IMG/VR virus record: IMGVR_UViG_3300046710_000261
Coordinates: 91,949 to 155,948 of that record
Source: a virus
Lineage: Duplodnaviria; Caudoviricetes
Length of the DNA: 64,000 nucleotides
Direction: 5' to 3' (one strand)
The notes below the pieces were generated by a model. It saw only the letters and a list, made by a program, of their open reading frames with translations. It ran no database searches and was not told the DNA's origin. The translations under genes and the position numbers were made by a program. Shown in pieces: positions 1 to 64,000 of this stretch (within the stretch, counting starts at the first letter, position 1; the number at the start of each line of letters is the position of its first letter).

Positions 1-164
1 ATGTCATACCGAAACACATCAAAGGGGGCTTTCATCAAGGAAACATGAAGAGATTGACCCATAGAGTATCTTTGAATGGTAACAGAAAACGTGGCTTTCG
101 GAAATTCCCTTTTGAGTTGATTTCTGACTTTCAGCGCGATTTCTTTGATGCCTGTGTATTCCAT
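1..164 (-). CDS. Partial small early protein, LPD29-like
   Basis: My translation from ATG at 164: MEYTGIKEIALKVRNQLKREFPKATFSVTIQRYSMGQSLHV..., running off the window edge; matches the EIAxxIRxxLKxxFPxxxFSV...YSMG pattern. Confidence 0.55.
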   Translation of the reverse strand, partial: MEYTGIKEIALKVRNQLKREFPKATFSVTIQRYSMGQSLHVSLMKAPFDVFRYD

Positions 165-167
165 TTT

Positions 168-326
168 TTACTCCTTCACGATTTCAAATTGAATGGCAGA
201 TACTTCGCGTTCATCATATTGCCCAGCAAATAAAAACTCTCCGGTATTAGCAACAGAAAAACCATCCTTCTCCAATTTTTCTCTTACGATTTTTTCTACT
301 TCTTCGATAGACAATACGATTTTCAT
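168..326 (-). CDS. Hypothetical early protein
   Basis: ATG at 326 after GAGG RBS and a TTGACA...TATAAT promoter. Confidence 0.55.
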   Translation of the reverse strand: MKIVLSIEEVEKIVREKLEKDGFSVANTGEFLFAGQYDEREVSAIQFEIVKE

Positions 327-334
327 TTTTTCCT

Positions 335-385
335 CACTTTCTAAATTTATTATACCAAATTTTGGTTTCTGTGTCAAGTCTTTTT
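335..385 (-). promoter_or_regulatory. Sigma70-type early promoter (repeat copy)
   Basis: Minus strand reads TTGACAcagaaaccaaaatttggTATAAT...tagaaagtgagg; near-identical cassette at ~625-685. Confidence 0.7.
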
Positions 386-386
386 T

Positions 387-602
387 TTAGATATTTTCCC
401 CCGCTCTCATTTCTATAATTTCATTGTCAAGATTATCAATTTTTTTTTGTTGTTCATCCACCAATTTTTTGAAAGATTTTCTTAACCTATTGATTCTTTT
501 ATCTAATATTTCAATGTCTCTTACTTCATTTCCAGAAAATTCGGAAATTGAGGTGATTGTTTCTTGCCTGTAATCTTCTAACAACATATTGTATTTATTC
601 AT
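387..602 (-). CDS. Hypothetical coiled-coil protein (start approximate)
   Basis: ORF downstream of the repeated promoter cassette. Confidence 0.45.
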   Translation of the reverse strand: MNKYNMLLEDYRQETITSISEFSGNEVRDIEILDKRINRLRKSFKKLVDEQQKKIDNLDNEIIEMRAGENI

Positions 603-727
603 CAATTTTTTGTTTATGTCCACTTTTCCCTCACTTTCTAATATCATTATACCAAAATTTTGCTTGCCTGTCAAGTCTTTTTTTCATTTTTCTTCAAATT
701 ATTTTGGGGTATAACTTCTTGAAATCA

Positions 728-790
728 TTATGAAAGATTTTTCTTGACAAAATATTCAATTTTTGGTATACTAGATAATAGAAAGTGAGA
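728..790 (+). promoter_or_regulatory. Sigma70-type promoter, TTATGAAAGATTTTTCTTGACA family
   Basis: TTGACA-17-TATACT; same extended -35 element at ~35930 and ~40860. Confidence 0.7.
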
Positions 791-1556
791 GAAAATGTTT
801 TTAGAAATTATGTTTTATTGCTTTTTGATCAATGTAATATTTTTTGAAATTGGCAAAAAAATTTCTTGACATTGCATTTTTTGTATGGTAGAATAAGAGA
901 AAATGGAGGGAAGAAATGAAAGTGAATATGGAAAATGTGGTTGTTCCTTTTTGGGCAAAATTTGCAGTTTTATTTGAAGATTGTTCTTTTGTCTTCTTTG
1001 GTTCAAAACGTGGAACTGCTGAAAGTGTTTCAAATCATTGGAATGCCAAAGGCTGGAAGAATGAAGTTAAACCCGTAAATCAAGATGAATCAGTGAAATA
1101 AATGGAAGTCAAAAGAGATAGAATTACTTTTTGGTTTGGTAAGTTGACATTTGAAGTCTATTGGATAGATTTTCAATGGTCAAAAACAACCAAGGGATTT
1201 TTTGCCCCCACAATGCTTTTGTATCGTCCCAATAAGAGTTGGGAATGGCAATGGGCAGTTGTGGCAAGAGTTTTAGGTTTCGGTTTCGGTTTGTCCTGGA
1301 TGCATGTTAGTAACCCAAACATCAAGAAGGAAAGTAAATAGTGTTTTTCATTGGCAGCAAACATATAATCACAAAGCAATGGTTTGATTTTTTCAATCCT
1401 GATGCCAAAAAATTGAGGGATAATGAGGCAAAGAGATTGAAGAAAGAGGGATTTAAAGTCAAAAAAGAAAACTGGAATTGCAGTATTGAACGTGGAAGCA
1501 AATGTTTCAAACTTCGGGCAGAAAGACCCATATCTTTCAAATAAGGAGAATAAATA

Positions 1557-2015
1557 ATGTTACTGGAAAAAGGAACACTCTGTATCGTCAAGCGTGGATA
1601 TAAATGGTATCGTGCCCGTTTCGGTGGAAAGCGTGATGCGTTTTATGGCATGGACAGAATTTCCTCTTTATCCGAAACGAGAGGTAAGAAATTTGTCACT
1701 CTCGCGGCTTATCTTCGCCTGAATAAAATCAAAGAGAATGAGGAAAAAATTCTCAAGGGATTTGCTGTTGAACGGCTTTACATCAAATTTAAGAAACCCG
1801 TCAGGGTGAAGAAGGCGAAGAGGGTAAAGGCAGTGAATAAGGAAACACTCAACCCTGGTGAGAAGATTTCCGACAAAAAGGTCGAAAAACATTGGTGGTC
1901 AGCATCGAATGAAATTTGTTTATCCTGCACCAAGTCTTGCAAACAGAGTGGTTTTGTTACCATCGTTCAATGCAAGTCATATACCAAGAAAGCAAAAGAG
2001 GAAGCGAATGCTTGA
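1557..2015 (+). CDS. Basic hypothetical protein with C-terminal Cys cluster
   Basis: AGGAG RBS; CLSCTKSCKQ...QC motif. Confidence 0.6.
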   Translation: MLLEKGTLCIVKRGYKWYRARFGGKRDAFYGMDRISSLSETRGKKFVTLAAYLRLNKIKENEEKILKGFAVERLYIKFKKPVRVKKAKRVKAVNKETLNPGEKISDKKVEKHWWSASNEICLSCTKSCKQSGFVTIVQCKSYTKKAKEEANA

Positions 2016-2198
2016 TTTAGGATCATATGTTTGTTGCAAAAATTGCAAGAATTATGAGAGTTACCATAACGGATATTCCCATCGTTGTCCTGCCCTTCGC
2101 CATGAAATTGATATTGACATTGGTGGAGATGGATACGTAAGGGAAGTTGAGCCTTCCGATGAGAATACCTTTTTCTGCCGATTATTTGAGAAGGTATA

Positions 2199-2840
2199 AT
2201 GCCAGCCATTACAACAAAAGAATTTTACATAATGCTGATCAAGCGGGTTCATCCTGACAGAAATCCAAATGTGCCTGATGCTGTCAGGAAAACCCAAGAA
2301 GTAAATTCAGTAAAAAATAATTTGAATGCCCTCATACGATTAGCAATACGATGGGGATTCATGAAGGGAACACCGCCACCCGAAAGAACGAGAACAAGAA
2401 CGAGAGAAACACAATATTGGGAAACCATAACCGATTTGAGGTTTGCAACATATGTAATTTTCAAAATGGGAAGTTACAAAGTTTTAGGAAAAACGGGTGT
2501 GGTTATATTGGTTCAAAACATCAATGGCGGGAAATTTAACGGGGAGAAAAAATACACGATTTATGTCAGGGGTGTAGGTCTTTTTGAATTGAAAATAAGA
2601 AGGAAAGACTTGCCGAAATTTTTCAGCAAAATTTATCATTCTGGAATGGTTTACAACCCCTTATATAATGAGGGTGTTTTATACTTCAATAATATAAAAC
2701 AAAGGACGTTGGATAGGGAACATGAAAAAGTAAAAAATATAGTGAGAGATATTCATAGAGATATAAAAACGAAAAAGGAATATTGGGAAACGAAACAAGC
2801 GGAAGAGGAAAAGAAAAAATGGTGGCGAAAAAGAAAATGA
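2199..2840 (+). CDS. J-domain-like (HPD) protein
   Basis: N-terminal LIKRVHPDRNP...KTQEVN. Confidence 0.6.
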   Translation: MPAITTKEFYIMLIKRVHPDRNPNVPDAVRKTQEVNSVKNNLNALIRLAIRWGFMKGTPPPERTRTRTRETQYWETITDLRFATYVIFKMGSYKVLGKTGVVILVQNINGGKFNGEKKYTIYVRGVGLFELKIRRKDLPKFFSKIYHSGMVYNPLYNEGVLYFNNIKQRTLDREHEKVKNIVRDIHRDIKTKKEYWETKQAEEEKKKWWRKRK

Positions 2841-3003
2841 AAATGAAAAGGATAAAAAATACAAACAGAATAAAAATTCGTATTCCTCTTTCAACAAGGT
2901 CAGGGCATCGCATTGGAACAAAGAAGGGCAAAAAAGGATATGATAGGAAAGGGGGAAAGGAACAAAGAAAATTCTATTGGGATTATGGTGATGATTTTTG
3001 AAA

Positions 3004-3022
3004 GGGGGCCAGAAGGCCCCCG
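3004..3022. terminator. Hairpin between convergent genes
   Basis: GGGGGCC-AGAA-GGCCCCC. Confidence 0.55.
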
Positions 3023-3037
3023 CACTACCTTTGCTGA

Positions 3038-3241
3038 TTATCTGGGAAGATAATCATGGAGAGGGGTAATCCATTTGTTGACAAAGACACCCTTTGATTC
3101 AGCATTCATCAGACGATCATATGTTCTTTTGTTCACATCATAATAATCATATGTTCTTCCGCCGTGACGAAACGTGATGGATAGTCTCTGACTTTCCACA
3201 TCATACTTCACATTACTTATTGCATTTGACTTTACTCTCAT
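3038..3241 (-). CDS. KTSC domain protein
   Basis: VKSNAISNVKYD...LSITFRHGG..YDYYDV...L.NAESKG.FVN; GGAGG RBS. Confidence 0.85.
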   Translation of the reverse strand: MRVKSNAISNVKYDVESQRLSITFRHGGRTYDYYDVNKRTYDRLMNAESKGVFVNKWITPLHDYLPR

Positions 3242-3484
3242 CGAAATTCCTCCTTCTTGAGATTTATTACTCTTATTATAGCATATCAAGAATATAATTG
3301 TAAACATTTGATTTCAAAAATTTTTTCTGGTTTTGAAAAAAGTGTTTACTCATAATATTTATTTCATTTCAAATATTTGTAAGTCATTATTTGAATAATA
3401 TCCGATGTTTACAATTCGGATTGGATAGTATATAATAATGAGTGAATATGGCAATTGCCTTATAAAATTATAGGAGGAAAGTAT

Positions 3485-3802
3485 ATGAATCGAGCAGATT
3501 TAACAATTGATTTGGCCGCTGAATTGGGAATTTCCAAAAAGCAAGCGAAAGACGCTGTAACATTAATCTTTGATCAGATTGCAAAAGGAATGGTATCAGA
3601 GGGAAAAGTTACAATAGTCGATTTCGGTTCTTTCATGGCAGTTCACAAACCAGCCCGACCAGCCAGAAATCCAAGAACGGGTGAAGCAGTAACCGTTCCT
3701 GCAAGGATTGTTCCCAAATTCAAGGCTGCAAAAGCATTGAAGGCACTGGTAAGAAACGCCGATGTTCCTGAAGAATCCGCGCCAGAAGAACCAACAGAAT
3801 AA
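3485..3802 (+). CDS. hup: HU/IHF family DNA-binding protein
   Basis: MNRADL...FGSF...RPARNPRTGE...PKFKAAKALK; AGGAGG RBS. Confidence 0.95.
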   Translation: MNRADLTIDLAAELGISKKQAKDAVTLIFDQIAKGMVSEGKVTIVDFGSFMAVHKPARPARNPRTGEAVTVPARIVPKFKAAKALKALVRNADVPEESAPEEPTE

Positions 3803-3809
3803 TTATGAT

Positions 3810-3827
3810 GGGGGCTGAAAGGCCCCC
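3810..3827 (+). terminator. Hairpin after HU gene
   Basis: GGGGGCT-GAAA-GGCCCCC. Confidence 0.45.
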
Positions 3828-3847
3828 AAATAATTTCCAGGAAAAAC

Positions 3848-4756
3848 ATGATGACAAATGAATTTGATAGCACAGAAATGTGGCCCTTCAAGCATGAACC
3901 AGTTTCTCTTGACGAAATGGTTTTGAGTAATGATATACGAGAGAGACTGAAAAAAATTATAAAAACTAGACCCAACATATTATTAATCGGTCCTGCGGGA
4001 GTTGGTAAGGGAACATTCACCAATATATTTCTGAAAGAAACAGGATTGGATAGCATGAAAATAAACTGTTCTGATGAAACATCCATTGATAATGTCAGGA
4101 ATAATATAAAATCTTTTGCTACCGCACTTGGTAGAAATCCATTGAAGGTTGTTATAATGAATGAAATGGATTGGCTCAGTCTCCCCGCGCAAGCTATGTT
4201 GAGAGATTTGATAGAAAAGGTCGAAAAAATAACTCGATTTATTTTCATGTGTAATTATGGAGATAAATTGATGCCCGAATTAGTGTCCCGCTGCCAAGTA
4301 ATTTCACTTAATGCTCCACCAGAAAAGGATATAATAATTTTTTGCTGGAAAATACTTAAAAAAGAAAAAGTTATTATAAAGGATAAGATAGCAATCATCG
4401 AAATGATAAGAAAACTCTATCCTGATATAAGAGGAATAATAAATACTCTTCAATACAATACAATAGATAACACGATTGATGAAATAAAAATAATAGAAGT
4501 CAGCATTATATATAAAGAAGTGTTGGAAAATATTAAAAAGGTCGATCTCAATGAGATAAGAAGAATTTTGAGAAGCAATGCGGTAAACTATTCAGACCTA
4601 TACAATTTCTTATTTTCAAGCATAGATGAATTTAAATCGCCAGGGGATATGATAATTGAAATCGGGGATGCGTTGTATAGAGATAGTTTCTTCTCAATCA
4701 AGGAAATTAATTTCATGAGATTTATTGCTAGGTGTATAAAGGAAAAATACATATAA
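3848..4756 (+). CDS. gp44: Clamp loader AAA+ subunit (T4 gp44 / RFC small)
   Basis: Walker A GPAGVGKG, INCSDE, AQAMLR, SRC motif, YPDIR. Confidence 0.92.
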   Translation: MMTNEFDSTEMWPFKHEPVSLDEMVLSNDIRERLKKIIKTRPNILLIGPAGVGKGTFTNIFLKETGLDSMKINCSDETSIDNVRNNIKSFATALGRNPLKVVIMNEMDWLSLPAQAMLRDLIEKVEKITRFIFMCNYGDKLMPELVSRCQVISLNAPPEKDIIIFCWKILKKEKVIIKDKIAIIEMIRKLYPDIRGIINTLQYNTIDNTIDEIKIIEVSIIYKEVLENIKKVDLNEIRRILRSNAVNYSDLYNFLFSSIDEFKSPGDMIIEIGDALYRDSFFSIKEINFMRFIARCIKEKYI

Positions 4757-5127
4757 TGGCTGTGAATAAATTTGGGGAAGTTATAAATTCGATTTATGAT
4801 AAGAGAGAGATTGATTATAAACAAAGCGATCTTCCACCTTATATACTATCCTTGTATTTTTCCCACGACAAAAACCTGATTGAAATTGTAAATAGAATAA
4901 ATGAAATCCAATTCTTCCTGCCGGCAAAAATGATTTATAAATACTATTTTTACAAGATACCCAAAGGCAGACGATGGATAAAGTGGGTAAAGAAAGAAGA
5001 GAGTGGTATTTTGGATGAACAATTAGAAGAGGCGCGGGAAAGACTGGGAATATCAAGATTGGAAATGTCTAAATTCTTGCCCTTTATAAAAATGAAATGG
5101 AAAGAAAAAAATGGGGATGGGAAGTAG
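4756..5127 (+). CDS. gp62: Clamp loader subunit A (T4 gp62-like)
   Basis: Coupled to gp44; YYF..IPKGRRWIKWVKK pattern. Confidence 0.75.
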   Translation: MAVNKFGEVINSIYDKREIDYKQSDLPPYILSLYFSHDKNLIEIVNRINEIQFFLPAKMIYKYYFYKIPKGRRWIKWVKKEESGILDEQLEEARERLGISRLEMSKFLPFIKMKWKEKNGDGK

Positions 5128-5551
5128 TTTTGATTCTTATTGGGAAGAAAACCAAAAAGGAAGAAAGAGAATGTCAAAAAATTTTTGGGTAGAAAGTAAA
5201 GCCTTGGAAGAATCTTTTCAGGGTTCGCCTGGAAGAAAAAAGAAAAGTAATTATGGTGTATGTAACCAATGTAAACATTTCAGAATGCAGATTTTAGAAT
5301 TTGGTGGCGACAGAGCATTGTGTGATAGTGGTTATTATGGTGAAAATGTTATTTGGTCACAACCCAATAAGGTAGACCCCATTGTTGAATGTTCCATGTA
5401 TTATCCTAAAGGACAATTAGACTTGGCGGATATGTCTGGAATAGCAACACTGATTGATGTTAAACCCAAAGAGAAAGCAGGATTTAACTTGGGGAATGGT
5501 GAATTAGAAGTGGTGATAACACCACCAAAAGAAAAGAAGGAGGAAGAATAA
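5111..5551 (+). CDS. Hypothetical Cys-containing protein
   Basis: CNQCKH...C...C; lies within the replication cluster. Confidence 0.55.
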   Translation: MGMGSSFDSYWEENQKGRKRMSKNFWVESKALEESFQGSPGRKKKSNYGVCNQCKHFRMQILEFGGDRALCDSGYYGENVIWSQPNKVDPIVECSMYYPKGQLDLADMSGIATLIDVKPKEKAGFNLGNGELEVVITPPKEKKEEE

Positions 5552-6307
5552 ATGCGCTTACATGTGGGAGAGTTCAAAAAAATTCTCAAAAAAGCAACAG
5601 TGAATTTTGCTTTTGAAAGTGTTCAAATTAACTTTAAGAAAAATTCAGTAAAGAGTGGAATGATAGCGAAGGCAAATGATGTCATATCTATCATTAATAT
5701 TCCGAGCAATGATGCCCTTATTGAAATGGATACAGTCCAGGATATATCTCTTAATTTCAATGACCCCAATACAAATGTTCTGCCTTATCTAAATGTATAT
5801 GATGATGGGGATGTAATTAATGTTGAAACATCTTTGGAAAAAATGGTTCTATCTATGGACGCACAGAAGGTTAATATTCACTTCTGCCCATCAGAGCTTG
5901 TTACAATATTCACAAGTGATACCATACGTTCTGATGTAAAATGTTTTCATGAAATGAAATTAGATGATGTTTTCATCAGAAACTTTCTAAAGATCAAGAA
6001 AATAGGAGCAACATTCGGGAAAGTTTATTTCGGGGTTGATAATAACATTTTATATATGGAGACTACGGACCAGAAAAATACTTATGCAAATTCTTTGAGG
6101 GTGAATTTAGTTCCTCTCAAGATGGAAAATTTGGCTTTATTCTTCCAATATAAAGATTTGGTAAATGTTTTCTCTGTTATCGGGGAAGAGTATGCTGATT
6201 TTGTTCTTAGTTTGTCATGGACTAAATCTCAAGATTTAGGAATGATTTCATTCATTAAAACGGATAGTAGCGAAAAATATTATCTTTTATCAAAATTAGA
6301 TCAATAG
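5552..6307 (+). CDS. gp45: Sliding clamp (T4 gp45-like)
   Basis: ~250 aa beta-rich protein next to the clamp loader; C-terminal KYYLLS; call rests mainly on context. Confidence 0.65.
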   Translation: MRLHVGEFKKILKKATVNFAFESVQINFKKNSVKSGMIAKANDVISIINIPSNDALIEMDTVQDISLNFNDPNTNVLPYLNVYDDGDVINVETSLEKMVLSMDAQKVNIHFCPSELVTIFTSDTIRSDVKCFHEMKLDDVFIRNFLKIKKIGATFGKVYFGVDNNILYMETTDQKNTYANSLRVNLVPLKMENLALFFQYKDLVNVFSVIGEEYADFVLSLSWTKSQDLGMISFIKTDSSEKYYLLSKLDQ

Positions 6308-6310
6308 GAC

Positions 6311-6340
6311 GTTTACAATTTGAAATGAATATGTTATAAT
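6311..6340 (+). promoter_or_regulatory. Promoter of Ubl gene
   Basis: TTTACA-17-TATAAT with extended TG. Confidence 0.7.
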
Positions 6341-6394
6341 TATTTCATAATCGTAAAACGATAAAGTTGCAAAATCCAAATTTGGAGGTTAATT

Positions 6395-6670
6395 ATGTCA
6401 GAGAGAGACGAAAGAGAAGTATGGGCAAGAGAAGAAAGTCCCAGAAACCTTGAGGGATTGGGAACCTTTGCGTTAGTCAATGGAGCACAGATTCCTTTGA
6501 CCGCAGGTGCCAGCTTCAAGGATACTTGTCTCCAGCTTTCCCGTGATGCGGGTTTCGGAAAGTTCCGTGTTTATCTAAACGGTTCAGAGATTACCCCATC
6601 CCAGGCACCCGAAACATTGAATGAGGGTGACAAAATGGAGATAAGAGCTTTTGACGTTGCTGGTAGATAA
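6395..6670 (+). CDS. Ubiquitin-like (beta-grasp, ThiS/MoaD-like) protein
   Basis: 91 aa; FRVYLNG...LNEGDKMEI...VAG-R end resembles ThiS/MoaD/SAMP C-terminal half; adjacent to E1 and JAB genes. Confidence 0.75.
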   Translation: MSERDEREVWAREESPRNLEGLGTFALVNGAQIPLTAGASFKDTCLQLSRDAGFGKFRVYLNGSEITPSQAPETLNEGDKMEIRAFDVAGR

Positions 6671-6713
6671 AAGCTGTCAAATTTTCGAAAATTTGTAAAC
6701 GCCAGCGTTGCTT

Positions 6714-6749
6714 GAGGAAGAAAGAGAAATTTTTCTTCCTCTTTTTTTA
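6714..6749 (+). terminator. Intrinsic terminator after Ubl
   Basis: GAGGAAGAAAGA-GAAA-TTTTTCTTCCTC followed by T-run. Confidence 0.7.
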
Positions 6750-6751
6750 TG

Positions 6752-6780
6752 TTTACATATTGATGTTTTTATGTTATAAT
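6752..6780 (+). promoter_or_regulatory. Promoter of E2-E2-E1-JAB operon
   Basis: TTTACA...TGTTATAAT. Confidence 0.65.
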
Positions 6781-6826
6781 ATAAGTAGAATTGTATTGTC
6801 TATTTTTCAATATAGGAGAGAAAAAC

Positions 6827-7780
6827 ATGGCAGAAAAAAATCTTGATGATCTGAAATCGGAAATGACCAATTGCCTCAATGTTGTAGATATTGAGAAGAT
6901 CAAATTGGATAAAGTGACAATGAGAGTTGGAAACAAGATCGTTCAGCTTGCCGTTGTCGGTGATGCTTCTTCCACATCTGTTGATCAGGAAATCAGAAAA
7001 GAATATAGCGAAAAACTAACCAAGAAACTTGCTCAAATTGGAGATATAATCAATAACAAGATGAGTGAAGTTACGGCCATGGTCAGTCAGATCAAAAGTG
7101 AATATGATCGAAAAGAAAAAATCATAAATGACAGAATGAGAAATATGTCTCCCATGCCTGATGTAAATTTAGATATGGCAAGAAAGGGAATGTATGTTTT
7201 CAAGGGAGATAGTGGAGAAGTTTGCTATCTTATCAGGGGAAAATATCGTCCTCTTATGATCGACCAGAAGCCCCTTAAACCTGTCCAGGCCAAAAAACTT
7301 GAAGCAGATATTTTCATTATGTTCAATGTAAAAGATGGAAAAAACATATCAATGGTGTCTACCAGAGATATAAACACTCTTGACTATTTTGATCATTATC
7401 ACCAAGCAAAACCCGATTGTTGGGGGAAATGGATGTGGCCGAAAGATTTTAAAACTCCTTATGATCTGTTTTCTATTGCTAGAACAGCAGAAGGTGTTTT
7501 GGAAAATATCAATACTGGTTCTATAGCAAATAGAAATCCAAGGATATATCCAAAGATTGATGTTCTGAGAAAATACATTATTGACACTGATGAATTGAAA
7601 TCTGAATTGGATGGCATGAAAAAGGGAAAGAAGAAATCCTGGATGGAAATGGATGAATTGGAATTGGAAAGACTTGCTGAAGGAAGAATGCCGGAACCAG
7701 AAGTGGCCCAGCCCCTACCAGGAGAAGAATTAAGACCTCAGAGACGAGAAGGCACGGAAACTTGGGATACAGGAAGGTAA
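6827..7780 (+). CDS. Putative prokaryotic E2-like protein with N-terminal coiled coil (paralog 1)
   Basis: FDHYHQAKPDCWG (His...Cys spacing reminiscent of E2 HPN...C) and LENINTGS; lies between Ubl and E1. Confidence 0.55.
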   Translation: MAEKNLDDLKSEMTNCLNVVDIEKIKLDKVTMRVGNKIVQLAVVGDASSTSVDQEIRKEYSEKLTKKLAQIGDIINNKMSEVTAMVSQIKSEYDRKEKIINDRMRNMSPMPDVNLDMARKGMYVFKGDSGEVCYLIRGKYRPLMIDQKPLKPVQAKKLEADIFIMFNVKDGKNISMVSTRDINTLDYFDHYHQAKPDCWGKWMWPKDFKTPYDLFSIARTAEGVLENINTGSIANRNPRIYPKIDVLRKYIIDTDELKSELDGMKKGKKKSWMEMDELELERLAEGRMPEPEVAQPLPGEELRPQRREGTETWDTGR

Positions 7781-7786
7781 ACCAAT

Positions 7787-8533
7787 ATGGCATTCATATG
7801 GCAATCAAGCGATTTGAAGGTAGACTTTGAAGAATATAAAAAAAGGTGTGTTCAAACTATGAAAGCAACAGAACCCAAACCCGTTGACCCGAAATATTTC
7901 AAGAGATGGATGGAAGAAATGACTGTCATGGTTGATCAAATACGGAAAGAATATGAGAGAAAAGAAAAATCATTATATAACAAAATGAAAAATACTGCTC
8001 CCATGCCTGATGTAGATTTTGATTATGCCAGAAGGGGAATGACAGTATTCAATGGGAAAAATGGAAGAGTATGTTATTTGATAAAGGGAGAATATCGCCC
8101 CAAAATGGTTGATAATGCGTTTATTTCTTCTATTCAGGCGAAAAAAATGAGGCATGATATTTATTTTTTGGTTGAAATGGTAAAAAGCAAGATATACAGC
8201 ATTTCAACCAGAAGAATAAAAGACCTTGCTTTTTTTGACCACTATCATCAAGCACATCCTGATTGTTGGGGTAGTTATCGGTGGCCAGAAGAAATTAATT
8301 CCCCTGAAGAATTATTTCATATAATAATAAATGCAGAGACTGTCTTGGAAAATATCAATACACATTCTATTGCTCGCCGTGACCCAAAAGATTTACCAGA
8401 GATTGATGTTTTGAAAAAGAAATATTTGAGAAAAACACTAATAAACAAAAGGATTGTGAAAAACAAATCAGCATGGTATAGCAGAAGCAGTTCAAGCGAA
8501 TATGATGAATATGGTGATGGAGATGACTATTAA
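7787..8533 (+). CDS. Putative prokaryotic E2-like protein (paralog 2)
   Basis: Shares PMPDV, CYLI.G.YRP, FDHYHQAHPDCWG and LENINT.SIA.R.P with the upstream gene. Confidence 0.55.
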   Translation: MAFIWQSSDLKVDFEEYKKRCVQTMKATEPKPVDPKYFKRWMEEMTVMVDQIRKEYERKEKSLYNKMKNTAPMPDVDFDYARRGMTVFNGKNGRVCYLIKGEYRPKMVDNAFISSIQAKKMRHDIYFLVEMVKSKIYSISTRRIKDLAFFDHYHQAHPDCWGSYRWPEEINSPEELFHIIINAETVLENINTHSIARRDPKDLPEIDVLKKKYLRKTLINKRIVKNKSAWYSRSSSSEYDEYGDGDDY

Positions 8534-8551
8534 AAGAAAGGAGAATGAAAA

Positions 8552-9139
8552 ATGACAATGTTGTATGATAGGCAAAAGGCTTTACAGTTGAGAACCCCAT
8601 CTATTACCGTTGTAGGATGCGGTGGTATTGGATTTTGGGTTGGAAAATTTTGCGCCATGGCCGGGATAGAGACAATCCATTTATTCGACCCTGATACAAT
8701 TGAAGATCATAATAGAAACCGATTGGATTTGACCGAAAAAGCAATCGGTGTAAATAAAGCACAAGTTCTCAAAGACCTTATCGTTGAATTGAGGCCCGAA
8801 GTGTCTTGCTATGCAATGCCTTTCAAATATCAGGAACATCTGGCCAAAAAAACCGATTGGGTTATTGATTGCACCGATTTGTCAAAGTCCCAAGAAGAAA
8901 ATTTGAAGATAGCCAAAAAATTCGGAAGCAAATATGTAAAAGCGGGTTATGATGGAGAACATATCTCTATCAATAACAATTTGGCAGAATGGGGTGTTGC
9001 CGAAGATGGATATACAGTAATTCCGTCTTGGGTTGTTCCTGCTGTCATTGTCGCCGCGCTGACCGTAGCAAAAATTATGAAGTATGACAAAGAAGAAATT
9101 TCAACAACAATCCAAAGATTGTTTTCGTTAAAACATTAG
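8552..9139 (+). CDS. ThiF/MoeB/E1-family adenylyltransferase
   Basis: YDRQ, VVGCGGIG, FDPDTIEDHNRNR, GVNKA, VIDCTD. Confidence 0.92.
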   Translation: MTMLYDRQKALQLRTPSITVVGCGGIGFWVGKFCAMAGIETIHLFDPDTIEDHNRNRLDLTEKAIGVNKAQVLKDLIVELRPEVSCYAMPFKYQEHLAKKTDWVIDCTDLSKSQEENLKIAKKFGSKYVKAGYDGEHISINNNLAEWGVAEDGYTVIPSWVVPAVIVAALTVAKIMKYDKEEISTTIQRLFSLKH

Positions 9140-9151
9140 AAGGGGGATGCA

Positions 9152-11083
9152 ATGGGTGATCAGATGCCGATAAAGAAAGAGGTATTCGCGGGTATAAAAG
9201 AACTGGGAGAGAAAGAACCTAATACTTGGGTTTATTTGATCGGTGATGGTAAGACGGTCAGCTCTTTCAAAAAACTAACAGAATTTTCTGCTGTTCCAGC
9301 AGGGAATAAAATCATGGGAAAAATGCTGGCCGGCAGGGCAAACACCACAAAGGAAATAGAGTTGAAAAATTCTGAAAAGAAAGATGAAATCAGTCCTTCA
9401 GCCCCAAAAGAAGAAGTTAGAACATATACTGCCCATAGAGCAGGATTTCAGACATTTAAGGGGGGAAAATTGGCAAGCGAAGCAGATTCGTGGGAAGTCA
9501 AGCTGGATTGTGTAACTTCTTGTAGCAAAGCACCATCGGAAAAGGAAGTCAAACTTCAGCCTATTGTCAAAATGAAAATTGATTCCCTGATGAGTAAATA
9601 TAAAAATCAGGAATGGCTTGCTTATTATGTTGGGCCAAAAGACCAATATATTGTCAACGATTTGGTAATTCCAGAGCAAAAGGCATCTTCTGCCCATGTA
9701 GGAGAGGTTGAATATTCCGTTCCAGAAGGTCAATGCGTTGTTGGAGTAATTCATTCCCATCACAGCATGTTTAAGGATTTTTCAGGAACAGATGATGCCT
9801 GGATTAATCAAAACCACAATATCAGTACAGTTGTTACTCATACGGGAAGCAAGACCCGTTGCAGAGTAAAAACTCCTTGTGGTTCATTGATAATTGTTCC
9901 AGGTAAACTGAAGATGCTTTACAATGTTGAATTTGACGAAACTGAATTTATCAAACTCGCAGAAGAGAAAATCAATCCACCAACTACAGTATATAGTCAA
10001 CCAGCACATGGGGTTTACGGACCTGAAATGTATGGCGACTATGACGCTAACTTTTTTCGGAACGGGGGGAGTGAAGAAGGACAAAAGTCTTCCACAACCT
10101 CCCCCACATCTGACGAAAAAACAACTGAAGAAGTGGAAAAAGAGACAAAGAAGAGTGATGAGACAACAGAAAAATTGGAAATGAACTGTCTCCATTACAT
10201 GGATAATAAAGGATGCTCAAATAACAAGATTACAGGGCCATATTGCACCTATTTCAATGGCTGTCCTCAATTCGAAAATAAGAATGGTGAGGTAGTAGAT
10301 GAACAATCGAAGAAATGCTCTGATTATTACACAGCAGCACAATCATCTACAAAACCTCACGGGTGCCACAATAGAAATGTCACGGGTGTTGAATGTATAG
10401 GAAGAGGAAAGTGTGGAGTTTTCAGTTATAAATTCACACCACCTTCGCCCACTCCTACTCTCGTCTCTGGCAATTCTGCAAAATTGTGTTATTATTTCTC
10501 AAAAGGCGATTGCCGCCACAATAAAGTAATGTCGAAGAAATGTTTGGGATGGTCTGCATGCGGAACGAACTTTTCCCCCAACAGAAAAATAGCGCAAGGA
10601 AATGGTAGTGGAAGTGATGATGAATCCATTACCTGCAAACATTATTTTGTTACAAATGAAAGTCCAGCAGGAAGATGCCGTAACCAAAAGGTATCGGGTT
10701 TATTCTGCATAGGAAAAGATGATTGTAAATCCTATGAAAAACTTGGACCAATTGTTCATATTCCAGTTGCGAATAAAGATGAATGGAATACAAACACACC
10801 AACATCTTCTATATCCGCAAAGAGAAACAAATATGAAGTAACATACAAAGGTATAGGAAAAGATGCCAAGGAAAACACATTTATCATTGATGGGGAAACA
10901 GAAGAGATAGCAAAAGGTCAATTCTCTAAAATCTTTATTCCCAAAGATTATGAATTTGTGAGCATAAAAATAATGGAAGATGCCCCCGCATCTATCAAGC
11001 CCACTGTTCCTGTAGTAGAATCGAAAGTAACAGAAAGTGGAATACAACCGCAACCAATACAGGAGTTCCCAGTAGTAGAATAA
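9152..11083 (+). CDS. JAB/MPN+ metallopeptidase with C-terminal Cys-rich repeats
   Basis: EWLAY...GVIHSHH...FSGTD (JAMM E-xn-HxH-x7-S-xx-D). Confidence 0.88.
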   Translation: MGDQMPIKKEVFAGIKELGEKEPNTWVYLIGDGKTVSSFKKLTEFSAVPAGNKIMGKMLAGRANTTKEIELKNSEKKDEISPSAPKEEVRTYTAHRAGFQTFKGGKLASEADSWEVKLDCVTSCSKAPSEKEVKLQPIVKMKIDSLMSKYKNQEWLAYYVGPKDQYIVNDLVIPEQKASSAHVGEVEYSVPEGQCVVGVIHSHHSMFKDFSGTDDAWINQNHNISTVVTHTGSKTRCRVKTPCGSLIIVPGKLKMLYNVEFDETEFIKLAEEKINPPTTVYSQPAHGVYGPEMYGDYDANFFRNGGSEEGQKSSTTSPTSDEKTTEEVEKETKKSDETTEKLEMNCLHYMDNKGCSNNKITGPYCTYFNGCPQFENKNGEVVDEQSKKCSDYYTAAQSSTKPHGCHNRNVTGVECIGRGKCGVFSYKFTPPSPTPTLVSGNSAKLCYYFSKGDCRHNKVMSKKCLGWSACGTNFSPNRKIAQGNGSGSDDESITCKHYFVTNESPAGRCRNQKVSGLFCIGKDDCKSYEKLGPIVHIPVANKDEWNTNTPTSSISAKRNKYEVTYKGIGKDAKENTFIIDGETEEIAKGQFSKIFIPKDYEFVSIKIMEDAPASIKPTVPVVESKVTESGIQPQPIQEFPVVE

Positions 11084-11114
11084 GAAGTCCATCTTATCTA
11101 AATCATAACTCCAA

Positions 11115-11155
11115 TAAGACCATCTTAGAGATTTTTCTTTAAGATGGTTTTTTTA
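11115..11155 (+). terminator. Intrinsic terminator closing the Ubl locus
   Basis: ACCATCTTAGAGA...TCTTTAAGATGGT plus T-run. Confidence 0.7.
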
Positions 11156-11168
11156 TGCTCACAGAATT

Positions 11169-11176
11169 TATAAATA
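11169..11176 (+). promoter_or_regulatory. T4-type late promoter
   Basis: TATAAATA upstream of the 11.3-21.6 kb array. Confidence 0.55.
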
Positions 11177-11342
11177 ATATTGGATAAAAGGAATGTTATA
11201 AAAAGTGAAGTATAAAAGGGAAATAAAACATTCAAAAACACATTATAATAATAATATGTATCACGACCGGCTGTGATAAATCTATTGTAGCATGTACGAA
11301 GGGAATTGTAAACATACTTTTTTAATGGGAGTTAAATTATAT

Positions 11343-11771
11343 ATGATAAAAGATTATATTTTAGATAAAGATGATAAATCAGTTCGTGGATCATTTATTA
11401 ATGGTATGATAACTATTTCAATTCTGGCTTGTACGGTATATGGATTATTATTTAGTGATCTTGTAACTGTTCGACTTGAGAAGTTAGCGACTTTTATTAT
11501 TGGATTTTTTACATCAAGTTACGGTCTGTGGAGTTTAAAGAAACATATGGATAGTAGATTAAACTCAGCAGAAAATATTGCTAATATAGAACAAGGAAAT
11601 GTGCTTCCTAAAACACCTTCTCCTGTTCCAGGCCAGCCCCCACAACCTGTTGTTTATCAACAACCTCCTGATGCTTCTTGTGTTACTCAACCAGTAGGTT
11701 ATGATCCAGGCCCAGGGGTTGTAAGCGAAGATGGTGTAAAGCCTCCTGGTGTTCTAAAGATTGATGGTTAA
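11343..11771 (+). CDS. Two-TM membrane protein with Pro-rich tail (possible holin)
   Basis: Two hydrophobic segments, then a PQ-rich tail. Confidence 0.5.
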   Translation: MIKDYILDKDDKSVRGSFINGMITISILACTVYGLLFSDLVTVRLEKLATFIIGFFTSSYGLWSLKKHMDSRLNSAENIANIEQGNVLPKTPSPVPGQPPQPVVYQQPPDASCVTQPVGYDPGPGVVSEDGVKPPGVLKIDG

Positions 11772-11774
11772 AAT

Positions 11775-12599
11775 ATGAAATGGTTGGATTTTATTGCTCC
11801 TGAAATGAATATTGCTTATGAAGTAATGAATAATCTTTATTACTTCAACAAAAGACTTTTTGATGCTGCGAGAAGATGTAATTTTTCTATTTCCTCATTA
11901 GGAGAAATTGGTGATACAAAAAACCATATTTACCTATTGAAACGACCAAAGGTAAATGGTGGAAACGGTCTTATTACATCGGGATTTCATGGAAATGAAA
12001 TTGCTGGCCCTTGGGGCGTCGTGAGGTTTTTAGAAAATACCGATTTGAATATATTTGACAATATAAACGTTTCAATTATTCCCCTAGTAAATCCCATGGG
12101 GTTTAGAATGAATATGAGGCATGGGGGATATGGTGACGATTCTAACAGGGGATATATAAAAACTGATGATATACAACATATTCCTCAATTGTCTAAAGAA
12201 GGAGAGATTTTGAGGTCACACGGGGCTATCTATAAAGACTTGGCCAAGGATGGGTTGATATGTCTCCACGAGAATCCTGGATACGATTTTGACTATTTCA
12301 TATACGGATATGAAAAATCGGCAGAACCAGGAAATTTCACCAATCTATTCAGAGACATAGAAACCAAATATTTCCTTCCTTTTGGATTTGGTGAATCTCC
12401 AAGTAAATGCGATGCCGTGATTGATTCGATTGTTTTCAAAAGATTTGATGGTGGATTTCAGGATTGGCTTTTTAGAGAGGGCATGACAGACAGGGCCGTT
12501 GTTACGGAAACTCCTGGAAATCAACCATTGGAAAAACGATTGAAGTGTAATGTTGAGATGATTGAAGCATTCATAAATTGGATACGAGATAATACATGA
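11775..12599 (+). CDS. M14-family metallocarboxypeptidase (AstE/AspA-like)
   Basis: GFHGNE, VNPMG, DSNR, CLHE, TETP. Confidence 0.85.
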   Translation: MKWLDFIAPEMNIAYEVMNNLYYFNKRLFDAARRCNFSISSLGEIGDTKNHIYLLKRPKVNGGNGLITSGFHGNEIAGPWGVVRFLENTDLNIFDNINVSIIPLVNPMGFRMNMRHGGYGDDSNRGYIKTDDIQHIPQLSKEGEILRSHGAIYKDLAKDGLICLHENPGYDFDYFIYGYEKSAEPGNFTNLFRDIETKYFLPFGFGESPSKCDAVIDSIVFKRFDGGFQDWLFREGMTDRAVVTETPGNQPLEKRLKCNVEMIEAFINWIRDNT

Positions 12600-13225
12600 G
12601 ACTAAATGAATTTTTAAGTAAAGAAGATTTTTCAAAGAAATCAGAAGAAATATGCGATATATTAAGAAAAGAATGCTTTGATTTTATCGTGGAATCCAAA
12701 GGTCAATCTCTTTATAGGGCAACATATCAGCCTGTGAATCATTATAGATTATTTCAATCTCATGTTAAAAGCGGTCGTGAGCCAAGAAATACACCACCAG
12801 AGGTTCATGATTATTTGAATGACTTGTTTATAGAACATCTTGGATGGAAGGAACGAGATGGTGTTTCTACAATGGGGCATGAATCTGGTTATTATGGTTA
12901 TGCGTATTTGTTTTTTCCTGTAGGCGAATATCAGTATGCTTGGGCAGATGATATTTATGATATATATATTAAAATAAATGATATTGCTGATGAGGTTACG
13001 GGCCAGAGATCTATTCCTCATCTCTTCTTTTTGGATAAGTATAAGGAAGAAGCAAAAATAAGATTACAACAATTAGTGAAATCATATAACGATGATAGAC
13101 TTGCAGAAGCAATTCATCAAGATGCGGAAGTAGTTTTTAATTGTAAAGAATATTATCTTGTCAGTCAAGTGTATTTGGAAGATATAAGAAAAGCTATGAA
13201 GGTTAGGAAGAAATATATAAAGTAG
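12596..13225 (+). CDS. ART-like paralog (subfamily A), MRL leader
   Basis: LYRA...R.P...GW..RDGVST...YG..YLFFP...AEVVFNC. Confidence 0.55.
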   Translation: MRLNEFLSKEDFSKKSEEICDILRKECFDFIVESKGQSLYRATYQPVNHYRLFQSHVKSGREPRNTPPEVHDYLNDLFIEHLGWKERDGVSTMGHESGYYGYAYLFFPVGEYQYAWADDIYDIYIKINDIADEVTGQRSIPHLFFLDKYKEEAKIRLQQLVKSYNDDRLAEAIHQDAEVVFNCKEYYLVSQVYLEDIRKAMKVRKKYIK

Positions 13226-13236
13226 AGGGATTATAG

Positions 13237-13815
13237 ATGAGATTGAATGAATTTATATCAGAAAAAATGATGGATTTTCCTCATGTAAGGCAGAGCACAA
13301 ATTACTCTTGTGGTGCAGCCGCTGTTCAATCAGTTATAGCATATTATGAAAACGATATGCCGAGAGAAACCGAAGTGATGAAATGGCTTCATACCGTTCC
13401 CTGTGATGTGATGAATATCGGCTCGGCAATTCAATCCGTTATATCTTTTCTAACAGAGCGTGGATATACTCTTGAACATAAGGAATATTTTACTATAGAA
13501 GAGGTTGTTCAATATATTCAACGGGACATTCCTGTAATTGTCCTGATGCAAGCATGGGCAGAGCAAAGACCAAAAGACTATTCTATGACATATACCGATG
13601 GTCACTATATTGTTGCTATCGGTTATAACTTATTTCAGAAGAGATTATTTTTCGCCGACCCGTCTTTGGAAACAAGGGGATGGCTGGATTTTGATGAATT
13701 GAATGCGAGATGGCATGCAGTTGACGAAACAGGGAAAAAAGTAGAACATTATGGTTTTGCAGTTTCAGGAAAGAAACCAAATTTCAGTAATAAGGTAATT
13801 AAAAAAATAGAATGA
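13237..13815 (+). CDS. C39-like cysteine peptidase, MRL leader
   Basis: RQSTNYSCGAA, GHYIVAIGY, FADPS. Confidence 0.88.
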   Translation: MRLNEFISEKMMDFPHVRQSTNYSCGAAAVQSVIAYYENDMPRETEVMKWLHTVPCDVMNIGSAIQSVISFLTERGYTLEHKEYFTIEEVVQYIQRDIPVIVLMQAWAEQRPKDYSMTYTDGHYIVAIGYNLFQKRLFFADPSLETRGWLDFDELNARWHAVDETGKKVEHYGFAVSGKKPNFSNKVIKKIE

Positions 13816-14615
13816 GACTAAACAATTATTTGGAAGAAGAAAGACGAAGCAGAAGTGTTAGTGTTACGACGAAATGGGTGAAAGATTTCATTTCTCATAA
13901 TGATAATTCTGTTGAATCTTCTTCATTATATAGAGGCATCAAAGGGGCAACAGAACCATATTATTTTACAGACCCATCTAAAGGGGAGAGAGGTTCACGA
14001 GACACCTTTATATTCTATGTGTTAATGATGGATAATTTTCCAGAATGGAAGGAATATCCAAAACGAAGCAAATCAATTATTATGGGAACGAGTGATGATG
14101 TTGCCTATTCTTATGGTACGGCTATATATAGAGTTTTTCCAGTAAATAATGCTAAAATAGCAATCTCCCCGAAATTTGATGTGTGGTCTGCTTTTGTCTT
14201 TTCTCTTGGCTCGGGAATTGAAACTTTTAGCATTGAATTGAATACTATTTTTGGTCTTTTTCGCGAAGAGATACACAAGGAACAAAAAATAACATATGAA
14301 GAATTATTGAAAAAATTTAGTATCGCGGATAGGCCCAGAAATAAAGAAAGAATTAAAACATATTATCAAGAAATGAGTTTAGGCTTAATGCGCAGTAAAA
14401 TATTTCATGATAAATCTGAATATATCAATACACCTAAACTTAAATTAGTGGATGTTTTGAGAGAAAAAATTAGTCCTAAAAATAACAATTTTGAATTGAT
14501 AACTCTGAATAAACATATGATTCTTCCTCCCAGACGGGAAGCGTGGACGGATAGTGAATGTGTTCTGGTGAGCGTAAATTCTTTAAAAAATATTTTAGAT
14601 CCATCATTGCTTTGA
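13812..14615 (+). CDS. ART-like paralog (subfamily B), MRL leader
   Basis: LYRG...YPKRSKSII.GTS...YG..YRVFP...REAWTDS. Confidence 0.55.
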   Translation: MRLNNYLEEERRSRSVSVTTKWVKDFISHNDNSVESSSLYRGIKGATEPYYFTDPSKGERGSRDTFIFYVLMMDNFPEWKEYPKRSKSIIMGTSDDVAYSYGTAIYRVFPVNNAKIAISPKFDVWSAFVFSLGSGIETFSIELNTIFGLFREEIHKEQKITYEELLKKFSIADRPRNKERIKTYYQEMSLGLMRSKIFHDKSEYINTPKLKLVDVLREKISPKNNNFELITLNKHMILPPRREAWTDSECVLVSVNSLKNILDPSLL

Positions 14616-14625
14616 GGGTTTTTAG

Positions 14626-15417
14626 ATGAGATTAAATAATTATATATTGGAAGATAAAGCAGATAAGTATACAATGATTTCTGAAAAGAAAGCAATGGAA
14701 ATAGTCAAGGCCAAATGTTCCGATGCCCATAATAGTGATACGAGATTATTTAGGGGATTGAATAGAACCGATCCCGCCTTTATCTATAAGCCATCATTAT
14801 CACCGAGACATTCAAAAATTAGAATAGAATTTTTGATGTTACTTGCCGACAATCTTCCATCATGGAAAGAATATCCAAAAAGGTCATTATCTATTTCTAC
14901 TATAACAGGGAAGATGGGGCCAGGTGAATTTGGTAGTGTTTTATATAGAGTGTATCCTTTTAATGGGGCGAAATTGGCGGTCTGCCCAGCAATAGATTTT
15001 AATCAGGGTTCATTTAAGAAATCTTTGGGTGATATAGGTGAAGCAAGACTATTATATTATCTTCAAGATATATTTGACAAAATTTTTAATTTGAAGGGGA
15101 ACATAGAAAAATGGACAGACTTTGTTAAAGTTTTAAGTCTATGTGATAAGAATAAAGATAAGATTGAGAAGTGGTATAGAACAACACAGCCAGAATTGGT
15201 ACAAAAATATTTTATAGACCATGTAAAATATTTTGGTAGGAATATCAGTTTTTTGGATGCTCTTGATGAAGCACTTGACCCTAAAAAGAATGGATTTCGT
15301 ATTGCTAATATCAAAACACAAATTCCAGAGGGGAAGGAAGTGTGGACAGATTCGGATTGTGTTCTTATTTTTAAAGGAAAAGCAGAACGCCGAGGATTTT
15401 CGGAGTTGATAAAATGA
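14626..15417 (+). CDS. ART-like paralog (subfamily B), MRL leader
   Basis: LFRG...YPKRSLSIST...YRVYP...KEVWTDS. Confidence 0.55.
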   Translation: MRLNNYILEDKADKYTMISEKKAMEIVKAKCSDAHNSDTRLFRGLNRTDPAFIYKPSLSPRHSKIRIEFLMLLADNLPSWKEYPKRSLSISTITGKMGPGEFGSVLYRVYPFNGAKLAVCPAIDFNQGSFKKSLGDIGEARLLYYLQDIFDKIFNLKGNIEKWTDFVKVLSLCDKNKDKIEKWYRTTQPELVQKYFIDHVKYFGRNISFLDALDEALDPKKNGFRIANIKTQIPEGKEVWTDSDCVLIFKGKAERRGFSELIK

Positions 15418-16226
15418 GATTAGAAAATTATCTTGAAGAAAAAATAAAATATGATGATAAAACAAGGTCTTCAGTTTTGGATTTGGCAAAGGGCCGAGAA
15501 TTTATTTATTCATCTTGCTCTAAAGCACTTGATGCTCCTTATGCTATATATAGAGATTCGGCCACAACAGGAGATGTTCTTCTTGTGGAACCATCAAAAT
15601 ATGAAAGATATTCTGCCAATACTTTTAATTATTATACGTTGATGATAGATAATTTTCCAGAATGGCAAAAGTATCCCAAAAGAAGCAAATCAATCATTTG
15701 TTCTACAAACCCAATATATGCCGAAGCCTTTGGTGAAAACTTATATAAAGTGTTTCCTATTGATGGAGCAAGAATTGGAGTATGCCCTAATTCTGATATA
15801 TGGCCAACAAATATTGGTGGTAAAGCCCAATTGAGCGACCTTGTTGAAGCTATTGATGACTTATTGATTATTTTTTATAATAACATTTTACACGAGGCCA
15901 AACCCGAATTGATAGACAGGGATTATAATAAGTTTAAAAAAGCTATGGAACTTATTGATAAGAACTTTGAGAAATTTGCGCATGAGTACAAAAACACAGG
16001 GCAGGAATATTATTCTAAGAAATATTATTGTAAGATTTGGAATGAATTGAAATATTTTTCCAAGAAGGTCTCTTCTATTGATTTTTTGCGAAAGATTTTC
16101 AATCCAGAGACATGTAAATTTGAATTGAAAACATCTGGTGATTCTCTTCCTCTTGATAGAGAAGTCTGGATTGAAGATAAATCTGTTTTAGTCAACAGGG
16201 ATGTCTGGAAAAAAATATTTTATTAA
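15414..16226 (+). CDS. ART-like paralog (subfamily B), MRL leader
   Basis: IYRD...YPKRSKSIICST...YKVFP...REVW. Confidence 0.55.
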   Translation: MRLENYLEEKIKYDDKTRSSVLDLAKGREFIYSSCSKALDAPYAIYRDSATTGDVLLVEPSKYERYSANTFNYYTLMIDNFPEWQKYPKRSKSIICSTNPIYAEAFGENLYKVFPIDGARIGVCPNSDIWPTNIGGKAQLSDLVEAIDDLLIIFYNNILHEAKPELIDRDYNKFKKAMELIDKNFEKFAHEYKNTGQEYYSKKYYCKIWNELKYFSKKVSSIDFLRKIFNPETCKFELKTSGDSLPLDREVWIEDKSVLVNRDVWKKIFY

Positions 16227-16240
16227 AATGAGGGCCGATT

Positions 16241-16966
16241 ATGAGACTTGGTGGATTTATAGACGAAATAAATGAAACTGAATTAATTCAAGAAAGCATA
16301 AATGACTTGGGTATATTCAAAGCTGTTTTTATGGCAGGCTTCCCTGGCGCAGGGAAAACATATGTCTTGACAAAAGTTAAATCGGGACAAATTGAACCGC
16401 GAATGGTTAGTGTTGATAGATATGTTGAATTTAAAGATCCCAATGGTAAAGATTATATGGCGTTTTATGATAGATCAAAAACTGTAACAGCCACACAACT
16501 TCTTCTTTATATCAATTCTCTTCTTCCTCTTGCCGTTGATGTTACATCTTCAAAGTCAACCACGGTTATCAGAAGATATAATATTCTGGAAAATTTGGGT
16601 TATGATATGGGTATGATATTTGTAAATACTTCTGCCGAAACATCATGGGAGAGGATACAGCAAAGATCAAGAAAAGTTGATCGAGATAGTTTTTTAAGAT
16701 ACTATGATCAAATCCAAAAAACGAAGGAATTTCTAAAAGGTAAATTTCCATTTTATATAGAAGCGAAGAACGATACGGGGGAATTGACTGATGAGGTTGT
16801 TTTAGGATCATATAAGAAGGTTTCATATTTTTATGAATCAAGTATAAAAAATCCAATTGGCCAGGGTTATTATAATTTAATGAAAAGTTATGGCTGGAAA
16901 TATTTTACTCCCAATGTAATGCCCATGGCAGAATTGAAAAGTAAGATTGCTGATTGGTATAAATGA
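16241..16966 (+). CDS. P-loop kinase (AAA_33 / zeta-toxin-like), MRL leader
   Basis: KAVFMAGFPGAGKT, IFVNTS, R...RSRKV. Confidence 0.8.
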   Translation: MRLGGFIDEINETELIQESINDLGIFKAVFMAGFPGAGKTYVLTKVKSGQIEPRMVSVDRYVEFKDPNGKDYMAFYDRSKTVTATQLLLYINSLLPLAVDVTSSKSTTVIRRYNILENLGYDMGMIFVNTSAETSWERIQQRSRKVDRDSFLRYYDQIQKTKEFLKGKFPFYIEAKNDTGELTDEVVLGSYKKVSYFYESSIKNPIGQGYYNLMKSYGWKYFTPNVMPMAELKSKIADWYK

Positions 16967-16978
16967 TAGGAGATAAAA

Positions 16979-17530
16979 ATGACTTGTAAAAAATGTGAAA
17001 TTGATAAATTATGGACAGACGAATATTTTTATAGAAGGTCAGACAATGGAAGATTGAGAAAAATATGTAAAGAATGTGTTATTGATAATCAAAGACAATA
17101 TAATTTGAAACATAGAGATGAACAATTAAATTATCTACATTTATATTACGAGAATAATAAAGGAGAAATGATTAAACAAATTATACAATGTGAAAAAAAT
17201 CGTATTCAAAGTGATATACAATTCAAAGTAATTAAAAGATTAAGAAGTCGTATGTATTCAGCATTAAAAGGAAATTGGAAATTTGGTCATACAATTGAAT
17301 TACTTGGATGTTCTATTGATGAATTCAAAAAATATTTTAAAGAGAAATTTCAGCTTGGAATGAATTGGGATAATTATGGTAAATGGCATATTGATCATGT
17401 AAGACCATGTGCTTTATTTGATATGAGCAAAGAAGAAGAACAGAGAAAATGTTTTCATTATACCAATCTTCAACCATTGTGGGCAAAAGATAATATTTGT
17501 AAGGGAGGAAAAATAAAAAATGAAATTTAA
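16979..17530 (+). CDS. HNH homing endonuclease-like protein
   Basis: CxxC pairs; WHIDHVRPC...CFHYTNLQPLWAKDN. Confidence 0.85.
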   Translation: MTCKKCEIDKLWTDEYFYRRSDNGRLRKICKECVIDNQRQYNLKHRDEQLNYLHLYYENNKGEMIKQIIQCEKNRIQSDIQFKVIKRLRSRMYSALKGNWKFGHTIELLGCSIDEFKKYFKEKFQLGMNWDNYGKWHIDHVRPCALFDMSKEEEQRKCFHYTNLQPLWAKDNICKGGKIKNEI

Positions 17531-17882
17531 AGATTTTTATGAAAGACCCATTATGAAGAAAACGGAAGATATAGAAGAACGATTTGTTCTTTCTGAATCC
17601 ACCCATATAGAAAATACTGATATGGAGCACTTCAAAAAGGTATTGAAAAATCCTACACATGGAAAATATGTATTAAGGAGTTACAGGAATAATTATACTG
17701 ATGAAGAAAGAGAAGTAGACATTCTTGCTCTGGAAGGAAGAACAAGAATCGTGTTGACTTATAATGCTGATTTCTTGGAATTTACACAGGAAATGGTTGA
17801 TTTATGTGACGATTTAAATTATACCACCAAGTATGATAAAGAAAGACAAATAAACACACAAACTCTTACGATATATAAGTAA
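17520..17882 (+). CDS. Hypothetical protein, leader variant MKFKDFYE
   Basis: GGAGG RBS; coupled within array. Confidence 0.6.
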   Translation: MKFKDFYERPIMKKTEDIEERFVLSESTHIENTDMEHFKKVLKNPTHGKYVLRSYRNNYTDEEREVDILALEGRTRIVLTYNADFLEFTQEMVDLCDDLNYTTKYDKERQINTQTLTIYK

Positions 17883-17883
17883 A

Positions 17884-18501
17884 ATGAAAGCCAAAAGATA
17901 TATAGCAGAAGCAATAGCAGGTGATAGAGAAATACTTGATTTTGTCAAGAAACAATGCAGTAAATATCTTGCGGAATCAAAAGGTAATACTCTTTGGAGA
18001 GCGATTCCGCGTAGAATCAATAAGTATGAAGTTGTTCAATCGCATATTAGCAATAGGGCACCAATGAATGTTCCTTTGGAATTTCATCATTATCTCAATT
18101 CTATTTTTGAAGAAAAGTTTGGCTGGCCTGTTAGAAACGGAACATTTTCATATAGTGACAAAGAGAAAACATATTTTTATGGTCAGCCTTATATGTTTTT
18201 TCCGATTGGGGATTATAAGTTTGTATGGTCTCCTAATGTATCTGATCTTTTCGGTGCGTTATATTCTTTTATACCAAAAGAATATTTCGAACATTCAAGT
18301 TCTATGGGTGTATGGTGGAAAAAAAAGCCAGAAGAAGCAAAGAAAGTGGTGAGAACATTGTTAATAACATATACTGATAAAAATTTGGTTGAAGCAATAA
18401 AACACAGAGTTCATTTGGTAAGAGACGAAGGTTGCGAAATATCATTCAAATGTGGTAATTATGTTTTAGTGGACGAAGAATATCATTATTTATTTGCGTA
18501 A
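17884..18501 (+). CDS. ART-like paralog (subfamily A), leader MKAKRYIAE
   Basis: LWRA...KFGWPVRNGTFS...YG.PYMFFP.G.YKFVWSP...CEISFKC. Confidence 0.55.
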   Translation: MKAKRYIAEAIAGDREILDFVKKQCSKYLAESKGNTLWRAIPRRINKYEVVQSHISNRAPMNVPLEFHHYLNSIFEEKFGWPVRNGTFSYSDKEKTYFYGQPYMFFPIGDYKFVWSPNVSDLFGALYSFIPKEYFEHSSSMGVWWKKKPEEAKKVVRTLLITYTDKNLVEAIKHRVHLVRDEGCEISFKCGNYVLVDEEYHYLFA

Positions 18502-18505
18502 AAAT

Positions 18506-19528
18506 ATGAGATTATATAAGAATATAAATGAAGCTAAAAATTATAATAACTGGATGTTTCCTTCTCACGAAACAATGGTGGCGGATTATGAAGAATATAA
18601 GAAAAAGGAACAGACCAAGTGGAAATCTAGGGTTGATCGCATTGGTTCACGATTTCCGATATTCAAAGATTTTGAACATTTTCAACAAGCGTTGAAAAAT
18701 GCCAAAGTAATAATATTGACAAAAAATATTGATGATAGAATAATGAATAGAAGCCATTCATTTAGCATAGAAAATTTAAAAGGTTTGGTTTCTTCATATA
18801 TTCGCCCGCGCGATGTTGATAGAATAGTTAGCGGTTTCGAGGACAATGATAAAATTCCTTATCCTATTGTATTGAAAGGCAGCAAAGGAATGTGGATAAT
18901 GGCAGGTAATACAAGACTTGATACATCATTCATTATGGAAATAACACCGAAAGTATTGATGGTTGATGTTTCTGATAAGGTAATGGAAGAACAAATACCT
19001 ATAACTGCTGATAGAATTATTTATATACTTAAAAAGGATTGTAAGCCCTTTATAAAAGAACTTGGTGGTCGTGGATTGTATTATAGATTTAGGCGGTTTC
19101 CTATGGTAGATAATATTCTGAAAATGGATGTAAGAAAAGATCGACAACCAAAAGATATGTCACTTGATATGCAAAGAATATTTGACCATATGTTTTTTAA
19201 AAAATTTGGATGGAAACCACGATCAGAGGGTGTATTTGCTTTGCCTCAATCTGAAATACTGGATGATGCGACATATAATTATGGCAAACAATTTATATTT
19301 TTTCCTATTGGAATATATAAGTATATTTGGTCTTCAAGAATAATTGATTTATATGGTTCTATTCCTGCTTTACGTGGCAAGGATAAAAACGAAGAGGCCA
19401 AAAGATTGGTTAGCAGTTATATAGACAATAGTCTTCCTATGGATACACCACATGAAGTTACATTTTTGTGTGAATATTATTACTTGGTAAACATGAAATA
19501 TGATAAAGCTATCAGGAATGCTATATGA
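18506..19528 (+). CDS. ParB/Srx-like N-terminal domain fused to ART-like subfamily A domain
   Basis: PYPIVL...IMAGNTRL, then LYYR...KFGWKPRSEGVF...HEVTFLC. Confidence 0.55.
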   Translation: MRLYKNINEAKNYNNWMFPSHETMVADYEEYKKKEQTKWKSRVDRIGSRFPIFKDFEHFQQALKNAKVIILTKNIDDRIMNRSHSFSIENLKGLVSSYIRPRDVDRIVSGFEDNDKIPYPIVLKGSKGMWIMAGNTRLDTSFIMEITPKVLMVDVSDKVMEEQIPITADRIIYILKKDCKPFIKELGGRGLYYRFRRFPMVDNILKMDVRKDRQPKDMSLDMQRIFDHMFFKKFGWKPRSEGVFALPQSEILDDATYNYGKQFIFFPIGIYKYIWSSRIIDLYGSIPALRGKDKNEEAKRLVSSYIDNSLPMDTPHEVTFLCEYYYLVNMKYDKAIRNAI

Positions 19529-20430
19529 GATTGAATACTATTTTGAAAGAAGAAGAAGATAGAAATACCAGGTGGGAAGAACTGAAAGTCTTCATTCAGA
19601 AGCATTGTGTCAAATTCATGATAGAATGCGCCGAAAAGAATATTATCTTGTGGAGAGGTTCTAATAAATTTCCTATTGATCCCTATAACATATGGGATGT
19701 ATATCCATCTCGTATTTCTAGTGGAAGAGCACCGATGAGTACAAGTAAATTTCTTCATGATCTGGCAAATAAAACATTCATTGAGAAATTTGGTTGGCCT
19801 GTTCGAGACGGGATTTTTACCACCAAAGATTTTAGTGTAGCAGATAGTTATGGGAGAGCATTTATTTTTATTCCTGTGGATAGTTATCAGTATGCGTGGT
19901 CTCCTAAAATTTCAGATTTTTATATGTATGTAACATCACAAACTACTAAATTAACATATTTTGATATTGGCGGTGGTGATCCTGATGCTATGATGTATCG
20001 TTTATGGATAGAAAAATATGGGCCAAAAACAATTCATGATAATGGTGGTGAATGGTTTGATGTTGTTAAAAATGAAATTATCAAAATGGATAGTTATGAA
20101 AAGAAAAGTAAAGTCTTTTTATCTAACCATAAAGTAGGAGATGAAATAGTTCTTGGTGTCTATCATAAACGAGCAGAAAGAATAAATGTTTTTTGGAAGC
20201 CAACAGTTGATTTTAACCAATTTAAGAAAGAAGAATGGCTTCAACTGGAAGGAGAAATGCGAAGTATTGTTAATACATATACAGGTAAAGTTTTAGTTGC
20301 GGCGAACGAAAAACATGAAATTCTTTTCAATTGTGATAAATATATTATGATATGGGTGCCGAGAGTTGAGTCAACTGAAAAGGAAAAGATACTTTCTGAA
20401 TATTTTAAAATATTGAGGGAATACAAATGA
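19525..20430 (+). CDS. ART-like paralog (subfamily A) with insertion, MRL leader
   Basis: LWRG...KFGWPVRDGIFTT...SYG..FIFIP...HEILFNC. Confidence 0.55.
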   Translation: MRLNTILKEEEDRNTRWEELKVFIQKHCVKFMIECAEKNIILWRGSNKFPIDPYNIWDVYPSRISSGRAPMSTSKFLHDLANKTFIEKFGWPVRDGIFTTKDFSVADSYGRAFIFIPVDSYQYAWSPKISDFYMYVTSQTTKLTYFDIGGGDPDAMMYRLWIEKYGPKTIHDNGGEWFDVVKNEIIKMDSYEKKSKVFLSNHKVGDEIVLGVYHKRAERINVFWKPTVDFNQFKKEEWLQLEGEMRSIVNTYTGKVLVAANEKHEILFNCDKYIMIWVPRVESTEKEKILSEYFKILREYK

Positions 20431-20750
20431 TAGATATACTTGAGAAAATAAAATTTATTTTGGAACAGAACGCAGTAACTTCATATGGCAGACAGGCTCA
20501 ACAGCAGAAAACCGCCACATCAAGTGCATATAAATCATCTGTCACGGCTCAGAGGTCTGCTGCCGCTTCAAGAGTAAGAACACAAAAGGCTCGACAAGCA
20601 ACTCCAAAGAAAAGCACTCAAGGCCCATCTAGTAATAAAGAATGGTGGAATAAAATCAAAAGTCAGAGACAACGACATTCAGACGTTATAAATAAAAGAA
20701 AATCGGCCAATACAAGTGGCTATCAATCGAGATTAGCAAGGACAAAATAA
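20427..20750 (+). CDS. Small basic low-complexity protein
   Basis: MIDILEKIKFILEQ leader, then R/K/S/Q-rich. Confidence 0.55.
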   Translation: MIDILEKIKFILEQNAVTSYGRQAQQQKTATSSAYKSSVTAQRSAAASRVRTQKARQATPKKSTQGPSSNKEWWNKIKSQRQRHSDVINKRKSANTSGYQSRLARTK

Positions 20751-20959
20751 TGGAAAAAGTAAACATCAATGTGGGAACGTTGCCTAATGTAGTTTGTGAT
20801 TGCGGTAATGAATTTTTCGAAAACCTATTTATCGTGAAAAAACTTTCTGCTTTACAAAGCCCAACAGGCAAAGAAGAAGCTATGCCAATTCCTCTTATGA
20901 TTTGTAGTAAATGTGGAAAGAGTTTGGAAGAAATTCTAACAAAACCTACATTACAATGA
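20750..20959 (+). CDS. Small zinc-ribbon protein
   Basis: CDCGN...SPTGKE...CSKCG. Confidence 0.7.
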   Translation: MEKVNINVGTLPNVVCDCGNEFFENLFIVKKLSALQSPTGKEEAMPIPLMICSKCGKSLEEILTKPTLQ

Positions 20960-21558
20960 GACTTGAACAATACATAACAGAAAAAAGATCACCAGTTGAT
21001 ATTCCGGGCTATGATATGGAAAAGAATGCATCTATTATTAAGACGGATTGCCAGCCCTTTTTCAAGGAAAATACTTCTGGTAGATTTCTCTATCGCGGTA
21101 CAAATAAAAGTATAGGTGAAATAGAGAAAATAATTCCAAGAAAAGAAAGAAAACCTTCTGATATGCCACGATTTTTGCACAATGAATTGAATATAGTATT
21201 CGCAAAAAAGTTTGGATGGCCAGTAAGAAATGGCGTATTTGCTACTTCAGATGATCGCGAGGCTGAAGAATATGGTGATCTATACTTATTTTTCCCAATA
21301 GGTAATTACAAATATGTTTGGTCTCCGAAAATACCTGATCTTTGGAAGTTGTTTGATAAAAATACCGGTATTTTCAAAGATTTGATGCATATGACGAGTA
21401 TCAAACCAAGCGAGGAAAAATATTTGGAAAAATCTGTTGATACATATATAGATAAAGATTTATCAAAAGCAATGAAAACAAATAAATCCCATGAGATTTC
21501 TTTTTTGTGTGAAGCATATTATATGATAGACCCTCTATACGAAGAATATCTATTATAA
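20956..21558 (+). CDS. ART-like paralog (subfamily A), MRL leader
   Basis: FLYRG...KFGWPVRNGVFATS...YG.LYLFFP...SHEISFLC. Confidence 0.55.
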   Translation: MRLEQYITEKRSPVDIPGYDMEKNASIIKTDCQPFFKENTSGRFLYRGTNKSIGEIEKIIPRKERKPSDMPRFLHNELNIVFAKKFGWPVRNGVFATSDDREAEEYGDLYLFFPIGNYKYVWSPKIPDLWKLFDKNTGIFKDLMHMTSIKPSEEKYLEKSVDTYIDKDLSKAMKTNKSHEISFLCEAYYMIDPLYEEYLL

Positions 21559-22998
21559 ATCTGGAACAATCCCATCAATGGCATCGCCTTCCTCCAATAC
21601 ATGCTCGATGATATTGAAACCCTCAGAACCATAATATCGAGACCTCTTCACACCAAATTCCAATAAATATTTGATTTCATCCACTATATCGAATACAACA
21701 GAACCTTTTGATTTATCGGTATGAAGTCTCAGTGACCTGCCGATGGATTGTAATACTCTTATTTTGCTTTTGAATGGGGATGTCAGAACGATATATTTGA
21801 GGGATGGGATGTTTATGCCCATCTGGAATGTTCCATAGGTTGCTATGAGAATTATGTTCTTTCTTTTTTCGCATTCCTTTCTCCATTTTTCTCTCTCTTC
21901 AACATCTACTCCACCATGGATGAATACGATTTCTCGCAACCATAAATTATTACATCCTTTGAAATAATCAAATAATAACTGTCCTTCTTTTTCTATTTTT
22001 CCAACAAGCAGAAGAATGTTATGGTCAACGGCTGATACTATATAATGGAGCAACATCATTCTATATTTGTTTCTGAAAATCTTGTCCTTTATATCGTTAT
22101 ATTCTCCATCATATTCTTGCTGATATTTCAGGTTGATTGAGACAACATTACATTTGCTTATATAACCTTTTTCTGCCAATTCATTTGCTGTATATTCTCT
22201 CCATACAGGGCCGATGAACGCCTTGACATTCCATAAATCCATTTTTGATGAGGGGAGGGTTCCAGTAAGACCATATCGGTATTCTGCGCTTGTGCATTTT
22301 TCCATGATCTTTTTTATTTCATGTGCTTTTGCCTGATGGACCTCATCACAGATAACACAATCATATAATTTCAATGCGGTATGGTTGTCTTTCAATGTTT
22401 GCCAAGTTGATATAACAATCGGTTTGTCAAACTCTTTTGCCTTTTCCCAAACTTGTCCTATATCATCTTTTGGTATGCCATATTCAATCATATCATTTTT
22501 GAATTGTTCGACAAGGGAAATTGTAGGAACAATAATCAACGAATGTTTTACTGGAAGATTTTTTATGATATAAGCTATGACCAAACTCTTCCCGCTTGCC
22601 GTTGCTGCCCTGAAAATTCCTTTGGAATACTTCAAAGCGATTTCTATCATCTCTTGCTGGTAATCTCTTGGGGGCAATTTCAAATCATATTTTATTTCGC
22701 CCACTGATGGATTTTTGAACATATCCATTACATCTTTTTCTACTTTCATTTCCAGCATCGGATATTCGTCTTTTTTGAAACGGATGAGATCTATGAATAA
22801 GCCATAAGGAAGGGTATTTCGGTATGCATTATACATGCTTATCTTCCCAGACCAATAGCCCGATTTGAATTTCGGGTTGAATTGATAGTTTTCTACATAG
22901 TCTGAAAAGTGATTTTTTACTGCATCAAGAAAACCTTTCTCTTCGAAGTCTGCATCCAATGTTATAAATAACTTTCCGTACTTCTCTACTCTTATCAT
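21553..22998 (-). CDS. uvsW: SF2 DNA helicase, UvsW-like
   Basis: PRDYQ, ATASGKS, DEVH, GLTGT, QSIGRSLR. Confidence 0.92.
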   Translation of the reverse strand: MIRVEKYGKLFITLDADFEEKGFLDAVKNHFSDYVENYQFNPKFKSGYWSGKISMYNAYRNTLPYGLFIDLIRFKKDEYPMLEMKVEKDVMDMFKNPSVGEIKYDLKLPPRDYQQEMIEIALKYSKGIFRAATASGKSLVIAYIIKNLPVKHSLIIVPTISLVEQFKNDMIEYGIPKDDIGQVWEKAKEFDKPIVISTWQTLKDNHTALKLYDCVICDEVHQAKAHEIKKIMEKCTSAEYRYGLTGTLPSSKMDLWNVKAFIGPVWREYTANELAEKGYISKCNVVSINLKYQQEYDGEYNDIKDKIFRNKYRMMLLHYIVSAVDHNILLLVGKIEKEGQLLFDYFKGCNNLWLREIVFIHGGVDVEEREKWRKECEKRKNIILIATYGTFQMGINIPSLKYIVLTSPFKSKIRVLQSIGRSLRLHTDKSKGSVVFDIVDEIKYLLEFGVKRSRYYGSEGFNIIEHVLEEGDAIDGIVPDL

Positions 22999-23427
22999 TT
23001 ACATACCGATTTTGGTTGTCTCAATGAAGGACTTCATTGACCAGGACATTTTTTCAAGAGAGGATGCGCAAAGTTCGAAGAAATCTACTCTCTGTTGTTG
23101 TCTTCGTATCAATTTATTCAACTGAATAATTTTGGGATCTTTGGGAAGGTAGTATGTTGTAATTTCTGATGGTTTCAAATCTTTATCGCCTTCAAACCGA
23201 TAATGGTCATATAAATCACAGATTGTTTTTTCTTTCAGCGCATTCAATTTGTCAAGTTGTATTCTTTCTTTCATGTAAAGCTCTTTATATTTGACCACTT
23301 CAAATGTATTGGTTTGTAATTTTTCCAATATGCTGAACTCTGTAAATTGTACCATCGTTTCTATTGGATGTTGTTGTATCAGTTCCTGCAATAATTCTTC
23401 TTCAGTTTTTTCTGGTTCTTCGGCCAT
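22999..23427 (-). CDS. uvsY: Recombination mediator UvsY-like
   Basis: Helical ~140 aa protein next to uvsW; C-terminal FFELC...SWSMKSFIE pattern. Confidence 0.7.
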   Translation of the reverse strand: MAEEPEKTEEELLQELIQQHPIETMVQFTEFSILEKLQTNTFEVVKYKELYMKERIQLDKLNALKEKTICDLYDHYRFEGDKDLKPSEITTYYLPKDPKIIQLNKLIRRQQQRVDFFELCASSLEKMSWSMKSFIETTKIGM

Positions 23428-23723
23428 AATTTCTCCTGTAATATCTCTATTTATTATAGCATAAATGAGCAGGAAAGTAATCATTTTCTTTTTTTGTTTC
23501 AAAGAGTTATTGTAAAATAAGGAAAATTCAATGGGTTTACTTTTGGCCTATTTTCTGTTATAATAGATATATGAGAAAAATTATTTATAGATGCGATGAA
23601 AGAGATCCTGATGATGAAGAAGATATAAATGAAGTCTGCGTGTTCTGTATTATGGAATGTAAAAAATCCAGTTCGGAGATTGTGTCATGTTCTCCGACCT
23701 ATGAACCATATTGGTGGTAAAAC

Positions 23724-25091
23724 ATGGATAGTGTAAATTTGGAACGCCTGATAATAAAGACGGCATTGGAAGACAAGCCTTTCTTGGTGACTATAAGTTC
23801 TGTGTTTCAAGATAATTACTTTGAAGATTTGACTATCAGAAGTGTTTTTACATTACTGAAAGGCCATGTTCAAAAGTATGATAACATAATGCCAAGGTCT
23901 GGTGTTATTTCTGAAATAGGAACGGATGAAGTAAAAAATCTATTCAAAGAAATAGATGCTCTGGATTTCAATGTTACAAAAAACTACGAATGGGTATTTG
24001 ACGAAACGAACAAATATCTGAAGGAAAGAGCAATCAAGTGTGCTATATTGGATTCAGTTGAGTTGATTGAGAAGAAGGAAGCATATGCGCAGATTTCTTC
24101 TTTGATTGAAGATGCTCTTATCAGAGATTTACGGATTGATTTGGGCATCAATTATTTTGATACATTGAATGAACGCATCAGAAGGATTTTGGAAAACAGT
24201 ACCATTCGAGTTCCGACATACTATCCAGAATTTGATGAATATATAAATGGTGGCTTTCCTCCATATACATTGTCTGTTTTTGTTTCCAGGATTCATGGTT
24301 GGAAGTCGGCAACACTGGCAAACTTCACGGCTCGACAAGTTATGCATGGTCATAATGTTTTGTTATTGACTATGGAAATGGCGGAAGATGCCTTTGCCCA
24401 AAGGTTTGATGCTATCTTTACAAAACTTGATATAAACAAAATGTATAATGTAAAGACAGAAACCTTGAAGATGATACAGGGGTTGAAGGCAGTAAAAGAA
24501 ACTCCAGGCAGGGGCCAGTTATGGATAAAACAATTTCCTACTGGGGAAGCAACAGTTCTCGATTTCAAGCGATATGTCAGAGAATTGAAAATGAGGGGCG
24601 TCATTCCCTCTATCATTCTTGTTGATTATATAAACTTGATGAAGTCAGCGGAAGATGTTGGAACAGAATTATATTCCAAAGTCAAAAAAATATCTGAAGA
24701 ATTGAGAGCATTGTCTTTTGTTTTTGATTGTCCTGTTATTACGGTCTCACAGTTGAATAGGCCAGGATCGGTTGTTGCATTCGATGAATTGGATTTCGTA
24801 TATATCTGTGAGTCGATGGGTCTTCCTGCTACCGCAGACTTCATGATGATATATGGTGAAGATGAGGACAAAATGGTTTATGAAAGCGAGTTGAATTATA
24901 TCATCATAAAAAATAGATTGGGTGGTCGTGTAAGGGAGCAGAACAAATTTTACTATGATTCTCGTTCATTGAAGATGTATGACCAATCGGAATTGGATTT
25001 GTGGATGGAAGAAGCAAAGATTTCTGGTGATGATAGAAAACTTGCCGAGCAGAAGGAAGAGAAAAGGGTTCCAGGAAGGAGTAAGAGATGA
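23724..25091 (+). CDS. gp41: Replicative DnaB-like helicase (T4 gp41)
   Basis: TMEMAE, IKQFPTG, VDYINLM, SEELRAL, SQLNR, KNR. Confidence 0.92.
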   Translation: MDSVNLERLIIKTALEDKPFLVTISSVFQDNYFEDLTIRSVFTLLKGHVQKYDNIMPRSGVISEIGTDEVKNLFKEIDALDFNVTKNYEWVFDETNKYLKERAIKCAILDSVELIEKKEAYAQISSLIEDALIRDLRIDLGINYFDTLNERIRRILENSTIRVPTYYPEFDEYINGGFPPYTLSVFVSRIHGWKSATLANFTARQVMHGHNVLLLTMEMAEDAFAQRFDAIFTKLDINKMYNVKTETLKMIQGLKAVKETPGRGQLWIKQFPTGEATVLDFKRYVRELKMRGVIPSIILVDYINLMKSAEDVGTELYSKVKKISEELRALSFVFDCPVITVSQLNRPGSVVAFDELDFVYICESMGLPATADFMMIYGEDEDKMVYESELNYIIIKNRLGGRVREQNKFYYDSRSLKMYDQSELDLWMEEAKISGDDRKLAEQKEEKRVPGRSKR

Positions 25092-25912
25092 TTTGTCCTA
25101 CATGTATGATAAAATGTTTTATGATTTGTCCATCTTGTTTTGAGGGAGTATTTTCCAAGTGGCATGAAACTGAAGATGCAAAAAAATTTGGAGCGGAGAT
25201 GAAAAAAGAGCGGAAAGAAAAAGAGGACAAAAAATGAAAATTGGTGATAGAGTAGAAATATTGAGACAAGATATTTTTGCTTTGAACCATCGCAAAATTC
25301 GTACTGGAAGAATAAGAAGTATTGATGGTGCTTATATTCTGGTACGCCCTTCTTGGTGTTGGTGGATAACTGAGGTGTATCCAAACGAGATAAAAGTATT
25401 AGGTAAATGGAAGGGCAAGGCTCGAATAAAAAGAAGAGGAAGAAAATGACAGAAACCAGAAAACTTGATTTGATAAAAAATACAATGGTAGCATGGAAAG
25501 AAGGTGGATTATCTGATAAAACAGTCTGTAAAATAATCCATGATATTCTTTTTACAAAATCAATAGCCGAGGAAGAAAAAATTCAAGGAAGAAAAAATGA
25601 CAAAACTTAATCGAATAAAAGAAGCAATAAAAGATTGGGGAGATGGAAAACTTTCATCAGGCGGTTGTTGTTTTGCAATAAATGATATTCTTTATTGGAA
25701 ACCACCAACAAGAGAAGAAAAGAAACAGATGATAGAGTGGGGAGAAAAAGAAATGAAGGAATTAAGGAAAAAAGGAGTGATAAAATAATGTCAAGTCCAG
25801 TTATGATAAAATGTTGGAAATGTGGCCAATTTTTTTATTTCATTCACGATGTAAGAACCAAATGCCCGAATTGTGGCGAAGAGTATAAATCTTTCAGAGA
25901 TTGAGGAGTTTT

Positions 25913-26494
25913 ATGAAAACAATTATAAGTTGCCATCTTGACAGCGTGTTTACTTCTCCAATGGCAGATGTAAAGAACGGAATACATACAGGATGCTGTG
26001 ATAATCTCAGCGGTGTATTGGCAGTTGCACAACTTATACAGAATGATGATATTTGTATTGAATTTACGAACGGGGAAGAGACAAATTTGGAAGGTGCGAA
26101 ATGGGTTGCCAATCATTATTCTGCGAGTGAATGGTTTATCATTGTGGTTGATACTACTGATAGGTCAACTCATTGGAAAAATATACAGTTCACGGTAGAA
26201 AATCCAGGTCATGTTGATATAAAACATATCAAGAGGGCATTGAGACCTTTCTATGGAAAATATAAATTGAGGGAGTTTGGTGTCGAAAGCGAAGCATGGC
26301 TTTATAAGAGAGAAGGATTTTCCTGTGTAGAGATTGATGTCCCTGTTGCACTTGGATTGCACAATCTTCATAATAAAGCAAAAGTGTCAGACATTATAAT
26401 TTGTTCAGAGGCAATGAAAGTGATTGCTGATTATATGAAAGAGAAAACACGGGAACAAATTTTACCTGTTGAACATACAGAAGAAAGACGATAA
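25913..26494 (+). CDS. M28-like metallopeptidase
   Basis: SCHLDSV, GCCDNLSGV, FTNGEE. Confidence 0.7.
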   Translation: MKTIISCHLDSVFTSPMADVKNGIHTGCCDNLSGVLAVAQLIQNDDICIEFTNGEETNLEGAKWVANHYSASEWFIIVVDTTDRSTHWKNIQFTVENPGHVDIKHIKRALRPFYGKYKLREFGVESEAWLYKREGFSCVEIDVPVALGLHNLHNKAKVSDIIICSEAMKVIADYMKEKTREQILPVEHTEERR

Positions 26495-26495
26495 A

Positions 26496-26951
26496 ATGGA
26501 AGAAGATATTATCAGAGAATTTCAAGGCAAATACAGATGGTTGTCAAATTTCTGGTTTTTTGATGGGACAACGGTGGAACATTTATATCAAGCTGCGAAA
26601 GCAATCAATAAGAAAGATGAAGAATATATTCTTTCTTCTTCTAATCCTGGTGTTGCAAAACGTCGAGCGAAAATGATACACCTGCGCGAAGAGTGGGAAG
26701 ATATAAAAGTTGGTATTATGCACAATCTTCTTCAAAGAAAATTCAAAAATCCTATATTGAGAAAGAACCTTCTGGCAACAGGAAATAAAATTCTTCAAGA
26801 AGGGAACAGATGGTATGATACTTTTTGGGGTATAGATTTGAGAACTGGGCTGGGAGAAAATAACTTGGGTAAACTTATTATGCAAGTAAGAGATGAAATC
26901 CGTCAAGAAGGAATACCCAAAATTGATAAGGAATTATTTAAAATTGACTGA
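26496..26951 (+). CDS. NADAR (YbiA/RibX) family protein
   Basis: WLSNF, TVEHLYQAAK, LLATG, DTFWG, GENNLGKLIMQVR. Confidence 0.92.
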   Translation: MEEDIIREFQGKYRWLSNFWFFDGTTVEHLYQAAKAINKKDEEYILSSSNPGVAKRRAKMIHLREEWEDIKVGIMHNLLQRKFKNPILRKNLLATGNKILQEGNRWYDTFWGIDLRTGLGENNLGKLIMQVRDEIRQEGIPKIDKELFKID

Positions 26952-27513
26952 TAAACAAATCAGAATGCTCCAATTATTGGATGAACAAATTTTATCCTGC
27001 ACCAAGTGCGAACTTCATGTCAATGGTCATGCCAAGCCTTATTGGATTGAAGATGCTCGATATATCATTGTAGGAGAAGCACCAGGATTGACAGAAATTC
27101 AACAATGCACACCTTTTGTTGGCAAGGCAGGAGAAATTCTCTGGAATACCATGAAGAGATATTGTTTGTATAGAGAGGATTTTCTTATTATCAATTCTGT
27201 CAATTGTCGTCCTGTAGATGGAAATAAGAATGGTAAACCAACTCCAACTCAAATGAGGCTGTGCAAATCGTGGATAGATAAATACTTGTATGTTCTGCAA
27301 CCCACAAAAATTCTTTTATTGGGAAAATACGCGGTAGAAACTATGTGGTCTCCTGTAAGAAGTATTATTAGCATCAACAGTGACGTTGCCGTAAATAAAG
27401 TTTATGGAGCATGGATGATGTTTTCTGTTCACCCAGCCTTTTGTATCTATAATGAAAATCAAGGAAAAAAATTATTAGAGGAAAGCATAAGAAAGTTTAG
27501 TGAATTATTATGA
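26944..27513 (+). CDS. udg: Uracil-DNA glycosylase family 4
   Basis: CTKCEL, VGEAPG, PFVGKAG, NCRP, HPA. Confidence 0.92.
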   Translation: MTDKQIRMLQLLDEQILSCTKCELHVNGHAKPYWIEDARYIIVGEAPGLTEIQQCTPFVGKAGEILWNTMKRYCLYREDFLIINSVNCRPVDGNKNGKPTPTQMRLCKSWIDKYLYVLQPTKILLLGKYAVETMWSPVRSIISINSDVAVNKVYGAWMMFSVHPAFCIYNENQGKKLLEESIRKFSELL

Positions 27514-27929
27514 GCAAACAAACTAAATACGTTGATATTTTGGTTGACGGCAGAGGATATGTTGGTCTTATTGAAGAACAAAAAGCAATAGGTTATATTA
27601 TTGCTCCATGTATTTCAATAATAAAATATATGAGCGAAGATGCTATAATCAAATGGATTGAACAGGCTTGTGAGATGGTGAAGGAAACAAGCGAAGGAAA
27701 AGATGCTTCTGTTAATAGAAAAATTGGTTCAATAATAACACATTTAAAAGAAAGGGAATATACATTAGAAGAACTACAGCAAATAGCTGTAAACATTCAT
27801 CTGAATTGTTCTGATTTGGGGTTGCTCCCAGGATTTAAATATGGGAAGGTGGATGCTAAAGGTAGGATTGTATCGAAGAGAGATATAAATCCTGAGTATT
27901 TGTCAACATATAAACTAGAAAACAAATAG
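27510..27929 (+). CDS. Hypothetical protein
   Basis: ORF coupled to UDG. Confidence 0.55.
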   Translation: MSKQTKYVDILVDGRGYVGLIEEQKAIGYIIAPCISIIKYMSEDAIIKWIEQACEMVKETSEGKDASVNRKIGSIITHLKEREYTLEELQQIAVNIHLNCSDLGLLPGFKYGKVDAKGRIVSKRDINPEYLSTYKLENK

Positions 27930-28487
27930 GAGAACACAATGAGACAGTACCTAAGAGTGGAAACTTATATTGGTCGTGTCGCGGGTGTGGATGTTGATGT
28001 TGTTTATGAGGACGAAAAGAAAAAGATTATAAAAGATATGTTTGGTATAAAAGTTTTGGAAAATGTGGGAAAGTATTGGATAGTGGCGAATCAGCATAAG
28101 AATATTTCTGATATGCCCCAAGAGGAATTGAAAGCAGGAAAATTTTTATTATAGGAGGTGAAATAGTAACTTTGGCCATTGTAGCAGATAGTAAAACTTT
28201 TATTATGGAAGGAGAATTAAAATGCTAAATATGGAGAATAAAATTCAATTGGAAGAAAAGAAGAAACAACAAATCATTCCTGGTGATGTTTCAGAAAGTG
28301 TATATTTTCAGATGAAAGATGAAACAAAAAAACAGATATATGATTTACTCGATGATTCTTTGGTCATGGTTCAAGACTTATTAGGAGATATGCAAAGAAA
28401 AAGGAAAACGAAAGGCATCGAAAATATGTGGTTGGTTTCAGAAAATTTGGCCAAAGTAAAAACACTTGTTGATGATAGATTATAAGA

Positions 28488-28512
28488 AAAAGGGGAACTT
28501 CGTTCCCCTTTT
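28488..28512. terminator. Bidirectional terminator
   Basis: AAAAAGGGGAAC-TTC-GTTCCCCTTTTT between convergent genes. Confidence 0.7.
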
Positions 28513-28581
28513 TCTTTATTTTCTCTTACCTACCGAAAAGAGAATATATTATTTTCCATCTTATAATGCACCAAATATAGC

Positions 28582-28881
28582 TTACGATACTTTCAAGTTG
28601 GTAGGTGGCGCAGGTGCAATGAAATCGAAAGGGGTTGTTATCGTTGCTATGTCAGATTCATTTCCTGCATTATCGACAGCAGTTAATCCCAAAGTTACAT
28701 TTCCGTTTACGGATGGCATTCCTGCTACAGGAATTTGTATGGTTGTTACCTTTCCTAAATCCAAATATGTCGTGCTATAATCAATTACAGCAGGGGGTAC
28801 GGCCCATCTCAACCTGTATCCCACAACATCAGTATCAACGCTTGCGCCCCACGTCAATGTATATGTCCTTATTTTTGCCAT
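28582..28881 (-). CDS. Fibronectin type III-like small protein
   Basis: LTW...VVGYRL...TAVDNAGNES...PAPPTNL; GGAGG RBS. Confidence 0.75.
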   Translation of the reverse strand: MAKIRTYTLTWGASVDTDVVGYRLRWAVPPAVIDYSTTYLDLGKVTTIQIPVAGMPSVNGNVTLGLTAVDNAGNESDIATITTPFDFIAPAPPTNLKVS

Positions 28882-28896
28882 TACTTCTTCACCTCC

Positions 28897-29324
28897 TTAT
28901 TTTATTATTATAGGACCTATTGGTCCTGACGGTCTCCACCGTATTTTCCATGCTCCATTTACTCCTGTTATTAATTTCGCACAACCAGCATCTGTTGATT
29001 GGCACCAATCAGATGGGTCAACCCCTGCTTTTGCTGCCCTCACCTCTACAGTAAATACTCCACTCATCGGTTTTGCTATGGTTATGCCTGTTGTGGTTAT
29101 TTGATATTTCCAGATTTGTCCCGAAATGTCTCTTATAAGCCAAACATCATAATAATCTACTGTTGATGTTTCATCCCAATTAATTGTTACAGTATTCTTT
29201 GTTAAGGTATATGCTCCATCTTCAAATTTGGGGTCTTGACCATTTGAAGAAGATGTAAAAAAGAGCATCATGAGAAGGAAAAAAGGGATGATGTAATTTT
29301 TAAGATTGAAAATTCTCTTTCTCA
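28897..29324 (-). CDS. Signal-peptide-bearing FN3-like protein
   Basis: Hydrophobic N-terminus; INW...YDV...VEVRA. Confidence 0.5.
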
Positions 29325-29527
29325 TGTATCTATTTATGTTCGTTCCTTGCTTTTGTAAACTACTGATATTAAAATATTTTTTTGATTGTAGCATTTTGTG
29401 TTCTCCTTTATATAGGATTTTCTGCTTATATTATAACACAAATTGAACGAATTGTAAATATAAAATGGTGTCCTTGAAGAAAGAATTTTACCTATACAAT
29501 TGCTTCCGAATATGGTATAATAATAAT

Positions 29528-32182
29528 ATGTTTCGGAATATATTTTATAATTCAAGAAATAGTCAAATACATTTATGGGAACAATTTTCTGGAAAGGATG
29601 AGTATACATGTATAGATTGGACGCCATATGTGTTTGTGCCCTCTGTCGATGGAGAAATCAGGAGCATCGAAGGCCAGTCTGTTCAGAAAAAAATTTTCAA
29701 ATCTTACACAGAATATTATGAATATCTGAAAAAGAATAGTGATGATGAAAATGTTTTTGAAAATAATGTAAAACCAGAAATTCAATTTCTTGCTGAAAGA
29801 TATAGTGGAATTGCTGACGATAAGATGGAAGTTCCCAAACTTACCGTTTATTTTTTGGATATAGAAAACTATAGCGAGACGGGATTTTCTAAACCTTCAG
29901 AAGCAAATGCTCCTATAGTTTCTATTTCTGTTCATAATGCATTGAAAAACAGGACAACCGTTTTTGGTTTGAAGGAATATAATGGTAAATGGAAAGGCCA
30001 GGAATTTTTGAATTATATTCATGCTAGAGACGAAAAGACACTTTTGAGAATGTTTTTTATTTTCATGAATAGGTATCCTTGTGATGTAATTTCAGGTTGG
30101 AATGTTCTCGGTTATGATATTTTATATCTGATAAATAGGACGAAAAAATTCTTTGGGGATGACACAAATATATATAAGGCAATGTCTCCTATCAATACTG
30201 TTAGGATATGGGAAGAGGAAAAAGGTCCTGCGAAATTGGATATAGCGGGTGTTACCGTATTAGATTATATGGATTTGTATAAACGATATTCTCCGAAGAA
30301 ACTGGAAAGATATTCTCTTGATTTTGTAAGTAAACATGAATTAGAAAAAGGTAAAGTTGATTATTCGGAATATAAAGATTTGAATGAATTTTACAATAAA
30401 AATCATGATTTGTTCATCGAATATAATGTAATGGATACAATCAGGCCGAAACAACTGGAAGAAAAACTTGGCTATATAAAACTGGTTCAATCATTATCTT
30501 TGTTGTGCAAAGTACCGATGAAATTTTATGTGGCGCAGACCCAATTGATTGAAGGTCTTTTTATTGCATATTTCAGAAGAAATGGTTTGTGCGCACCGCA
30601 CTTTTCTGGCGGAAAACAGGAGACATTTGAAGCGGCTTATGTCAAAGAACCGCAAAGTGGAATGTATGATTGGATTTGTGATTTTGATATTACATCATCT
30701 TATCCAACCCATATTATAGCACTCAATATGTCAAAGGAAACTTATTTTGGGCGCATTACAGGGATACCAGAAGACAAGATTATTTTTTATGTGGTGAGCA
30801 GAAATTTTCCATCATTTACCATAACCAAATTGAACGGTGAGCAGGATATATTTGAAGGACAAAAACTATCTACCTTCAATGCTCTTTTAGAAAGACGGGC
30901 ATTGGCTGTTGCCCCAAATGGTTCTGTATTCAGAACCAAACCAGAGGGTGTTCTCGCAAAATTGGAAAGAAGCATTTTCGATATAAGAAAAGACACAAAG
31001 AAGAGAATGATAAAAGTAAAACAGTCTCTTCCAGAATTGCGTGATGTAAATCTCAATAACGCGAAGGAAAGAATAGAGCAATTAAACTCAATTCAAAATT
31101 CTTTGAAAATTGTAATGAATGCTCAATTTGGAATTACAGCAGTTCCATATTCGAGATACTTTAACGTCAACCTATCGGAAGCGATTGCTTCTTGTGGTAG
31201 AATTACTGTTCGATATGGAGAAAAATTTATCAATGAATTTTTCCAGCAAGGGATATATGCAAAAAATAAGGAAATGAAAGATGTTCTTGGGCAGATGGGC
31301 ATAACAGAATATCCTGAAATAAAAAATGATATGGTGGCTTATGGAGATACGGATTCACTGTATGTCAAAATGGGTTATTTTATGGATGTTGTTGGCGGAA
31401 AAATTTGGCAAGAATTGGATGAAAAAAAGAAAATTCATTATTTGATTAGAGTATCCCGTATTGTTTATGAATATATAAATGATAGAGAATATAAGGAAAT
31501 ACAGCGGGGATTTTATAATTCAGCAGTTACGGATTTCAAGATAACATTCAAACAGGAAATGGTTGCCAAGACAGCATTATTTGTAAAGAAGAAAAAATAT
31601 TCCATGTGGATTGTTGATGAAGAAGGTGCTACTGTAGATGAAATAAAAACAAAAGGATTGGAAATTATTCGTTCAGAAACACCAGAAGCCATTCGCCCTA
31701 AACTCAAAGAAATAATGGAAATGATTTTGAAAAGAAAATCAGATAATGAGATAACAGAAAAGATAAATACATATAAAGCCGAGTTGATGAATTGTATTCC
31801 CGAAGAAATCTCAATGAATATTGGGATAAGAGGAATGAGTGATTATATCAAAGGAAATGTGGTTTTAAAAGGTGCCCCATGGCATGTAAAAGGTGTTCAT
31901 GCTTATCGGTACTTATTGAAACATCTCAAGCTGACAGATAAATATGAAGAGTTAGTTGATGGTAATAAGACAAAGGTAGTTTATTTGAAACCTAATGTTT
32001 TTGGATTTGAAGAAGTTTCTTTTTTACGTTGGCCGAAAGAATTTGACAGAATTATTCAAATAGATTATAATAAGCAAATAGAAAACAATTTTACTGAAAA
32101 GATAAAAATGCTTCTTGCTCCAATGAATAAAACAAATTTATTGAATGATTCGGGATATAGGTTAAGTCTCTTCTTTAAATAA
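29528..32182 (+). CDS. gp43: Family B DNA polymerase (T4 gp43-like)
   Basis: ExoI DIE, GWN..YD, DITSSYP, KIVMNAQFG, YGDTDS, KKKY. Confidence 0.96.
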   Translation: MFRNIFYNSRNSQIHLWEQFSGKDEYTCIDWTPYVFVPSVDGEIRSIEGQSVQKKIFKSYTEYYEYLKKNSDDENVFENNVKPEIQFLAERYSGIADDKMEVPKLTVYFLDIENYSETGFSKPSEANAPIVSISVHNALKNRTTVFGLKEYNGKWKGQEFLNYIHARDEKTLLRMFFIFMNRYPCDVISGWNVLGYDILYLINRTKKFFGDDTNIYKAMSPINTVRIWEEEKGPAKLDIAGVTVLDYMDLYKRYSPKKLERYSLDFVSKHELEKGKVDYSEYKDLNEFYNKNHDLFIEYNVMDTIRPKQLEEKLGYIKLVQSLSLLCKVPMKFYVAQTQLIEGLFIAYFRRNGLCAPHFSGGKQETFEAAYVKEPQSGMYDWICDFDITSSYPTHIIALNMSKETYFGRITGIPEDKIIFYVVSRNFPSFTITKLNGEQDIFEGQKLSTFNALLERRALAVAPNGSVFRTKPEGVLAKLERSIFDIRKDTKKRMIKVKQSLPELRDVNLNNAKERIEQLNSIQNSLKIVMNAQFGITAVPYSRYFNVNLSEAIASCGRITVRYGEKFINEFFQQGIYAKNKEMKDVLGQMGITEYPEIKNDMVAYGDTDSLYVKMGYFMDVVGGKIWQELDEKKKIHYLIRVSRIVYEYINDREYKEIQRGFYNSAVTDFKITFKQEMVAKTALFVKKKKYSMWIVDEEGATVDEIKTKGLEIIRSETPEAIRPKLKEIMEMILKRKSDNEITEKINTYKAELMNCIPEEISMNIGIRGMSDYIKGNVVLKGAPWHVKGVHAYRYLLKHLKLTDKYEELVDGNKTKVVYLKPNVFGFEEVSFLRWPKEFDRIIQIDYNKQIENNFTEKIKMLLAPMNKTNLLNDSGYRLSLFFK

Positions 32183-32469
32183 AGGAAAGGAGTTTTTAGA
32201 TGTTAAGCCGAAGAGAAATTACAGAAATACAAGAAGAACAACTTAAGATGTGTCATAGATGTATATTTTGGGATGCGATTAAAGGTTGTCCTGATGTATT
32301 TGTTGCGGGACAAGTCAAAATAACATCATGCCAAACATATAATCCCAAACCAGAAGGAGAGGGGAAATTGAAATGCAGGCATCATCCACGATATGGCGGA
32401 AAAATTAAACCAAAAGTCAGTTGTGATGTTTGCTGGAAAATATATCTTGATAGAAATTAGAAAAATTAC

Positions 32470-32543
32470 AGGGGGATCGTTCAACGGCAGGACGGTAGGC
32501 TCTGAACTTACAGATCAAGGTTCGATTCCTTGTCCCCCTGCCA
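32470..32543 (+). tRNA. tRNA-Gln(CTG)
   Basis: Cloverleaf, loop CTCTGAA, encoded CCA. Confidence 0.9.
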
Positions 32544-32549
32544 CGATAA

Positions 32550-32624
32550 GCGGGTATAACCTAGTGGTTAGGTGTCACGTTGCCAATGTGATTTAGGTGG
32601 GTTCGATTCCCATTACCCGCTCCA
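32550..32624 (+). tRNA. tRNA-Gly(GCC)
   Basis: Loop TTGCCAA, CCA. Confidence 0.9.
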
Positions 32625-32917
32625 ATCTTCATTACTTCAAATCATCAGAAGTCCTTAGTATTACAATACAATAATAAATTTTTTGAATCCTTTTGCAGAT
32701 ACTTTCATCTAAATAGATGTATGGAGAAGAGGTGTAAACTATAGGATGTGAAAATCCGAGAGAGGGAATGTAAATGGAGAAAAATTCATTTTTGGAAGAA
32801 CGGAAAAAGAAAATGTGGAGTCGCATACCTTTTATGTTTAATTTCGGAACTATTATTTTTAATGGAGAAGAGTTCCACAGAAGAAAATCAAAGTATACTT
32901 TAAAAGGAGGAAAATTC

Positions 32918-33298
32918 ATGTATATTGTAAAAGACACACAGCCCGATGTAGCATTTCAACTATCTTTCCAGGTATTGGATGCTGAAGGAAGCCCTGTTAT
33001 TGATCCAGCAGTTTTGAGTGCATTGAAAGTTGAGGTCGTTTCAGATAATCCATCATCAGTAGCAGTTATTGCTGACCCTGATGGAAACCCACTGAAAGGA
33101 ACAGTAACATTTGGTTCACCCAACACAGACGGAACGCCATCGAATGCCAATATTAATATAACTGTTTCCGAAACAGATGGAACAGTCATTGGTGTATTTG
33201 GTGCACAGTTCACAGTAACCGCAGGTGATCCTGCTGCTATTGCCAGTGGAACAATCGTATTTGCTGGTCTATCAGAAACATCTACTGCTAAAAAATAA
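32918..33298 (+). CDS. Ig-like/beta-rich putative virion protein
   Basis: AGGAGG RBS; V/T/G/D-rich beta pattern. Confidence 0.5.
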   Translation: MYIVKDTQPDVAFQLSFQVLDAEGSPVIDPAVLSALKVEVVSDNPSSVAVIADPDGNPLKGTVTFGSPNTDGTPSNANINITVSETDGTVIGVFGAQFTVTAGDPAAIASGTIVFAGLSETSTAKK

Positions 33299-33369
33299 AT
33301 TAGCACAGATGTAACAACCCACCAAACCCTCATATTGGAAACAGGATGGGGGTTTTTCTTTTCCATAAA

Positions 33370-33377
33370 TATAAATA
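33370..33377 (+). promoter_or_regulatory. T4-type late promoter
   Basis: TATAAATA upstream of the IPT-repeat gene. Confidence 0.55.
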
Positions 33378-33418
33378 GATATAGAAACGCATCTATTAAT
33401 AATTATGGGAGAAAATAA

Positions 33419-34975
33419 ATGGCATACACAATAAGAAATTTAGCAGACGATATTATTCATAATAATATTAGGAATATACCAGCGGAATGGAGAACAATTG
33501 CTGATGATATTATACATAACAGACTTTGGGAAGTCCCAACTTCTCGTACTTTCAACAGGGATGAGTTTTTGAATGAACTTTTACATAATTATATTTCTGA
33601 AATTTCTCCTGATCCTGTTAATCCACCAGGGCCGACAATTACAAGTTTAGATCCCAACAACATAGAGGTTAATAGTCCTGCCTTTCCTCTTACAGTTAAC
33701 GGCACAAATTTTGTCGATAATTCTGTAGTAAAATGGGGTGGTTCATCAAGGGATACTCTATATGTTGGTTCTACACAACTTATAGCAGAAATTCTTGAAA
33801 CTGATGTTGCCGATCCTGAAACGGTTGCTGTTACTGTATTTACTCCAACTCCTGGCGGCGGAACATCAAATGCGCAAACATTTACGATCAATGAACCAAT
33901 ACCATATATTTTAAGTTTAACACCAAATTCTGCCGAAGTAGGTGATGATGCTTTTACTTTGGAAGTAAGTGGAACATTGTTTGATCAAGATACTGTAGTG
34001 AGATGGGAAGGTTCAGATAGAGATACAACTTTTGTCAGTTATACAAGTTTAACTGCTGAAATAAGTGCTTCTGATATTGCTGATGGTGGAGAATTTGATG
34101 TAACAGTATTCAATCCCTCTCCTAGTGGTGGATTATCAAATCCTGAAGTATTCACGGTAAATAATCCTGTTCCAACACTTATAGGTATGAGTCCATCAAG
34201 CAGGATAGCAGGAAGCGTAGCATTTACTTTGACTATTTCTGGAACAAATTTTGAAAATAATTCAACAGTACAATTGGATGGTTCTGATAGAGATACAACC
34301 TTTGTTAGCGGGGCATCACTAACTGCTGAAATAAGTGCTTCTGACATTACAGATGAAGGAACAGTAAATGTTACTGTATTCAATCCAGCTCCAGGTGGCG
34401 GTGAATCAGATGCTTTGACATTTACAGTAAATAATCCAGCTCCTGCATTATCAAATATAAGTCCTTCAGGTGCTATAGAAGGTGGTATTTCATTTACCTT
34501 AACTGTTTGTGGATCAAACTTTGTTGATGATTCAGTAGTAAAATGGGCATCGGTTTCAAAGACTACAACATATGTTAGTCCCACAGAGTTGACAGCAGCA
34601 ATTCCCGACACTAATATTGCTCTTGCCAATAATTATGCTGTAACAGTGTTTAACTCAAGCCCAGGTGGAGGAACCTCTGGTTCTTTGATATTTGAGGTTG
34701 ATCATCCGCTTCCTGAATTAGATAGTATAACACCATCTACAACGGGAGCAAGTGGATCATCATTTACATTGACAGCCAATGGAACAAATTTTGTCAACAA
34801 TTCTGTTGTAAAGTGGGGTGGTTCGAACAGAACAACAACTTATGTTAGTTCTATTAAACTTACAGCATCAATTCTTGAGGCTGATGTTGCCGATCCTGGA
34901 ACTGTTGCCGTTACTGTATTTACCCCAACTCCAGGTGGTGGAACATCAAATGATCAAACATTTACAATTACTTAA
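33419..34975 (+). CDS. IPT/TIG Ig-like repeat protein (five repeats)
   Basis: Repeats of P.I.S..P......F.LTV.G.NF...SVVKW....T.YVS...LTA.I...D......VTVF.P.PGGG.S. Confidence 0.88.
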   Translation: MAYTIRNLADDIIHNNIRNIPAEWRTIADDIIHNRLWEVPTSRTFNRDEFLNELLHNYISEISPDPVNPPGPTITSLDPNNIEVNSPAFPLTVNGTNFVDNSVVKWGGSSRDTLYVGSTQLIAEILETDVADPETVAVTVFTPTPGGGTSNAQTFTINEPIPYILSLTPNSAEVGDDAFTLEVSGTLFDQDTVVRWEGSDRDTTFVSYTSLTAEISASDIADGGEFDVTVFNPSPSGGLSNPEVFTVNNPVPTLIGMSPSSRIAGSVAFTLTISGTNFENNSTVQLDGSDRDTTFVSGASLTAEISASDITDEGTVNVTVFNPAPGGGESDALTFTVNNPAPALSNISPSGAIEGGISFTLTVCGSNFVDDSVVKWASVSKTTTYVSPTELTAAIPDTNIALANNYAVTVFNSSPGGGTSGSLIFEVDHPLPELDSITPSTTGASGSSFTLTANGTNFVNNSVVKWGGSNRTTTYVSSIKLTASILEADVADPGTVAVTVFTPTPGGGTSNDQTFTIT

Positions 34976-34990
34976 TATAGGAGAAATATT

Positions 34991-35395
34991 ATGCCAGTAA
35001 CGGTTAGTAATTCAGTAAAAAGTGGGGTGCTGGTTTCGTTTACCAACCCCTCTTCAGGCACATATGAAATTCAATATAATATAGTTAGATATTCTGGAAT
35101 GTATCTGTATGTGAATTATACAAAAGGTAGCGAATCGAGTGTTGATTTCTTTTTCAAAGCATCTGATAGTTTATTTGCTGCTTCCGTTCCGCCTTCTGGC
35201 GCATACTATGTTATTAAAACAAATTCTTCAAGTGTAGCAAGTCAATATTTCATTAGGTTGACTTCAACGGGCAAATATGTAATGCCTGTTCCAAGTCCCG
35301 AATCGGCAGATTTTCTTACTGCGGAAATAGTATTTAATGGGCCAGATGATGGAACTATAAATGTGTTTGGAAATTATGACGATAGTTATGCATAA
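34991..35395 (+). CDS. Putative virion structural protein
   Basis: AGGAG RBS; beta-rich. Confidence 0.5.
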   Translation: MPVTVSNSVKSGVLVSFTNPSSGTYEIQYNIVRYSGMYLYVNYTKGSESSVDFFFKASDSLFAASVPPSGAYYVIKTNSSSVASQYFIRLTSTGKYVMPVPSPESADFLTAEIVFNGPDDGTINVFGNYDDSYA

Positions 35396-35810
35396 TAGAG
35401 GAAGATGTGAATGTTTATATGATACCTCTCAAAAGTCTTGATGGGTCGGGAGTTAATCCAACGGAATTGGCATTAATGATCGGAATATTGATTGAAGAAC
35501 CAGAAGACAAAAAAGAATGTTTACATTTATAAATAGATATGGTATAATTGAAAATGGATGAAATAATCATTGACGAAAAAACAAGGAAGATTTTAGAAGA
35601 ACTTACGGGAATAATTATGGAAAGTCGAGCGAGAATACATACAATTTGCACCACCCTCTTGAATTATAATAATTTAGAGGGAGAGTTTTCTCTATCATCC
35701 AATTGTTCTGCACTGATTAGAAAACCGAAAAATACACCAGAACAAACAGCAGATACAGGCAAACAAGAGGGGGAAAAAGGATAAACCAATTTCCCATATA
35801 ATAGATGATG

Positions 35811-35848
35811 AAAAACCCCTCTTGGAGAAATCAAAGTGGGGTTTTTTG
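35811..35848 (+). terminator. Intrinsic terminator
   Basis: AAAAACCCC...GGGGTTTTTT. Confidence 0.55.
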
Positions 35849-35927
35849 TTTCACAAGTTTAAAATTGTCTTTATTTGAGTACCATGGGTAAGGGAAAGCA
35901 GTAATAAGAAGGTAAGTTATTGATTTT

Positions 35928-35984
35928 ATTATGAAAGATTTTTCTTGACATGGCTTCAGTTTTTTGATATAATAAAGACTGAAA
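35928..35984 (+). promoter_or_regulatory. Sigma70-type promoter heading the ncRNA/tRNA region
   Basis: TTGACA-17-TATAAT; ~55-nt near-identical copy at ~40860. Confidence 0.8.
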
Positions 35985-35989
35985 ATGAG

Positions 35990-36860
35990 TAATTGATCTT
36001 TGACAACTGAATATTAATCTTGGAATTACTGATAGAAAGCGGAAATTATAAAAACCGAGCATGGGGTTTTTTCGCAATGCGATCAGGACAAAGGACGCGG
36101 TGTTTCCAAGATACCCTAAATCCCGCGTCAGCGAATTTATAACGATATATCGGTAATGGACATCCTTTGTGGTTTGATTCCGTCCCTGTGTGGTCTGCCC
36201 ATTATCGGGAATTTTAAGGGTTGTCGCTCGGAATAGATGGCGTGACACAATTGGAGCAATTAAATTCCATCCCTAAAAATAAAATTGTGGGGGGTAGGTG
36301 GGTAGCATTAATAACCATGGATAAATTAATGTGAGAGGCCGATTAGAGCAAAAAGGGTGAGAGATAATCCCTTCCTCCCAGACCATTATGATAAACCGAA
36401 AAGGATAGATACAAATAGAATCAATGTAACTCAGTTTGGTAGAGGGTTCAAGTAATTGAACAGGTCGGGAGTTCAAATCTCCCCGATGGTTCTAAATGTA
36501 GAACAAGAGTGAAATCCCCGAGTAGGTACGAATTTGGGTGTCTCTTCGGAGACTGTTAGACATATTTGTGAATGCATGCTAAAATCTAAATTGTGGTGTA
36601 GCGGTAACATACGGGCATTGCAACCCGTGATGCTCGTTCGATTCGAGCAAATTTAGAGACACAAATATGGAGCAATTCTGTTGGAGGCATTTGCCACCAA
36701 ACAGGATACCCGAAAAATTTAAGAGTAGACAAGCGGAATACGGGTTCGATTCCCGTATGTGAAAATTTGGGATAGATGTTGGTAAGTGGCCACTTACTAA
36801 TAGAACAACGTGAAATCCCCTTAATAAGCATGGATAGGATGGATTCTAAACGCTTGATGT
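35990..36860 (+). ncRNA. Candidate large structured ncRNA (GOLLD/ROOL-like context)
   Basis: No credible + strand ORF; several long-range complementary pairs, cUUCGg tetraloop, two tRNA-like domains. Confidence 0.6.
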
Positions 36861-36864
36861 TTTT

Positions 36865-36939
36865 GCCGATGTAGTTCAACGGAAGAACAACTGTCTTGTA
36901 AGCAGTAAGTTGGGGGTTCGATTCCCTCCATCGGCTCCA
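36865..36939 (+). tRNA. tRNA-Thr(TGT)
   Basis: Loop CTTGTAA, CCA. Confidence 0.9.
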
Positions 36940-36944
36940 AGAGT

Positions 36945-37063
36945 TAGGGGAAAGTAAACAAGGTAGGAAGCGTGGCGGTTTTGCGCAAAACTTAGCTCGG
37001 CATTTCTTACTCTCCCGAAAGAGAGAGCGAACAGGGTTCAATTCCCGTTGCTTCTTTCCCTTA
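36945..37063 (+). ncRNA. Stem-closed small RNA with T-loop
   Basis: TAGGGGAAAG/CTTTCCCTTA closing stem; GGG-TTCAATT-CCC arm. Confidence 0.45.
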
Positions 37064-37073
37064 CAACATTTTT

Positions 37074-37147
37074 TCCGATGTAGTGAAATGGCATCACGAT
37101 TGGCTGTTAACCAATTTTTGGGGGTTCGAGTCCCTCCATCGGAGCCA
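37074..37147 (+). tRNA. tRNA-Asn(GTT)
   Basis: Loop CTGTTAA, CCA. Confidence 0.9.
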
Positions 37148-37155
37148 AAAATTTT

Positions 37156-37239
37156 GGGGAAGTCGGACAGCGTGGTGAGTCCCAGTGGCCGTAACCCACT
37201 TGCGAAAGCATAGAGGTTCGATTCCTCTCTTCCTCACCA
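37156..37239 (+). tRNA. tRNA-Tyr(GTA), C33
   Basis: Loop CCGTAAC, variable arm TGC-GAAA-GCA, CCA. Confidence 0.82.
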
Positions 37240-37326
37240 GATATGAAAAATTTGAGGGTTGCTCAGAATATGAGATGTGCTCAAAGTCCATAGAGAGACA
37301 GACAACTCTCAAATAAAATTGAATTT

Positions 37327-37401
37327 GGGGGCGTGATGAAACTGGGATCATAATGCGCTTGCACCGCATTTTTGAGGGTTCAAATCCCTCCGCCTCCACC
37401 A
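37327..37401 (+). tRNA. tRNA-Ala(TGC)
   Basis: Loop CTTGCAC, G3:U70, CCA. Confidence 0.9.
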
Positions 37402-37438
37402 GAAAGGAAACCGATGTTAAAATTTCTTAAAAGATAAT

Positions 37439-37514
37439 GGTGCTATAGTTTAACCGGAAAAATACTTCCCTGTCACGGAAGAAGATGCGGGTTCGAATCC
37501 CGTTGGCATCGCCA
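37439..37514 (+). tRNA. tRNA-Asp(GTC)
   Basis: Loop CTGTCAC, G73, CCA. Confidence 0.88.
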
Positions 37515-37728
37515 TAAAGAAATAAGATTGATGAGAAAGGGTGTAAAATGAGAAAACCAACAAAAGCAGAATTGATAAGACATATTCATCATATTTGTAC
37601 GATAACAGCAAACCCTAATACTATCAGTGGTGTCAAAGATATGGTAACAGCAATGAGATTGATTGATACTGTTTGGATGGATAGTTTTCGCATTTTGGAA
37701 GAGTGTGGTGAAATAAAGGAAAATAAAG

Positions 37729-38013
37729 ATGATTGATGAAGATAGCATTTATAGTCAATGCCCGAATTGCGCTAAAACATTAGAAGAAATTCATGAACCT
37801 TATGGTTCTTATGGTAAGATTCATGAATCATTAGAAAAGGTTCATTGTCTGAATTGTAAATCTGTTTTTACCAAAGAGTATATTAAAGGATATTGGGAGG
37901 GATACCAAAGACAGCAACAGATAATTGATCAGATGGAAGATGCTTTTAAAAAATCTGCAAATGAATTTATTGCAAAATGCGATAGAGAGATTAGGAAAGC
38001 AATAGAAGGATAA
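37729..38013 (+). CDS. Zinc-ribbon hypothetical protein
   Basis: CPNC...CLNC. Confidence 0.55.
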   Translation: MIDEDSIYSQCPNCAKTLEEIHEPYGSYGKIHESLEKVHCLNCKSVFTKEYIKGYWEGYQRQQQIIDQMEDAFKKSANEFIAKCDREIRKAIEG

Positions 38014-38020
38014 AAAATTT

Positions 38021-38098
38021 CGGGGTGTGCGGGTAAACTGGCAGCCCACTCGGCCTGGGACCGAGTATATGAAGGTTCAATTCCTTTCACCCCGACCA
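38021..38098 (+). tRNA. tRNA-Pro(TGG), C33
   Basis: Loop CCTGGGA, C1-G72, CCA. Confidence 0.85.
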
Positions 38099-38107
38099 AA
38101 AATATTT

Positions 38108-38181
38108 GGCCCCATCTACTAATGGTAGGTAGCAAGACCTTCAATCTTGAAACGCCGGTTCAAATCCGACTGGGGCTACCA
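38108..38181 (+). tRNA. tRNA-Glu(TTC), C33
   Basis: Stem CAAGA/TCTTG, loop CCTTCAA, CCA. Confidence 0.8.
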
Positions 38182-38188
38182 AAAATTT

Positions 38189-38263
38189 GGTCCCATAGCA
38201 CAATTGGGAGTGCAATCGCCTGATGAGCGATGGACTTCAGTTCAAATCTGGATGGGACTACCA
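38189..38263 (+). tRNA. tRNA-Ile(GAT)
   Basis: Loop CTGATGA (G37), CCA. Confidence 0.85.
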
Positions 38264-38266
38264 AAA

Positions 38267-38366
38267 TTTCCATCTTGCGGTATGTCAGTACCGAGTAATA
38301 GAGATAGTATCGGGGCCTAGCTGAACACAGGCTTAACACCGTAGGGTACTCTATCCAAGATGGAAA
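38267..38366 (+). ncRNA. Stem-closed ~100-nt element between tRNAs
   Basis: TTTCCATCTTG/CAAGATGGAAA 11-bp closing stem. Confidence 0.4.
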
Positions 38367-38373
38367 CACCTTT

Positions 38374-38451
38374 GGGATCATAGCAAATGTTGGCATTGCA
38401 ACAGGCTTTTAACCTGTGAATACGTGGGTTCGATTCCCGCTGGTCCCACCA
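38374..38451 (+). tRNA. tRNA-Lys(TTT)
   Basis: Loop CTTTTAA, CCA. Confidence 0.88.
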
Positions 38452-38459
38452 AAAATTTT

Positions 38460-38533
38460 GGAGCATTAGTTTAATGGAAGAATCTTCGGTTCTCAGCCGA
38501 AAAGCATCAGTTCGATTCTGATATGCTCTACCA
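38460..38533 (+). tRNA. tRNA-Glu(CTC)
   Basis: Loop TTCTCAG, CCA. Confidence 0.85.
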
Positions 38534-39016
38534 AAGAGAAAATTATGAAATTAAATTTGAAGGTAAATGATAGGGTTGAAATAAAAAATACAGGAACCGA
38601 TATTGATGGTCATACAGGAAAGAATTTAGGAAAGGCAACCGAAAATATTATTGACTTTTATATAATTCTTCTTGATGAACCAATTCCTAATCATTTGGCT
38701 GTAATATTTCCTGAAGGCTGTTTGGTTCTATTATAGAAAGGAAAATGTATGATAGGTAAAATGGTAGTAGAAACTCCGAAGAAAAAGATGAAGAAGTCAA
38801 AGGATGAAAAAATTCGGGAAGCAATGGAAGCATTACAAAAGGCAATAGATATGGAAGAACCGCATATTCAAATTTCTCTTCCATGGTGTCCTGATGTTGA
38901 ACATGATCCGAAAGGAAAAGAACTTCTTCATGTTCATCTTAAAACCTTTATGAAAGAGTTCAAAGAATATTTCGGCTTGGAAAAAGTTGAAATAAAAATA
39001 CTTATATAAAAGTTTT

Positions 39017-39093
39017 GGCCGTGTACCCTAACTGGCAAAGGGAACTGCCTTAGAAGCAGTCTTTTGAGAGTTCGAATCTCTCCATGGCTACCA
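39017..39093 (+). tRNA. tRNA-Leu(TAG), short variable loop
   Basis: Loop CTTAGAA, CCA. Confidence 0.85.
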
Positions 39094-39100
39094 AATTTAT

Positions 39101-39176
39101 TGAGAGGTCGTTCAACTGGCAGGACATTCGGCTTTGACCCGAAAGGTTGGTGGTTCGATCCCACCCCTCTCAGCCA
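39101..39176 (+). tRNA. tRNA-Gln(TTG)
   Basis: Loop CTTTGAC, U1-A72, CCA. Confidence 0.9.
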
Positions 39177-39185
39177 GAAATTTCT

Positions 39186-39261
39186 GGGGCCATAGTGAAA
39201 TGGATTATCACAAAAGTCCTCTAAACTTTTTTTGAAGGTTCGAATCCTTCTGGCCCTACCA
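39186..39261 (+). tRNA. tRNA-Arg(TCT), C33
   Basis: Loop CCTCTAA, A20, CCA. Confidence 0.8.
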
Positions 39262-39268
39262 TATTTTT

Positions 39269-39343
39269 GCCCCTGTCGTTCAACGCATAGGATAATTCTC
39301 CCCTAAAGAATTGATGAGGGTTGGATTCCCTCCAGGGACACCA
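39269..39343 (+). tRNA. tRNA-Arg(CCT), C33, swapped elbow pair
   Basis: Loop CCCCTAA; D-loop GC, T-loop TTGGATT; CCA. Confidence 0.75.
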
Positions 39344-39414
39344 TTTTATATTTACAATTCGTTCAATTTGTGTTATAATACAAATAGAAAATCCTATATA
39401 AAGGAGAATACAAA

Positions 39415-39885
39415 ATGTCTTTGGAATTTGAGTTGTATTGTAATAAATGCGGAACATCATTGGATGCTGAAATGAAACCCGATAATGGGGGTGATATGTG
39501 TATTTGGGTTGACTTATGCACCGAATGCACTACAGAGAAGATGTATTATTGCGATAAATGCAATGCGGATTTGGAAGTAGATGAGAGCGAAAATGGCGGT
39601 ATCGCAATAAAACCGTGTCATGCTTGTCTGGAAGAAGCAAACAATGCAGGAAAAGAAGGGAAAGATATAGATGCAGATGGTGAGACTGTAGAAACAGAAG
39701 AAGAGGAAGAAGAGATACCAGAAACACAGGAAGGAGCGGATAATAATTGGATGACGCCAGCAGAAGGTGATAGTCCTGATAATCCTTCGGAAGAGAAAGA
39801 AGAAGACGATAAGAAAAAGAAAGAAGAAGAAACCGATCCTCTTTCACCACGATATGTTGTTGAAGATGATTTGATTATAAAATGA
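39415..39885 (+). CDS. Double zinc-ribbon protein with acidic tail
   Basis: Four CxxC motifs in two repeats; E/D-rich C-terminus; own promoter. Confidence 0.65.
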   Translation: MSLEFELYCNKCGTSLDAEMKPDNGGDMCIWVDLCTECTTEKMYYCDKCNADLEVDESENGGIAIKPCHACLEEANNAGKEGKDIDADGETVETEEEEEEIPETQEGADNNWMTPAEGDSPDNPSEEKEEDDKKKKEEETDPLSPRYVVEDDLIIK

Positions 39886-40054
39886 AAAGGATAAAATCCA
39901 GGGAAAATTGCATAACCATAATAGATAGGCAAAATAAAAGAGAAATGTTTGTAAATATTTATGGTAGACAGCCAGAAGAATATTTTTCAGAATATGCCTA
40001 TAAAGAACCTGAAATTTGGTTTTGGGTTATGGATGATCTTGGAATGAAAAGATT

Positions 40055-40131
40055 GCCCCTGTAGTGAAACGGAATTATCACACTTCGCTACGGACGAAGC
40101 ATTGCGGGTTCGAATCCTGCCAGGGGTGCCA
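40055..40131 (+). tRNA. tRNA-Arg(ACG)
   Basis: Loop CTACGGA, CCA. Confidence 0.9.
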
Positions 40132-40142
40132 GAAAGGTTTAT

Positions 40143-40652
40143 ATGTATTATTTCTCAGCAGATTATCATTTTGATCATATGAACGAAAGGGGTGGAATAA
40201 TCCACTACTGTAACCGGCCGTTCAAAGATATACACGAAATGAATCGTGAGATTGTCAGAAGGCATAATGAACGGGTAAAAAAGGAAGATACCATTTATAT
40301 TGTTGGTGATATTTCCCTCAGCAAAAGAGACCACGATATTGAAAGATATATCAGCAAAATGAATGGGACCAAAATATTGATTTTGGGCAATCACGATGCC
40401 CTCAAACCTTTCACCTATGTAAATATGGGATTTCGTACTGTGCATACAGCATTGGAAATAAATACATTCAAAGGCGATTTTGTTTTGGTTCATGATCCTG
40501 CTGCAAGTTGCCTGGATAGAACAAAAATATTTTTATGCGCCCATATTCATGATTTATTCAAGATGGTGCAAAACGCAGTCAATGTAGGGGTGGATGTTTG
40601 GAATTTTTATCCAGTATCATTGGATGAAATTTGCGAGTTGATAAAAAAATAG
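40143..40652 (+). CDS. Calcineurin-like metallophosphoesterase
   Basis: ADYHFDH, VGD, GNHD, H.P, AHIH, NVGVD. Confidence 0.9.
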   Translation: MYYFSADYHFDHMNERGGIIHYCNRPFKDIHEMNREIVRRHNERVKKEDTIYIVGDISLSKRDHDIERYISKMNGTKILILGNHDALKPFTYVNMGFRTVHTALEINTFKGDFVLVHDPAASCLDRTKIFLCAHIHDLFKMVQNAVNVGVDVWNFYPVSLDEICELIKK

Positions 40653-40657
40653 TTTAT

Positions 40658-40736
40658 GGTGAGAGTAGCCAAGCGGTCGAAGGCGCACGGTTGTGGCCCG
40701 TGCATATCGTGGGTTCGAATCCCATCTCTCACCCCA
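40658..40736 (+). tRNA. tRNA-His(GTG)
   Basis: G-1:C73, loop TTGTGGC. Confidence 0.9.
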
Positions 40737-40745
40737 AGGAATTGT

Positions 40746-40820
40746 GGAGGAATAGCTGATTAGGATTAGCGCGACCCTGAAGAGGTTGAGAGGGCGGTTC
40801 GAATCCGTCTTCCTCCACCA
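40746..40820 (+). tRNA. tRNA-Phe(GAA)
   Basis: Loop CTGAAGA, CCA. Confidence 0.85.
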
Positions 40821-40858
40821 TAAACCAAAAGGGGTTTTTGTTATAAGATGTTGACATT

Positions 40859-40915
40859 ATTATGAAAGATTTTTCTTGACATGTCTTCAGATTTTTGATA
40901 TAATAAAGACTGAAA
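40859..40915 (+). promoter_or_regulatory. Sigma70-type promoter (repeat of 35928)
   Basis: TTATGAAAGATTTTTCTTGACA...GATATAATAAAGACTGAAA. Confidence 0.8.
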
Positions 40916-40934
40916 TAAGGGAAACGAGAATCAA

Positions 40935-41417
40935 ATGATCAAGCAAGTATATTTCTTCGGTGAGGAAATGGCGAAGAAGGCGGTTGTAAGAAAAGACACC
41001 GCTATGATTTCTATCTCCGAAAACTCTGATGTTGATTTGCCTGATTGGGGAAATAGAATCTTGAGATTGCGGTTTCACGATATAGATCAGAGGCATATTG
41101 ATGCTCATCCTGATTTGGTAACTGAATATACTATATTCAATGTGGATCATGCAAAGCAGATAGTGCATTTTTTGCACAACCTGGATGATCGAGTAAATAC
41201 AATATATGTTCATTGCGCAGCAGGAATTTCAAGATCAGCAGGAGTTGCATTTTTCATAGGAGAAAAATATAATGTAAGAGTAAACAAAATGGAAATCAAA
41301 TTTTGGTTTGCTACTTATAGGTTATACAATAAACTGGTTTATTCTACATTGAAGAAAGTTGATAATGCGAATGTGGGCCAACTGGTAGAGTCAACAGGCT
41401 TAAACCCTGTAAAGTGA
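40935..41417 (+). CDS. Tyrosine/dual-specificity phosphatase family protein
   Basis: ISIS, L.FHDI, VHCAAGISRS (CX5R). Confidence 0.9.
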   Translation: MIKQVYFFGEEMAKKAVVRKDTAMISISENSDVDLPDWGNRILRLRFHDIDQRHIDAHPDLVTEYTIFNVDHAKQIVHFLHNLDDRVNTIYVHCAAGISRSAGVAFFIGEKYNVRVNKMEIKFWFATYRLYNKLVYSTLKKVDNANVGQLVESTGLNPVK

Positions 41418-41443
41418 GGGTTCGAATCCCTTCATTCGCACCA
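41367..41443 (+). tRNA. tRNA-Leu(TAA), short variable loop
   Basis: Loop CTTAAAC, CCA. Confidence 0.85.
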
Positions 41444-41659
41444 AAGGAAAATGTTATGAGATATGTAGGTATACTAAAACATCTTTTATTTTTTTGTGGG
41501 CACTGTAACAAGAATGTTGCAGTAAAAAAGAATGATCTTCACTGGCAAGGAATGAGCCAGGATTGTGATAGATGTGGTAATCATGGTGAGGTTAAGGTAA
41601 ATTTCGTATGCCCGAAATGTAACAACCGCACAGAAATTGAATTGAATAGTTGGTAATAT

Positions 41660-41737
41660 GCGCCTGTGATCGAATCAGGTATAGGTGCACGGCTCAAACC
41701 CGTGATTTTGGGGGTTCGAATCCCCCCAGGCGCACCA
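41660..41737 (+). tRNA. tRNA-Leu(CAA), short variable loop
   Basis: Loop CTCAAAC, CCA. Confidence 0.85.
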
Positions 41738-41745
41738 AAAATATT

Positions 41746-42126
41746 ATGAAAAAAGAATTGTTATTCTCTGTAACCAAAAAAGATTTTGAAATTCAAACTT
41801 TTCGATCTGGTGGCAAAGGTGGGCAGAACCAGAATAAGGTGGAAAGTGGAGTAAGAATAATTCACGAAAAATCTGGTGCAATAGGAGAAAGCAGAGAAGA
41901 GAGAAGTCAACTTCAAAATAGAAAGAATGCATTCAGACGATTGGTTGATACCGATAAATTCAAAAAGTGGCTGAAATTGGAAGCATCAAAATATTTATCA
42001 ACTCATAAAACAGAAAAAGAATTACTTGCAGAAGTTGAAAAATGGGTAAACGATAAATATATAAAAGTAGAAACAAAACAAGAAGGAAAATGGACACACG
42101 CCACTGTAATTCAACAGGAAGAATGA
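41746..42126 (+). CDS. Class I release-factor domain protein (ArfB/YaeJ-like)
   Basis: FRSGGKGGQNQNKVESGVRI.H...ERSQLQNRKNA. Confidence 0.88.
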   Translation: MKKELLFSVTKKDFEIQTFRSGGKGGQNQNKVESGVRIIHEKSGAIGESREERSQLQNRKNAFRRLVDTDKFKKWLKLEASKYLSTHKTEKELLAEVEKWVNDKYIKVETKQEGKWTHATVIQQEE

Positions 42127-42174
42127 TTGGTCCGTACCCAATTCATGAGAGTTCGAATCTCTTCGGTGGCTCCA
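42100..42174 (+). tRNA. tRNA-Thr(CGT), C33
   Basis: Loop TCCGTAC, CCA. Confidence 0.82.
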
Positions 42175-42503
42175 AGGAAAATATATGACAACATTGCATG
42201 GTAAGGATGCCGAAAATTTTTTGAAGAAACTTCATTCTGGAAAAAAACATCCATTGGTTCATTCCAAAGAATTTTCTAAATTTTCTAAAATGTTGAAGGA
42301 ATTTCTGGAAGAAGAAGCAAAAAAAGAAAAATGCAAACCAGAAACTTGTATGGGGCAATGTCAAGGAATGAATAGCAATCCTGAATGCCCTCATATGGAA
42401 GATGATGAACCGCAACCGAATGATCGGTTGATTCGCTCTTTACAGACAAAAGCACCGTGGGAGAAAAAAACAAAGAAGGAATTGGCAAGACAGAAAAAAT
42501 AAT

Positions 42504-42579
42504 GGCCCCATAGCACAATCGAGTAGCGCAATCGGCTTATAACCGATAGACCCAGGTTCGAATCCTGGTGGGGCTACCA
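42504..42579 (+). tRNA. tRNA-Ile(TAT)
   Basis: Loop CTTATAA; body similar to tRNA-Ile(GAT); CCA. Confidence 0.85.
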
Positions 42580-42909
42580 AAGGAATTTTATGAAAAAAGT
42601 AAGTAAACATTTTATTCAGTTACATCCCCAAAGAATATTGGGAATGTTCATATATGAAAACACAAAAGATTTTGATCTGATTGCTATGGCTTCAGATGAT
42701 GAAGGTGAAGGCTTTCCTGATTTTAATAAAACAGCAAAGGAAATTATTGATGGTTTAGATGATTGGTGGTGTGTATCATTACTTGAAGCACTTCATGAAG
42801 AGATAGAAAAAACGGTTGTAAGGCATTGGAATGAATATGAGGAAAGCAAAAGCAGATTAAAAGAAGAACCTTACAAATCGTGGTATAAAAAACACAAGAA
42901 AGAAATTGA

Positions 42910-42988
42910 TGCGGAGTAGACTGGAGTTGGCCCCCAGCATTGGCTCATAACCAATTCTACGTGAGTTCAAATCTCACCTCCGCTACCA
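42910..42988 (+). tRNA. tRNA-Met(CAT), initiator-like
   Basis: Loop CTCATAA, 1:72 mismatch, T-loop TTCAAAT. Confidence 0.8.
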
Positions 42989-42995
42989 GAATTAA

Positions 42996-43083
42996 GGAAG
43001 GGTGGCCGAGTGGCTTAAGGTGTTAGTCTTGAAAACTAATGGATGTAAAAGTTCCGTGGGTTCGAATCCCACTCCTTCCTCCA
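42996..43083 (+). tRNA. tRNA-Ser(TGA)
   Basis: Loop CTTGAAA, long variable arm. Confidence 0.9.
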
Positions 43084-43091
43084 AAATTTAT

Positions 43092-43168
43092 TGCGAGTTC
43101 GCCAAGATGGTAAGGCGCATGGCTCATAACCATGTTATACGACAGTTCGAACCTGTCACTCGCAACCA
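43092..43168 (+). tRNA. tRNA-Met(CAT)
   Basis: Loop CTCATAA, CCA. Confidence 0.85.
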
Positions 43169-43173
43169 AATAC

Positions 43174-43250
43174 GGGAGAGTAGTTTAATTGGAAAAATAT
43201 CGGTCTCCAAAACCGAAAGATTAGGGTTCGAATCCCTACTGCTCCTGCCA
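43174..43250 (+). tRNA. tRNA-Trp(CCA)
   Basis: Loop CTCCAAA; bulged acceptor stem. Confidence 0.82.
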
Positions 43251-43397
43251 AAAAGGTGAATATGAAAAAGAGAATTACATTCAGGGAAAAGATGGTTAAT
43301 TTGTGTAATCCAAAAGATAGAATGTTTGTTGGTGAATTGAAACCGTTTTACTGCTTGAAATTCAAGACTATATGTTCAAGTAAAAATTGTAAGTTGG

Positions 43398-43775
43398 GTG
43401 AATATGAACAGAAAATTAGGTAAGAAAAGTCACTCCGATGACCGCCGCTTTGAATGGGCGAAGCAAAGAAAAGAATGGGGATTTGATGAACGCGAAACTT
43501 GGTGTTTATTTTTGTATGTAGCCAAATTTACTCTACCAAGATTGAAAAAATATAGAGAAATTTCTCCTGGTGTTCCTGGATGTTTTTCTCCTTCTGTTAC
43601 AAATGAAGATTGGGATGCTGGAAGAAAGAAATGGCATAAAATTCTTGATGATATGATTTATGCTATGGAAATTTCTTCGGATGATGATAAATGGTATGGC
43701 CCTGATGTAAATCATAAGAGAGTTCAAAGGGGATGTAAATTATTCGGAGAATGGTTTCAGACTTTATGGTGGTAA
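43398..43775 (+). CDS. Hypothetical phage protein
   Basis: GFD.RETW...LPRL...G.P...W..ILD.MI.A...G..LF..WF..LW pattern. Confidence 0.6.
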   Translation: MNMNRKLGKKSHSDDRRFEWAKQRKEWGFDERETWCLFLYVAKFTLPRLKKYREISPGVPGCFSPSVTNEDWDAGRKKWHKILDDMIYAMEISSDDDKWYGPDVNHKRVQRGCKLFGEWFQTLWW

Positions 43776-44139
43776 ATGGAACTTGTTAATTATTTGAAAT
43801 ACATAAAGAAGAATGAAGACCTTCTTTTCCATACAAAATCAGATATGCTTGTTTGCAAAGGCTATGATCGTCTTGTTGTTGGTAAGCGCGGCCCATATGT
43901 AGAATTTAATGACGATCAAATAGTAAAGGCAAATATATATATACCATTGAATAAAAAATATAAGGTGATTTCCAAAACGGTATATTACATTGAATACAGG
44001 ACGATTGATGAATCTTATACAAAAATTTATCATCAGTTAAAAATAGTAAAGTATGCGGATTATCTTGTTGGCAAGTGGTATATATCACCGTATGATTTGA
44101 AGGTGCTTATTGAACTTCCTAATGAGATGTTTGATATAA

Positions 44140-44217
44140 GCGGGTGTAGTGTTTAACGGAACAGCACGAAAGGCTTCCACCCTTTTAGTGAGGGTTCGAG
44201 TCCCTCCACCCGCTCCA
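44140..44217 (+). tRNA. tRNA-Gly(TCC)
   Basis: Loop CTTCCAC, CCA. Confidence 0.9.
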
Positions 44218-44405
44218 AGGTATTATGGAAGCAATTGATAATCGACATTTATTTAAGAAGAGAGATAAATTAATTCTCTGCCATATATGTAGGAAAGGAA
44301 TTATAAGAAGGTATCCATCGGTTCTTTGCAGTTTGTGCAACCCAAATGAAAGTCTCGATTGTGAAGTATTAGAAAGCAATATTGATATATACAATAAGAG
44401 AAAAA

Positions 44406-44675
44406 ATGACAAAAGTAGTTCATTGTAAAAAAGAAGCATATGATGTATATATCGGAAGGCCCAGTAAATGGGGCAATCCATTTGCTATAGGCAAAGACGG
44501 CAACAGGGAGAAGGTATTACAGAAATATCAAGTATGGATAATGAAGAATGAAAAACTTCTTGCTGATTTACATGAATTGAAAGATAAAACTTTGGGGTGC
44601 TGGTGTAAACCCAAAGGATGCCATGGTGACATATTAGCATTATTGGCGGATTATATAGGAAAGGAAATTGTATGA
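44406..44675 (+). CDS. DUF4326 family protein
   Basis: VYIGRPSKWGNPF...LGCWCKPKGCHGDIL. Confidence 0.88.
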   Translation: MTKVVHCKKEAYDVYIGRPSKWGNPFAIGKDGNREKVLQKYQVWIMKNEKLLADLHELKDKTLGCWCKPKGCHGDILALLADYIGKEIV

Positions 44676-44961
44676 AGTATTTTGTGCTTCACGATGAAAA
44701 CGAGGAAATAACATATCGTCTTCCTCTTGTTAGTTGTTCGATGGATTTTCAGGATTTCCTAGATATAGTTTCTGAATCTGATATGACTTGGTTGGAAGAA
44801 ACATATGGTGTTCATGATGCTTCTTGGGATGAATCCAAAAATGAATTTCTTGGTTTCACAAGTTCTGAAGTTGAAGATTGGGATTTTGTGAAAAACTATT
44901 GGGAAAAATGGTTGCGAGAAACTGGGTTTGTCATAGGTAAGAAAGGATGGAAAAAGATTAA

Positions 44962-45038
44962 GGCGGCATAGCAAAGATGGTAATGCGTCTGTCTGCAAAA
45001 CAGAAAATGCGGGGGTTCGAGTCTCTCTGCCGCCTCCA
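44962..45038 (+). tRNA. tRNA-Cys(GCA)
   Basis: Loop CTGCAAA, U73. Confidence 0.88.
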
Positions 45039-45044
45039 AAATTC

Positions 45045-45132
45045 GGAAGGGTGATCGAGTGGTTTATGATGAAAGTTTGCTAAACTTTTGGGTGTAAAAG
45101 CCCCGCAGGTTCGAATCCTGTCCCTTCCTCCA
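45045..45132 (+). tRNA. tRNA-Ser(GCT)
   Basis: Loop TTGCTAA, long variable arm. Confidence 0.88.
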
Positions 45133-45356
45133 AAAGATTATGATGGATAAAATAAAAATAGATATATTATCGACCAGAGAAAACAATACATACATTGCTA
45201 GATTTTCTGATTATCCAGATCATGTAGTTGCCTTTACGTATGATGCCAAAAAATTACTCGATAATCATCAATACATTATAGAGCATAATGGTTCTCATAA
45301 ATCAATATACTCTGATGCGTGTTGGATAGATGAAGTGAAAGTTATTGACCAAATTC

Positions 45357-45446
45357 GGAGAGATGGCCGAGTGGTTTAAGGTGCCTGTCTGGAAAGCAGG
45401 TGGAGTCACCATGCTCCCATGGGTTCAAATCCCATTCTCTCCGCCA
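45357..45446 (+). tRNA. tRNA-Ser(GGA)
   Basis: Loop CTGGAAA, long variable arm. Confidence 0.9.
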
Positions 45447-45513
45447 TAACTTATTGATATATATGTAAAACTTTTTTCTTGACATATATTGAAAACTCTG
45501 ATATAATTATAAT

Positions 45514-45978
45514 ATGAACTATAAAATCTCAAAAGACCATGATTATGTTTCCCAAAGATTTATTACAATCATAAAGGAAATTCGTTCTATTCTTTTTGTT
45601 GGTTTGAAAGAAGCAAAAGAAATGGCAGAAAGCATAAGAGACAATGGTTATTTTGTTTCTGAATTGACCGATATTCAAAAAAATGATTTAATTTATGTTG
45701 GGTTCAAAATTATAGATGAAGAGGATAATTCATTTTATTTGCCTTCAGCCAAAAGCAGAATTTCAAAAAAAATTGAATTGAGAATTGCTGCCGTAAAGGA
45801 TTTACGAGAAGTTTTTAATAATGGTCTTTATGAAGCAAAAATAATGATGGAAAATATTGATGAGTATGGTTATATTGACCATGAAGTGACCGATGAACAA
45901 TATGATAAACTGATAGCGCGAGGGTTTACAGTAATTCGTCCTGCTTTTTTTCCAAAGGATTTGTTCAAAATAGAATAA
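45514..45978 (+). CDS. Tandem ribosomal L7/L12 C-terminal-domain-like protein
   Basis: IIKEIRSILFVGLKEAKEMAE and IAAVKDLREVFNNGLYEAKIMME. Confidence 0.65.
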   Translation: MNYKISKDHDYVSQRFITIIKEIRSILFVGLKEAKEMAESIRDNGYFVSELTDIQKNDLIYVGFKIIDEEDNSFYLPSAKSRISKKIELRIAAVKDLREVFNNGLYEAKIMMENIDEYGYIDHEVTDEQYDKLIARGFTVIRPAFFPKDLFKIE

Positions 45979-45979
45979 T

Positions 45980-46055
45980 GCGGGATTAGCTCAATTGGGA
46001 GAGCGTTGTCCTGACACGGCAAAGGTAGTTGGATCGAAACCAACATTCCGCACCA
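45980..46055 (+). tRNA. tRNA-Val(GAC)
   Basis: Loop CTGACAC; T-loop ATCGAAA. Confidence 0.85.
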
Positions 46056-46257
46056 AAAGAAAGGAAAGTAAAATGAATTATTTTTGTTCAAAATGTAGCG
46101 GGGATTTGGGAAAACCAAAAACAGCAACGGGTGTGGATAATGGTGTTTATTTTCTTGACCCCTGCCAGTATTGTCTGAAAGAAGCAGAGGCCAAGGGTTT
46201 ACGAAAAGGCCGAAAGTTAGGAAAGACAGAACGAAATATTTCTTGGAGTAAAAAGAG

Positions 46258-46779
46258 TTGGTAAACAAAAATTTAATACATTTTGGTAATACATTCGCTC
46301 AAGATAAATTTAGAAAATTAAGAGAAGAGTGCCAAAATAAGGGAAAACAAAAAGCAAAGGAATTGAATTGGTTACATATTTCTGGATGTATGTTGTTTTG
46401 GGGTGAGGGTTCTAAAAAGAAAAATTCCGTCATACTTACAAATTCAGATGTTAATATGTTGAAATTTTTTCTGAAGTTTTTGATGGAATGTTATAATGTT
46501 CGGATAGAAGAAATAAAATTAGAAATAAATGCTTATGATAATAACGGAATGTCAATATCTGATATTGAAGCATATTGGTGTAATGCTTTGTGTTTGCCGA
46601 AAAGTTGTTTAAGAAAATCAATTATAAATAAGTATTCTAAATTTTCTTCGAAAAAGAAAAAAGGAAAATTGCTTTATGGCACTTGTAAAATAATGGTTCA
46701 TCGAACAGACATAGTTCAAAATATTTATGGTGCCGTTCAAGAATATGGTGATTTTAGAAACGAAAAATGGTTGTATTAA
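46258..46779 (+). CDS. LAGLIDADG-like protein
   Basis: GCMLFWGEGSK...V.LTNSD..ML.FF..FL. Confidence 0.55.
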   Translation: MVNKNLIHFGNTFAQDKFRKLREECQNKGKQKAKELNWLHISGCMLFWGEGSKKKNSVILTNSDVNMLKFFLKFLMECYNVRIEEIKLEINAYDNNGMSISDIEAYWCNALCLPKSCLRKSIINKYSKFSSKKKKGKLLYGTCKIMVHRTDIVQNIYGAVQEYGDFRNEKWLY

Positions 46780-46785
46780 AATAAT

Positions 46786-46862
46786 GCGGGATTAGTTCAC
46801 TTGGGAAGAACATTCGGCCTACACCCGAAAGGTAGGTGGTTCAAATCCACCATCCCGTACCA
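46786..46862 (+). tRNA. tRNA-Val(TAC), C33
   Basis: Loop CCTACAC, CCA. Confidence 0.85.
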
Positions 46863-47358
46863 AAAATTTTATGATAGCGAATATTCCACAATTGACTAAT
46901 CCCAATCCCATAATTGTAAAAACAATGGGGATTATATATCTTATTATCGGTATATGTTTTTTTATTTTTACATTGAAGAAATTATTTCAATATATCAAAT
47001 ATCGCAAAGAGAGTGAATATATAAATTCAATGTATGAAGCAAGAAAAGCAATAACAGAATTGAAAAATATAAATGCTTATCTGAATAGGAAGTAGAATGA
47101 AATTCGAACATGGTGATACAGTAATTATAGAAGATATAGAGTTCTCCGATGGTTTTTATGATAAACGAAAAGAATATATTGGGAGAGAGTTTCATTTAAC
47201 ATCTTCTACACGATACCAAAAGATATTTTCTTCCAATAAAGATTATGTAACATGTAGTGGAAATCTGGTTTCGAATAATGAATATTGTTTTTTTCTTTCT
47301 GTGAAATTAGGCTCGATCATAAAGTTTAAATTACCAAAAGATTTGTTTGAAATATAAT

Positions 47359-47435
47359 GAGGTCGTAACAAATATTGGCTTGTAACAGGCTCTTACCCTG
47401 CGCACATGGGGGTTCGATTCCCCCCGACCTCACCA
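47359..47435 (+). tRNA. tRNA-Lys(CTT)
   Basis: Loop CTCTTAC, CCA; weak D arm. Confidence 0.78.
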
Positions 47436-47586
47436 AGGAAAACATGATAGGAGATAGAAACCATAAAGCACCGGGATGGACATTCAATGGGGATGGTCGT
47501 TTCAAGAGAATAAAATTTTTCTGGAAAAAATTTCTTCGTCAAAGAAGAAGATGTGTTGGTAAACGAGATTTAAGAAAGGCATAAAA

Positions 47587-48288
47587 ATGAAACTCAAATT
47601 TGTAGTTCCTGGCGAACAAATAAAAATGTTGGAAGATGTAAAATTTGTTGATACGGGATGGAGTAAAATGGATATAGATACCATCCCTAAAGATACCGTT
47701 CTTCAAATCAATCAAGTCTATATACGAAATAATGGTTATTTCCAATCAAGCCTAACCTTCAAATTCATTTCTGGCTTGGGGTTTGATAAATTCCTGAAAT
47801 TTGAAAACGATAAGAAGTTGAAACAACTTACAGATAATTATAATAATTTACAAACGCAAATAGATGATTTGAATAAACATGATGCTGATTGGAATTATAA
47901 CCCACCATGGAGTGAAAGAAAACGCATTCCTCTATCCGAAAGTAAACCCATCTATAAGAAAGGAACACTTGAAGAATATCAAAAGTTTTTGTTCGATAAA
48001 GAAGGGGCCTTTTCTTACCATAAATCTACCTATATGGGAATGTTAGAGAAAGCCGCAATTGCTATTGCAAATTTCAAACCCAAGACTACAATCTCCGCAC
48101 ATTTCTGCCCCGTCTTTCGTGTTCCCCTTGCTGAAATCGAAAATTGGGAAATAGAATTACTTCCTGGTAGAGTTGTAGAACAAAAGAATTTATATGTTCC
48201 TGATACTACACCACCCCGTCCTCTTGAAGAAATTGAAAAAGAAATGAAAGAAATGGTCGCTACTCTCACCAATCTTGAGAAGAAATAG
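47587..48288 (+). CDS. Hypothetical protein
   Basis: 233-aa ORF. Confidence 0.6.
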   Translation: MKLKFVVPGEQIKMLEDVKFVDTGWSKMDIDTIPKDTVLQINQVYIRNNGYFQSSLTFKFISGLGFDKFLKFENDKKLKQLTDNYNNLQTQIDDLNKHDADWNYNPPWSERKRIPLSESKPIYKKGTLEEYQKFLFDKEGAFSYHKSTYMGMLEKAAIAIANFKPKTTISAHFCPVFRVPLAEIENWEIELLPGRVVEQKNLYVPDTTPPRPLEEIEKEMKEMVATLTNLEKK

Positions 48289-48334
48289 TCGTTCCTTTTT
48301 ATAAATAAGTATAGATTATATTGGGGGAAAGACT

Positions 48335-49006
48335 ATGCGATATGAAAATTTTTTGGTAGAAGTGGACAAAAGAGAAAAAGAAATGGCAGTGAAGTATAAA
48401 AATGTTCCTGTAGAACAAATTCCTCTTGAAGACCTTTGGGTTTTTATGTCTAAAGGAAATTTGAAATTATCCAAGAAGATAAAAATATTCAATCTTCCCG
48501 CTATACAGAGTTGCCCAAATTCTTCCCAATGTGCTAAATTCTGCTATGCTAGAAAAGCAGAAAGACAATATCCTGCTGTCAGGGCAGCACGAGGCCGAAA
48601 TTTTAGACTTGCTAAAGAAGCCCCCGAACTTTTGAAAAAACAAATATTATCGAAGTTAGAATCAGGAGATATTGTCAGAATTCATGAATCAGGTGATATG
48701 TTCTCTCAAGCATATCTTGATATGTGGTTTGAAATTGCAAAAGAAAGACCTGATGTAAGATTCTATACATATACTAAAACAGAACATATATGGGATTTTG
48801 GAAAGATTAAATCTCTTCCTAATTTCAATGTCGTAAGTTCTTTTGTTGGTGGTAAAGTTAACTTTGGCCCAGAACAAGAAATAAACATTCGTGCAGGAGA
48901 AACAGGTGCCTTTGTTTGTCCATGCAAACCAGGAAATAAGGTGGTTTGTGGGGAAACATGCACCGCTTGCCAAACAAGGTCTGATGTTCTTTTTGTTCAG
49001 CATTAA
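48335..49006 (+). CDS. Gp88-like protein with MRY leader
   Basis: FNLPA..SCP...C..FCYA, RIHESGD, FY.YTK; TATAAATA at 48300. Confidence 0.8.
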   Translation: MRYENFLVEVDKREKEMAVKYKNVPVEQIPLEDLWVFMSKGNLKLSKKIKIFNLPAIQSCPNSSQCAKFCYARKAERQYPAVRAARGRNFRLAKEAPELLKKQILSKLESGDIVRIHESGDMFSQAYLDMWFEIAKERPDVRFYTYTKTEHIWDFGKIKSLPNFNVVSSFVGGKVNFGPEQEINIRAGETGAFVCPCKPGNKVVCGETCTACQTRSDVLFVQH

Positions 49007-49104
49007 TATTTTATGTTTACAATTACTCTCCACTATGCTATAATTATATTGTAGTATAATGATTTTTCTATTTATGAGGTTCAAAAAATATCTTTGGAGA
49101 GATA

Positions 49105-49650
49105 ATGGTAGGTAAACCAAAAGCATTTGTTTTCATTGAAATTGTTTTATTGTTATTCAGTCTTACCTTTTTATTCTATTCAGGCCATAATTTCGGTAAA
49201 GTCTTACCAGTACCCGTCTATATACTCAATCACGACCCTGTTGTATCTGAAGCAAAAATGGCCCTTTATATACTCAATGCTCCTATAAATAAAATCAATG
49301 AACTTACTTCTTCTGTAGCCAATGTTTCAAAAATTACCAAATTGAATCCCACACTTATTGTCGCTTTGATGTATACCGAATCCGAGTTCAAATATAATGC
49401 TGTATCCAATAAAGGATATAAGGGATTGATGCAAACACCATGGGCAACAAAAGAATATGCCGATGTTGATATTCTTTATGGATGCAGAATTTTGAACGAA
49501 AAATTGCTGATTGCCGATGGCGATATGTTATTTGCTCTTGCTTTATATAAAGGTGGTAATAATCCTGAAGCAAAGAAATATGCAAGACAGACAATGAACC
49601 TTTATATGAAAATAAAAGACAAGCAAAAGAAGTTGGATTTGGAAGTATAA
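49105..49650 (+). CDS. Lytic transglycosylase (SLT domain), N-terminal TM
   Basis: ALMYTESEF...AVSNKGYKGLMQ...ALALY.GG. Confidence 0.85.
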   Translation: MVGKPKAFVFIEIVLLLFSLTFLFYSGHNFGKVLPVPVYILNHDPVVSEAKMALYILNAPINKINELTSSVANVSKITKLNPTLIVALMYTESEFKYNAVSNKGYKGLMQTPWATKEYADVDILYGCRILNEKLLIADGDMLFALALYKGGNNPEAKKYARQTMNLYMKIKDKQKKLDLEV

Positions 49651-50449
49651 AAAGGAGAATAAGATGGACAATCTTTGGGATACTGAATTGAAATATGACA
49701 AGCAATTTGAAGATGGAATAAATCAATTCATAAAATTTATGAAGAAACAAGATAAGATTGTTACTGCTCGTGATATGATACCCAAAATGAATTATGAATA
49801 TATCACGGCATATAAAAAAATTGACAGGATTGAATGTCTTTTGTGGGAAGGTGTTCTTATCAACAGAGAAGTATACGATGCCCAATTGAATATCGGATAT
49901 GAAAAATTTGGAACGGGAAGAAATCAGGGGCAAATATATATTCATAAAAAAGGAACTGATTTGCGCACAAGAGAAAATTGGGTGGTAGAAATCAAGCCTT
50001 ATTGGAAAGATACCATTAAAGAAATGTTGAAAGGAGAATGATAATGCCAGAAGATATCCCGCTTTTCAATAAGTTTGAAGAAAAATATAATTGGCCACCT
50101 TCACAGAGTGAAGATAGAAAGGAGAACAAAATGGAAGAGAATACGGATAAAATATTGGCCCCAAAAGTAGAAAAGGAAAAAAATCAAATGTTGTCAAAAA
50201 TCGGCAATGCTGTCAATAAGTTTGCTTTGATTACTCTGATATTTTTCTTATTCGGTATCAGTGTGGGCATTTGGGGTGCGAAGCAATATTTCTATATGAA
50301 GATGGGCGAGATTGTTCAAGTTAAAGGATTTGTCCATGATGGCAATGTTTTCGATGTTCGTTTGAGAGTTACAGACATTCAGACGCCGCCATCCCAGGTT
50401 GTCCCTCCAACGTCAACCAAAAAATAAAGAAATATATAGGCTGGTTTTA

Positions 50450-50482
50450 GACCCATAGGTGCGAAAGTGCTTATGGGTTTTT
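50450..50482. terminator. Terminator between convergent units
   Basis: ACCCATAGG...CTTATGGGT plus T-run. Confidence 0.6.
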
Positions 50483-50926
50483 TATTTTTTCTCTTACTTT
50501 TTCCAGAATGTTTTTCATACCAGAATTGAACATTTTCAAATTGTTCCAATTGATATAATGGAATTGATCAACTTCTGGCGCGAGTTCATCGGGTCTTATA
50601 TGAAACATTGAAGTGCATTTCATTGAAGATATTGAAGGAAGATTTTCAAGTTTCAGGACAAAAACGTCAACGTCTTTATAGTTTGTATAATAATGTTTTC
50701 CCATTGGGGTTAGTTGTGATTTATATCTCGATATGTCAATGTTTGTTTCTTCTTTGAACTCCCTTACAATAGTTTCAACAGGGTTTTCTCCTGGATTGCC
50801 CATTCCTTTTGGCATATCATAGAGAAATCCATTTGTAGGTCTAACGGCGAGAAATACTTCTCCATCTGTAAGAATAAGACCTACACTGAGTTTTTTTTCT
50901 TCTGTTATATATTTATTGAGTCTCAT
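50471..50926 (-). CDS. Nudix hydrolase, MRL leader
   Basis: PKG...GE....T.VREFKEETNI (Nudix box). Confidence 0.9.
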   Translation of the reverse strand: MRLNKYITEEKKLSVGLILTDGEVFLAVRPTNGFLYDMPKGMGNPGENPVETIVREFKEETNIDISRYKSQLTPMGKHYYTNYKDVDVFVLKLENLPSISSMKCTSMFHIRPDELAPEVDQFHYINWNNLKMFNSGMKNILEKVREKIKNP

Positions 50927-51228
50927 TCTGATCCCATATTACTATTCTGGTATTTGATTTTTTGAGCAGTAGGAAAATCCTTGAACTCTCCATTCTGATA
51001 AAATCCTTTGAATGCTATGGGAGAATCGCCTATCGCAATATATGGTATAAGACTTGGGCGTTTATATGCGGTCAGAGTTGTCATACCAAAGACTGTGTGG
51101 GCAATCCATGCATACTCATTTCCCACGCTCATTTCTTTCATTCTTTGGTGAAGCTGATCTACATTCTTTATGTTATAAACAACAACTTTCCTTTCTTCTT
51201 TTTCTGTAAGATATTCTTGTAGTCTCAT
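50923..51228 (-). CDS. Hypothetical protein, MRL leader
   Basis: MRLQEYLTEKE; coupled to neighbours. Confidence 0.65.
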   Translation of the reverse strand: MRLQEYLTEKEERKVVVYNIKNVDQLHQRMKEMSVGNEYAWIAHTVFGMTTLTAYKRPSLIPYIAIGDSPIAFKGFYQNGEFKDFPTAQKIKYQNSNMGSE

Positions 51229-52607
51229 TATTTTTCCGATAGAGCATATTTCAATGATGGGTTGACTATTAATCCAGCCCGTCTAATAAATTGGCGATTC
51301 ATCAATACAGGAGTTGAAAAATCTTCTCGATCTGATAGACAGAATCTAACGTTTTTGTATGTTTCCCCGTTGAAAATTACATTCAACTTTATGACGGGTC
51401 TTTCTTCTCTCTTATGTTCTGTCGCTCCTGCTTCTACTTCTTTCATGGAGTCTAATTCATCGGTATATTTCTTTCCATACATTTCCCATCTTATATTATC
51501 GCCATTTATTTTCCATTTGTTGGCATGAATGACAGAGTAAGAACTATTGCCCGTATCCATTTTGGCATCAAATTCTTTATCTGTTTTTTCTATTTTTATT
51601 TTTTCAACGAAACCACATTCTGTCTTTTTTATATCAGCCCAATTGTTCTTATCGGTTATGAACTTTACTACTGTTCCAACTATATTTTTATGGGTGGCTT
51701 TTTCTATTCCTTCTGTCCCTGGTGAAGAGTTGACTTCGATAACGCGATAATCCTCTTTTCCTGCATCCATTACATCTACACCGACCCATATTCCCCCTAT
51801 TGCCTTCGCTGCATTGATAGCAAATTCTCTCAATTTGTCATTTACTTTCATCTCTTCAATTTTGCCACCAAGAGAATAATTTGATCTGAAATCATTTTTT
51901 ATTTTGAATCTTTTCATTGCTCCTATGACTTCACCACCCAGAACATGGATTCTCATATCAAAATCTGCTTCAATGTATTCCTGCATCAATATCTGTACTT
52001 CTTCATCTACTTTCCACATTGCCTGAAGAGTAGAATTCATGCCAATCCACGAATCCGCAAAAAACACTCCAATACCCTTTGATCCTGTTATGGTTTTTAA
52101 GATACATGGGAATTTTCCACCAATTCGTTTAAATGCGCCCCCAAGCCCATCTTTATTCACTACCGTTGCTGTCTTGGGGCATTTTATCTCATTGTCTTCC
52201 ATGGCGAGAATTGTTCGATATTTATCGGAGCATATTTCTATTGCTTCTCTTCCATTTACACAGAATATACCAGCATTTTCCATTCTGGAAAGAAGGTCAA
52301 GGCCAGTTGATAGTGTATCAAAAGTTCCTCGAACAACAACTGCTGTATTGTTTTTGTGTATTTTAAATCCTTGTTTGTCATCGGAATTATGGACGGTCAT
52401 ATCATCTTTATTTCGATTGATGAATGCATTCTCGGCGTATAATACATAATGACTTATTTTTTTCTTTTCACAATACTCTTTGATTTTCTTTGATGTGTCA
52501 AAGAGTTTATCCCCACCAGAATCTTCTTTTTTTTCATCATTCTTTGTTGTGAGAATTACGACTTTAATTTTTTCATCTGCTTCGGTTATATAATATTTAA
52601 GTCTCAT
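51228..52607 (-). CDS. RimK-family ATP-grasp ligase fused to retropepsin-like protease, MRL leader
   Basis: CSDK, GSKGIGV, QEYI, DMRI.V, FRSN.SLGG, GVD, EVNSSPG; C-terminal AKMDTGN...ERPV...DR. Confidence 0.92.
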   Translation of the reverse strand: MRLKYYITEADEKIKVVILTTKNDEKKEDSGGDKLFDTSKKIKEYCEKKKISHYVLYAENAFINRNKDDMTVHNSDDKQGFKIHKNNTAVVVRGTFDTLSTGLDLLSRMENAGIFCVNGREAIEICSDKYRTILAMEDNEIKCPKTATVVNKDGLGGAFKRIGGKFPCILKTITGSKGIGVFFADSWIGMNSTLQAMWKVDEEVQILMQEYIEADFDMRIHVLGGEVIGAMKRFKIKNDFRSNYSLGGKIEEMKVNDKLREFAINAAKAIGGIWVGVDVMDAGKEDYRVIEVNSSPGTEGIEKATHKNIVGTVVKFITDKNNWADIKKTECGFVEKIKIEKTDKEFDAKMDTGNSSYSVIHANKWKINGDNIRWEMYGKKYTDELDSMKEVEAGATEHKREERPVIKLNVIFNGETYKNVRFCLSDREDFSTPVLMNRQFIRRAGLIVNPSLKYALSEK

Positions 52608-53135
52608 TTATTTCTCAATATAGTCATCAAGTATTTTGACTAAATCTTCAGCATAGATATCATGTTCTTTGTGTTTTGAAACCCATTTTAAATCTTTTCC
52701 CACACCAAAATCTATATCATATAAATCCTTTCCGTTTAGATGAATAACAACCTTTCCTTTGAATTTTGCTCCATTCACTCTAAACTGAAGACTTGATGGA
52801 TTGTTTGTTGATACAAAATCTTGTGCTCCCCATGCTCCCAATGCCCACTTATCTAAAGAATGAATTTGTGTAAGAATGGTTTTAGCAACTTGATGCCCCT
52901 GCTCCCAAAGTAGTTTCTCTTCCTTGGTCATGGTCATTTCTTCCTTTCTCCTACTCAATAATTTTTTTTTCTTCTTCTTCTTATTATAAATGTAGTAAGG
53001 ATAAAATTTGGCTATCTTGCTTGTTGTTGTGGCACCACTTCCAATTTCTCCACCTTTTGCTCCTCCAGCTATTCCACCAGAAGTCATTCCACCACCACCC
53101 GCCATTTGCTCTTGCATGTATTTTTCAAGCCTCAT
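52608..53135 (-). CDS. Hypothetical protein, MRL leader, Gly-rich and poly-Lys N-half
   Basis: MRLEKYMQEQ; possible internal start near MTMTKEE. Confidence 0.55.
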   Translation of the reverse strand: MRLEKYMQEQMAGGGGMTSGGIAGGAKGGEIGSGATTTSKIAKFYPYYIYNKKKKKKKLLSRRKEEMTMTKEEKLLWEQGHQVAKTILTQIHSLDKWALGAWGAQDFVSTNNPSSLQFRVNGAKFKGKVVIHLNGKDLYDIDFGVGKDLKWVSKHKEHDIYAEDLVKILDDYIEK

Positions 53136-53371
53136 TAGTATTGCCTCATGCTATCAGTTGTTTCTCCTGATGTATCTGCTATTGGTCGAAATGTTAATGG
53201 CTTTTTAACTTCTTTCGGTTCTTTCTTTTTCTTCTTTTTCTTTCTGTCGATTTGATCCTTTGGCTTATATGCAACTGCCCCCATACCATAATTCGCAAAG
53301 CCACCAGATGTTTGATTGCTGGGGTTCGAAGATACACCGTCTTGTTCTGATAAATATTTTTTTAGTCTCAT
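53135..53371 (-). CDS. Small basic protein, MRL leader
   Basis: MRLKKYLSEQ; poly-Lys tract. Confidence 0.6.
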   Translation of the reverse strand: MRLKKYLSEQDGVSSNPSNQTSGGFANYGMGAVAYKPKDQIDRKKKKKKKEPKEVKKPLTFRPIADTSGETTDSMRQY

Positions 53372-53961
53372 AGATCGTTTTTATCTTTTATGTTTCTTTT
53401 TCTTTCTGTCAATCTTTCTTCTCTTTCTTGCATTCTTTCTTTTTCTCTTGTAATGCTTTCTTCTTCTCTCGCTATTCCTCTATCTGTGCTTTCTTGTTCT
53501 CTCTTACTTCTTCTCATTGTAATTCTTTCTTTTTTATCTTCTCTATCTTTTTCTTGCGCTTGTATTTCTGTTTCTCTTCCTTTTTCTCTTTCTATATTTG
53601 CTTCTTCTCGGCCTTCTTCTTTTGTTTTTATGAGTTCTTCTTTTCTTCTGAAATTTTTATCTGCCTTTTCTTCTCTAATATCTCGTAGATATTTTTCAAA
53701 GAATTTATTTTTTGTTAAAGCAAATGTGAATGCTCCAATGGATATTGCTAATACCAAAAGATATTCAATTAACATATGTTCATGTTCGTATTGAAACGAA
53801 TAAAGCCTTCTAATACCTATGAGAGTGGCAGTTGAAATAAAAGCAGCCCATGATGCATTCCATAATTTATTGCTTTTGATTAAGACCCAGTTTCTAAATC
53901 CATAGTATAGTGACATGAATCCAAATACAGTTGATATTAATACTAAAACATTAATTAACAT
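53368..53961 (-). CDS. Three-TM protein with highly charged tail
   Basis: Hydrophobic helices, then E/R/K-rich C-terminus. Confidence 0.55.
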   Translation of the reverse strand: MLINVLVLISTVFGFMSLYYGFRNWVLIKSNKLWNASWAAFISTATLIGIRRLYSFQYEHEHMLIEYLLVLAISIGAFTFALTKNKFFEKYLRDIREEKADKNFRRKEELIKTKEEGREEANIEREKGRETEIQAQEKDREDKKERITMRRSKREQESTDRGIAREEESITREKERMQEREERLTERKRNIKDKNDL

Positions 53962-53989
53962 AATTTTTTCACCTCTATTTTTTTTCCTC

Positions 53990-54460
53990 TTATTCTTTAT
54001 TACAGTCACCGATAATAAATTTTTTACATGAACAAACAACTTTTCTTCGTCCTGATGTTCTTTTTTCAGCATCTCTTTTCATGTATTCCATTTCTATTCG
54101 CGCTGTCCATATAGCATATGATATTAATTTTGGGTCTTTGCTTGGTTCAAGTTCATGCTTTTCCGTAGCAATGATATTTTTTAATTCGCATAATTCATCA
54201 TCATTGAGGTTCGGAAATCTGTCTAGCAAATCATCTTTTCTAAAATGTATTGGCTGCTTAATAATTTTTCTTGCTTGATCGGATACTATATCCCACCACA
54301 GATCTGTTTTTGTTTCTATACTAACCAATCTTCTTTCTATTCCTAGCAATACTTTGAATTGTGTCCATAATAATCCAAAAAAACTTATAGCGATGGCTAT
54401 TATTGAAAGCACCAATTCTAATGTAATCGGTGTTGCAAACTGTGGACTTGGTAATGCCAT
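53990..54460 (-). CDS. Single-TM protein
   Basis: GAGGAGG RBS; hydrophobic N-terminal helix. Confidence 0.6.
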   Translation of the reverse strand: MALPSPQFATPITLELVLSIIAIAISFFGLLWTQFKVLLGIERRLVSIETKTDLWWDIVSDQARKIIKQPIHFRKDDLLDRFPNLNDDELCELKNIIATEKHELEPSKDPKLISYAIWTARIEMEYMKRDAEKRTSGRRKVVCSCKKFIIGDCNKE

Positions 54461-54531
54461 AACATTTTCCTCCTCACATAACATAAGAACAAAATTTCGT
54501 CCTCTTGTTAGTCGTTTGTTCTTAAAACTCT

Positions 54532-54567
54532 TCTATCTTATTTATAAAATTTTATAAATAAGATAGA
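54532..54567. promoter_or_regulatory. Perfect 36-bp palindrome holding divergent late promoters
   Basis: TCTATCTTATTTATAAAA-TTTTATAAATAAGATAGA; TATAAATA on each strand. Confidence 0.75.
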
Positions 54568-54847
54568 GTGAAACTATGTTAATTGTTCAAGGAGATATAT
54601 TGGATATTGTAAAAAAAATTTCATATATATTGGATGAAGAAATAGAAGAAATGAGAGATGATCGTCTCATGGCTTTCATTAGATCACAACTCTATCTAAC
54701 GAATAATATGGTTCAAAAAGAAGATGTTTGGAAAATGGTTACGGGAGAATTTAAGAATGTCAAAAGGGAACAATTTGAAAAGATATGGGTTATACTTTTG
54801 GATAATAGTTTTCTTGTAAGAAAAAATAAAGAAGGAAATTTCTTTGA

Positions 54848-55120
54848 GTGGAGCAAATGAACATAACAGAACGATTGAGAGTATTTTCAATACCACCATT
54901 GGTTGAAAAGAATGTAGCAACCACAAAGGAACTTTACCGTGAGTTATTAAAAATGGCTCATCCAGACATGAATCCCCATCTTCCCAATGCTACTAGGATA
55001 GCACAAGAATTGAATGCTGTCAAAGATAATTGGTATGGTCTTGTAACATTGGGTATAAAATATGGTTTGATTAGAAGAGGGCCGATGAAACCCGAAAAGA
55101 ATGTAGATATTACTGTATAG
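54848..55120 (+). CDS. J-domain-like (HPD) small protein
   Basis: LYRELLKMAHPDMNP...AQELNAVKD. Confidence 0.65.
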   Translation: MEQMNITERLRVFSIPPLVEKNVATTKELYRELLKMAHPDMNPHLPNATRIAQELNAVKDNWYGLVTLGIKYGLIRRGPMKPEKNVDITV

Positions 55121-55131
55121 GAGGAAATAAT

Positions 55132-55497
55132 ATGCCAGAACCAAAAGCAGGCGAAGAAAAAGAAGAGTATATCAGCAGATGTATCAAACAGGTAATGGAT
55201 GAAGGAGAAACTGATAATAAAGCGGCTGCGGGAAAATGTTATGGGATGTGGAAACAGGCCCATAAGAAAAGCGAAGCAGTTGAAGAAATAGTTGATAAAC
55301 ATCTTTTAAGTGAACAGGAAAAGAATGTATGCTATCATTGCGATCATGAATGGGGTGGAAGAAATAAAAAAGGTCCGGAACCATCATCATGCCCAAGATG
55401 TAAATCAGGGGATGTTGGTGTGAAGACTTCTGCTGCGAAACCAAAACCTCCAGTAAAACCAGCACCAAAACCAATGAAACCAGTGGTGAAAAAATGA
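55132..55497 (+). CDS. Small protein with zinc ribbon
   Basis: MPEPK.GE..EEYISRC...C...W; CYHC...CPRC. Confidence 0.6.
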   Translation: MPEPKAGEEKEEYISRCIKQVMDEGETDNKAAAGKCYGMWKQAHKKSEAVEEIVDKHLLSEQEKNVCYHCDHEWGGRNKKGPEPSSCPRCKSGDVGVKTSAAKPKPPVKPAPKPMKPVVKK

Positions 55498-55685
55498 TAG
55501 ATAGAATAGTAGATAAATATTTGGGTGAAGATTTATCCGCACACAAAGCATGGAAGGCAAAAGAATCCGATGTTACCGAAATGAAATGTATGGAATGTGG
55601 CAGAGAGTTCAAGAAGAAAATCAGTAAGGGAACATATGAAGTAAAATGCCCGAAGTGTGGTTCTTATGATACCGAGCCAAAATAA
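55494..55685 (+). CDS. Zinc-ribbon protein
   Basis: CMEC...CPKCGS; IVDKYLGE leader. Confidence 0.65.
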   Translation: MIDRIVDKYLGEDLSAHKAWKAKESDVTEMKCMECGREFKKKISKGTYEVKCPKCGSYDTEPK

Positions 55686-55871
55686 ATGGATAAAATAATC
55701 TTCAAGTATCTTACTGAAGATACGGACATGGAATGTAATAGTTGTGGAAAAAAGTTTCAAGTCAAAAGAATGGAGCCCGGGATTGTTTGCCCACATTGTA
55801 ATTCAAAGGATGTTGACCAATATATTATAGACTTTGATAAACAGAATAAGAAAATTGGTTATTATCATTGA
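55686..55871 (+). CDS. Zinc-ribbon protein
   Basis: CNSC...CPHCNS; IIFKYLTE leader. Confidence 0.6.
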   Translation: MDKIIFKYLTEDTDMECNSCGKKFQVKRMEPGIVCPHCNSKDVDQYIIDFDKQNKKIGYYH

Positions 55872-55879
55872 GGTGTGAT

Positions 55880-56287
55880 ATGGTAAAGAAAAAGAAAGGA
55901 ACATTTCTTTCTAAACTCAAAGAAAATATTGGGATTATACTTTTAACGTTGGCTTTGATTGGTGGAATATTTGCGTTTGATAGTAGATATGAAAAATCTC
56001 TTCAAGCCCAACAACAAAAAGAAGAAGTATTAAAAAGTTTTGAACAACTTAATAAAAATTTAACTCAACAGAAACAACAGAATGATACATTGTTTCAACA
56101 ACAAAAACAACAGGCCGACCAAAACTTTTTACAACAAGACGAAAAAAGACTTTATGATAGAGAGAAAAGTCTTAAACGAGAAATACAAAGGTATCCCAAA
56201 GATCAGTCTCTTAAAGATGAATTATCTGATGTTCAGAAACAAAGAAATGATTTGACAAACCAAATCAATATAATGAGGGCAAAATGA
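55880..56287 (+). CDS. TM plus coiled-coil protein
   Basis: One hydrophobic helix, then Q-rich coil. Confidence 0.55.
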   Translation: MVKKKKGTFLSKLKENIGIILLTLALIGGIFAFDSRYEKSLQAQQQKEEVLKSFEQLNKNLTQQKQQNDTLFQQQKQQADQNFLQQDEKRLYDREKSLKREIQRYPKDQSLKDELSDVQKQRNDLTNQINIMRAK

Positions 56288-56742
56288 GTTTCATGAGCCA
56301 TGTGTTTGATGCTGAAAAGCATAAGGTGTATAAGCCAAAATTTTTGAGTAAGTATACGGGAAAAGATTTTCCTATTTGTAGAAGTGAATGGGAACGCTCA
56401 TTTATGAAGTGGGTTGATAATAATCCCAATGTCATTAAATGGAACTCTGAGGGTTTGGAAATACCATATATTGATCCTGTAACAAAGAAATGGAAAAGAT
56501 ATTATCCTGATTTTACAATGGTGGTAAAGAACAATGATGGGCATGAAATTTACTATGTGGTGGAAATAAAACCATATAGAGAAGTATATCCTCCAAAACC
56601 ATCACCGAATAAAGCACTCAAATCGGTTATGTATGAAAGCCAGATGTATGCTCGCAATACTGCTAAATGGCATGCGGCCAATGATTTTTGTAGGAAACGT
56701 GGCTTGATTTTCAAGATAATTACAGAGAAGGAGTTATTCTAA
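56284..56742 (+). CDS. gp4: Head completion nuclease (T4 gp4)
   Basis: RSEWERSFM.W.D.NP.V..W.SE...IPY.DP...RYYPDF...VEIKP...KW.AA...F.IITEKEL. Confidence 0.9.
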   Translation: MSFMSHVFDAEKHKVYKPKFLSKYTGKDFPICRSEWERSFMKWVDNNPNVIKWNSEGLEIPYIDPVTKKWKRYYPDFTMVVKNNDGHEIYYVVEIKPYREVYPPKPSPNKALKSVMYESQMYARNTAKWHAANDFCRKRGLIFKIITEKELF

Positions 56743-56743
56743 A

Positions 56744-57070
56744 ATGAATATTGAGAATATATCGGAAAAATATTTGGCTGGTAAAAAGGGCAGGATGCTT
56801 TCAGAACTTCTTTCTAAGATTCCACTTGATAGCAATTCTGATAAGGAAATGATGAGAATATCCATTCTTGCTGAATTAGATGCCATTAACCTCTATGAGC
56901 AAATGGCGAAAGCAACGGGAAATGAAAAAATAAAGTTATTGCTTTTAGATGTGGCAAAAGAAGAAAAGACCCATGTGGGAGAATTTCAAGCCGCCTTGGT
57001 GGAAATAGACAAAGAATACGAAGAAGAACTGAAAAAAGGCAAGGATGAAGTAGAAGAAAAATTAGGATAA
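56744..57070 (+). CDS. Ferritin-like/rubrerythrin-like diiron protein
   Basis: AELDAINLYEQ...DVAKEEKTHVGEF. Confidence 0.85.
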   Translation: MNIENISEKYLAGKKGRMLSELLSKIPLDSNSDKEMMRISILAELDAINLYEQMAKATGNEKIKLLLLDVAKEEKTHVGEFQAALVEIDKEYEEELKKGKDEVEEKLG

Positions 57071-57075
57071 AATTT

Positions 57076-57672
57076 ATGATAACAAGACGAATGGGGCCAC
57101 AAGAAGGTTCTTTCAAATTCAAGAGTGGTCATATATATAAATTCAAATATAAGAAATTTCAAAACGACCCCGAGCCTCTCATTTTCATGTTATATGGTGT
57201 GAAAGGCCAGCATCCAAAAACTGGTCATATACATAACTATTTGCTTGCTATAAATCTGTCATATATAAATCGTAACAATAGAAGGCAATTTGTCAAACAA
57301 TGGGTCAATACTCTGATAAGGACGAAGGGCAATATTCCACTTACTTATAAAGGAATAGTAGAACAATTTCCTTTTATGGCAGCAGCAGTAAGAAAATATT
57401 TACTATCACGAAGTGACCTTTTTGAGATTAGAGAAATTCCTTTAGAAATGATCGGAGAAGTGGTTGTCGGAACAATGTATAAAGATTTTTCTAAACAGGC
57501 CATATTGGAAATGATTGCGAATTGGAAGGGAGAGAAAAGCAAAACAAAGATGAAAGCATTGAGCATTGCTCTTAGTGAAGATTATGGTGGCAGAATACCC
57601 GATCTTGGAACTAAATTTTTGGGTAGACTTTTTGGTATTGCTAAAGAAGTTGCATTCGAGGGAAAAATATAA
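57076..57672 (+). CDS. gp2: DNA end protector (T4 gp2-like)
   Basis: G.IY.FKY...DPEPLIF...AINLSY...RKY; next to gp4. Confidence 0.6.
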   Translation: MITRRMGPQEGSFKFKSGHIYKFKYKKFQNDPEPLIFMLYGVKGQHPKTGHIHNYLLAINLSYINRNNRRQFVKQWVNTLIRTKGNIPLTYKGIVEQFPFMAAAVRKYLLSRSDLFEIREIPLEMIGEVVVGTMYKDFSKQAILEMIANWKGEKSKTKMKALSIALSEDYGGRIPDLGTKFLGRLFGIAKEVAFEGKI

Positions 57673-57680
57673 ATAATAAT

Positions 57681-58277
57681 ATGATTTGTAAAAGATGTGA
57701 AATTGATAACCCTTATACAGAAGAATATTTTTATAAGACGAGCAATAAGAAATATTCTTTGCAAAAAATATGTATAGAATGTTGTCTCAAAGGGATAAGA
57801 GAAAAAAGACAAAAGGATAATACATCTTTTATTGAAAGTTCAAGAAAATATTATCAAAATCATAAAAAAGAACATTCCGAGTGGAATAAAAAGTATTATG
57901 AAAAACATAAAAAACAAATCAATAATCTCCATATCTATAATAGTAGACGAAGAAAGAGTATTGATTTGAATTTCAAGATACGAGAATATTATAGAAGCAG
58001 AATATATAGAGCATTGAAACAAAACTGGAAGTCTGGTCATACATTAGAATTGTTGGGGTGTTCTGTGGATTTTTTGAAGCAATGGTTAGAAACGAAATTT
58101 CAACTCGGAATGACTTGGGAAAACTATGGTAAATGGCATATTGATCATATTATTCCTTGTTGTAAGTTTGATTTATCAAGAATAGATGAACAGAAAAAAT
58201 GTTTTCATTATACAAATCTTCAACCACTATGGGCGGAAGATAATTGGAAAAAAAAAATCATTATAGGAGAACAATAG
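57681..58277 (+). CDS. HNH homing endonuclease-like protein (paralog of 16979)
   Basis: WHIDHIIPC...CFHYTNLQPLWAEDN. Confidence 0.85.
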   Translation: MICKRCEIDNPYTEEYFYKTSNKKYSLQKICIECCLKGIREKRQKDNTSFIESSRKYYQNHKKEHSEWNKKYYEKHKKQINNLHIYNSRRRKSIDLNFKIREYYRSRIYRALKQNWKSGHTLELLGCSVDFLKQWLETKFQLGMTWENYGKWHIDHIIPCCKFDLSRIDEQKKCFHYTNLQPLWAEDNWKKKIIIGEQ

Positions 58278-58278
58278 A

Positions 58279-58581
58279 TTGAAGTCCTACGATACGTTCT
58301 ATCAAAATGAAATAAGACCAGTGACAATATCTATTCGAGATCAGAATGATAATATATGGGTTCCTACATCTGCAAGTGCATGGGTTAATGATAGTAATGG
58401 GACCATCGTTCAAGCCGAGGATGTTGCAGAGGTTAGTTCAAATACAGCAACACTTGTGATAACTACTGATGTGACTATTACATCAGGAACGTATGAAATT
58501 GTATGGAAACTTTCAAAGGCCAGCAATACTGTGCCTTATATATATTATCATAAAACTCAACTCACAGTTGAGGAAATATAG
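58279..58581 (+). CDS. Putative baseplate/virion beta-sandwich protein
   Basis: Beta-rich; structural gene context. Confidence 0.45.
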   Translation: MKSYDTFYQNEIRPVTISIRDQNDNIWVPTSASAWVNDSNGTIVQAEDVAEVSSNTATLVITTDVTITSGTYEIVWKLSKASNTVPYIYYHKTQLTVEEI

Positions 58582-58598
58582 GAATGGAGGATTAAGAC

Positions 58599-59336
58599 AT
58601 GAGCGTTCTTACAAGTGAATTATTAGATTATGGTTCTGCAAATATGCGAGAAGTTGACACAGGATCACAAGGTGGTGCGATTGATTTGACCACTAAAATA
58701 GATTTTACGGATATAGCATCTTCTGGTACAATATCTGTAAGTTCATCAGATGGCGGTGATACAATGGACTTGACTGTTACCAGTAGAAATAATGCTGGTG
58801 TAATTCAGTCAGAAATATTAACTTTATCTGGTGGAACACCAGTTGTTGGTAGTAATACTGTTGAAAGAATTATGAAATCGGTTTTAGCATCACCAGCAAC
58901 GGGAATAGTAACTATTTTCAAGACAAGTGATAGCTCTCTTATTATGACAATGGAGCCTGGAATCACAACAGTGCGAAGACCTTTTTATAATGCATCAACT
59001 CCTACTGTCGGTTCAAAAAGTTATTATGAAAAATATTTTACAAAAAATATAAACGGTACATTGGCATTGACTTCTGCACAGATTATAAAACAGACAGATG
59101 TATTAGGTAAAATTACATTTGCATTGGCTGCAACATTGAATGATACCGATACATCAACAAATAGAATTACTGCTCCTGATGGGTTAGCCTTTGATAATAA
59201 TGCAAAAGCGGTTGCCAGTTCTGGAAATCTTACTCCCGGCGATTCACAGGGTGTATGGTTGTGTTTGACATTAGCATTAACCGATGCTGCCGCAAAAAAC
59301 TCAATCACTATGAGAATTACAGGACAGTCTACTTAA
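58599..59336 (+). CDS. Putative virion structural protein
   Basis: S/T/G-rich; L.PGD.QGVW; GGAGG RBS. Confidence 0.55.
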   Translation: MSVLTSELLDYGSANMREVDTGSQGGAIDLTTKIDFTDIASSGTISVSSSDGGDTMDLTVTSRNNAGVIQSEILTLSGGTPVVGSNTVERIMKSVLASPATGIVTIFKTSDSSLIMTMEPGITTVRRPFYNASTPTVGSKSYYEKYFTKNINGTLALTSAQIIKQTDVLGKITFALAATLNDTDTSTNRITAPDGLAFDNNAKAVASSGNLTPGDSQGVWLCLTLALTDAAAKNSITMRITGQST

Positions 59337-59415
59337 TTATCAGAAATTGATTGATGATCGTTTTTTTGAAAAATAAAAATCATGCGATTTTTAGGAATAG
59401 GAGTCAGTTTTAGGA

Positions 59416-61542
59416 ATGTCTATCTCACTTGTTCAGTCAAAAATACTTGGTAATCCAGATAGCGGTGCTTCTCTTGATATAACCTTGGATGTTACCCCTA
59501 TTGTCGGCCACAAATTGATTGTTGCTGTGAGTTTTTGGTATTCCAAAACTATTATCATAACAGACAATCAAAGCCCTCCCAACACTTACAACGAGCGGTC
59601 TTCAGGTGGGGCGAATTATGCACATCTATTTGATTGTGATGTGACCACGGCTTCTGGTGCTTTCACGATCACAGTCACACCAAATAGTGCAGATTATATA
59701 ACTATAGCCGTTCACGAATATTCTGGTGTTGGTGATTTTGACACATTCAATATCAATAACGGTGTTGGAACAAGTGCAACTGTAAGTATCACCGCAGCAG
59801 AAGCCAATGAACTTATTTTCTGCGCGATTGTTGACAAATCAAATACTTCAATTACCGCCGATGAAGATTATACCAAACAAACTGAAACTACCAATAGTGG
59901 CTGGACATACTTGGCGACACAAGATCGAATTCTTGCTGTTGCTGGGGCCGATAGTGCAGACTGGACTAGTTCCAGTATCAGTTGGTGGAACATGGCATCG
60001 GCTTATAAATCTGCATCGGGTGGTGGTGTTTCATCCTTTTTGAAAAATAAAAATTATGCTTCAACCACACTTGCTGTGAGCGGGATCGGTTCTGGTGATT
60101 TAGAATTAACAGTAGCATCGGGGAAGGGTTCACTTTTCCCCGCAACGGGATCGTTTAGGTGTGTCTTGTGGGGCCAAGCATCATCAACTCCATTGTCTGA
60201 TATCAATAGAGAAATTGTTACCGCAACATTGAATACTGACGATACGTTCAATATTGTTCGAGCACAAGAAGGAACTATTGCCAAGTCATGGATTGCCGGT
60301 GATTATTTTGCATTAGTGTTGACAGCAGGTAAAATAGATGAATTAGAAAATGCTATCAATACACGATATCAATCAGGCGATTCCCCTTCTTTTAGCAGTA
60401 TAACAATTTCAGCATCAGGCACATTTTCAGGTCTATCAACCTCAAAAGTAGTAATGAGTGATGCCAATAGAAATCTTGTTTCAGGAACAAACACTGATAC
60501 TGATATTTCAAGTGCTGTTTCTTTGAAGCACCCCGCAATCACTTTATCAAATGATGCAGAGAATAACCTTTTGTCATTATCTACTCAAGCACTTGGATTG
60601 GATAACCAAACAGCAAATAGAATATTTGCCGGACCTACAACGGGTGCGGTTTCTGCGCCATCCTTCAGAGCATTGGTAAATGCAGATTTTCCAGTCACAC
60701 TTTCACTTTCTATTGCAGGGCTGAATCTATCAGGGTTAACTGCTTCTCTTCCTGTAGTTACTGATGCTTCAAAGAATTTAGCAAGTGTTACTTATGCCAC
60801 ATTCAAATCAAGTTTATCATTGGCTCAAGCTGATATATCAGGATTAACTACTGGGTCAACTGTTACCCATGTGGGGCTTCTTCTTACTGGACTTACTATT
60901 TCCAAGGCAGTTGTCACAGACGGATCAAAAAATTTAGCAAGTCTTGCTTATACTGGTGCAACCTCTCTTAGGGCAAATCTTTCTTTGGAAACTACACATA
61001 GTCCAACCTTTGCCGGTCTAACAGTTGGTTCTCTTTCTGGTATTATAAACGCCGCAGCAGGTGTGTTGGGGATAGTATCAATCGGAACAAGCTTGTCTTA
61101 TTCTTCTTCAACATTGGATGCAGCTCAGAATATTAGTGTATCAGGATCACCACAATTTATTAATTTAAAATTGACAGGACTTTCTGGTACTGGTGTAAGG
61201 TATATTACTACAGATGCTGCTGGAAATCTTGGTGTGGGTGCAGGTATATTCTATAACACTACTTTTATCAATGCCGATTTAGTCGCAGGAATTTTGACAG
61301 TTACACATAATCTTACTGTGGCTTATGGGGTTGTTATAATTATAAATAATAGTGGAAAAGTGGTTATTCCAGATCAAATAGATTTCAGTGCTGCTTCAAC
61401 AAGCTATTTCACTGTGGATTTAATTTCTTATGGTGCATTAACAGGAACGTGGAGAGTAGTATTTCTTCCCGCTGGTGGTACTGTTACACCTACTATGTCA
61501 TCACCTGATTATATTGGTATGGAGGTATTTTTAGATGGCTAA
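59416..61542 (+). CDS. Tail fiber-like protein
   Basis: 708 aa S/T/G/A-rich; EIV.....D...I.RAQEGT.A module; internal repeats. Confidence 0.7.
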   Translation: MSISLVQSKILGNPDSGASLDITLDVTPIVGHKLIVAVSFWYSKTIIITDNQSPPNTYNERSSGGANYAHLFDCDVTTASGAFTITVTPNSADYITIAVHEYSGVGDFDTFNINNGVGTSATVSITAAEANELIFCAIVDKSNTSITADEDYTKQTETTNSGWTYLATQDRILAVAGADSADWTSSSISWWNMASAYKSASGGGVSSFLKNKNYASTTLAVSGIGSGDLELTVASGKGSLFPATGSFRCVLWGQASSTPLSDINREIVTATLNTDDTFNIVRAQEGTIAKSWIAGDYFALVLTAGKIDELENAINTRYQSGDSPSFSSITISASGTFSGLSTSKVVMSDANRNLVSGTNTDTDISSAVSLKHPAITLSNDAENNLLSLSTQALGLDNQTANRIFAGPTTGAVSAPSFRALVNADFPVTLSLSIAGLNLSGLTASLPVVTDASKNLASVTYATFKSSLSLAQADISGLTTGSTVTHVGLLLTGLTISKAVVTDGSKNLASLAYTGATSLRANLSLETTHSPTFAGLTVGSLSGIINAAAGVLGIVSIGTSLSYSSSTLDAAQNISVSGSPQFINLKLTGLSGTGVRYITTDAAGNLGVGAGIFYNTTFINADLVAGILTVTHNLTVAYGVVIIINNSGKVVIPDQIDFSAASTSYFTVDLISYGALTGTWRVVFLPAGGTVTPTMSSPDYIGMEVFLDG

Positions 61543-61894
61543 TACATTTACTAAAATTGTTCCCTCTGGCTCGACTACTGGAATGGGAATTAAGGTTGTG
61601 GCCGTTGCAACACTTGGGACACTCTTTCATCAAGCGGGGGCGGGAACCACAAATTTTGATGAGATTTGGCTTTGGCTTTTTAATAGTGATACTGCTTCTC
61701 ATGTTGTTACAATTGAGTTTGGGGATGCAACGGCACCAGATCATAATATTGTAATAGTTGTTCCTCCTAAAGCGGGTCTTATTTGTGCTATCCCCGGTTT
61801 GGTATTACAAAACAGTTTATCAGTAACTGTCTTTGCTGATGCGGCGAATTTGGTTACTATGAGTGGCTATGTAAATAGAATAACAGTAGCATAG
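61535..61894 (+). CDS. Putative virion protein
   Basis: DEIWLW..N...PGLVLQN...GYVNRI. Confidence 0.55.
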   Translation: MANTFTKIVPSGSTTGMGIKVVAVATLGTLFHQAGAGTTNFDEIWLWLFNSDTASHVVTIEFGDATAPDHNIVIVVPPKAGLICAIPGLVLQNSLSVTVFADAANLVTMSGYVNRITVA

Positions 61895-62066
61895 TGGGGG
61901 ATTATAATGCCTATATCTTATAGAAAAAGAATACCTGGAAATGAGCTTGTGCCACAAGTGGTTTATCCACAAGTTCCTTCTGTACTTGTATTAAAAATAA
62001 CTACAGAAGCACCAAATAAAAGAGCAATTTTATCTGGTGGTGTTTCTAAATATATAAATCCTGAAT

Positions 62067-62912
62067 ATGGAAAGGTGGTACGAAATGATGATGAAACAGC
62101 AACATGTGTCCTCACACATGTACCCTAATAATATGTATGACAGCAGACCAATGATTAGTGGGAAAGTTTTTGACCCTAATAGAAAACTTATAGAAGTTAT
62201 TTCTCCCCGTGCAGCAAATACTTTTACACAGAATTGGCTAAAGTGGCTCTATGCTTGTTTTACTCAGGTTAGTTTAGCAGGAGTGATCGCCGCTGGTCCA
62301 ACACCAGGAGAGGCAAATACAGTAGATGCCACTAATACTCCGTTAAAAATGAATGCAGGAACAACCACAACCAGTGGAATTTTGATTGGAACTCAAGCGG
62401 TTCTTAGTAGGACTGATATTTCATTCTCTTCTGTTGGAAATACAATTACATCCACAGGTTCAAATTTTACAACTCTTGGATTTTTTATTGGGCAACGATT
62501 TACTATTTCTGGAAGTGCATCTAATAATGGAATACATACTGTTGCCACAGTGGGAACAACCACTATGACAACAACCGAAGCATTGGGTACGGAAGGGGCA
62601 GGTGCAACTGATGTATTTACACCGATGATCTCATTATCTGACTTTAAATTAGGAGTTCAAGTAGTAACTAATGTGATTCATGGTACAATGACATGGAGTT
62701 TAAATTCTCCTGATAGTACACATTATCAAATTATCGGACAGAGACAATTTACAAATAATACAGGATCAACATTAAATATCACAGAAGTGGCTTTGTACTC
62801 AATATATGCGGGAACAGGCCGGTATTTTTGTATTGATCATACTTTACTTTCTATGTCTGTAGCTCATCTGGGAGCAGTAACACTCTATTACACATGGACA
62901 ACAAACACATGA
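62067..62912 (+). CDS. Putative tail/baseplate protein (start uncertain)
   Basis: SDFKL...RQFTNNTG...ITEVAL; paralogous to next gene. Confidence 0.55.
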   Translation: MERWYEMMMKQQHVSSHMYPNNMYDSRPMISGKVFDPNRKLIEVISPRAANTFTQNWLKWLYACFTQVSLAGVIAAGPTPGEANTVDATNTPLKMNAGTTTTSGILIGTQAVLSRTDISFSSVGNTITSTGSNFTTLGFFIGQRFTISGSASNNGIHTVATVGTTTMTTTEALGTEGAGATDVFTPMISLSDFKLGVQVVTNVIHGTMTWSLNSPDSTHYQIIGQRQFTNNTGSTLNITEVALYSIYAGTGRYFCIDHTLLSMSVAHLGAVTLYYTWTTNT

Positions 62913-63460
62913 AAACTTTTATTGGTTTAGAAATATTTTCGGCTGATGGGAAACTTATTGAGCGAAGACCATTTGAAGAAGCTCATTCTTTTGTTTCTAA
63001 TTTTATGCATACTTTATATGGATTATTTGCTAATGCTACAATAAATTTAGGAGTTAATACGGCGTCGAATACCGCAAGAACTTTATGTACAGCCGGTTCT
63101 TATAATTCTCTGTCCGTTATCGCCGCCGCAAATGTTACTGCTTATGGAATTCAAATTGGTACTGGAACAACAGCACCAGCATTTAGTGATTATAAATTGG
63201 CAACTCAGACTATTACTAATGTTTATCATTTTGCTACGACTGCATTTTTAAATAATCCATCCGCAAGTGTTTTTGAAATAATAATTAATCGTTCTTTTTC
63301 AAATAACACAGGAGCAGCCATTACAATAAATGAAGTTGGGCTTGTAGGATATTATGCAGGAAGTGGTGATTCTATTTTACTTGACCGTACACTCTATACT
63401 GTGACTGTTGGGATAGGAATGGCGATAACTCTTACTTACAAATTTACTTTTACATTATAG
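62909..63460 (+). CDS. Putative tail/baseplate protein
   Basis: IGTGTTAP..SDYKL...RSFSNNTG..ITINEVGL...DRT. Confidence 0.6.
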   Translation: MKTFIGLEIFSADGKLIERRPFEEAHSFVSNFMHTLYGLFANATINLGVNTASNTARTLCTAGSYNSLSVIAAANVTAYGIQIGTGTTAPAFSDYKLATQTITNVYHFATTAFLNNPSASVFEIIINRSFSNNTGAAITINEVGLVGYYAGSGDSILLDRTLYTVTVGIGMAITLTYKFTFTL

Positions 63461-63468
63461 GATAAAAT

Positions 63469-64000
63469 ATGGATACAGGTGGATTGAAAGCACTTAATTT
63501 AGCAGGTAGTGGAATAAGATATGTCACCACAGACGCATCAGGTACTCTTGGTACGTCAGGTGGTTCTCCATATTATTTAACTACATTTACTAATGCAAAT
63601 TTAACTGCTGGAATATTGACAGTAACCCATACTCTTGGTGTTCAATATGGTTCTGTCACTGTTTCTGATAATAATGGAATAATAATTAAACCTGACGATG
63701 TAACCTTTACATCCACATCTGCCCTTTCAGTAGATTTAACTTCCTATGGAGCTTTAGCAGGGACTTGGAATGTTATATTTCTTCCTGCTGGTGGTACAGT
63801 TCAAACATTACCTCAGGCATTGGGAGTGGGTGATTCTCCAACATTTAATCATCCAGTTCTCACTGGTCTCACCGTTGGCTCATTAGCTGGCTTCCTCTTT
63901 GGAACGGCGGGAGCGATGTCTGCCTTAGCTGCGGCTGCCAGAGTAAAGATCGGATCAGCTACACATGATGTTTCACTTACGGGTGCAGGAGCAATCCAAG
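63469..64000 (+). CDS. Partial tail fiber-like protein
   Basis: MDTGGLKALNLAGSGIRYVTTDASG...NANLTAGILTVTH, homologous to the C-terminus of 59416; open to window end. Confidence 0.6.
   Translation, partial: MDTGGLKALNLAGSGIRYVTTDASGTLGTSGGSPYYLTTFTNANLTAGILTVTHTLGVQYGSVTVSDNNGIIIKPDDVTFTSTSALSVDLTSYGALAGTWNVIFLPAGGTVQTLPQALGVGDSPTFNHPVLTGLTVGSLAGFLFGTAGAMSALAAAARVKIGSATHDVSLTGAGAIQ

Follow-up and report, generated by a model that had tools for sequence, protein, structure and literature searches.

To our knowledge, the ubiquitin-like (Ubl) conjugation systems described to date in bacteria (CBASS Cap2/Cap3, Bil and Bub) all serve host immunity against phages. Within a window of 64,000 nucleotides from a virus of the Caudoviricetes (positions 91,949 to 155,948 of IMG/VR record IMGVR_UViG_3300046710_000261), an initial annotation proposed that five adjacent genes form a ubiquitination-like pathway belonging to a T4-like phage. 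This locus raises the question of whether a phage can itself conjugate a Ubl to proteins, or whether the same genes have another use, such as sulfur transfer or interference with host Ubl defenses. Full-text searches of a literature collection found no paper describing this phage cassette.

A phage-borne cassette beside the replication genes

The cassette consists of five plus-strand open reading frames (ORFs) between 6395 and 11083 that encode, in order, a Ubl, two E2-like proteins (P1 and P2), an E1 and a JAB peptidase. As annotated, all five ORFs exist, are co-oriented and directly follow the gene for a gp45-like sliding clamp (5552-6307, plus strand), a conserved upstream neighbor that is context here and not shown to belong to the system. 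The promoters and terminators said to bound the cassette were also located, all on the plus strand. A sigma-70-type promoter with an extended -10 element (TTTACA-17-TGTTATAAT; 11 of 12 consensus matches) lies 5′ of the Ubl gene at 6312-6340, and a second copy precedes the enzyme genes at 6752-6780. These are two of seven exact copies of TTTACA-N17-TATAAT in the window, where 0.04 are expected. A terminator-like hairpin with a run of T residues (6714-6741) follows the Ubl gene, and a second terminator-like hairpin, of 16 pairs (11116-11151), closes the enzyme transcription unit. The best reading is that the cassette is transcribed early in infection, from early-type phage promoters.

Uncultured relatives of this large T4-like phage, forming a clade, share this synteny. 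The order clamp loader, clamp, Ubl, E2-like protein, E1 and JAB is repeated in about 90 viral or metagenomic loci, with the clamp upstream of the cassette in 47 of the 48 loci that have sufficient flanking sequence. The gene for the E2-like protein, hereafter the carrier, is accompanied by the E1 gene in 69 of 71 loci, by the Ubl gene in 66 of 68 and by the JAB gene in 56 of 58. Two loci, L030 and L089, contain a Ubl and a carrier without an E1 or JAB within 5 kb downstream. Conservation of the cassette extends over hundreds of protein clusters, and cellular genomes essentially lack it. In about 90 related loci this phage-borne cassette is passed on together with the replication module.

The reported absence of thiamine and molybdopterin synthesis genes from the window extends over the whole 156-kb record, which also lacks sulfur-relay genes (PP-loop ATPase, rhodanese and cysteine desulfurase). 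Since the record is only about 70% complete, missing partner genes are not proof. The sole DUF6527 match in the genome (15.5 bits, sub-threshold) falls in an HNH-like ORF 60 kb away, and no CD-NTase model is among the PADLOC matches of the five cassette proteins. The phage encodes 34 tRNAs.

The Ubl, E1 and JAB proteins

The first gene (6395-6670, plus strand) encodes the 91-residue protein whose C-terminal half had been called ThiS/MoaD-like, a description upheld by the predicted structure. The AF2 model (pLDDT 80) has the bb-a-bb-b topology of a beta-grasp protein, and Foldseek matched it to ThiS, ISG15, SUMO, ubiquitin and MoaD at probabilities of 0.9-1.0. Almost all of the top 50 Foldseek rows were Ubls, with TM scores of 0.5-0.62 by target and E values of only 0.02-0.07. 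The N-terminal tail is predicted to be disordered and carries an E-V-W motif. At the other end, the sequence [FY]D.AG is kept in 119 of 120 homologs, and A89-G90 is invariant, making the terminus Ala-Gly and not Gly-Gly. The chain terminates at this Gly in 61 of the 120 homologs and continues for 1-6 residues in 58; in the window Ubl, which ends FDVAG-R, a single Arg masks the Gly. A Gly that is either exposed or masked by 1-6 residues is typical of Ubls that undergo maturation by a peptidase. Since half of the Ubls need no trimming and the JAB is still kept, the pattern also fits a deconjugating role for the JAB.

The E1 (8552-9139, plus strand; 195 residues) is minimal, with a single ThiF-type adenylation domain. 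Its annotation as a ThiF/E1 adenylase was borne out by a match to Pfam ThiF (PF00899; E = 6.8e-22, 78.2 bits against a cut-off of 28.1; 76.9 bits in a whole-genome search) and by the presence of all adenylation motifs. The best NCBIfam matches were ThiF and MoeB models; PADLOC models of Cap2-type E1-E2 proteins matched with E values down to 2e-15, and PDB matches included Uba1, TcdA, MccB, ThiF, MoeB and Cap2. Conserved in 57 orthologs (192-259 residues long) are G22-x-G-G-x-G, D46, N-R-N-R at 54-57, K69 and D105-C-T-D108, which from established knowledge of MoeB and ThiF we take to be the ATP-binding motif, ribose Asp, Arg finger, Lys and DxxD motif. There is no conserved catalytic Cys after DCTD, the commonest Cys column (position 161) being occupied in 7 of 57 sequences, and the E1 has no Zn-binding CxxC pairs. 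G153-Y154 is invariant among the 57 orthologs.

The last gene (9152-11083, plus strand) encodes the 643-residue JAB/JAMM metallopeptidase. Its JAB core spans residues ~110-265, where E154, H201, H203, S211 and D214 make up the E...HxH-x7-S-xx-D zinc site. The motif is intact, with residues at least 98% conserved in 53 orthologs, and the earlier identification as a JAMM-motif peptidase stands. Against Pfam Prok-JAB (PF14464) the window protein scored 22.6 bits, just below the 25-bit gathering cut-off, which four orthologs exceed (28.7, 27.6, 26.5 and 25.2 bits). The window protein has the longest C-terminal extension when compared with the 53 orthologs (211-574 residues), and four 4-Cys repeats lie within it at residues 346-525.

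The E2-like carrier pair

P1 (6827-7780, plus strand; 317 residues) begins at an ATG behind AGGAGA, and an alternative, longer ORF of 329 residues begins at a TTG at 6791. P2 (7787-8533, plus strand; 248 residues) is its paralog, as had been noted: the two are 53% identical over 171 residues (E = 1e-66), and both contain HYHQxxPDCWG. From N to C terminus, P1 has a coiled-coil region, a UBC-like core containing H190-Y-H192...C198 and a tail in which a Trp is conserved (ETWDTGR), a motif found in 69 of 70 orthologs. The conserved feature of this tail is an acidic-Val-Trp motif; the "Gly-Arg" end of P1 is not conserved. Relative to P1, P2 is missing about 60 residues at the N terminus as well as the C-terminal Trp motif, and it retains H152-Y-H154...C160. 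In the tree P1, the orthologous copy, groups as sister of the single-copy gene of locus L010. The tandem layout also occurs in metagenome contig L088.

The E2 assignment had been named as the weakest link of the proposal. When the AF2 model of P2 (pLDDT 86) was compared with 48,161 PDB chains, E2 enzymes made up nearly all of the top 15 matches (Z 5.6-6.3; 111-122 residues aligned over 71-213). UBC-fold matches as a whole had Z 5.6-6.6 over residues 69-214, with an rmsd of 4.0-5.0. BubB was matched with a Z of 5.1 and an rmsd of 3.0 over 92 residues, and the non-catalytic UEV and RWD domains, which have the same superfold, were also among the matches. The search tool warns that a Z under 8 can reflect a common arrangement, and we therefore regard the strength of the UBC match as moderate. 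Foldseek of the carrier against the PDB returned nothing at E ≤ 0.001; the nearest named ESM Atlas cluster was Prok-E2_D (TM 0.39-0.41). None of the 126 members of the carrier family matched a Pfam E2 family at E ≤ 1 or any NCBIfam or PADLOC E2 model. The canonical HPN motif of E2s is replaced in this family by HYH[QG].

Across these 126 relatives the only invariant column is a Cys (C198 in P1, C160 in P2), flanked by a near-invariant HYH and a Gly. As in E2s, it lies 17 residues past strand 4 and 14 ahead of helix 2, a position that we read from the secondary structure of the model and not from superposing individual residues on an E2. For P1 and P2, both the UBC-like core and an invariant Cys placed in the predicted E2 active-site loop are supported, the fold match being moderate, and the link that had seemed weakest was strengthened.

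The same proteins are central to an alternative in which the carrier is not an E2. The E1 alone may ligate the adenylated Ubl, a route proposed for the SAMPs of archaea and for TtuB; alternatively, the Ubl may be joined to a non-protein molecule. The UBC-like proteins would then be non-catalytic adaptors, UEV-like binders or the main substrates. An E1 without a catalytic Cys, the UEV and RWD domains among the structural matches and long coiled-coil and tail regions suited to scaffolding would all be consistent with this. However, the sole residue that 126 diverse relatives have kept is a Cys in the E2 active-site loop with a near-invariant HYH and a Gly beside it, a pattern that indicates catalysis and not binding, and both paralogs retain this Cys. 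We consider E2-independent or non-protein ligation unlikely.

A proposed conjugation cascade and its relatives

If the cassette encodes a conjugation cascade, the beta-grasp Ubl would be made from its own early promoter, and the JAMM peptidase would trim a masked terminal Ala-Gly, removing one Arg from the window Ubl. The minimal, homodimer-type E1 would use ATP to adenylate the terminal Gly of the Ubl. Because this E1 has no catalytic Cys, the UBC-like carrier, both P1 and its paralog P2, would accept the activated Ubl on its invariant Cys, either straight from the adenylate or via the invariant Tyr154 of the E1. The next acceptors would be nucleophiles of target proteins, most likely lysines; in the absence of an E3, these proteins may be selected by the N-terminal coiled-coil part of the carrier. 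The JAMM peptidase may also undo the modification.

The predicted folds, the motifs and their conservation, the synteny, the confinement to phages and the promoter context are established here. We infer every chemical step of this scheme, the formation of adducts, that the targets are proteins and what the pathway is for (host takeover, self-regulation or counter-defense); there is no biochemical evidence and no known target. The components and linkage of the ubiquitination-like pathway attributed to this phage are supported, and conjugation and purpose remain inference. Counting against the cascade, the E1 lacks the catalytic Cys used by thioester cascades, and triads of Ubl, E1 and JAB also occur in sulfur-carrier pathways. 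We assign a phage-encoded Ubl protein conjugation cascade a probability of roughly 0.6. More tentatively, and at somewhat less than even odds, the clade of large T4-like phages may have a complete ubiquitination-like system of its own, stable in the early replication block, in which a new sequence family of HYH...C UBC-fold carriers and a Cys-less minimal E1 operate by a hybrid chemistry, from adenylate or Tyr-ester to Cys thioester, that is undescribed in Bil, Bub or CBASS, tagging host or replisome proteins early in infection.

The cassette might instead serve only to disturb the Ubl immunity of the host (Bil, Bub or type II CBASS), for instance with the JAB stripping host conjugates or a decoy Ubl flooding host enzymes, and not to tag proteins for the phage program. 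Neither a decoy nor a deconjugase would require the full set of tightly linked Ubl, E1 and carrier genes, however, and the fixed site in the replication module of about 90 loci differs from the usual patchy distribution of anti-defense genes. Known bacterial Ubl cascades do serve anti-phage defense (PMC11601596), early-type promoters drive the cassette, and the C-terminal region of the JAB is highly variable in length (211-643 residues), as expected of a host-facing part. As the components also do not closely resemble any Bil, Bub or Cap2/Cap3 protein, we find pure counter-defense mimicry quite improbable.

Very improbable is a sulfur carrier, whereby a host persulfide donor would convert the E1-adenylated Ubl to a thiocarboxylate that delivers sulfur, for example to thiolate the phage's many tRNAs or for a modified base or a cofactor, with the JAB trimming the carrier like QbsD and Mec+ and the Cys protein relaying persulfide. 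In its favor, the best fold matches of the Ubl include ThiS and MoaD, ThiF and MoeB are the best NCBIfam matches of the E1, which like ThiF-type enzymes lacks a catalytic Cys, the phage has 34 tRNAs, and Ubl-E1-JAB triads are established in sulfur pathways (Iyer et al., 2006; PMC1779556). Against it, rhodanese, PP-loop thiolase and cysteine desulfurase are absent from the 156-kb record, the conserved cassette includes no sulfur-accepting enzyme, its strictly linked fourth gene encodes a UBC-like fold that sulfur pathways do not use, and the Ubl ends in Ala-Gly where ThiS and MoaD end in Gly-Gly.

The cassette places a full Ubl machinery in a virus, conserved with replication genes over about 90 loci. 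If the conjugation cascade is active, phages themselves employ Ubl tagging, and Ubl signaling in bacteria would be a viral offensive or regulatory tool that extends beyond host defense. The cassette would then represent a fourth prokaryotic Ubl cascade architecture, in which a Cys-less E1 supplies a Cys carrier from a new E2 family, and would offer small separate parts (91, 195 and ~285 residues) for studying E1-to-E2 transfer without an E1 thioester.

Like the cassette, Bil (BilABCD) has separate genes for Ubl, E2, JAB/JAMM peptidase and E1, no E3, a Ubl-terminal Gly that can be masked and trimmed, and Cys as the E2 nucleophile. However, the Bil E1 has an IAD-AAD-CYS architecture (PMC11601596), whereas the phage E1 is one 195-residue domain without a catalytic Cys; the phage carrier fits no known E2 family model; and Bil is a host-encoded defense, while the cassette is phage-encoded and syntenic with replication genes. 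Bub (6E/DUF6527) shares with the cassette a minimal homodimer-type E1 that has no catalytic Cys and an invariant Tyr past the adenylation core, a diverged UBC fold (the BubB match) and a Ubl trimmed by a JAB. The E2s of Bub rely on an invariant Ser and oxyester chemistry (PMC11601596), in contrast to the invariant Cys of the phage carrier; Bub proteins occur as fusions (Ubl-E2, JAB-E1 or E2-E1), and the DUF6527 protein BubE always accompanies them, whereas the phage genes are all separate.

In type II CBASS, as in the cassette, an E1 adenylation domain, an E2 and a JAB work together (Cap2/Cap3). Cap2, in which an E2 and an E1 are fused, conjugates the C terminus of the CD-NTase without a free Ubl, whereas the phage cassette has a dedicated Ubl. 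Cassettes of the Prok-E2_D/PRTRC type (E2-like protein, ThiF and JAB) are also borne by mobile genetic elements, and there are weak NCBIfam matches of the phage JAB to PRTRC_A (E = 0.013) and of the phage E1 to PRTRC_ThiF; the carrier family reaches no Pfam Prok-E2 model, and these similarities are leads and not membership. Before this cassette, the only pairing of a Gly-terminated beta-grasp domain with a JAB in phages was TAPI/TAPK of Lambda/T1 tail assembly (Iyer et al., 2006; PMC1779556). TAPI/TAPK belongs to the tail module and comes without E1 or E2, whereas the cassette contains the full machinery for activation and carrying and is located in the early replication region.

Setting and conservation of the cassette

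The five cassette genes all lie on the plus strand, directly downstream of the sliding-clamp gene. They encode a ubiquitin-like protein (Ubl; 6395-6670, 91 aa); two paralogous E2-like proteins, or carriers (P1, 6827-7780, 317 aa, which starts at an ATG behind an AGGAGA ribosome-binding site, and P2, 7787-8533, 248 aa); a ThiF-type activating enzyme (E1; 8552-9139, 195 aa); and a JAMM-motif peptidase (JAB; 9152-11083, 643 aa). The virus record spans 155,948 bp in IMG/VR, with an estimated completeness of ~70%; the window covers its final 64 kb and has a G+C content of 33-40%. The window holds a T4-type replication module, among whose genes are those for a clamp-loader subunit, the sliding clamp, and a family-B polymerase with 28-29% identity to the polymerases of T4-like cyanophages. 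The polymerase (29465-32182) ends in LSLFFK, and three small ORFs (26469-26951, 45514-45978, and 47097-47357) end in K[DE]LF[KE]I[DE]; by sequence, these ends look like T4-type C-terminal sliding-clamp-binding tails. Within 15 kb (32470-47435), there are also 34 tRNA genes that cover nearly all amino acids, together with one odd tRNA-like call (36586-36657).

Near-identical TTTACA-17-TG.TATAAT promoters precede the Ubl gene and P1, and sites consisting of a hairpin and a T-run follow the Ubl and JAB genes, a layout that indicates that Ubl is on its own transcript and the enzymes are on one transcript. The exact word TTTACA-N17-TATAAT occurs seven times in the window (3408, 6312, 6752, 29458 on the minus strand, 35520, 39351, and 49016), compared to 0.04 expected, and thus represents a real phage promoter class of the host sigma-70 (early) type. 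Most of the seven copies have TG before the -10 hexamer, and two of them (29430-29458, minus strand, and 39351-39379) are the same at all 29 bases. To the extent that promoter type is a guide, these early-type promoters suggest expression of the system at an early stage of infection.

The initial annotation had proposed a search for synteny in other large phages. The carrier gene was present in seven IMG/VR loci and 80 metagenome loci, some of which are one contig present in two collections. When only loci with a long enough flank were counted, the carrier neighbored E1 in 69/71 loci, Ubl in 66/68, JAB in 56/58, and the clamp in 47/48. Gene order did not vary (clamp loader, clamp, Ubl, carrier, E1, JAB). 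A pattern scan of 185,579 species genomes yielded three loci only, each on a MAG contig and each in this phage synteny. Because the phage synteny is fixed and the genome scan added only these MAG loci, we conclude that the cassette has been retained by vertical descent within a phage lineage and is not a bacterial defense island. The proposal that a phage carries the Ubl/E1/E2/JAB set is thus supported by the phage synteny of these loci, with protein conjugation itself inferred only. Among 50,697 deposited phage genomes, searched with both DNA and protein queries, there was no DNA-level resemblance to the region and no cassette relative, and none of these genomes encoded a carrier relative in the protein search.

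Two loci depart from this pattern. In L030 (4578-5882) and L089 (4645-5843), the Ubl and E2-like genes are present, E1 and JAB are absent from the 5 kb downstream, and a conserved 364-aa gene is found instead. Either the enzyme genes have moved elsewhere in the genome or the system is being lost.

The tag, its activating enzyme, and the peptidase

No sequence model matched Ubl, which belongs to a large family with 369 clusters at E <= 0.01. From 120 sequences, AlphaFold2 produced a model (pLDDT 80) with the topology bb-a-bb-b, and its Foldseek matches were ThiS, ISG15, SUMO, ubiquitin, and MoaD (probability 0.9-1.0), in agreement with the ThiS/MoaD-like C-terminal half first noted for this 91-aa protein. 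Ala89-Gly90 is invariant, and [FY]D.AG occurs near the C-terminal end in 119/120 homologs. Among the 120 homologs, 61 end at the Gly, 39 have one extra residue, and 19 have 2-6 extra; the window Ubl ends AG-R. Read from sequence alone, this pattern is the predicted signature of an activated Gly that would be exposed by a peptidase where it is masked. No fused forms of Ubl were found, although this is weak evidence. The disordered N-terminal tail (6395-6460) contains the motif [ED][ED]E[YV]W[D] in 118/120 homologs (alignment A7).

E1 matched the ThiF model with 78 bits and also matched Cap2-type E1 models; its matches in PDB were Uba1, TcdA, MccB, ThiF, MoeB, UBA5, and Cap2. The nucleotide-binding loop, the N-R-N-R arginine finger, a Lys, and DCTD are conserved in 57 orthologs, supporting the original assignment as a ThiF/E1 adenylase. 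In the same 57 orthologs, no conserved Cys follows DCTD, CxxC pairs are absent, and G153-Y154, W147-G148, and P158-S159 are invariant. The E1 of the bacterial Bub pathway is Cys-less, with an invariant crossover-loop Tyr and oxyester chemistry (PMC11601596). By analogy, and as an inference only, Tyr154 may be the equivalent of that Tyr. A plasmid ThiF match pursued as a lead turned out to be the microcin C operon.

For JAB, the JAMM residues show conservation of 98% or more across 53 orthologs, as expected of the JAMM peptidase that had been annotated. The window protein falls just under the Prok-JAB cut-off, which four orthologs exceed. Ortholog lengths range from 211 to 643 aa, the window JAB being the longest, and its C-terminal extension contains four 4-Cys repeats (residues 346-525; window 10187-10726). 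Other long orthologs, with L036, L047, L080, and L086 listed, contain runs of CxxC...CxxC ribbons, and one long ortholog has a weak RanBP-type zinc-ribbon match (19.6 bits). In eukaryotes, ubiquitin is bound by NZF/RanBP fingers, and by analogy the repeats and ribbons could be Ubl-binding modules. JAB is kept even though trimming is unnecessary for half of the Ubls, from which we infer that JAB probably also removes conjugates.

A carrier family with a putative UBC-like fold

Over 171 residues, P1 shares 53% identity with P2, and none of the models in Pfam, PHROG, NCBIfam, or PADLOC matches their family. An exhaustive profile search recovered 235 representative clusters, including 83 below 1e-30. 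Across 126 aligned relatives, Cys160 of P2 is the only invariant column; F150, H152, Y153, H154, G162, L187, N191, and P200 are near-invariant. The AlphaFold2 model of P2 (pLDDT 86, core above 95) has long helices at its N terminus, followed by a short helix, four strands (85-143), an extended loop that carries HYH and the Cys, and a helix (174-187). When 48,161 PDB chains were searched independently of Foldseek, nearly all of the 15 best matches were E2 enzymes (Z 5.6-6.3, 111-122 residues aligned, span 71-213); BubB scored Z 5.1 with an rmsd of 3.0. When the Foldseek candidates were re-examined, 42 chains reached Z >= 5, and nearly all were UBC, UEV, or RWD. Foldseek against PDB gave weak rows only, and there was no clear match in BFVD. 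Given the moderate Z values and the weak result of Foldseek alone, we consider the UBC-like fold supported by the model, not proven. The E2 assignment, described in the initial annotation as its weakest link, stands at that strength, together with the invariant Cys.

In the P2 model, strand 4 is 17 residues ahead of this Cys, and helix 2 follows 14 residues after it. E2 catalytic cysteines, as in UBE2D-type E2s, have a set spacing between strand 4 and helix 2, which the carrier Cys appears to share, an inference from model secondary structure without residue-level superposition. Among named ESM Atlas clusters, the closest is Prok-E2_D, of which no members were found in the 301 genomes sampled. 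One weak match to IspF in a profile search of PDB sequences (E 0.004; helix 2 and the following loop) is treated as chance, since the confident model has UBC topology and IspF is not among the best structural matches.

At the extreme C terminus of the E2-like protein (7750-7780 in the P1 gene), 69/70 orthologs have [DE][DE]D[VI]W[ST]x-COOH. An acidic-hydrophobic-Trp motif is thus common to two disordered tails, the Ubl N terminus and the E2-like C terminus, and may serve both proteins for docking to E1 or JAB. That the carrier tail binds the sliding clamp is not excluded but is unsupported by motif similarity, as its D-V-W-x-x end is unlike LSLFFK and K[DE]LF[KE]I[DE]. Adenylation of P1 itself through its Ubl-like Gly-Arg end was rejected, as the conserved feature is the Trp and not Gly-Arg.

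P1 is the ortholog of single-copy carrier genes, while P2 has lost both the Trp motif and the N-terminal region. A 1.3-kb metagenome contig (L088:1-1275) has the tandem layout seen in the window: a P1-type gene, of which only the end is present, is followed by a P2-type gene that is shorter and then by an E1 with 74% identity. In a tree, P2 groups with the P2-type copy of this contig. The duplication is therefore common to at least one other phage, and the tandem pair is rare, not private to the window genome.

Distant family members (P0094-P0158, alignment A8) are 350-600 aa, with SH3-like/DUF4314 domains flanking the HYH...C core, and many again end G/A-W/F-x-V/I. With single proteins and small alignments as queries, no loci for them were recovered from viral or genome collections.

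Conjugation and known Ubl systems

The most economical reading of the cassette is a Ubl conjugation cascade. The main alternative, a sulfur-carrier system, is weakened by three findings: rhodanese, PP-loop thiolase, and cysteine desulfurase were not found in the record; a gene with a putative UBC fold is strictly linked to the cassette; and the Ubl terminus is Ala-Gly. However, such enzymes could come from the host, and the record is incomplete, so the absence of sulfur genes is not decisive. The earlier argument against sulfur relay therefore holds as a weakening of this alternative and not as its exclusion.

Full-text literature searches found no paper describing the cassette, which we compared with bacterial Ubl-type defense systems as a conjugation system. 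Bil likewise has separate Ubl, E2, JAB, and E1 genes and a Cys carrier, but its defining E1 architecture is not met by the cassette E1. Bub and the cassette have in common a Cys-less minimal E1 and a diverged UBC fold; however, the Bub nucleophile is Ser, whereas the cassette carrier has Cys, and Bub has gene fusions and BubE, both of which the cassette lacks. Type II CBASS has an E1-E2 fusion; as the cassette has no such fusion and has a free Ubl, it is not CBASS. We would file the cassette within the Ubl-E1-E2-JAB kind, its E2-like sequence family and viral home being what is new.

Follow-up and report, generated by a model that had tools for sequence, protein, structure and literature searches.

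The window analysed here, a 64,000-nt stretch of viral DNA (IMGVR_UViG_3300046710_000261:91949-155948), belongs to the 156-kb contig G000 of an uncultured T4-like giant phage. It contains several groups of genes whose products begin with a similar short N-terminal tag, and the features discussed below are as follows.

11169..11176 (+): TATAAATA, the T4 late-promoter consensus, intergenic, 5' of the first tagged array
11775..12599 (+): protein of 274 aa with the variant tag MKWLDFIAPE and a weak AstE/AspA-like match
12596..13225 (+): member of paralogue family A with the 10-residue variant MRLNEFLSKE
13237..13815 (+): cysteine peptidase (Pfam Peptidase_C39_2, domain from residue 13), tag MRLNEFISE
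13812..16226 (+): three tagged paralogues of family B (13812-14615, 14626-15417, 15414-16226), weakly ADP-ribosyltransferase-like in fold
16241..16966 (+): P-loop kinase (Pfam Zeta_toxin/AAA_33), tag MRLGGFIDE
17520..17882 (+): MKFKDFYE protein of 120 aa, off-consensus and the weakest member
17884..21558 (+): four tagged paralogues of family A (17884-18501, 18506-19528, 19525-20430, 20956-21558)
20427..20750 (+): small protein with a longer, second tag type (MIDILEKIKFILE)
48300..48307 (+): TATAAATA, 27 nt 5' of the tagged GP88 gene
48335..49006 (+): GP88-domain protein (Pfam), tag MRYENFLVE
50471..53371 (-): five adjoining tagged genes, namely NUDIX (50471-50926), 101 aa (50923-51228), RimK+Zn_protease (51228-52607), 175 aa (52608-53135) and 78 aa (53135-53371)
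54539..54546 (-): TATAAATA, 5' of the operon that contains the tagged cluster at 50.5-53.4 kb
55494..55871 (+): two small proteins whose tag is of the second type (MIDRIVDKYLGE and MDKIIFKYLTE)
57076..57672 (+): gp2-like DNA end protector, head-associated
Contig G000, upstream of the window, all (-): seven further tagged genes (60581-62737, 62739-62957, 64136-64774, 64778-65110, 66730-67359, 67361-67585, 71009-71248)

All 17 leaders listed in the first-pass annotation were found where it had placed them, each on an ATG and most preceded by a Shine-Dalgarno-like GAGG or GGAG. Their consensus is M-[RK]-L-x-x-[YF]-[IL]-x-E, or more broadly M-[RK]-[LF]-x-x-[YF]-[LI]-x-E, over 9 residues (8-10 in variants); MRLNEFLSKE, one residue longer, and the weak MKFKDFYE are off-register. 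The annotation's total of about 17 was nevertheless too low, as the contig holds about 24 tagged proteins, many of them enzymes; these include the seven outside the window and, inside it, the variant at 11775-12599, whose counterparts in the related contig G001 start MRFLDFIAPS and MRFLDFISD. The tag of G000 66730-67359 ends in D. In ORF 20956-21558 the tag starts at the second ATG, which is the likely start because the G001 homologue begins with the tag.

In the 297 called genes, which total 44,533 residues, the strict pattern stands immediately behind Met1 in 17 cases and at internal positions about 10 times, against a chance expectation at N-termini of ~0.1 from the internal rate and 0.09 from residue composition. 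Among the 22 G000 ORFs that match the pattern, 20 end the tag in [ILM]-x-E and two in D. Information content is at background level immediately past residue 9, and Pfam domains begin at residues 12-13 (C39_2, NUDIX) or at 27-127, so that none overlaps the tag. In an AF2 model, residues 1-16 are placed outside the fold (pLDDT 43), with a helix at residues 3-8.

The proteins behind the tag had been described as otherwise diverse. This holds for the contig, where the ~24 tagged proteins fall into about 17 body families that include five unrelated Pfam domain types, but eight of the 17 listed proteins are paralogues from two distantly related families, A (12596, 17884, 18506, 19525, 20956) and B (13812, 14626, 15414). 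Of the bodies claimed at first, the C39 peptidase, kinase, GP88, NUDIX and RimK were recovered by Pfam, whereas the ADP-ribosyltransferase (ART)-like assignment has a weak fold match only. Searches of Pfam and of PDB-sequence profiles returned no ART match, and Foldseek nothing significant; the VIA-align list consists mostly of ART-fold chains at low Z (Arr 6.1, diphtheria toxin 4.9, cholix 4.3, PARPs 3-4), and the invariant residues R47, R65, 'ST' and E250 are present, the catalytic pattern of ARTs being R / S-T / E. On this basis, families A and B are weakly predicted to be ADP-ribosyltransferase-like. PHROGs gave no match for a 518-aa highly expressed late protein or for a 718-aa tagged protein. 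RimK on this contig and NadR-like proteins on others are metabolic-looking cargo, which is odd for packaged proteins. The mature parts of the tagged proteins have a median pI of 8.0 against 7.9 across all genes, and we therefore rejected the idea that they are as basic as the T4 internal proteins. A double-glycine leader for C39 peptidases was likewise rejected, as there is no Gly-Gly at the tag end; a Gly run lies a few residues past the tag in two proteins only.

Each tagged cluster had been said to lie downstream of TATAAATA, and we located the motif at 11169 (+), 48300 (+) and 54546 (-), with a second, divergent copy on the + strand at 54553. Twelve of its 29 sites are intergenic, where intergenic DNA makes up 14% of the sequence. 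Late timing of the tagged genes is only suggested by these sites, because the motif is not over-represented (29 copies against 37 expected) and most tagged genes lie within long co-oriented blocks. Among the early and replication genes of the contig, none clearly bears the tag.

The tag resembles the capsid-targeting sequence (CTS) of phage T4, where ipII and ipIII both begin MKTYQEFIAE (PMC8442874). In T4, the prohead protease gp21 removes the CTS of IPI, IPII and IPIII as well as the short Alt and gp24 propeptides (Mullaney & Black 1996; PMC3012670, PMC9026906), and mutagenesis of the CTS assigned residues 4 and 7 to targeting and residues 8 and 10 to processing, Asp10 stopping cleavage but not targeting (PMC9026906). 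When the two are aligned on the Glu, L3, Y/F6, L/I7 and E9 of the tag fall on these functional positions, L/F3 corresponding to Y4 and Y/F6 to F7. The end of the tag also recalls the sites at which head proteins are cut, such as GSFLTE|AEI in T4 gp23 and LLRE|S in the gp24 propeptide MAKINELLRE. Predicted capsid-protein sites in tag-bearing contigs read EYKYLTE|AGN (G005), HKYLTE|TGN (G007) and HNYLME|QTA (G006), 29-40 residues ahead of a conserved MVRR; K-Y-L-T-E, the predicted maturation site in close relatives, is the same as the tag end. In phage Melnitz the capsid protein contains AFLSE|A and a leader reads MQGFKTFLSE|A. G003 and G004 have no aromatic-L-x-E site in their capsid proteins, where MNE and ISE are found instead.

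No gp20-24 head gene lies on the contig, which CheckV rates 70% complete, or on G001, and the Pfam gp21 and gp23 profiles found no match on either, so the protease of this phage is inferred from relatives. Peptidase_S77 (gp21) and Gp23 were both found on all five large tag-bearing contigs first tested (G003-G007), and a gp21-type protease also in G010; in all, no large tag-bearing contig tested with a completeness of 85% or more lacked the protease, which four less complete fragments encode as well. In G005, whose polymerase and helicase are 54-57% identical to those of the contig, the order past the contig's last genes is portal, a tagged 831-aa protein, small KYLxE proteins, gp21, gp22 and gp23, the small genes between portal and capsid genes carrying the second tag type. 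The gp2-like gene of the window opens a structural module that continues past the contig end, and in other contigs this gene repeatedly adjoins tagged arrays. Extension of the contig end by exact-protein look-up yielded only a shorter Logan contig, and related loci of the gp2-like gene end near the same place. No near-identical DNA was found among cultured phages, to which the DNA polymerase is ~28% identical.

The tag extends well beyond this phage. It was found on more than 117 contigs with G+C contents of 23-45%, and the loci analysed contain 175 unique tagged ORFs in 87 unrelated body clusters; a locus search based on RimK found nothing. Of 88 database homologues of family B, nearly all have the tag or a near version of it at their start: the strict 9-residue form in 28, and mostly register or single-residue variants in the rest.

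Proteomic data for homologous proteins come from a cultured phage, Atu_ph07. Its homologues of eight window proteins carry an analogous tag, M[RK]WxQL[TN]E, and its gp053-gp061 are homologous to the window's kinase and to families A and B (E 1e-8 to 1e-32): family B has its homologues in gp053-059, family A in gp054, gp057, gp060 and gp061, and the window kinase (16241-16966) is homologous to residues 247-455 of gp053. Mass spectrometry of virions found all nine members of this array, at 3-31 unique peptides each, and likewise 12 of 12 tag-like proteins among gp045-gp080, against 131 of 714 proteins overall (PMC6102473 Table S5). The virions were PEG-purified only, and the protein list includes likely contaminants (RNR, RecA-like) (PMC6102473); the array detections are also not independent, since its members are paralogues. 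The virion-protein cluster of CDS 31-76 (Attai et al. 2018, PMC6102473) is thus like the present loci in its homologous A, B and kinase arrays, its short N-terminal tag and its detection in virions, but its tag has 8 residues with Trp at position 3. We found no mention in that paper of a shared N-terminus or a link to the CTS. The proteome of RsoM2USA, from 10 gel bands only, was uninformative.

Collectively, the CTS positions, the capsid-site match, the protease in tag-bearing phages and the Atu_ph07 virion homologues support the initial reading indirectly, by analogy with T4, and we consider it probable that the tag is this lineage's T4-type CTS, serving for docking to the core, cleavage after Glu by a gp21-type protease and delivery of cargo to the head. 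The tag would form a short amphipathic turn with Leu3, Tyr6 and Leu7 on one face, by which late-made proteins would dock to the scaffolding core while the prohead assembles. Once the shell has closed, the gp21-type prohead protease would cut past the Glu of [YF]-[LI]-x-E, and the mature cargo would remain inside the head alongside the DNA and, most likely, pass into the host upon infection. Such cargo would include eight ADP-ribosyltransferase-like paralogues, two C39-type cysteine peptidases and a zeta-toxin-like kinase, together with Nudix, RimK-protease, GP88 and several unknowns. For this phage, the docking, cutting and injection steps are what we infer.

The tag might instead be only a propeptide removable by the protease, for example one that silences dangerous enzymes until late, with the cargo acting in the producing cell. 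Its end is a plausible gp21 site, and the zeta-toxin-like kinase, ART-like proteins and cysteine peptidases are potentially toxic. We think this unlikely, however: gp21-type proteases work inside proheads (PMC5694885), and therefore cutting itself implies packaging; L3 and Y6, conserved outside the cut site, correspond to the T4 targeting residues; homologues occur in Atu_ph07 virions; and nine residues outside the fold would hardly inhibit unrelated enzymes. It is highly unlikely that the tag is a handle for a nearby phage enzyme, be it the ubiquitin-like conjugation cassette at 6.3-11.1 kb or a peptide modifier, rather than a capsid address. A Ubl/E2/E1/JAB cassette does directly precede the first tagged array here, in G001 and in G003, but 80 tag-bearing loci (650 kb) share no constant non-tagged neighbour: an E1 homologue occurs at only 2 of the 80, the commonest neighbours being gp41 helicase (9) and the gp2-like head protein (7), and tagged genes lie at three other sites of the contig, away from the cassette.

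The weakest candidate, to which we give hardly any credence, is that the common start is left over from descent within one expanded gene family, or is a nucleotide element such as a translation enhancer or recombination cassette, and not a functional peptide. Eight window members are indeed paralogues, and both copies of the T4 CTS are identical in DNA. Common descent fits poorly with the unrelated Pfam bodies (C39, Zeta_toxin, NUDIX, RimK, GP88) and the 87 body clusters, and the tag is kept across the whole G+C range yet is absent from actinobacteriophage GP88 homologues, in which the match begins at residue 35 at the earliest. The tag encodes Leu3 with five codons, its third base being free, and Arg2 with four, and upstream of tagged genes no nucleotides are conserved but the ribosome-binding G. 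Because codons vary at conserved residues and upstream DNA is unconserved, the tag is conserved at the protein level, and a nucleotide-level element was rejected.

If the tag is a CTS, its principle is already known from T4, with which it shares a 9-10-residue N-terminus, hydrophobic or aromatic targeting positions, an [LI]-x-E end as in the capsid protein, unrelated bodies and a T4-type phage; the ART-like cargo class recalls the packaged ART Alt. It differs in its sequence (MR[LF]xxY[LI]xE here, MKTYQEFIAE in T4), in the number of tagged genes per genome (~24 against ~5) and in a cargo mostly of mid-sized enzymes that are not especially basic, and it is known here from sequence alone. According to Repoila et al. 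1994, as presented in PMC9026906, the polymorphic internal-protein loci of T-even phages place variable cargo behind a conserved CTS, which would let phages swap packaged anti-defence proteins. That idea would fit the T-even loci and the present tag alike, although the loci presented there concern a few small basic proteins in close T4 relatives, and the present tag very distant lineages and at least 87 cargo families. Giant phages of the phiKZ type (SPN3US, phiKZ; PMC5694885) also have head-internal proteins (ejection and inner-body proteins) cut after Glu at a short motif by a gp21-related protease, but their propeptides have at least 100 residues, the motif is A/S/G-x-E and replication is not T4-like (PMC5694885). 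Our literature search found no description of a CTS in cyanophages or metagenomic T4-like phages. New here are the tag's consensus, how many genes carry it, the enzymatic nature of the cargo and the distribution over more than 117 contigs and at least 87 unrelated cargo families.

The chances seem about even that the tag is a readable address code across much of the environmental T4 superfamily, with dozens of enzymes per genome loaded into the head and delivered with the DNA, and an injected proteome predictable from sequence. Among the cargo behind it are ART-like proteins, peptidases and kinases as well as Nudix, NAD and tRNA enzymes. If true, these phages would carry a pre-made arsenal of first-strike effectors far beyond T4's few internal proteins. 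For most phages the proteins that accompany the DNA are not known; being active before any phage gene is expressed, they are foremost among the candidates for counter-defence and takeover of the host. With a conserved, sequence-readable tag, genomes could be scanned, and hundreds of uncharacterised enzyme families would become candidate delivered effectors; if loading is true, the tag could also be transferred to foreign proteins to have them packaged in non-coli T4-like phages, and the link to the Atu_ph07 proteome provides a cultured system for a direct test of the prediction. The code also appears to match each phage's own capsid site: Y-L-T-E here, F-L-S-E in Melnitz, and F-L-T-E and F-I-A-E in T4.

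The window is the terminal 64 kb of a linear 155,948-bp IMG/VR virus contig (completeness 70%, CheckV) with a G+C content of about 35%, and no near relative of this DNA was found among cultured phages. The replication genes of the contig are T4-type. The gp43 polymerase shares about 28% identity with its cyanophage counterparts, and genes for a clamp loader, UvsW-like helicase, gp2-like DNA end protector, gp32, endolysin, RNase H and ribonucleotide reductase are also present. A tRNA array, in which the gene at 36586-36657 has an odd anticodon loop, occupies part of the window:

Window 32470-47435: 34 tRNA genes, with small ORFs interspersed

Otherwise different proteins on this contig begin with the nine residues M-[RK]-L-x-x-[YF]-[IL]-x-E (the tag). 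All 17 N-termini listed in the first-pass annotation were found in place, and the real set proved larger: about 24 genes on the whole contig, which include a variant at 11775 and seven genes upstream of the window. Chance would give about 0.1 at N-termini, estimated from internal frequency or residue composition, and residue conservation ends abruptly past the Glu. The tag is a genuine feature. Codons at the conserved residues vary (five for Leu3, four for Arg2), and upstream of the tagged genes no conserved bases were found apart from the ribosome-binding site. Selection therefore acts on the peptide and not on the DNA, and a nucleotide-level element was ruled out.

The claimed C39 peptidase, P-loop kinase, Gp88, Nudix and RimK bodies each gave domain matches (C39_2, twice; Zeta_toxin/AAA_33; GP88; NUDIX; RimK+Zn_protease). 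Bodies with unrelated domains are thus present as proposed, but eight window members are paralogues, divided between family A and its distant relative, family B; the unrelated domains rule out that the tag is purely a remnant of paralogy. GP88 homologues in actinophages match from residue 35 at the earliest, which indicates that the tag was added in a T4-like context. An AF2 model of one family B protein (pLDDT 80.5) places the tag outside the fold. With this model Foldseek returned nothing significant and the VIA-align list held mostly ADP-ribosyltransferase folds at low Z, so the proposed ART-like assignment, which recalls the packaged Alt of T4, is plausible only.

As proposed, the T4 late-promoter consensus TATAAATA lies upstream of all three tagged clusters, at 11169 (+), 48300 (+) and 54546 (-). 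Further copies lie ahead of the gp2 block, the endolysin and a highly expressed protein of 518 aa; 12 of the 29 sites are intergenic, compared with 14% of the DNA, and the motif overall is not over-represented. Polymerase, helicase, clamp, clamp loader, gp32, RNase H and ribonucleotide reductase all lack the tag. The 518-aa protein and a second protein share the N-terminus M-x-Y-T-x-x-N-L-A-D-D-I-I-H; neither has a PHROG or Pfam assignment. Both could be proteins of the fibre type that share an end for attachment:

Window 33419-34975 (+): 518-aa protein, 41 nt downstream of TATAAATA, codon-usage score very high
Whole contig 71263-72129 (-): 288-aa protein with the common N-terminus

The tag is widespread. 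A related 189-kb contig (G001; polymerase 56% identical) carries about nine tagged proteins, orthologues of window cargo among them. A search with the tag written as degenerate DNA matched more than 117 IMG/VR contigs; among the matches listed, 70 of 80 loci hold at least one tag-starting ORF and 36 hold two to eight. These loci together with our contig, G001 and two further contigs (G003, G005) yield at least 175 unique tagged ORFs in at least 87 body clusters. A family B profile search of 5.8 billion proteins gave 88 homologues; at the start of nearly all stands the tag, or a variant shifted by one residue, ahead of the conserved 'GRS' of the body. A handle for a neighbouring enzyme is an unlikely reading of the tag: across the 80 listed loci no enzyme was a constant neighbour of the tagged arrays, and the E1 of the adjacent ubiquitin-like cassette recurs in only 2.

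No head genes were found on this contig or on G001. Peptidase_S77 (gp21) and Gp23 were present in all five large tag-bearing contigs tested first, and the protease in one of five further tag-bearing fragments (13-61% complete). G005 is as near to this phage as G001 (identities: polymerase 54%, helicase 57%, RimK 48%), and its gene order runs on from the last genes of our contig (small tagged genes, TnsA-like, gp2-like) to the part that our contig lacks: portal (Pfam Portal_T4), a tagged 831-aa protein, small proteins beginning ...RYLME, ...MYLKE and ...KYLAE, gp21, a scaffold protein and gp23. The 831-aa protein lies where gp67/gp68 would be expected, between the portal and protease genes, and a similar protein lies outside the window; both have a long Lys/Glu/Gly-rich low-complexity stretch behind the tag:

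G005 38217-40712 (+): 831-aa Lys-rich protein, MKFRNFVKE, immediately after portal
Whole contig 60581-62737 (-): 718-aa Lys/Glu/Gly-rich tagged protein

An L-I-L-E site 30 residues from the C-terminus of the 718-aa protein recalls the C-terminal processing of Alt.

In T4, gp23 is cut at GSFLTE/AEI (slash, cut), and gp24 and gp21 begin MAKINELLRE and MNEPQLLIE. Predicted capsid-protein cuts in three tag-bearing contigs are EYKYLTE/AGN (G005), HKYLTE/TGN (G007) and HNYLME/QTA (G006), 29-40 residues before a conserved MVRR that the T4 cut precedes by 37. The cultured T4-like phage Melnitz pairs a capsid-protein AFLSE/AAP with a gene cluster whose starts are MQGFKTFLSE, ...SKYITE and MKKFSEIIE. 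Because of these KYLTE/NYLME-type sites and the Melnitz FLSE pair, the end of the tag appears to match each phage's own predicted capsid cut in about six lineages compared, apart from G003 and G004 (MNE and ISE at the capsid site).

T4 ipII and ipIII share the start MKTYQEFIAE. Within the T4 capsid targeting sequence (CTS), residues 4 and 7 mainly govern targeting and residues 8 and 10 cutting, and Asp at position 10 keeps packaging and blocks cutting (PMC9026906, reviewing the work of Black). Aligned on the Glu, these four residues coincide with the four conserved positions of the tag; the rare Asp-ending tags (66730-67359 on the contig; MRFLDFISD in G001) would thus be packaged and not cut.

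By tblastn, family B also matched Atu_ph07, a cultured 490-kb Agrobacterium phage with T4-like gp20, gp21 and gp23 (PMC6102473 Table S3). Its gp053-gp061, homologous to families A and B and the tagged kinase (16241), each begin M[RK]WxQL[TN]E, and gp062 (MRWHQLIE), gp063 (MRLFQLLE) and gp047 (MRYKDLKLNE) have similar starts. ESI-MS/MS of PEG-purified virions detected all 12 of these proteins, whose array members are paralogues, by 2-31 unique peptides, against 131 of 714 proteins overall (PMC6102473). Listed molecular weights agree with the locus tags (gp53, 87 kDa = 778 aa).

Taken together, convergent but indirect evidence supports the earlier reading of the tag as a probable capsid-targeting leader that would be cut by gp21. 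A CTS with variable cargo is an established principle in T4 and the T-evens (PMC3012670, PMC9026906). Our literature search found no paper on the tag consensus or its scale, and none that reports a CTS for Atu_ph07 or for T4-like phages from the environment.

A second, longer tag of 11-14 aa, M-x-[ID]-x-K-I-[ID]-x-[YF]-L-x-E, begins small proteins:

Window 20427-20750, 55494-55685, 55686-55871
Whole contig 63866-64075, 70066-70413, 72130-72330 (all -)
G005 40755-41009, 41202-41552, 45102-45350, 55370-55759

Since the G005 copies lie between portal, protease and capsid genes, the small proteins could belong to the prohead core, like gp67/gp68. Between tagged genes, a CCA-adding enzyme (PolyA_pol + HD; whole contig 65288-66730, -) starts MDFRRFYLFE, a possible but doubtful 10-residue variant. 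A NadR-like cytidylyltransferase region, also present in cyanophages and Melnitz, occurs on other contigs within tagged proteins (MRFKDYIKE...) that are 400-860 aa long (L053:6623-8968 and 12 ORFs like it); these would be NAD-salvage enzymes and possible head cargo.

In the tag-bearing jumbo contigs G003 (104577-106289; L180:4577-6289) and G004 (L163/L165), the gp21 ORF has 570-576 aa instead of about 210 and its Pfam match is split in two; the junction HPPC/VLGDTEILTNNGW resembles that of an intein, which suggests that the head protease contains one. The gp21 match of the tag-bearing fragment G010 (32998-33423) has two in-frame TGA codons, which could reflect recoding or a broken gene. Both G005 (48597-53546) and G001 (180093-186607) have three large genes immediately beside those for capsid and neck; one matches a PHROG 'sporulation protein', and we read the trio as PrkA/YeaH/SpoVR-like.

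Follow-up and report, generated by a model that had tools for sequence, protein, structure and literature searches.

A large family of predicted ADP-ribosyltransferase-fold proteins with a capsid-targeting-like leader in T4-related large myoviruses

Eight paralogous genes on a genome fragment of a large phage related to T4 encode proteins that have a predicted ADP-ribosyltransferase (ART) fold and open with a short leader resembling the capsid-targeting sequence (CTS) of phage T4, and homologues of these proteins are present in virions of the cultured phage Atu_ph07. We propose, with a probability of roughly 0.6, that the proteins are head-packaged, probably injected ART-fold enzymes and that a variable insert between strands 4 and 5 sets the target of each. 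They form a separate and very large family (more than 6,000 clusters at 50% identity), labeled "hypothetical" only and so far unannotated, and its bearers are T4-related large myoviruses.

The genes lie in the window, the whole 64,000-nucleotide stretch analyzed here, which is part of a 156-kb record (Table 1). A preliminary description had placed an eight-member paralog family at 12596-21558; all eight ORFs are indeed there, on the + strand, and an HMM scan of all ORFs of the 156-kb record returned exactly eight family members, all in this array. From sequence comparison, the five subfamily A and three subfamily B genes are true paralogs in two sister subfamilies. Pairwise identity is 30 to 37% within A and 33 to 35% within B, and hhalign of A against B gave 92% with the window sequences alone and 97.8% (E value of 1e-12) with deeper alignments. 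The motifs by which the subfamilies had been told apart (L[YW]R, FGW.VR.G.F, YG..[YF].F.P, and E[IV].F.C in A; [YF]R, YPKRS.SI, Y.V[FY]P, and E.W in B) were recovered in alignments of the members. The protein at 18506-19528 has an additional N-terminal domain of about 160 amino acids (aa) without a family match; its strand-1 motif reads LYYR, and thus its strand-1 Arg is one residue out of register.

Table 1. The array, its flanking features, and the second cluster of five leader-bearing genes (50471..53371, − strand); positions are those of the window
Feature	Position	Strand	Details
Terminator-like hairpin, strong	11116-11151	+	Region 11116..11176, at the start of the co-oriented genes that include the array
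T4 late-promoter-like box TATAAATA	11169-11176	+	Consensus match only
Subfamily A paralog 1	12596..13225	+	209 aa; leader MRLNEFLSKE; A profile E 1e-65; PHROG 15932/11975, function unknown
C39-like cysteine peptidase inside array	13237..13815	+	Leader MRLNEFISE; Pfam Peptidase_C39_2, E 1.5e-15
Subfamily B paralog 1	13812..14615	+	267 aa; leader MRLNNYLEE; PHROG 12810
Subfamily B paralog 2	14626..15417	+	263 aa; leader MRLNNYILE
Subfamily B paralog 3	15414..16226	+	270 aa; leader MRLENYLEE; B member used for modeling
Zeta-toxin/AAA_33-type P-loop kinase	16241..16966	+	Leader MRLGGFIDE
Subfamily A paralog 2	17884..18501	+	205 aa; leader MKAKRYIAE
Subfamily A paralog 3	18506..19528	+	340 aa; leader MRLYKNINE; ART-like part from about 18989
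Subfamily A paralog 4	19525..20430	+	301 aa; leader MRLNTILKE; longest strand-4/strand-5 insert, 134 aa
Subfamily A paralog 5	20956..21558	+	200 aa; leader MRLEQYITE; A member used for modeling
UvsW-like helicase adjoining array	21553-22998	−	Pfam
DnaB/gp41-like helicase near array	23724-25091	+	Pfam
NUDIX, second leader cluster	50471-50926	−	
RimK ATP-grasp + Zn_protease fusion, second leader cluster	51228-52607	−	
101-aa, 175-aa, and 78-aa ORFs, second leader cluster	within 50471..53371	−	Leader-bearing

The ART call in the preliminary description came from a residue pattern only; structure prediction and fold search now back it for both subfamilies. The models contain the split beta-sheet ART core, made of strands 4-5-2 and strands 1-3-6 and flanked by helices, so the concern raised at that stage, that the core might be lacking, falls away. 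The nearest structures by fold search were DUF2441 (2AUA), Arr, and diphtheria-toxin-type ARTs, with DarT and KptA/Tpt1 also found. Foldseek against the PDB gave nothing significant (Arr and 2aua were best, with an E value of 0.3), and BFVD returned uncharacterised relatives only.

Residue placement relative to known ARTs was compared at strand level. Among 150 subfamily A representatives, position 47 is Arg in 149 and His in the other, and R65, W88, R91, G93, P114, D128, and E180 are invariant; in the 28 subfamily B sequences, R47, R65, R90, D128, and E250 are invariant. The strand-1 motif R/H-G-[TS] has its R in 149/150 and its G in 133/150 A representatives, followed by T, S, or V, and in B the counts are 28/28 for R and 24/28 for G; the R-G pair falls in model strand 45-49 (A) or 46-48 (B). 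In the models of both subfamilies, strand 5 begins with a Glu that is invariant (E180 in 150/150 A, E250 in 28/28 B). PARP1 E988 and diphtheria toxin E148 come within 1 to 3 residues of E180, counted back from the alignment ends. Thus, the Arg and the Glu of the R...S/T...E pattern originally proposed are conserved, in strands 1 and 5, but the S/T is not, its place being taken by Phe (A) or Ile (B). Strand 2 reads G-V-F-[ATV]-[TS] in A, with F in 140/150, and R-S-K-S-I-I-C-[ST]-T in B; across the 150 A and 28 B sequences, no Ser or Tyr in this strand is conserved in both subfamilies. ExE and QxE are both missing, the residue two before the Glu being variable (G, K, R, D, and others), and STS is not conserved either. 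Because the S/T is unconserved and ExE/QxE is absent, the family is not a canonical R-S-E (Alt/cholera-type) ART.

One can ask, then, whether these are enzymes. It is possible, though in our view unlikely, that they are packaged internal head proteins with an ART-derived fold and no NAD+ chemistry. Their role would then be that of structural or DNA-binding cargo, as with the T4 IPs and the inner-body paralogs of phiKZ, or they would counter host defences as decoys or stoichiometric inhibitors. The family lacks the canonical middle residue of the ART triad as well as ExE/QxE; the three invariant arginines (R47, R65, and R91) could hold DNA phosphates, and the pI is 8.2 to 9.3 in five of the eight paralogs. 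Inactive ART-like domains are also known, PARP13 and RCD1 being examples among the fold matches. However, the strand-5 Glu and the strand-1 R-G are kept despite a mean column identity of 14% among the 150 A representatives, a pattern typical of active sites that are being maintained, and the other cargo with the same leader consists of enzymes (Nudix, kinase, peptidases, and ATP-grasp).

In a library of 1.84 billion proteins, the A profile matched 6,319 cluster representatives at E ≤ 1e-3, and hence the family resemblance is not due to chance. None of the eight proteins matches any Pfam ART family (E ≤ 1), nor does any of 150 relatives. Nothing was matched in NCBIfam, in PDB profile searches with subfamily A members A1, A2, and A5, or by megablast of the array region to phage genomes, and in PHROGs solely families of "unknown function" were matched. 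Pfam yielded nothing useful for longer or fused relatives, the 2,645-aa P0014, or the N-terminal domain at 18506-18988, and neither Macro nor NadV is present on the 156-kb fragment. The searchable literature, a scope outside which the supplements of one survey (PMC9503650) lie, holds no description of the family.

The leader is where packaging enters the argument. The consensus M-R-L-x-x-[YF]-[IL]-x-E opens all eight paralogs, and the same leader is found on a Nudix protein, two C39 peptidases, a zeta-like kinase, and a RimK ligase of the same record; it is carried by 18 of 306 proxy genes, against 0.05 expected. It resembles the T4 CTS together with an L/I-x-E protease site; the T4 CTS comprises residues 1 to 10 of IPIII, and gp21 cleaves after L/I-x-E (PMC9026906). 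Like the T4 sequence (MKTYQEFIAE), which by itself directs loading into the head and is cut off by gp21, the leader is a 9- to 10-residue N-terminal tag ending in [IL]-x-E and common to unrelated proteins of one phage, whereas its sequence is different and its cargo is mostly enzyme-like and much larger in number, with about 20 genes in 156 kb. By this analogy, the leader most likely works like the T4 CTS. Within residues 1 to 14, 127 of 149 A representatives have a complete [LIMVF]-x-E, compared to 13% of internal 14-mers, and each phage has its own version of the leader, such as MRWEQLTE in Atu_ph07 and MKINDILKE in SCTP-2.

Might the leader instead signal translation initiation or degradation, or mark a recombination cassette, with the proteins acting only in the producing cell? 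We consider this very improbable. In its favor, the array adjoins replication genes (UvsW and DnaB) and its genes are tightly coupled. The order array, UvsW, DnaB is repeated at two other loci (L007 and L008), and the Atu_ph07 array adjoins the gp70 primase/helicase. Also in favor of this alternative, a search of the 156-kb fragment for the prohead protease and head genes (PF03420, PF07230, and PF07068) found none, and tblastn with the RsoM2USA portal, protease, scaffold, and capsid gave only a 29-residue portal-like scrap, although the record is a genome fragment, so this absence says nothing about the whole phage. Relatives do have gp21 homologues, gp204 in Atu_ph07 (Table S3) and ORF379 in RsoM2USA. 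Against a role confined to the producing cell, the leader is kept at the amino acid level and ends in the T4 gp21 motif. Its Arg and Leu codons vary and the upstream DNA is not conserved, and for these two reasons a DNA-level origin, as a recombination cassette or shared promoter, was rejected.

More direct evidence for packaging comes from Atu_ph07, for which a virion proteome obtained by electrospray ionization tandem mass spectrometry (ESI-MS/MS) has been published; we established protein identity by HMM or fold match plus exact mass. Twelve family members were identified (gp53 to gp63 and gp408), all in that proteome. For gp54 to gp63, which are family members by HMM, the computed masses equal the values of Table S5. 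Nine of these ten were reported with 7 to 15 unique peptides and 31 to 47% coverage; gp55 had 3 peptides and 12%. The strict leader occurs 10 times in the Atu_ph07 genome, and 10 of the 10 proteins, the distant gp408 included, are in the proteome, most of them at coverage similar to that of the portal and sheath proteins; this again speaks against a leader unrelated to packaging, although the virion preparation was PEG-purified only. The high peptide coverage of many of the virion paralogs suggests abundance, a point in favor of inactive cargo. Packaging itself is thus supported both by the T4-CTS-like leader and by mass spectrometry of homologues in Atu_ph07 virions.

The kinase within the array bears on what the enzymes might modify. 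Both PHROG 12810 and Atu_ph07 gp53 (annotated "Zeta toxin domain-containing protein") join a kinase-homologous domain to a B-type domain, and in RsoM2USA a leader-bearing P-loop protein directly follows a family homologue. This recurrent fusion or neighborhood, with Arr, DarT, and KptA/Tpt1 among the closest structures, would suit proteins that use NAD+ but are not protein ARTs: modifiers of nucleic acids (DarT- or Tpt1/KptA-like) or of small molecules (Arr-like), or agents of NAD+ depletion, possibly together with the P-loop kinase. Several invariant arginines would fit phosphate-rich substrates, and a leader-tagged Nudix is co-encoded; even so, we regard this as a rather improbable account. 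On a bolder and more doubtful view, taken up below, the recurrent ART-kinase fusion might point to a two-step modification of a kind not yet described, for example phosphorylation and ADP-ribosylation acting on the ends of nucleic acids or on signals derived from NAD.

For the favored reading, packaged and probably injected ART-fold enzymes, we imagine the following course. By docking to the scaffolding core, the leader of about 9 residues would bring each protein into the prohead, where a protease of the gp21 type would remove the leader after the Glu of [IL]-x-E. What is left, the mature protein, would share the head with the DNA until infection, when both would exit together. In the host, NAD+ would most likely be bound in a cleft formed by strand 1 (Arg, R-G-[TS]), strand 2, and strand 5 (Glu), and ADP-ribose would be transferred to host macromolecules. 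The strand-4/5 insert, 36 to 134 aa long across the eight paralogs, highly variable and helical, may give each paralog its own target, since its position matches the target-recognising ARTT loop of known ARTs.

A bolder version, which we hold to be doubtful, would see the array as a library of effectors addressed to the capsid. One minimal ART scaffold with a mixed Arg/Glu site unlike all three known ART clades would be present in 8 to 12 duplicated copies per genome, each directed by its hypervariable strand-4/5 module to another component of host defence or expression. Together with the kinase, Nudix, peptidase, and ATP-grasp bearing the same tag, these proteins would act within seconds of DNA entry.

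Head-packaged ARTs have so far comprised one well-studied case, T4 Alt, and wider predictions from domain fusions. The family would extend the Alt strategy to 8 to 12 diverged enzymes per phage by means of a short removable tag and, if active, would represent a large untapped pool of NAD+-dependent modifiers that work at the very start of infection. The leader, in turn, would offer a transferable tag with which proteins could be loaded into capsids of non-model jumbo phages. Atu_ph07, with its published proteome, provides a cultured system for both the enzyme and the tag ideas.

Among known ART systems, the nearest structure is BC2332/DUF2441 (PF10386; PDB 2AUA), with an identity of about 10%; the PF10386 HMM has no match anywhere in the record even at E ≤ 10, and hmmscan of the eight proteins and 150 relatives did not bring it up either. 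DUF2441 is not known to be virion cargo, and it is without the leader. In Arr, diphtheria toxin, exotoxin A, cholix, DarT, and Tpt1/KptA, strand 1 carries His (or Tyr) and strand 2 carries Tyr. The signature of the family described here is mixed, with Arg in strand 1 and, in strand 2, Phe or Ile. From the R-S-E clade (Alt/VIP2, cholera, and pertussis type; PF03496, PF01375, and others), no profile matched the eight proteins or 150 relatives.

T4 Alt is an ART-fold protein loaded into the prohead, trimmed of an N-terminal propeptide by the gp21 protease, and ejected with the DNA, after which it modifies host proteins (PMC9026906 and PMC9503650). Our family resembles Alt (with ModA and ModB) in having an ART fold, here predicted, in a T4-type myovirus. 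It differs in that Alt belongs to the Alt/VIP2 R-S-ExE family, whereas the proteins here have neither ExE, a conserved Ser, nor a Pfam ART match, and in that one packaged copy is replaced by arrays of 8 to 12 diverged paralogs. The ART-PolyVal domain of phage polyvalent proteins, to which the family bears a weak structural resemblance, and MuF-fused ARTs have likewise been proposed to be head-packaged and injected (PMC9503650), and they would reach the host as fused parts of giant multidomain or MuF proteins. In contrast, the family described here would be delivered by a short, putatively removable leader on stand-alone proteins of 200 to 340 aa.

The eight unannotated genes at 12596-21558, which the preliminary description had listed as one paralog family, were all found and all lie in the same orientation; the motifs it gave for subfamilies A and B are visible in alignments of the five A members (30-37% identity) and the three B members (33-35%). 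By profile comparison, A and B are homologous (hhalign probability 92% from the window sequences alone; 97.8%, E 1e-12, with deeper alignments), and HMMs from the A and B alignments matched these eight genes and no others in the 156-kb record. At E<=1e-3 the A profile found representatives of 6319 clusters (50% identity), 4816 of them still at E<=1e-10, and in the ESM Atlas these relatives are almost entirely viral. Searches of Pfam, NCBIfam and PDB sequences with the family gave no match, its PHROGs entries are of unknown function, and BFVD labels it "uncharacterized." The top match of the family profile is a metagenomic protein of 2645 aa (P0014), with five stretches resembling ADP-ribosyltransferases (ARTs) and, in Pfam, only a weak GNAT match; it could be one genuine polyprotein of several domains, or else an array whose genes are read as a single ORF, for example through a recoded stop codon.

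The family very probably adopts an ART fold. AlphaFold2 models of an A member (20956-21555; 17 sequences; pLDDT 88.5, pTM 0.83) and a B member (15414-16223; 28 sequences; pLDDT 90.8, pTM 0.86) begin with 10-20 low-confidence residues, disordered in A and helical in B, and then share the order strand 1, short hairpin, helix, strand 2, helix, strand 3, strand 4, helical insert, strand 5, strand 6. The strand 1 motif, [LFI]-[YWF]-R-G-[TSV], agrees with the R/H-G-T/S motif known from ARTs (PMC7955679). Counted over 150 A representatives and 28 B sequences, its Arg is present in 149/150 A (one has His instead) and 28/28 B, and a Glu opens strand 5 in 150/150 and 28/28. Counting back from the alignment ends, the catalytic Glu residues of PARP1 (E988) and diphtheria toxin (E148) fall 1-3 residues from E180 of subfamily A. 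The R...S/T...E pattern proposed earlier holds for its Arg and its Glu, but the middle element is non-canonical (G-V-F-[ATV]-[TS] in A, R-S-K-S-I-I-C-[ST]-T in B), and neither ExE nor QxE occurs among the same sequences because the residue two before the Glu varies. Together these features argue for an R-S-E-type Arg combined with a single-Glu core like that of diphtheria toxin or Arr. Also invariant are R65, R90/91 and D128 across A and B, and W88, G93 and P114 within A. In the paralog at 18506-19528, strand 1 reads LYYR and its Arg is out of register. A rival reading gives these proteins a non-catalytic role, structural or as decoys.

In the eight paralogs, 36-134 residues separate the catalytic Glu from the invariant Asp that follows strand 4, and no other part of the family aligns as poorly as this strand-4/5 segment. 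In known ARTs the same position is that of the target-recognising ARTT loop, of which the segment would be the counterpart.

A leader, M-R-L-x-x-[YFIN]-[ILN]-x(1-2)-E, opens seven of the eight paralogs, while the one at 17884 begins MKAKRYIAE; it also opens other genes (see the table). Five consecutive genes at 50471-53371 (-) carry it as MRL..Y[IL].E, the NUDIX hydrolase and the RimK fusion among them. The strict pattern stands at the N-terminus of 18 of 306 proxy genes, against 0.05 expected from its internal frequency. Conserved DNA was not found upstream of leader genes, and the leader codons vary (Arg AGA/CGC; Leu CTA/TTA/TTG/CTT/CTC), which argues that selection acts on the peptide. Among A representatives, 127/149 have [LIMVF]-x-E ending within residues 1-14, versus 13% of internal 14-mers; by this count the leader is family-wide. 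Its form covaries by phage: MRWEQLTE in Atu_ph07, MKINDILKE in SCTP-2, FKQFLTE and FKEYLLE in RsoM2USA and MRLKKFISE in the metagenomic locus L007. It matches the T4 capsid-targeting sequence (CTS), MKTYQEFIAE, which is residues 1-10 of IPIII and suffices for head loading, with gp21 cutting after L/I-x-E (PMC9026906). Atu_ph07 and RsoM2USA encode gp21-type prohead proteases, and LLE, IAE and LTE motifs are present at RsoM2USA capsid and scaffold N-termini.

Features of the array surroundings, leader-bearing genes and tRNA block
Feature	Position	Strand	Remark
Strong terminator-like hairpin	11116-11151		precedes array
TATAAATA box	11169-11176		T4 late-promoter-like, consensus match only; precedes array
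C39-like peptidase	13237		leader-bearing
Zeta-toxin/AAA_33 kinase	16241-16966		leader-bearing
tRNA block, 34 genes	32470-47435	+	nearly every amino acid covered
NUDIX hydrolase	50471-50926	-	leader-bearing
RimK ATP-grasp fused to Zn_protease/RimB-like domain	51228-52607	-	leader-bearing
Three small ORFs	within 50471-53371	-	leader-bearing
Four genes	upstream of window		leader-bearing; one is a second C39 peptidase

For the Agrobacterium phage Atu_ph07, family homologues could be mapped exactly onto the published virion proteome and the leader counted genome-wide. HMM searches place gp57, gp60, gp61, gp62 and gp63 in A and gp55, gp56, gp58 and gp59 in B, with gp54 an A+B fusion; gp53 (778 aa) fuses a B-like domain to a zeta-type kinase. 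Computed masses of gp54-gp69 equal the Supplementary Table S5 values to 0.01 kDa, and ESI-MS/MS found every one of gp53-gp63 in virions (Attai et al. 2018, PMC6102473, Table S5). Nine of gp54-gp63 had 7-15 unique peptides and 31-47% coverage, and gp55 had 3 peptides and 12%, compared with 43% coverage for the portal and 41% for the sheath (PMC6102473). As a DNA pattern, the strict leader M-x-W-x-Q-L-x-E matches 10 times in the 490-kb genome, versus 0 for the control; nine matches fall within the array, and the tenth is gp408, an additional A member (E 1e-38, 30.60 kDa) that is in the virion proteome too. The virions had been purified by PEG only, and their proteome comprises 131 proteins, among them leaderless neighbours and a few low-coverage replication proteins (PMC6102473). 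We consider packaging in the head likely. That the leader is something other than a packaging tag seems to us the least likely of the alternatives. Attai et al. remarked only that CDS 31-76 include many unexplained virion proteins (PMC6102473). The virion proteome further lists gp238, an ADP-ribose pyrophosphatase, and gp303, a NUDIX hydrolase, each from one peptide (Table S5, PMC6102473), a slight hint that enzymes of an NAD/ADPr network are co-packaged.

The end of the array abuts a convergent UvsW-like helicase, with a DnaB/gp41-like helicase next. This order, from mixed A/B array to UvsW to DnaB, is kept in metagenomic loci L007 and L008, and a gp41-like primase/helicase adjoins the Atu_ph07 array. 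In a further locus, L009, a B member lies next to a C39 peptidase and a RimK-RimB protein, cargo types that bear the leader in the window. A P-loop kinase adjoins an ART-like domain in the window and in RsoM2USA and is fused to one in PHROG 12810 and Atu_ph07 gp53; this recurrence suggests that a zeta-toxin/AAA_33-type kinase and the ART-like domain form a functional pair. A less favoured rival reading envisions nucleic-acid, small-molecule or NADase chemistry, perhaps carried out jointly with the kinase. The link between kinase and ART-like domain is seen at 16241-16966 in the window, at 6711-7454 in locus L001 and in gp53, and the neighbour of the RsoM2USA homologue is a leader-bearing P-loop protein with GTPGAGKT.

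Other ORFs accompany the paralogs. One of 183 aa (16979-17530), without the leader, breaks the array; Cys pairs together with an H..H...N...N pattern give the impression, at the level of motifs, of an HNH homing endonuclease, with no Pfam match at E<=0.1. Another (20427-20750; 107 aa, pI 11.3), very basic and rich in Ser, Thr, Lys, Arg and Gln, lacks the MRL leader and has two I-L-E motifs in residues 1-13; it may be an internal protein associated with DNA. The first paralog is immediately preceded by a leaderless ORF of 274 aa (11775-12599), which has a weak, below-cut-off match (E 6e-5) to AstE/AspA, the zinc carboxypeptidase-like succinylglutamate desuccinylase/aspartoacylase family. The paralog at 18506 has an extra N-terminal domain of ~160 aa (18506-18988), without a Pfam match, in which PIVLKGSKGMWIMAGNTRLD loosely resembles ParB/Srx-type motifs; Atu_ph07 gp63 and PHROG 11975 have comparable extensions.

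The source record is linear, 155,948 bp long, and the window is its final 64 kb, with a G+C content of 33-38% and a tRNA block like those of Rak2-like and XacN1-like jumbo phages. Among cultured phages, tblastn found relatives of the proteins only in Ralstonia RsoM2USA, at 7 places in Agrobacterium Atu_ph07 and at 8 in Salicola SCTP-2, all giant T4-related myoviruses; megablast of the region matched no deposited phage at the nucleotide level. Searches of the 156-kb fragment found neither portal, capsid or protease genes nor Macro or NadV.

The best-supported reading, to which we give a probability of roughly 0.6, sees the proteins as ART-fold enzymes that are packaged in the head, carry a CTS-like leader and pass into the host together with the DNA. 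The leader would address the proteins to the prohead, where the prohead protease would probably trim it, and the ART-fold proteins would enter the host along with the DNA. There they may act as NAD+-dependent transferases, with the insert setting target diversity; for NAD+ chemistry itself we put the chances at about even.

Annotation in Pfam, NCBIfam and PHROG misses the family. In the literature searched, no paper connected ART folds or capsid targeting with the family or its leader in T4-related giant phages. Iyer et al. 2022 argue that virion delivery is frequent for ARTs, Nudix and Macro proteins (PMC9503650). Packaged phage ARTs, such as T4 Alt, are already known, as is the CTS mechanism.
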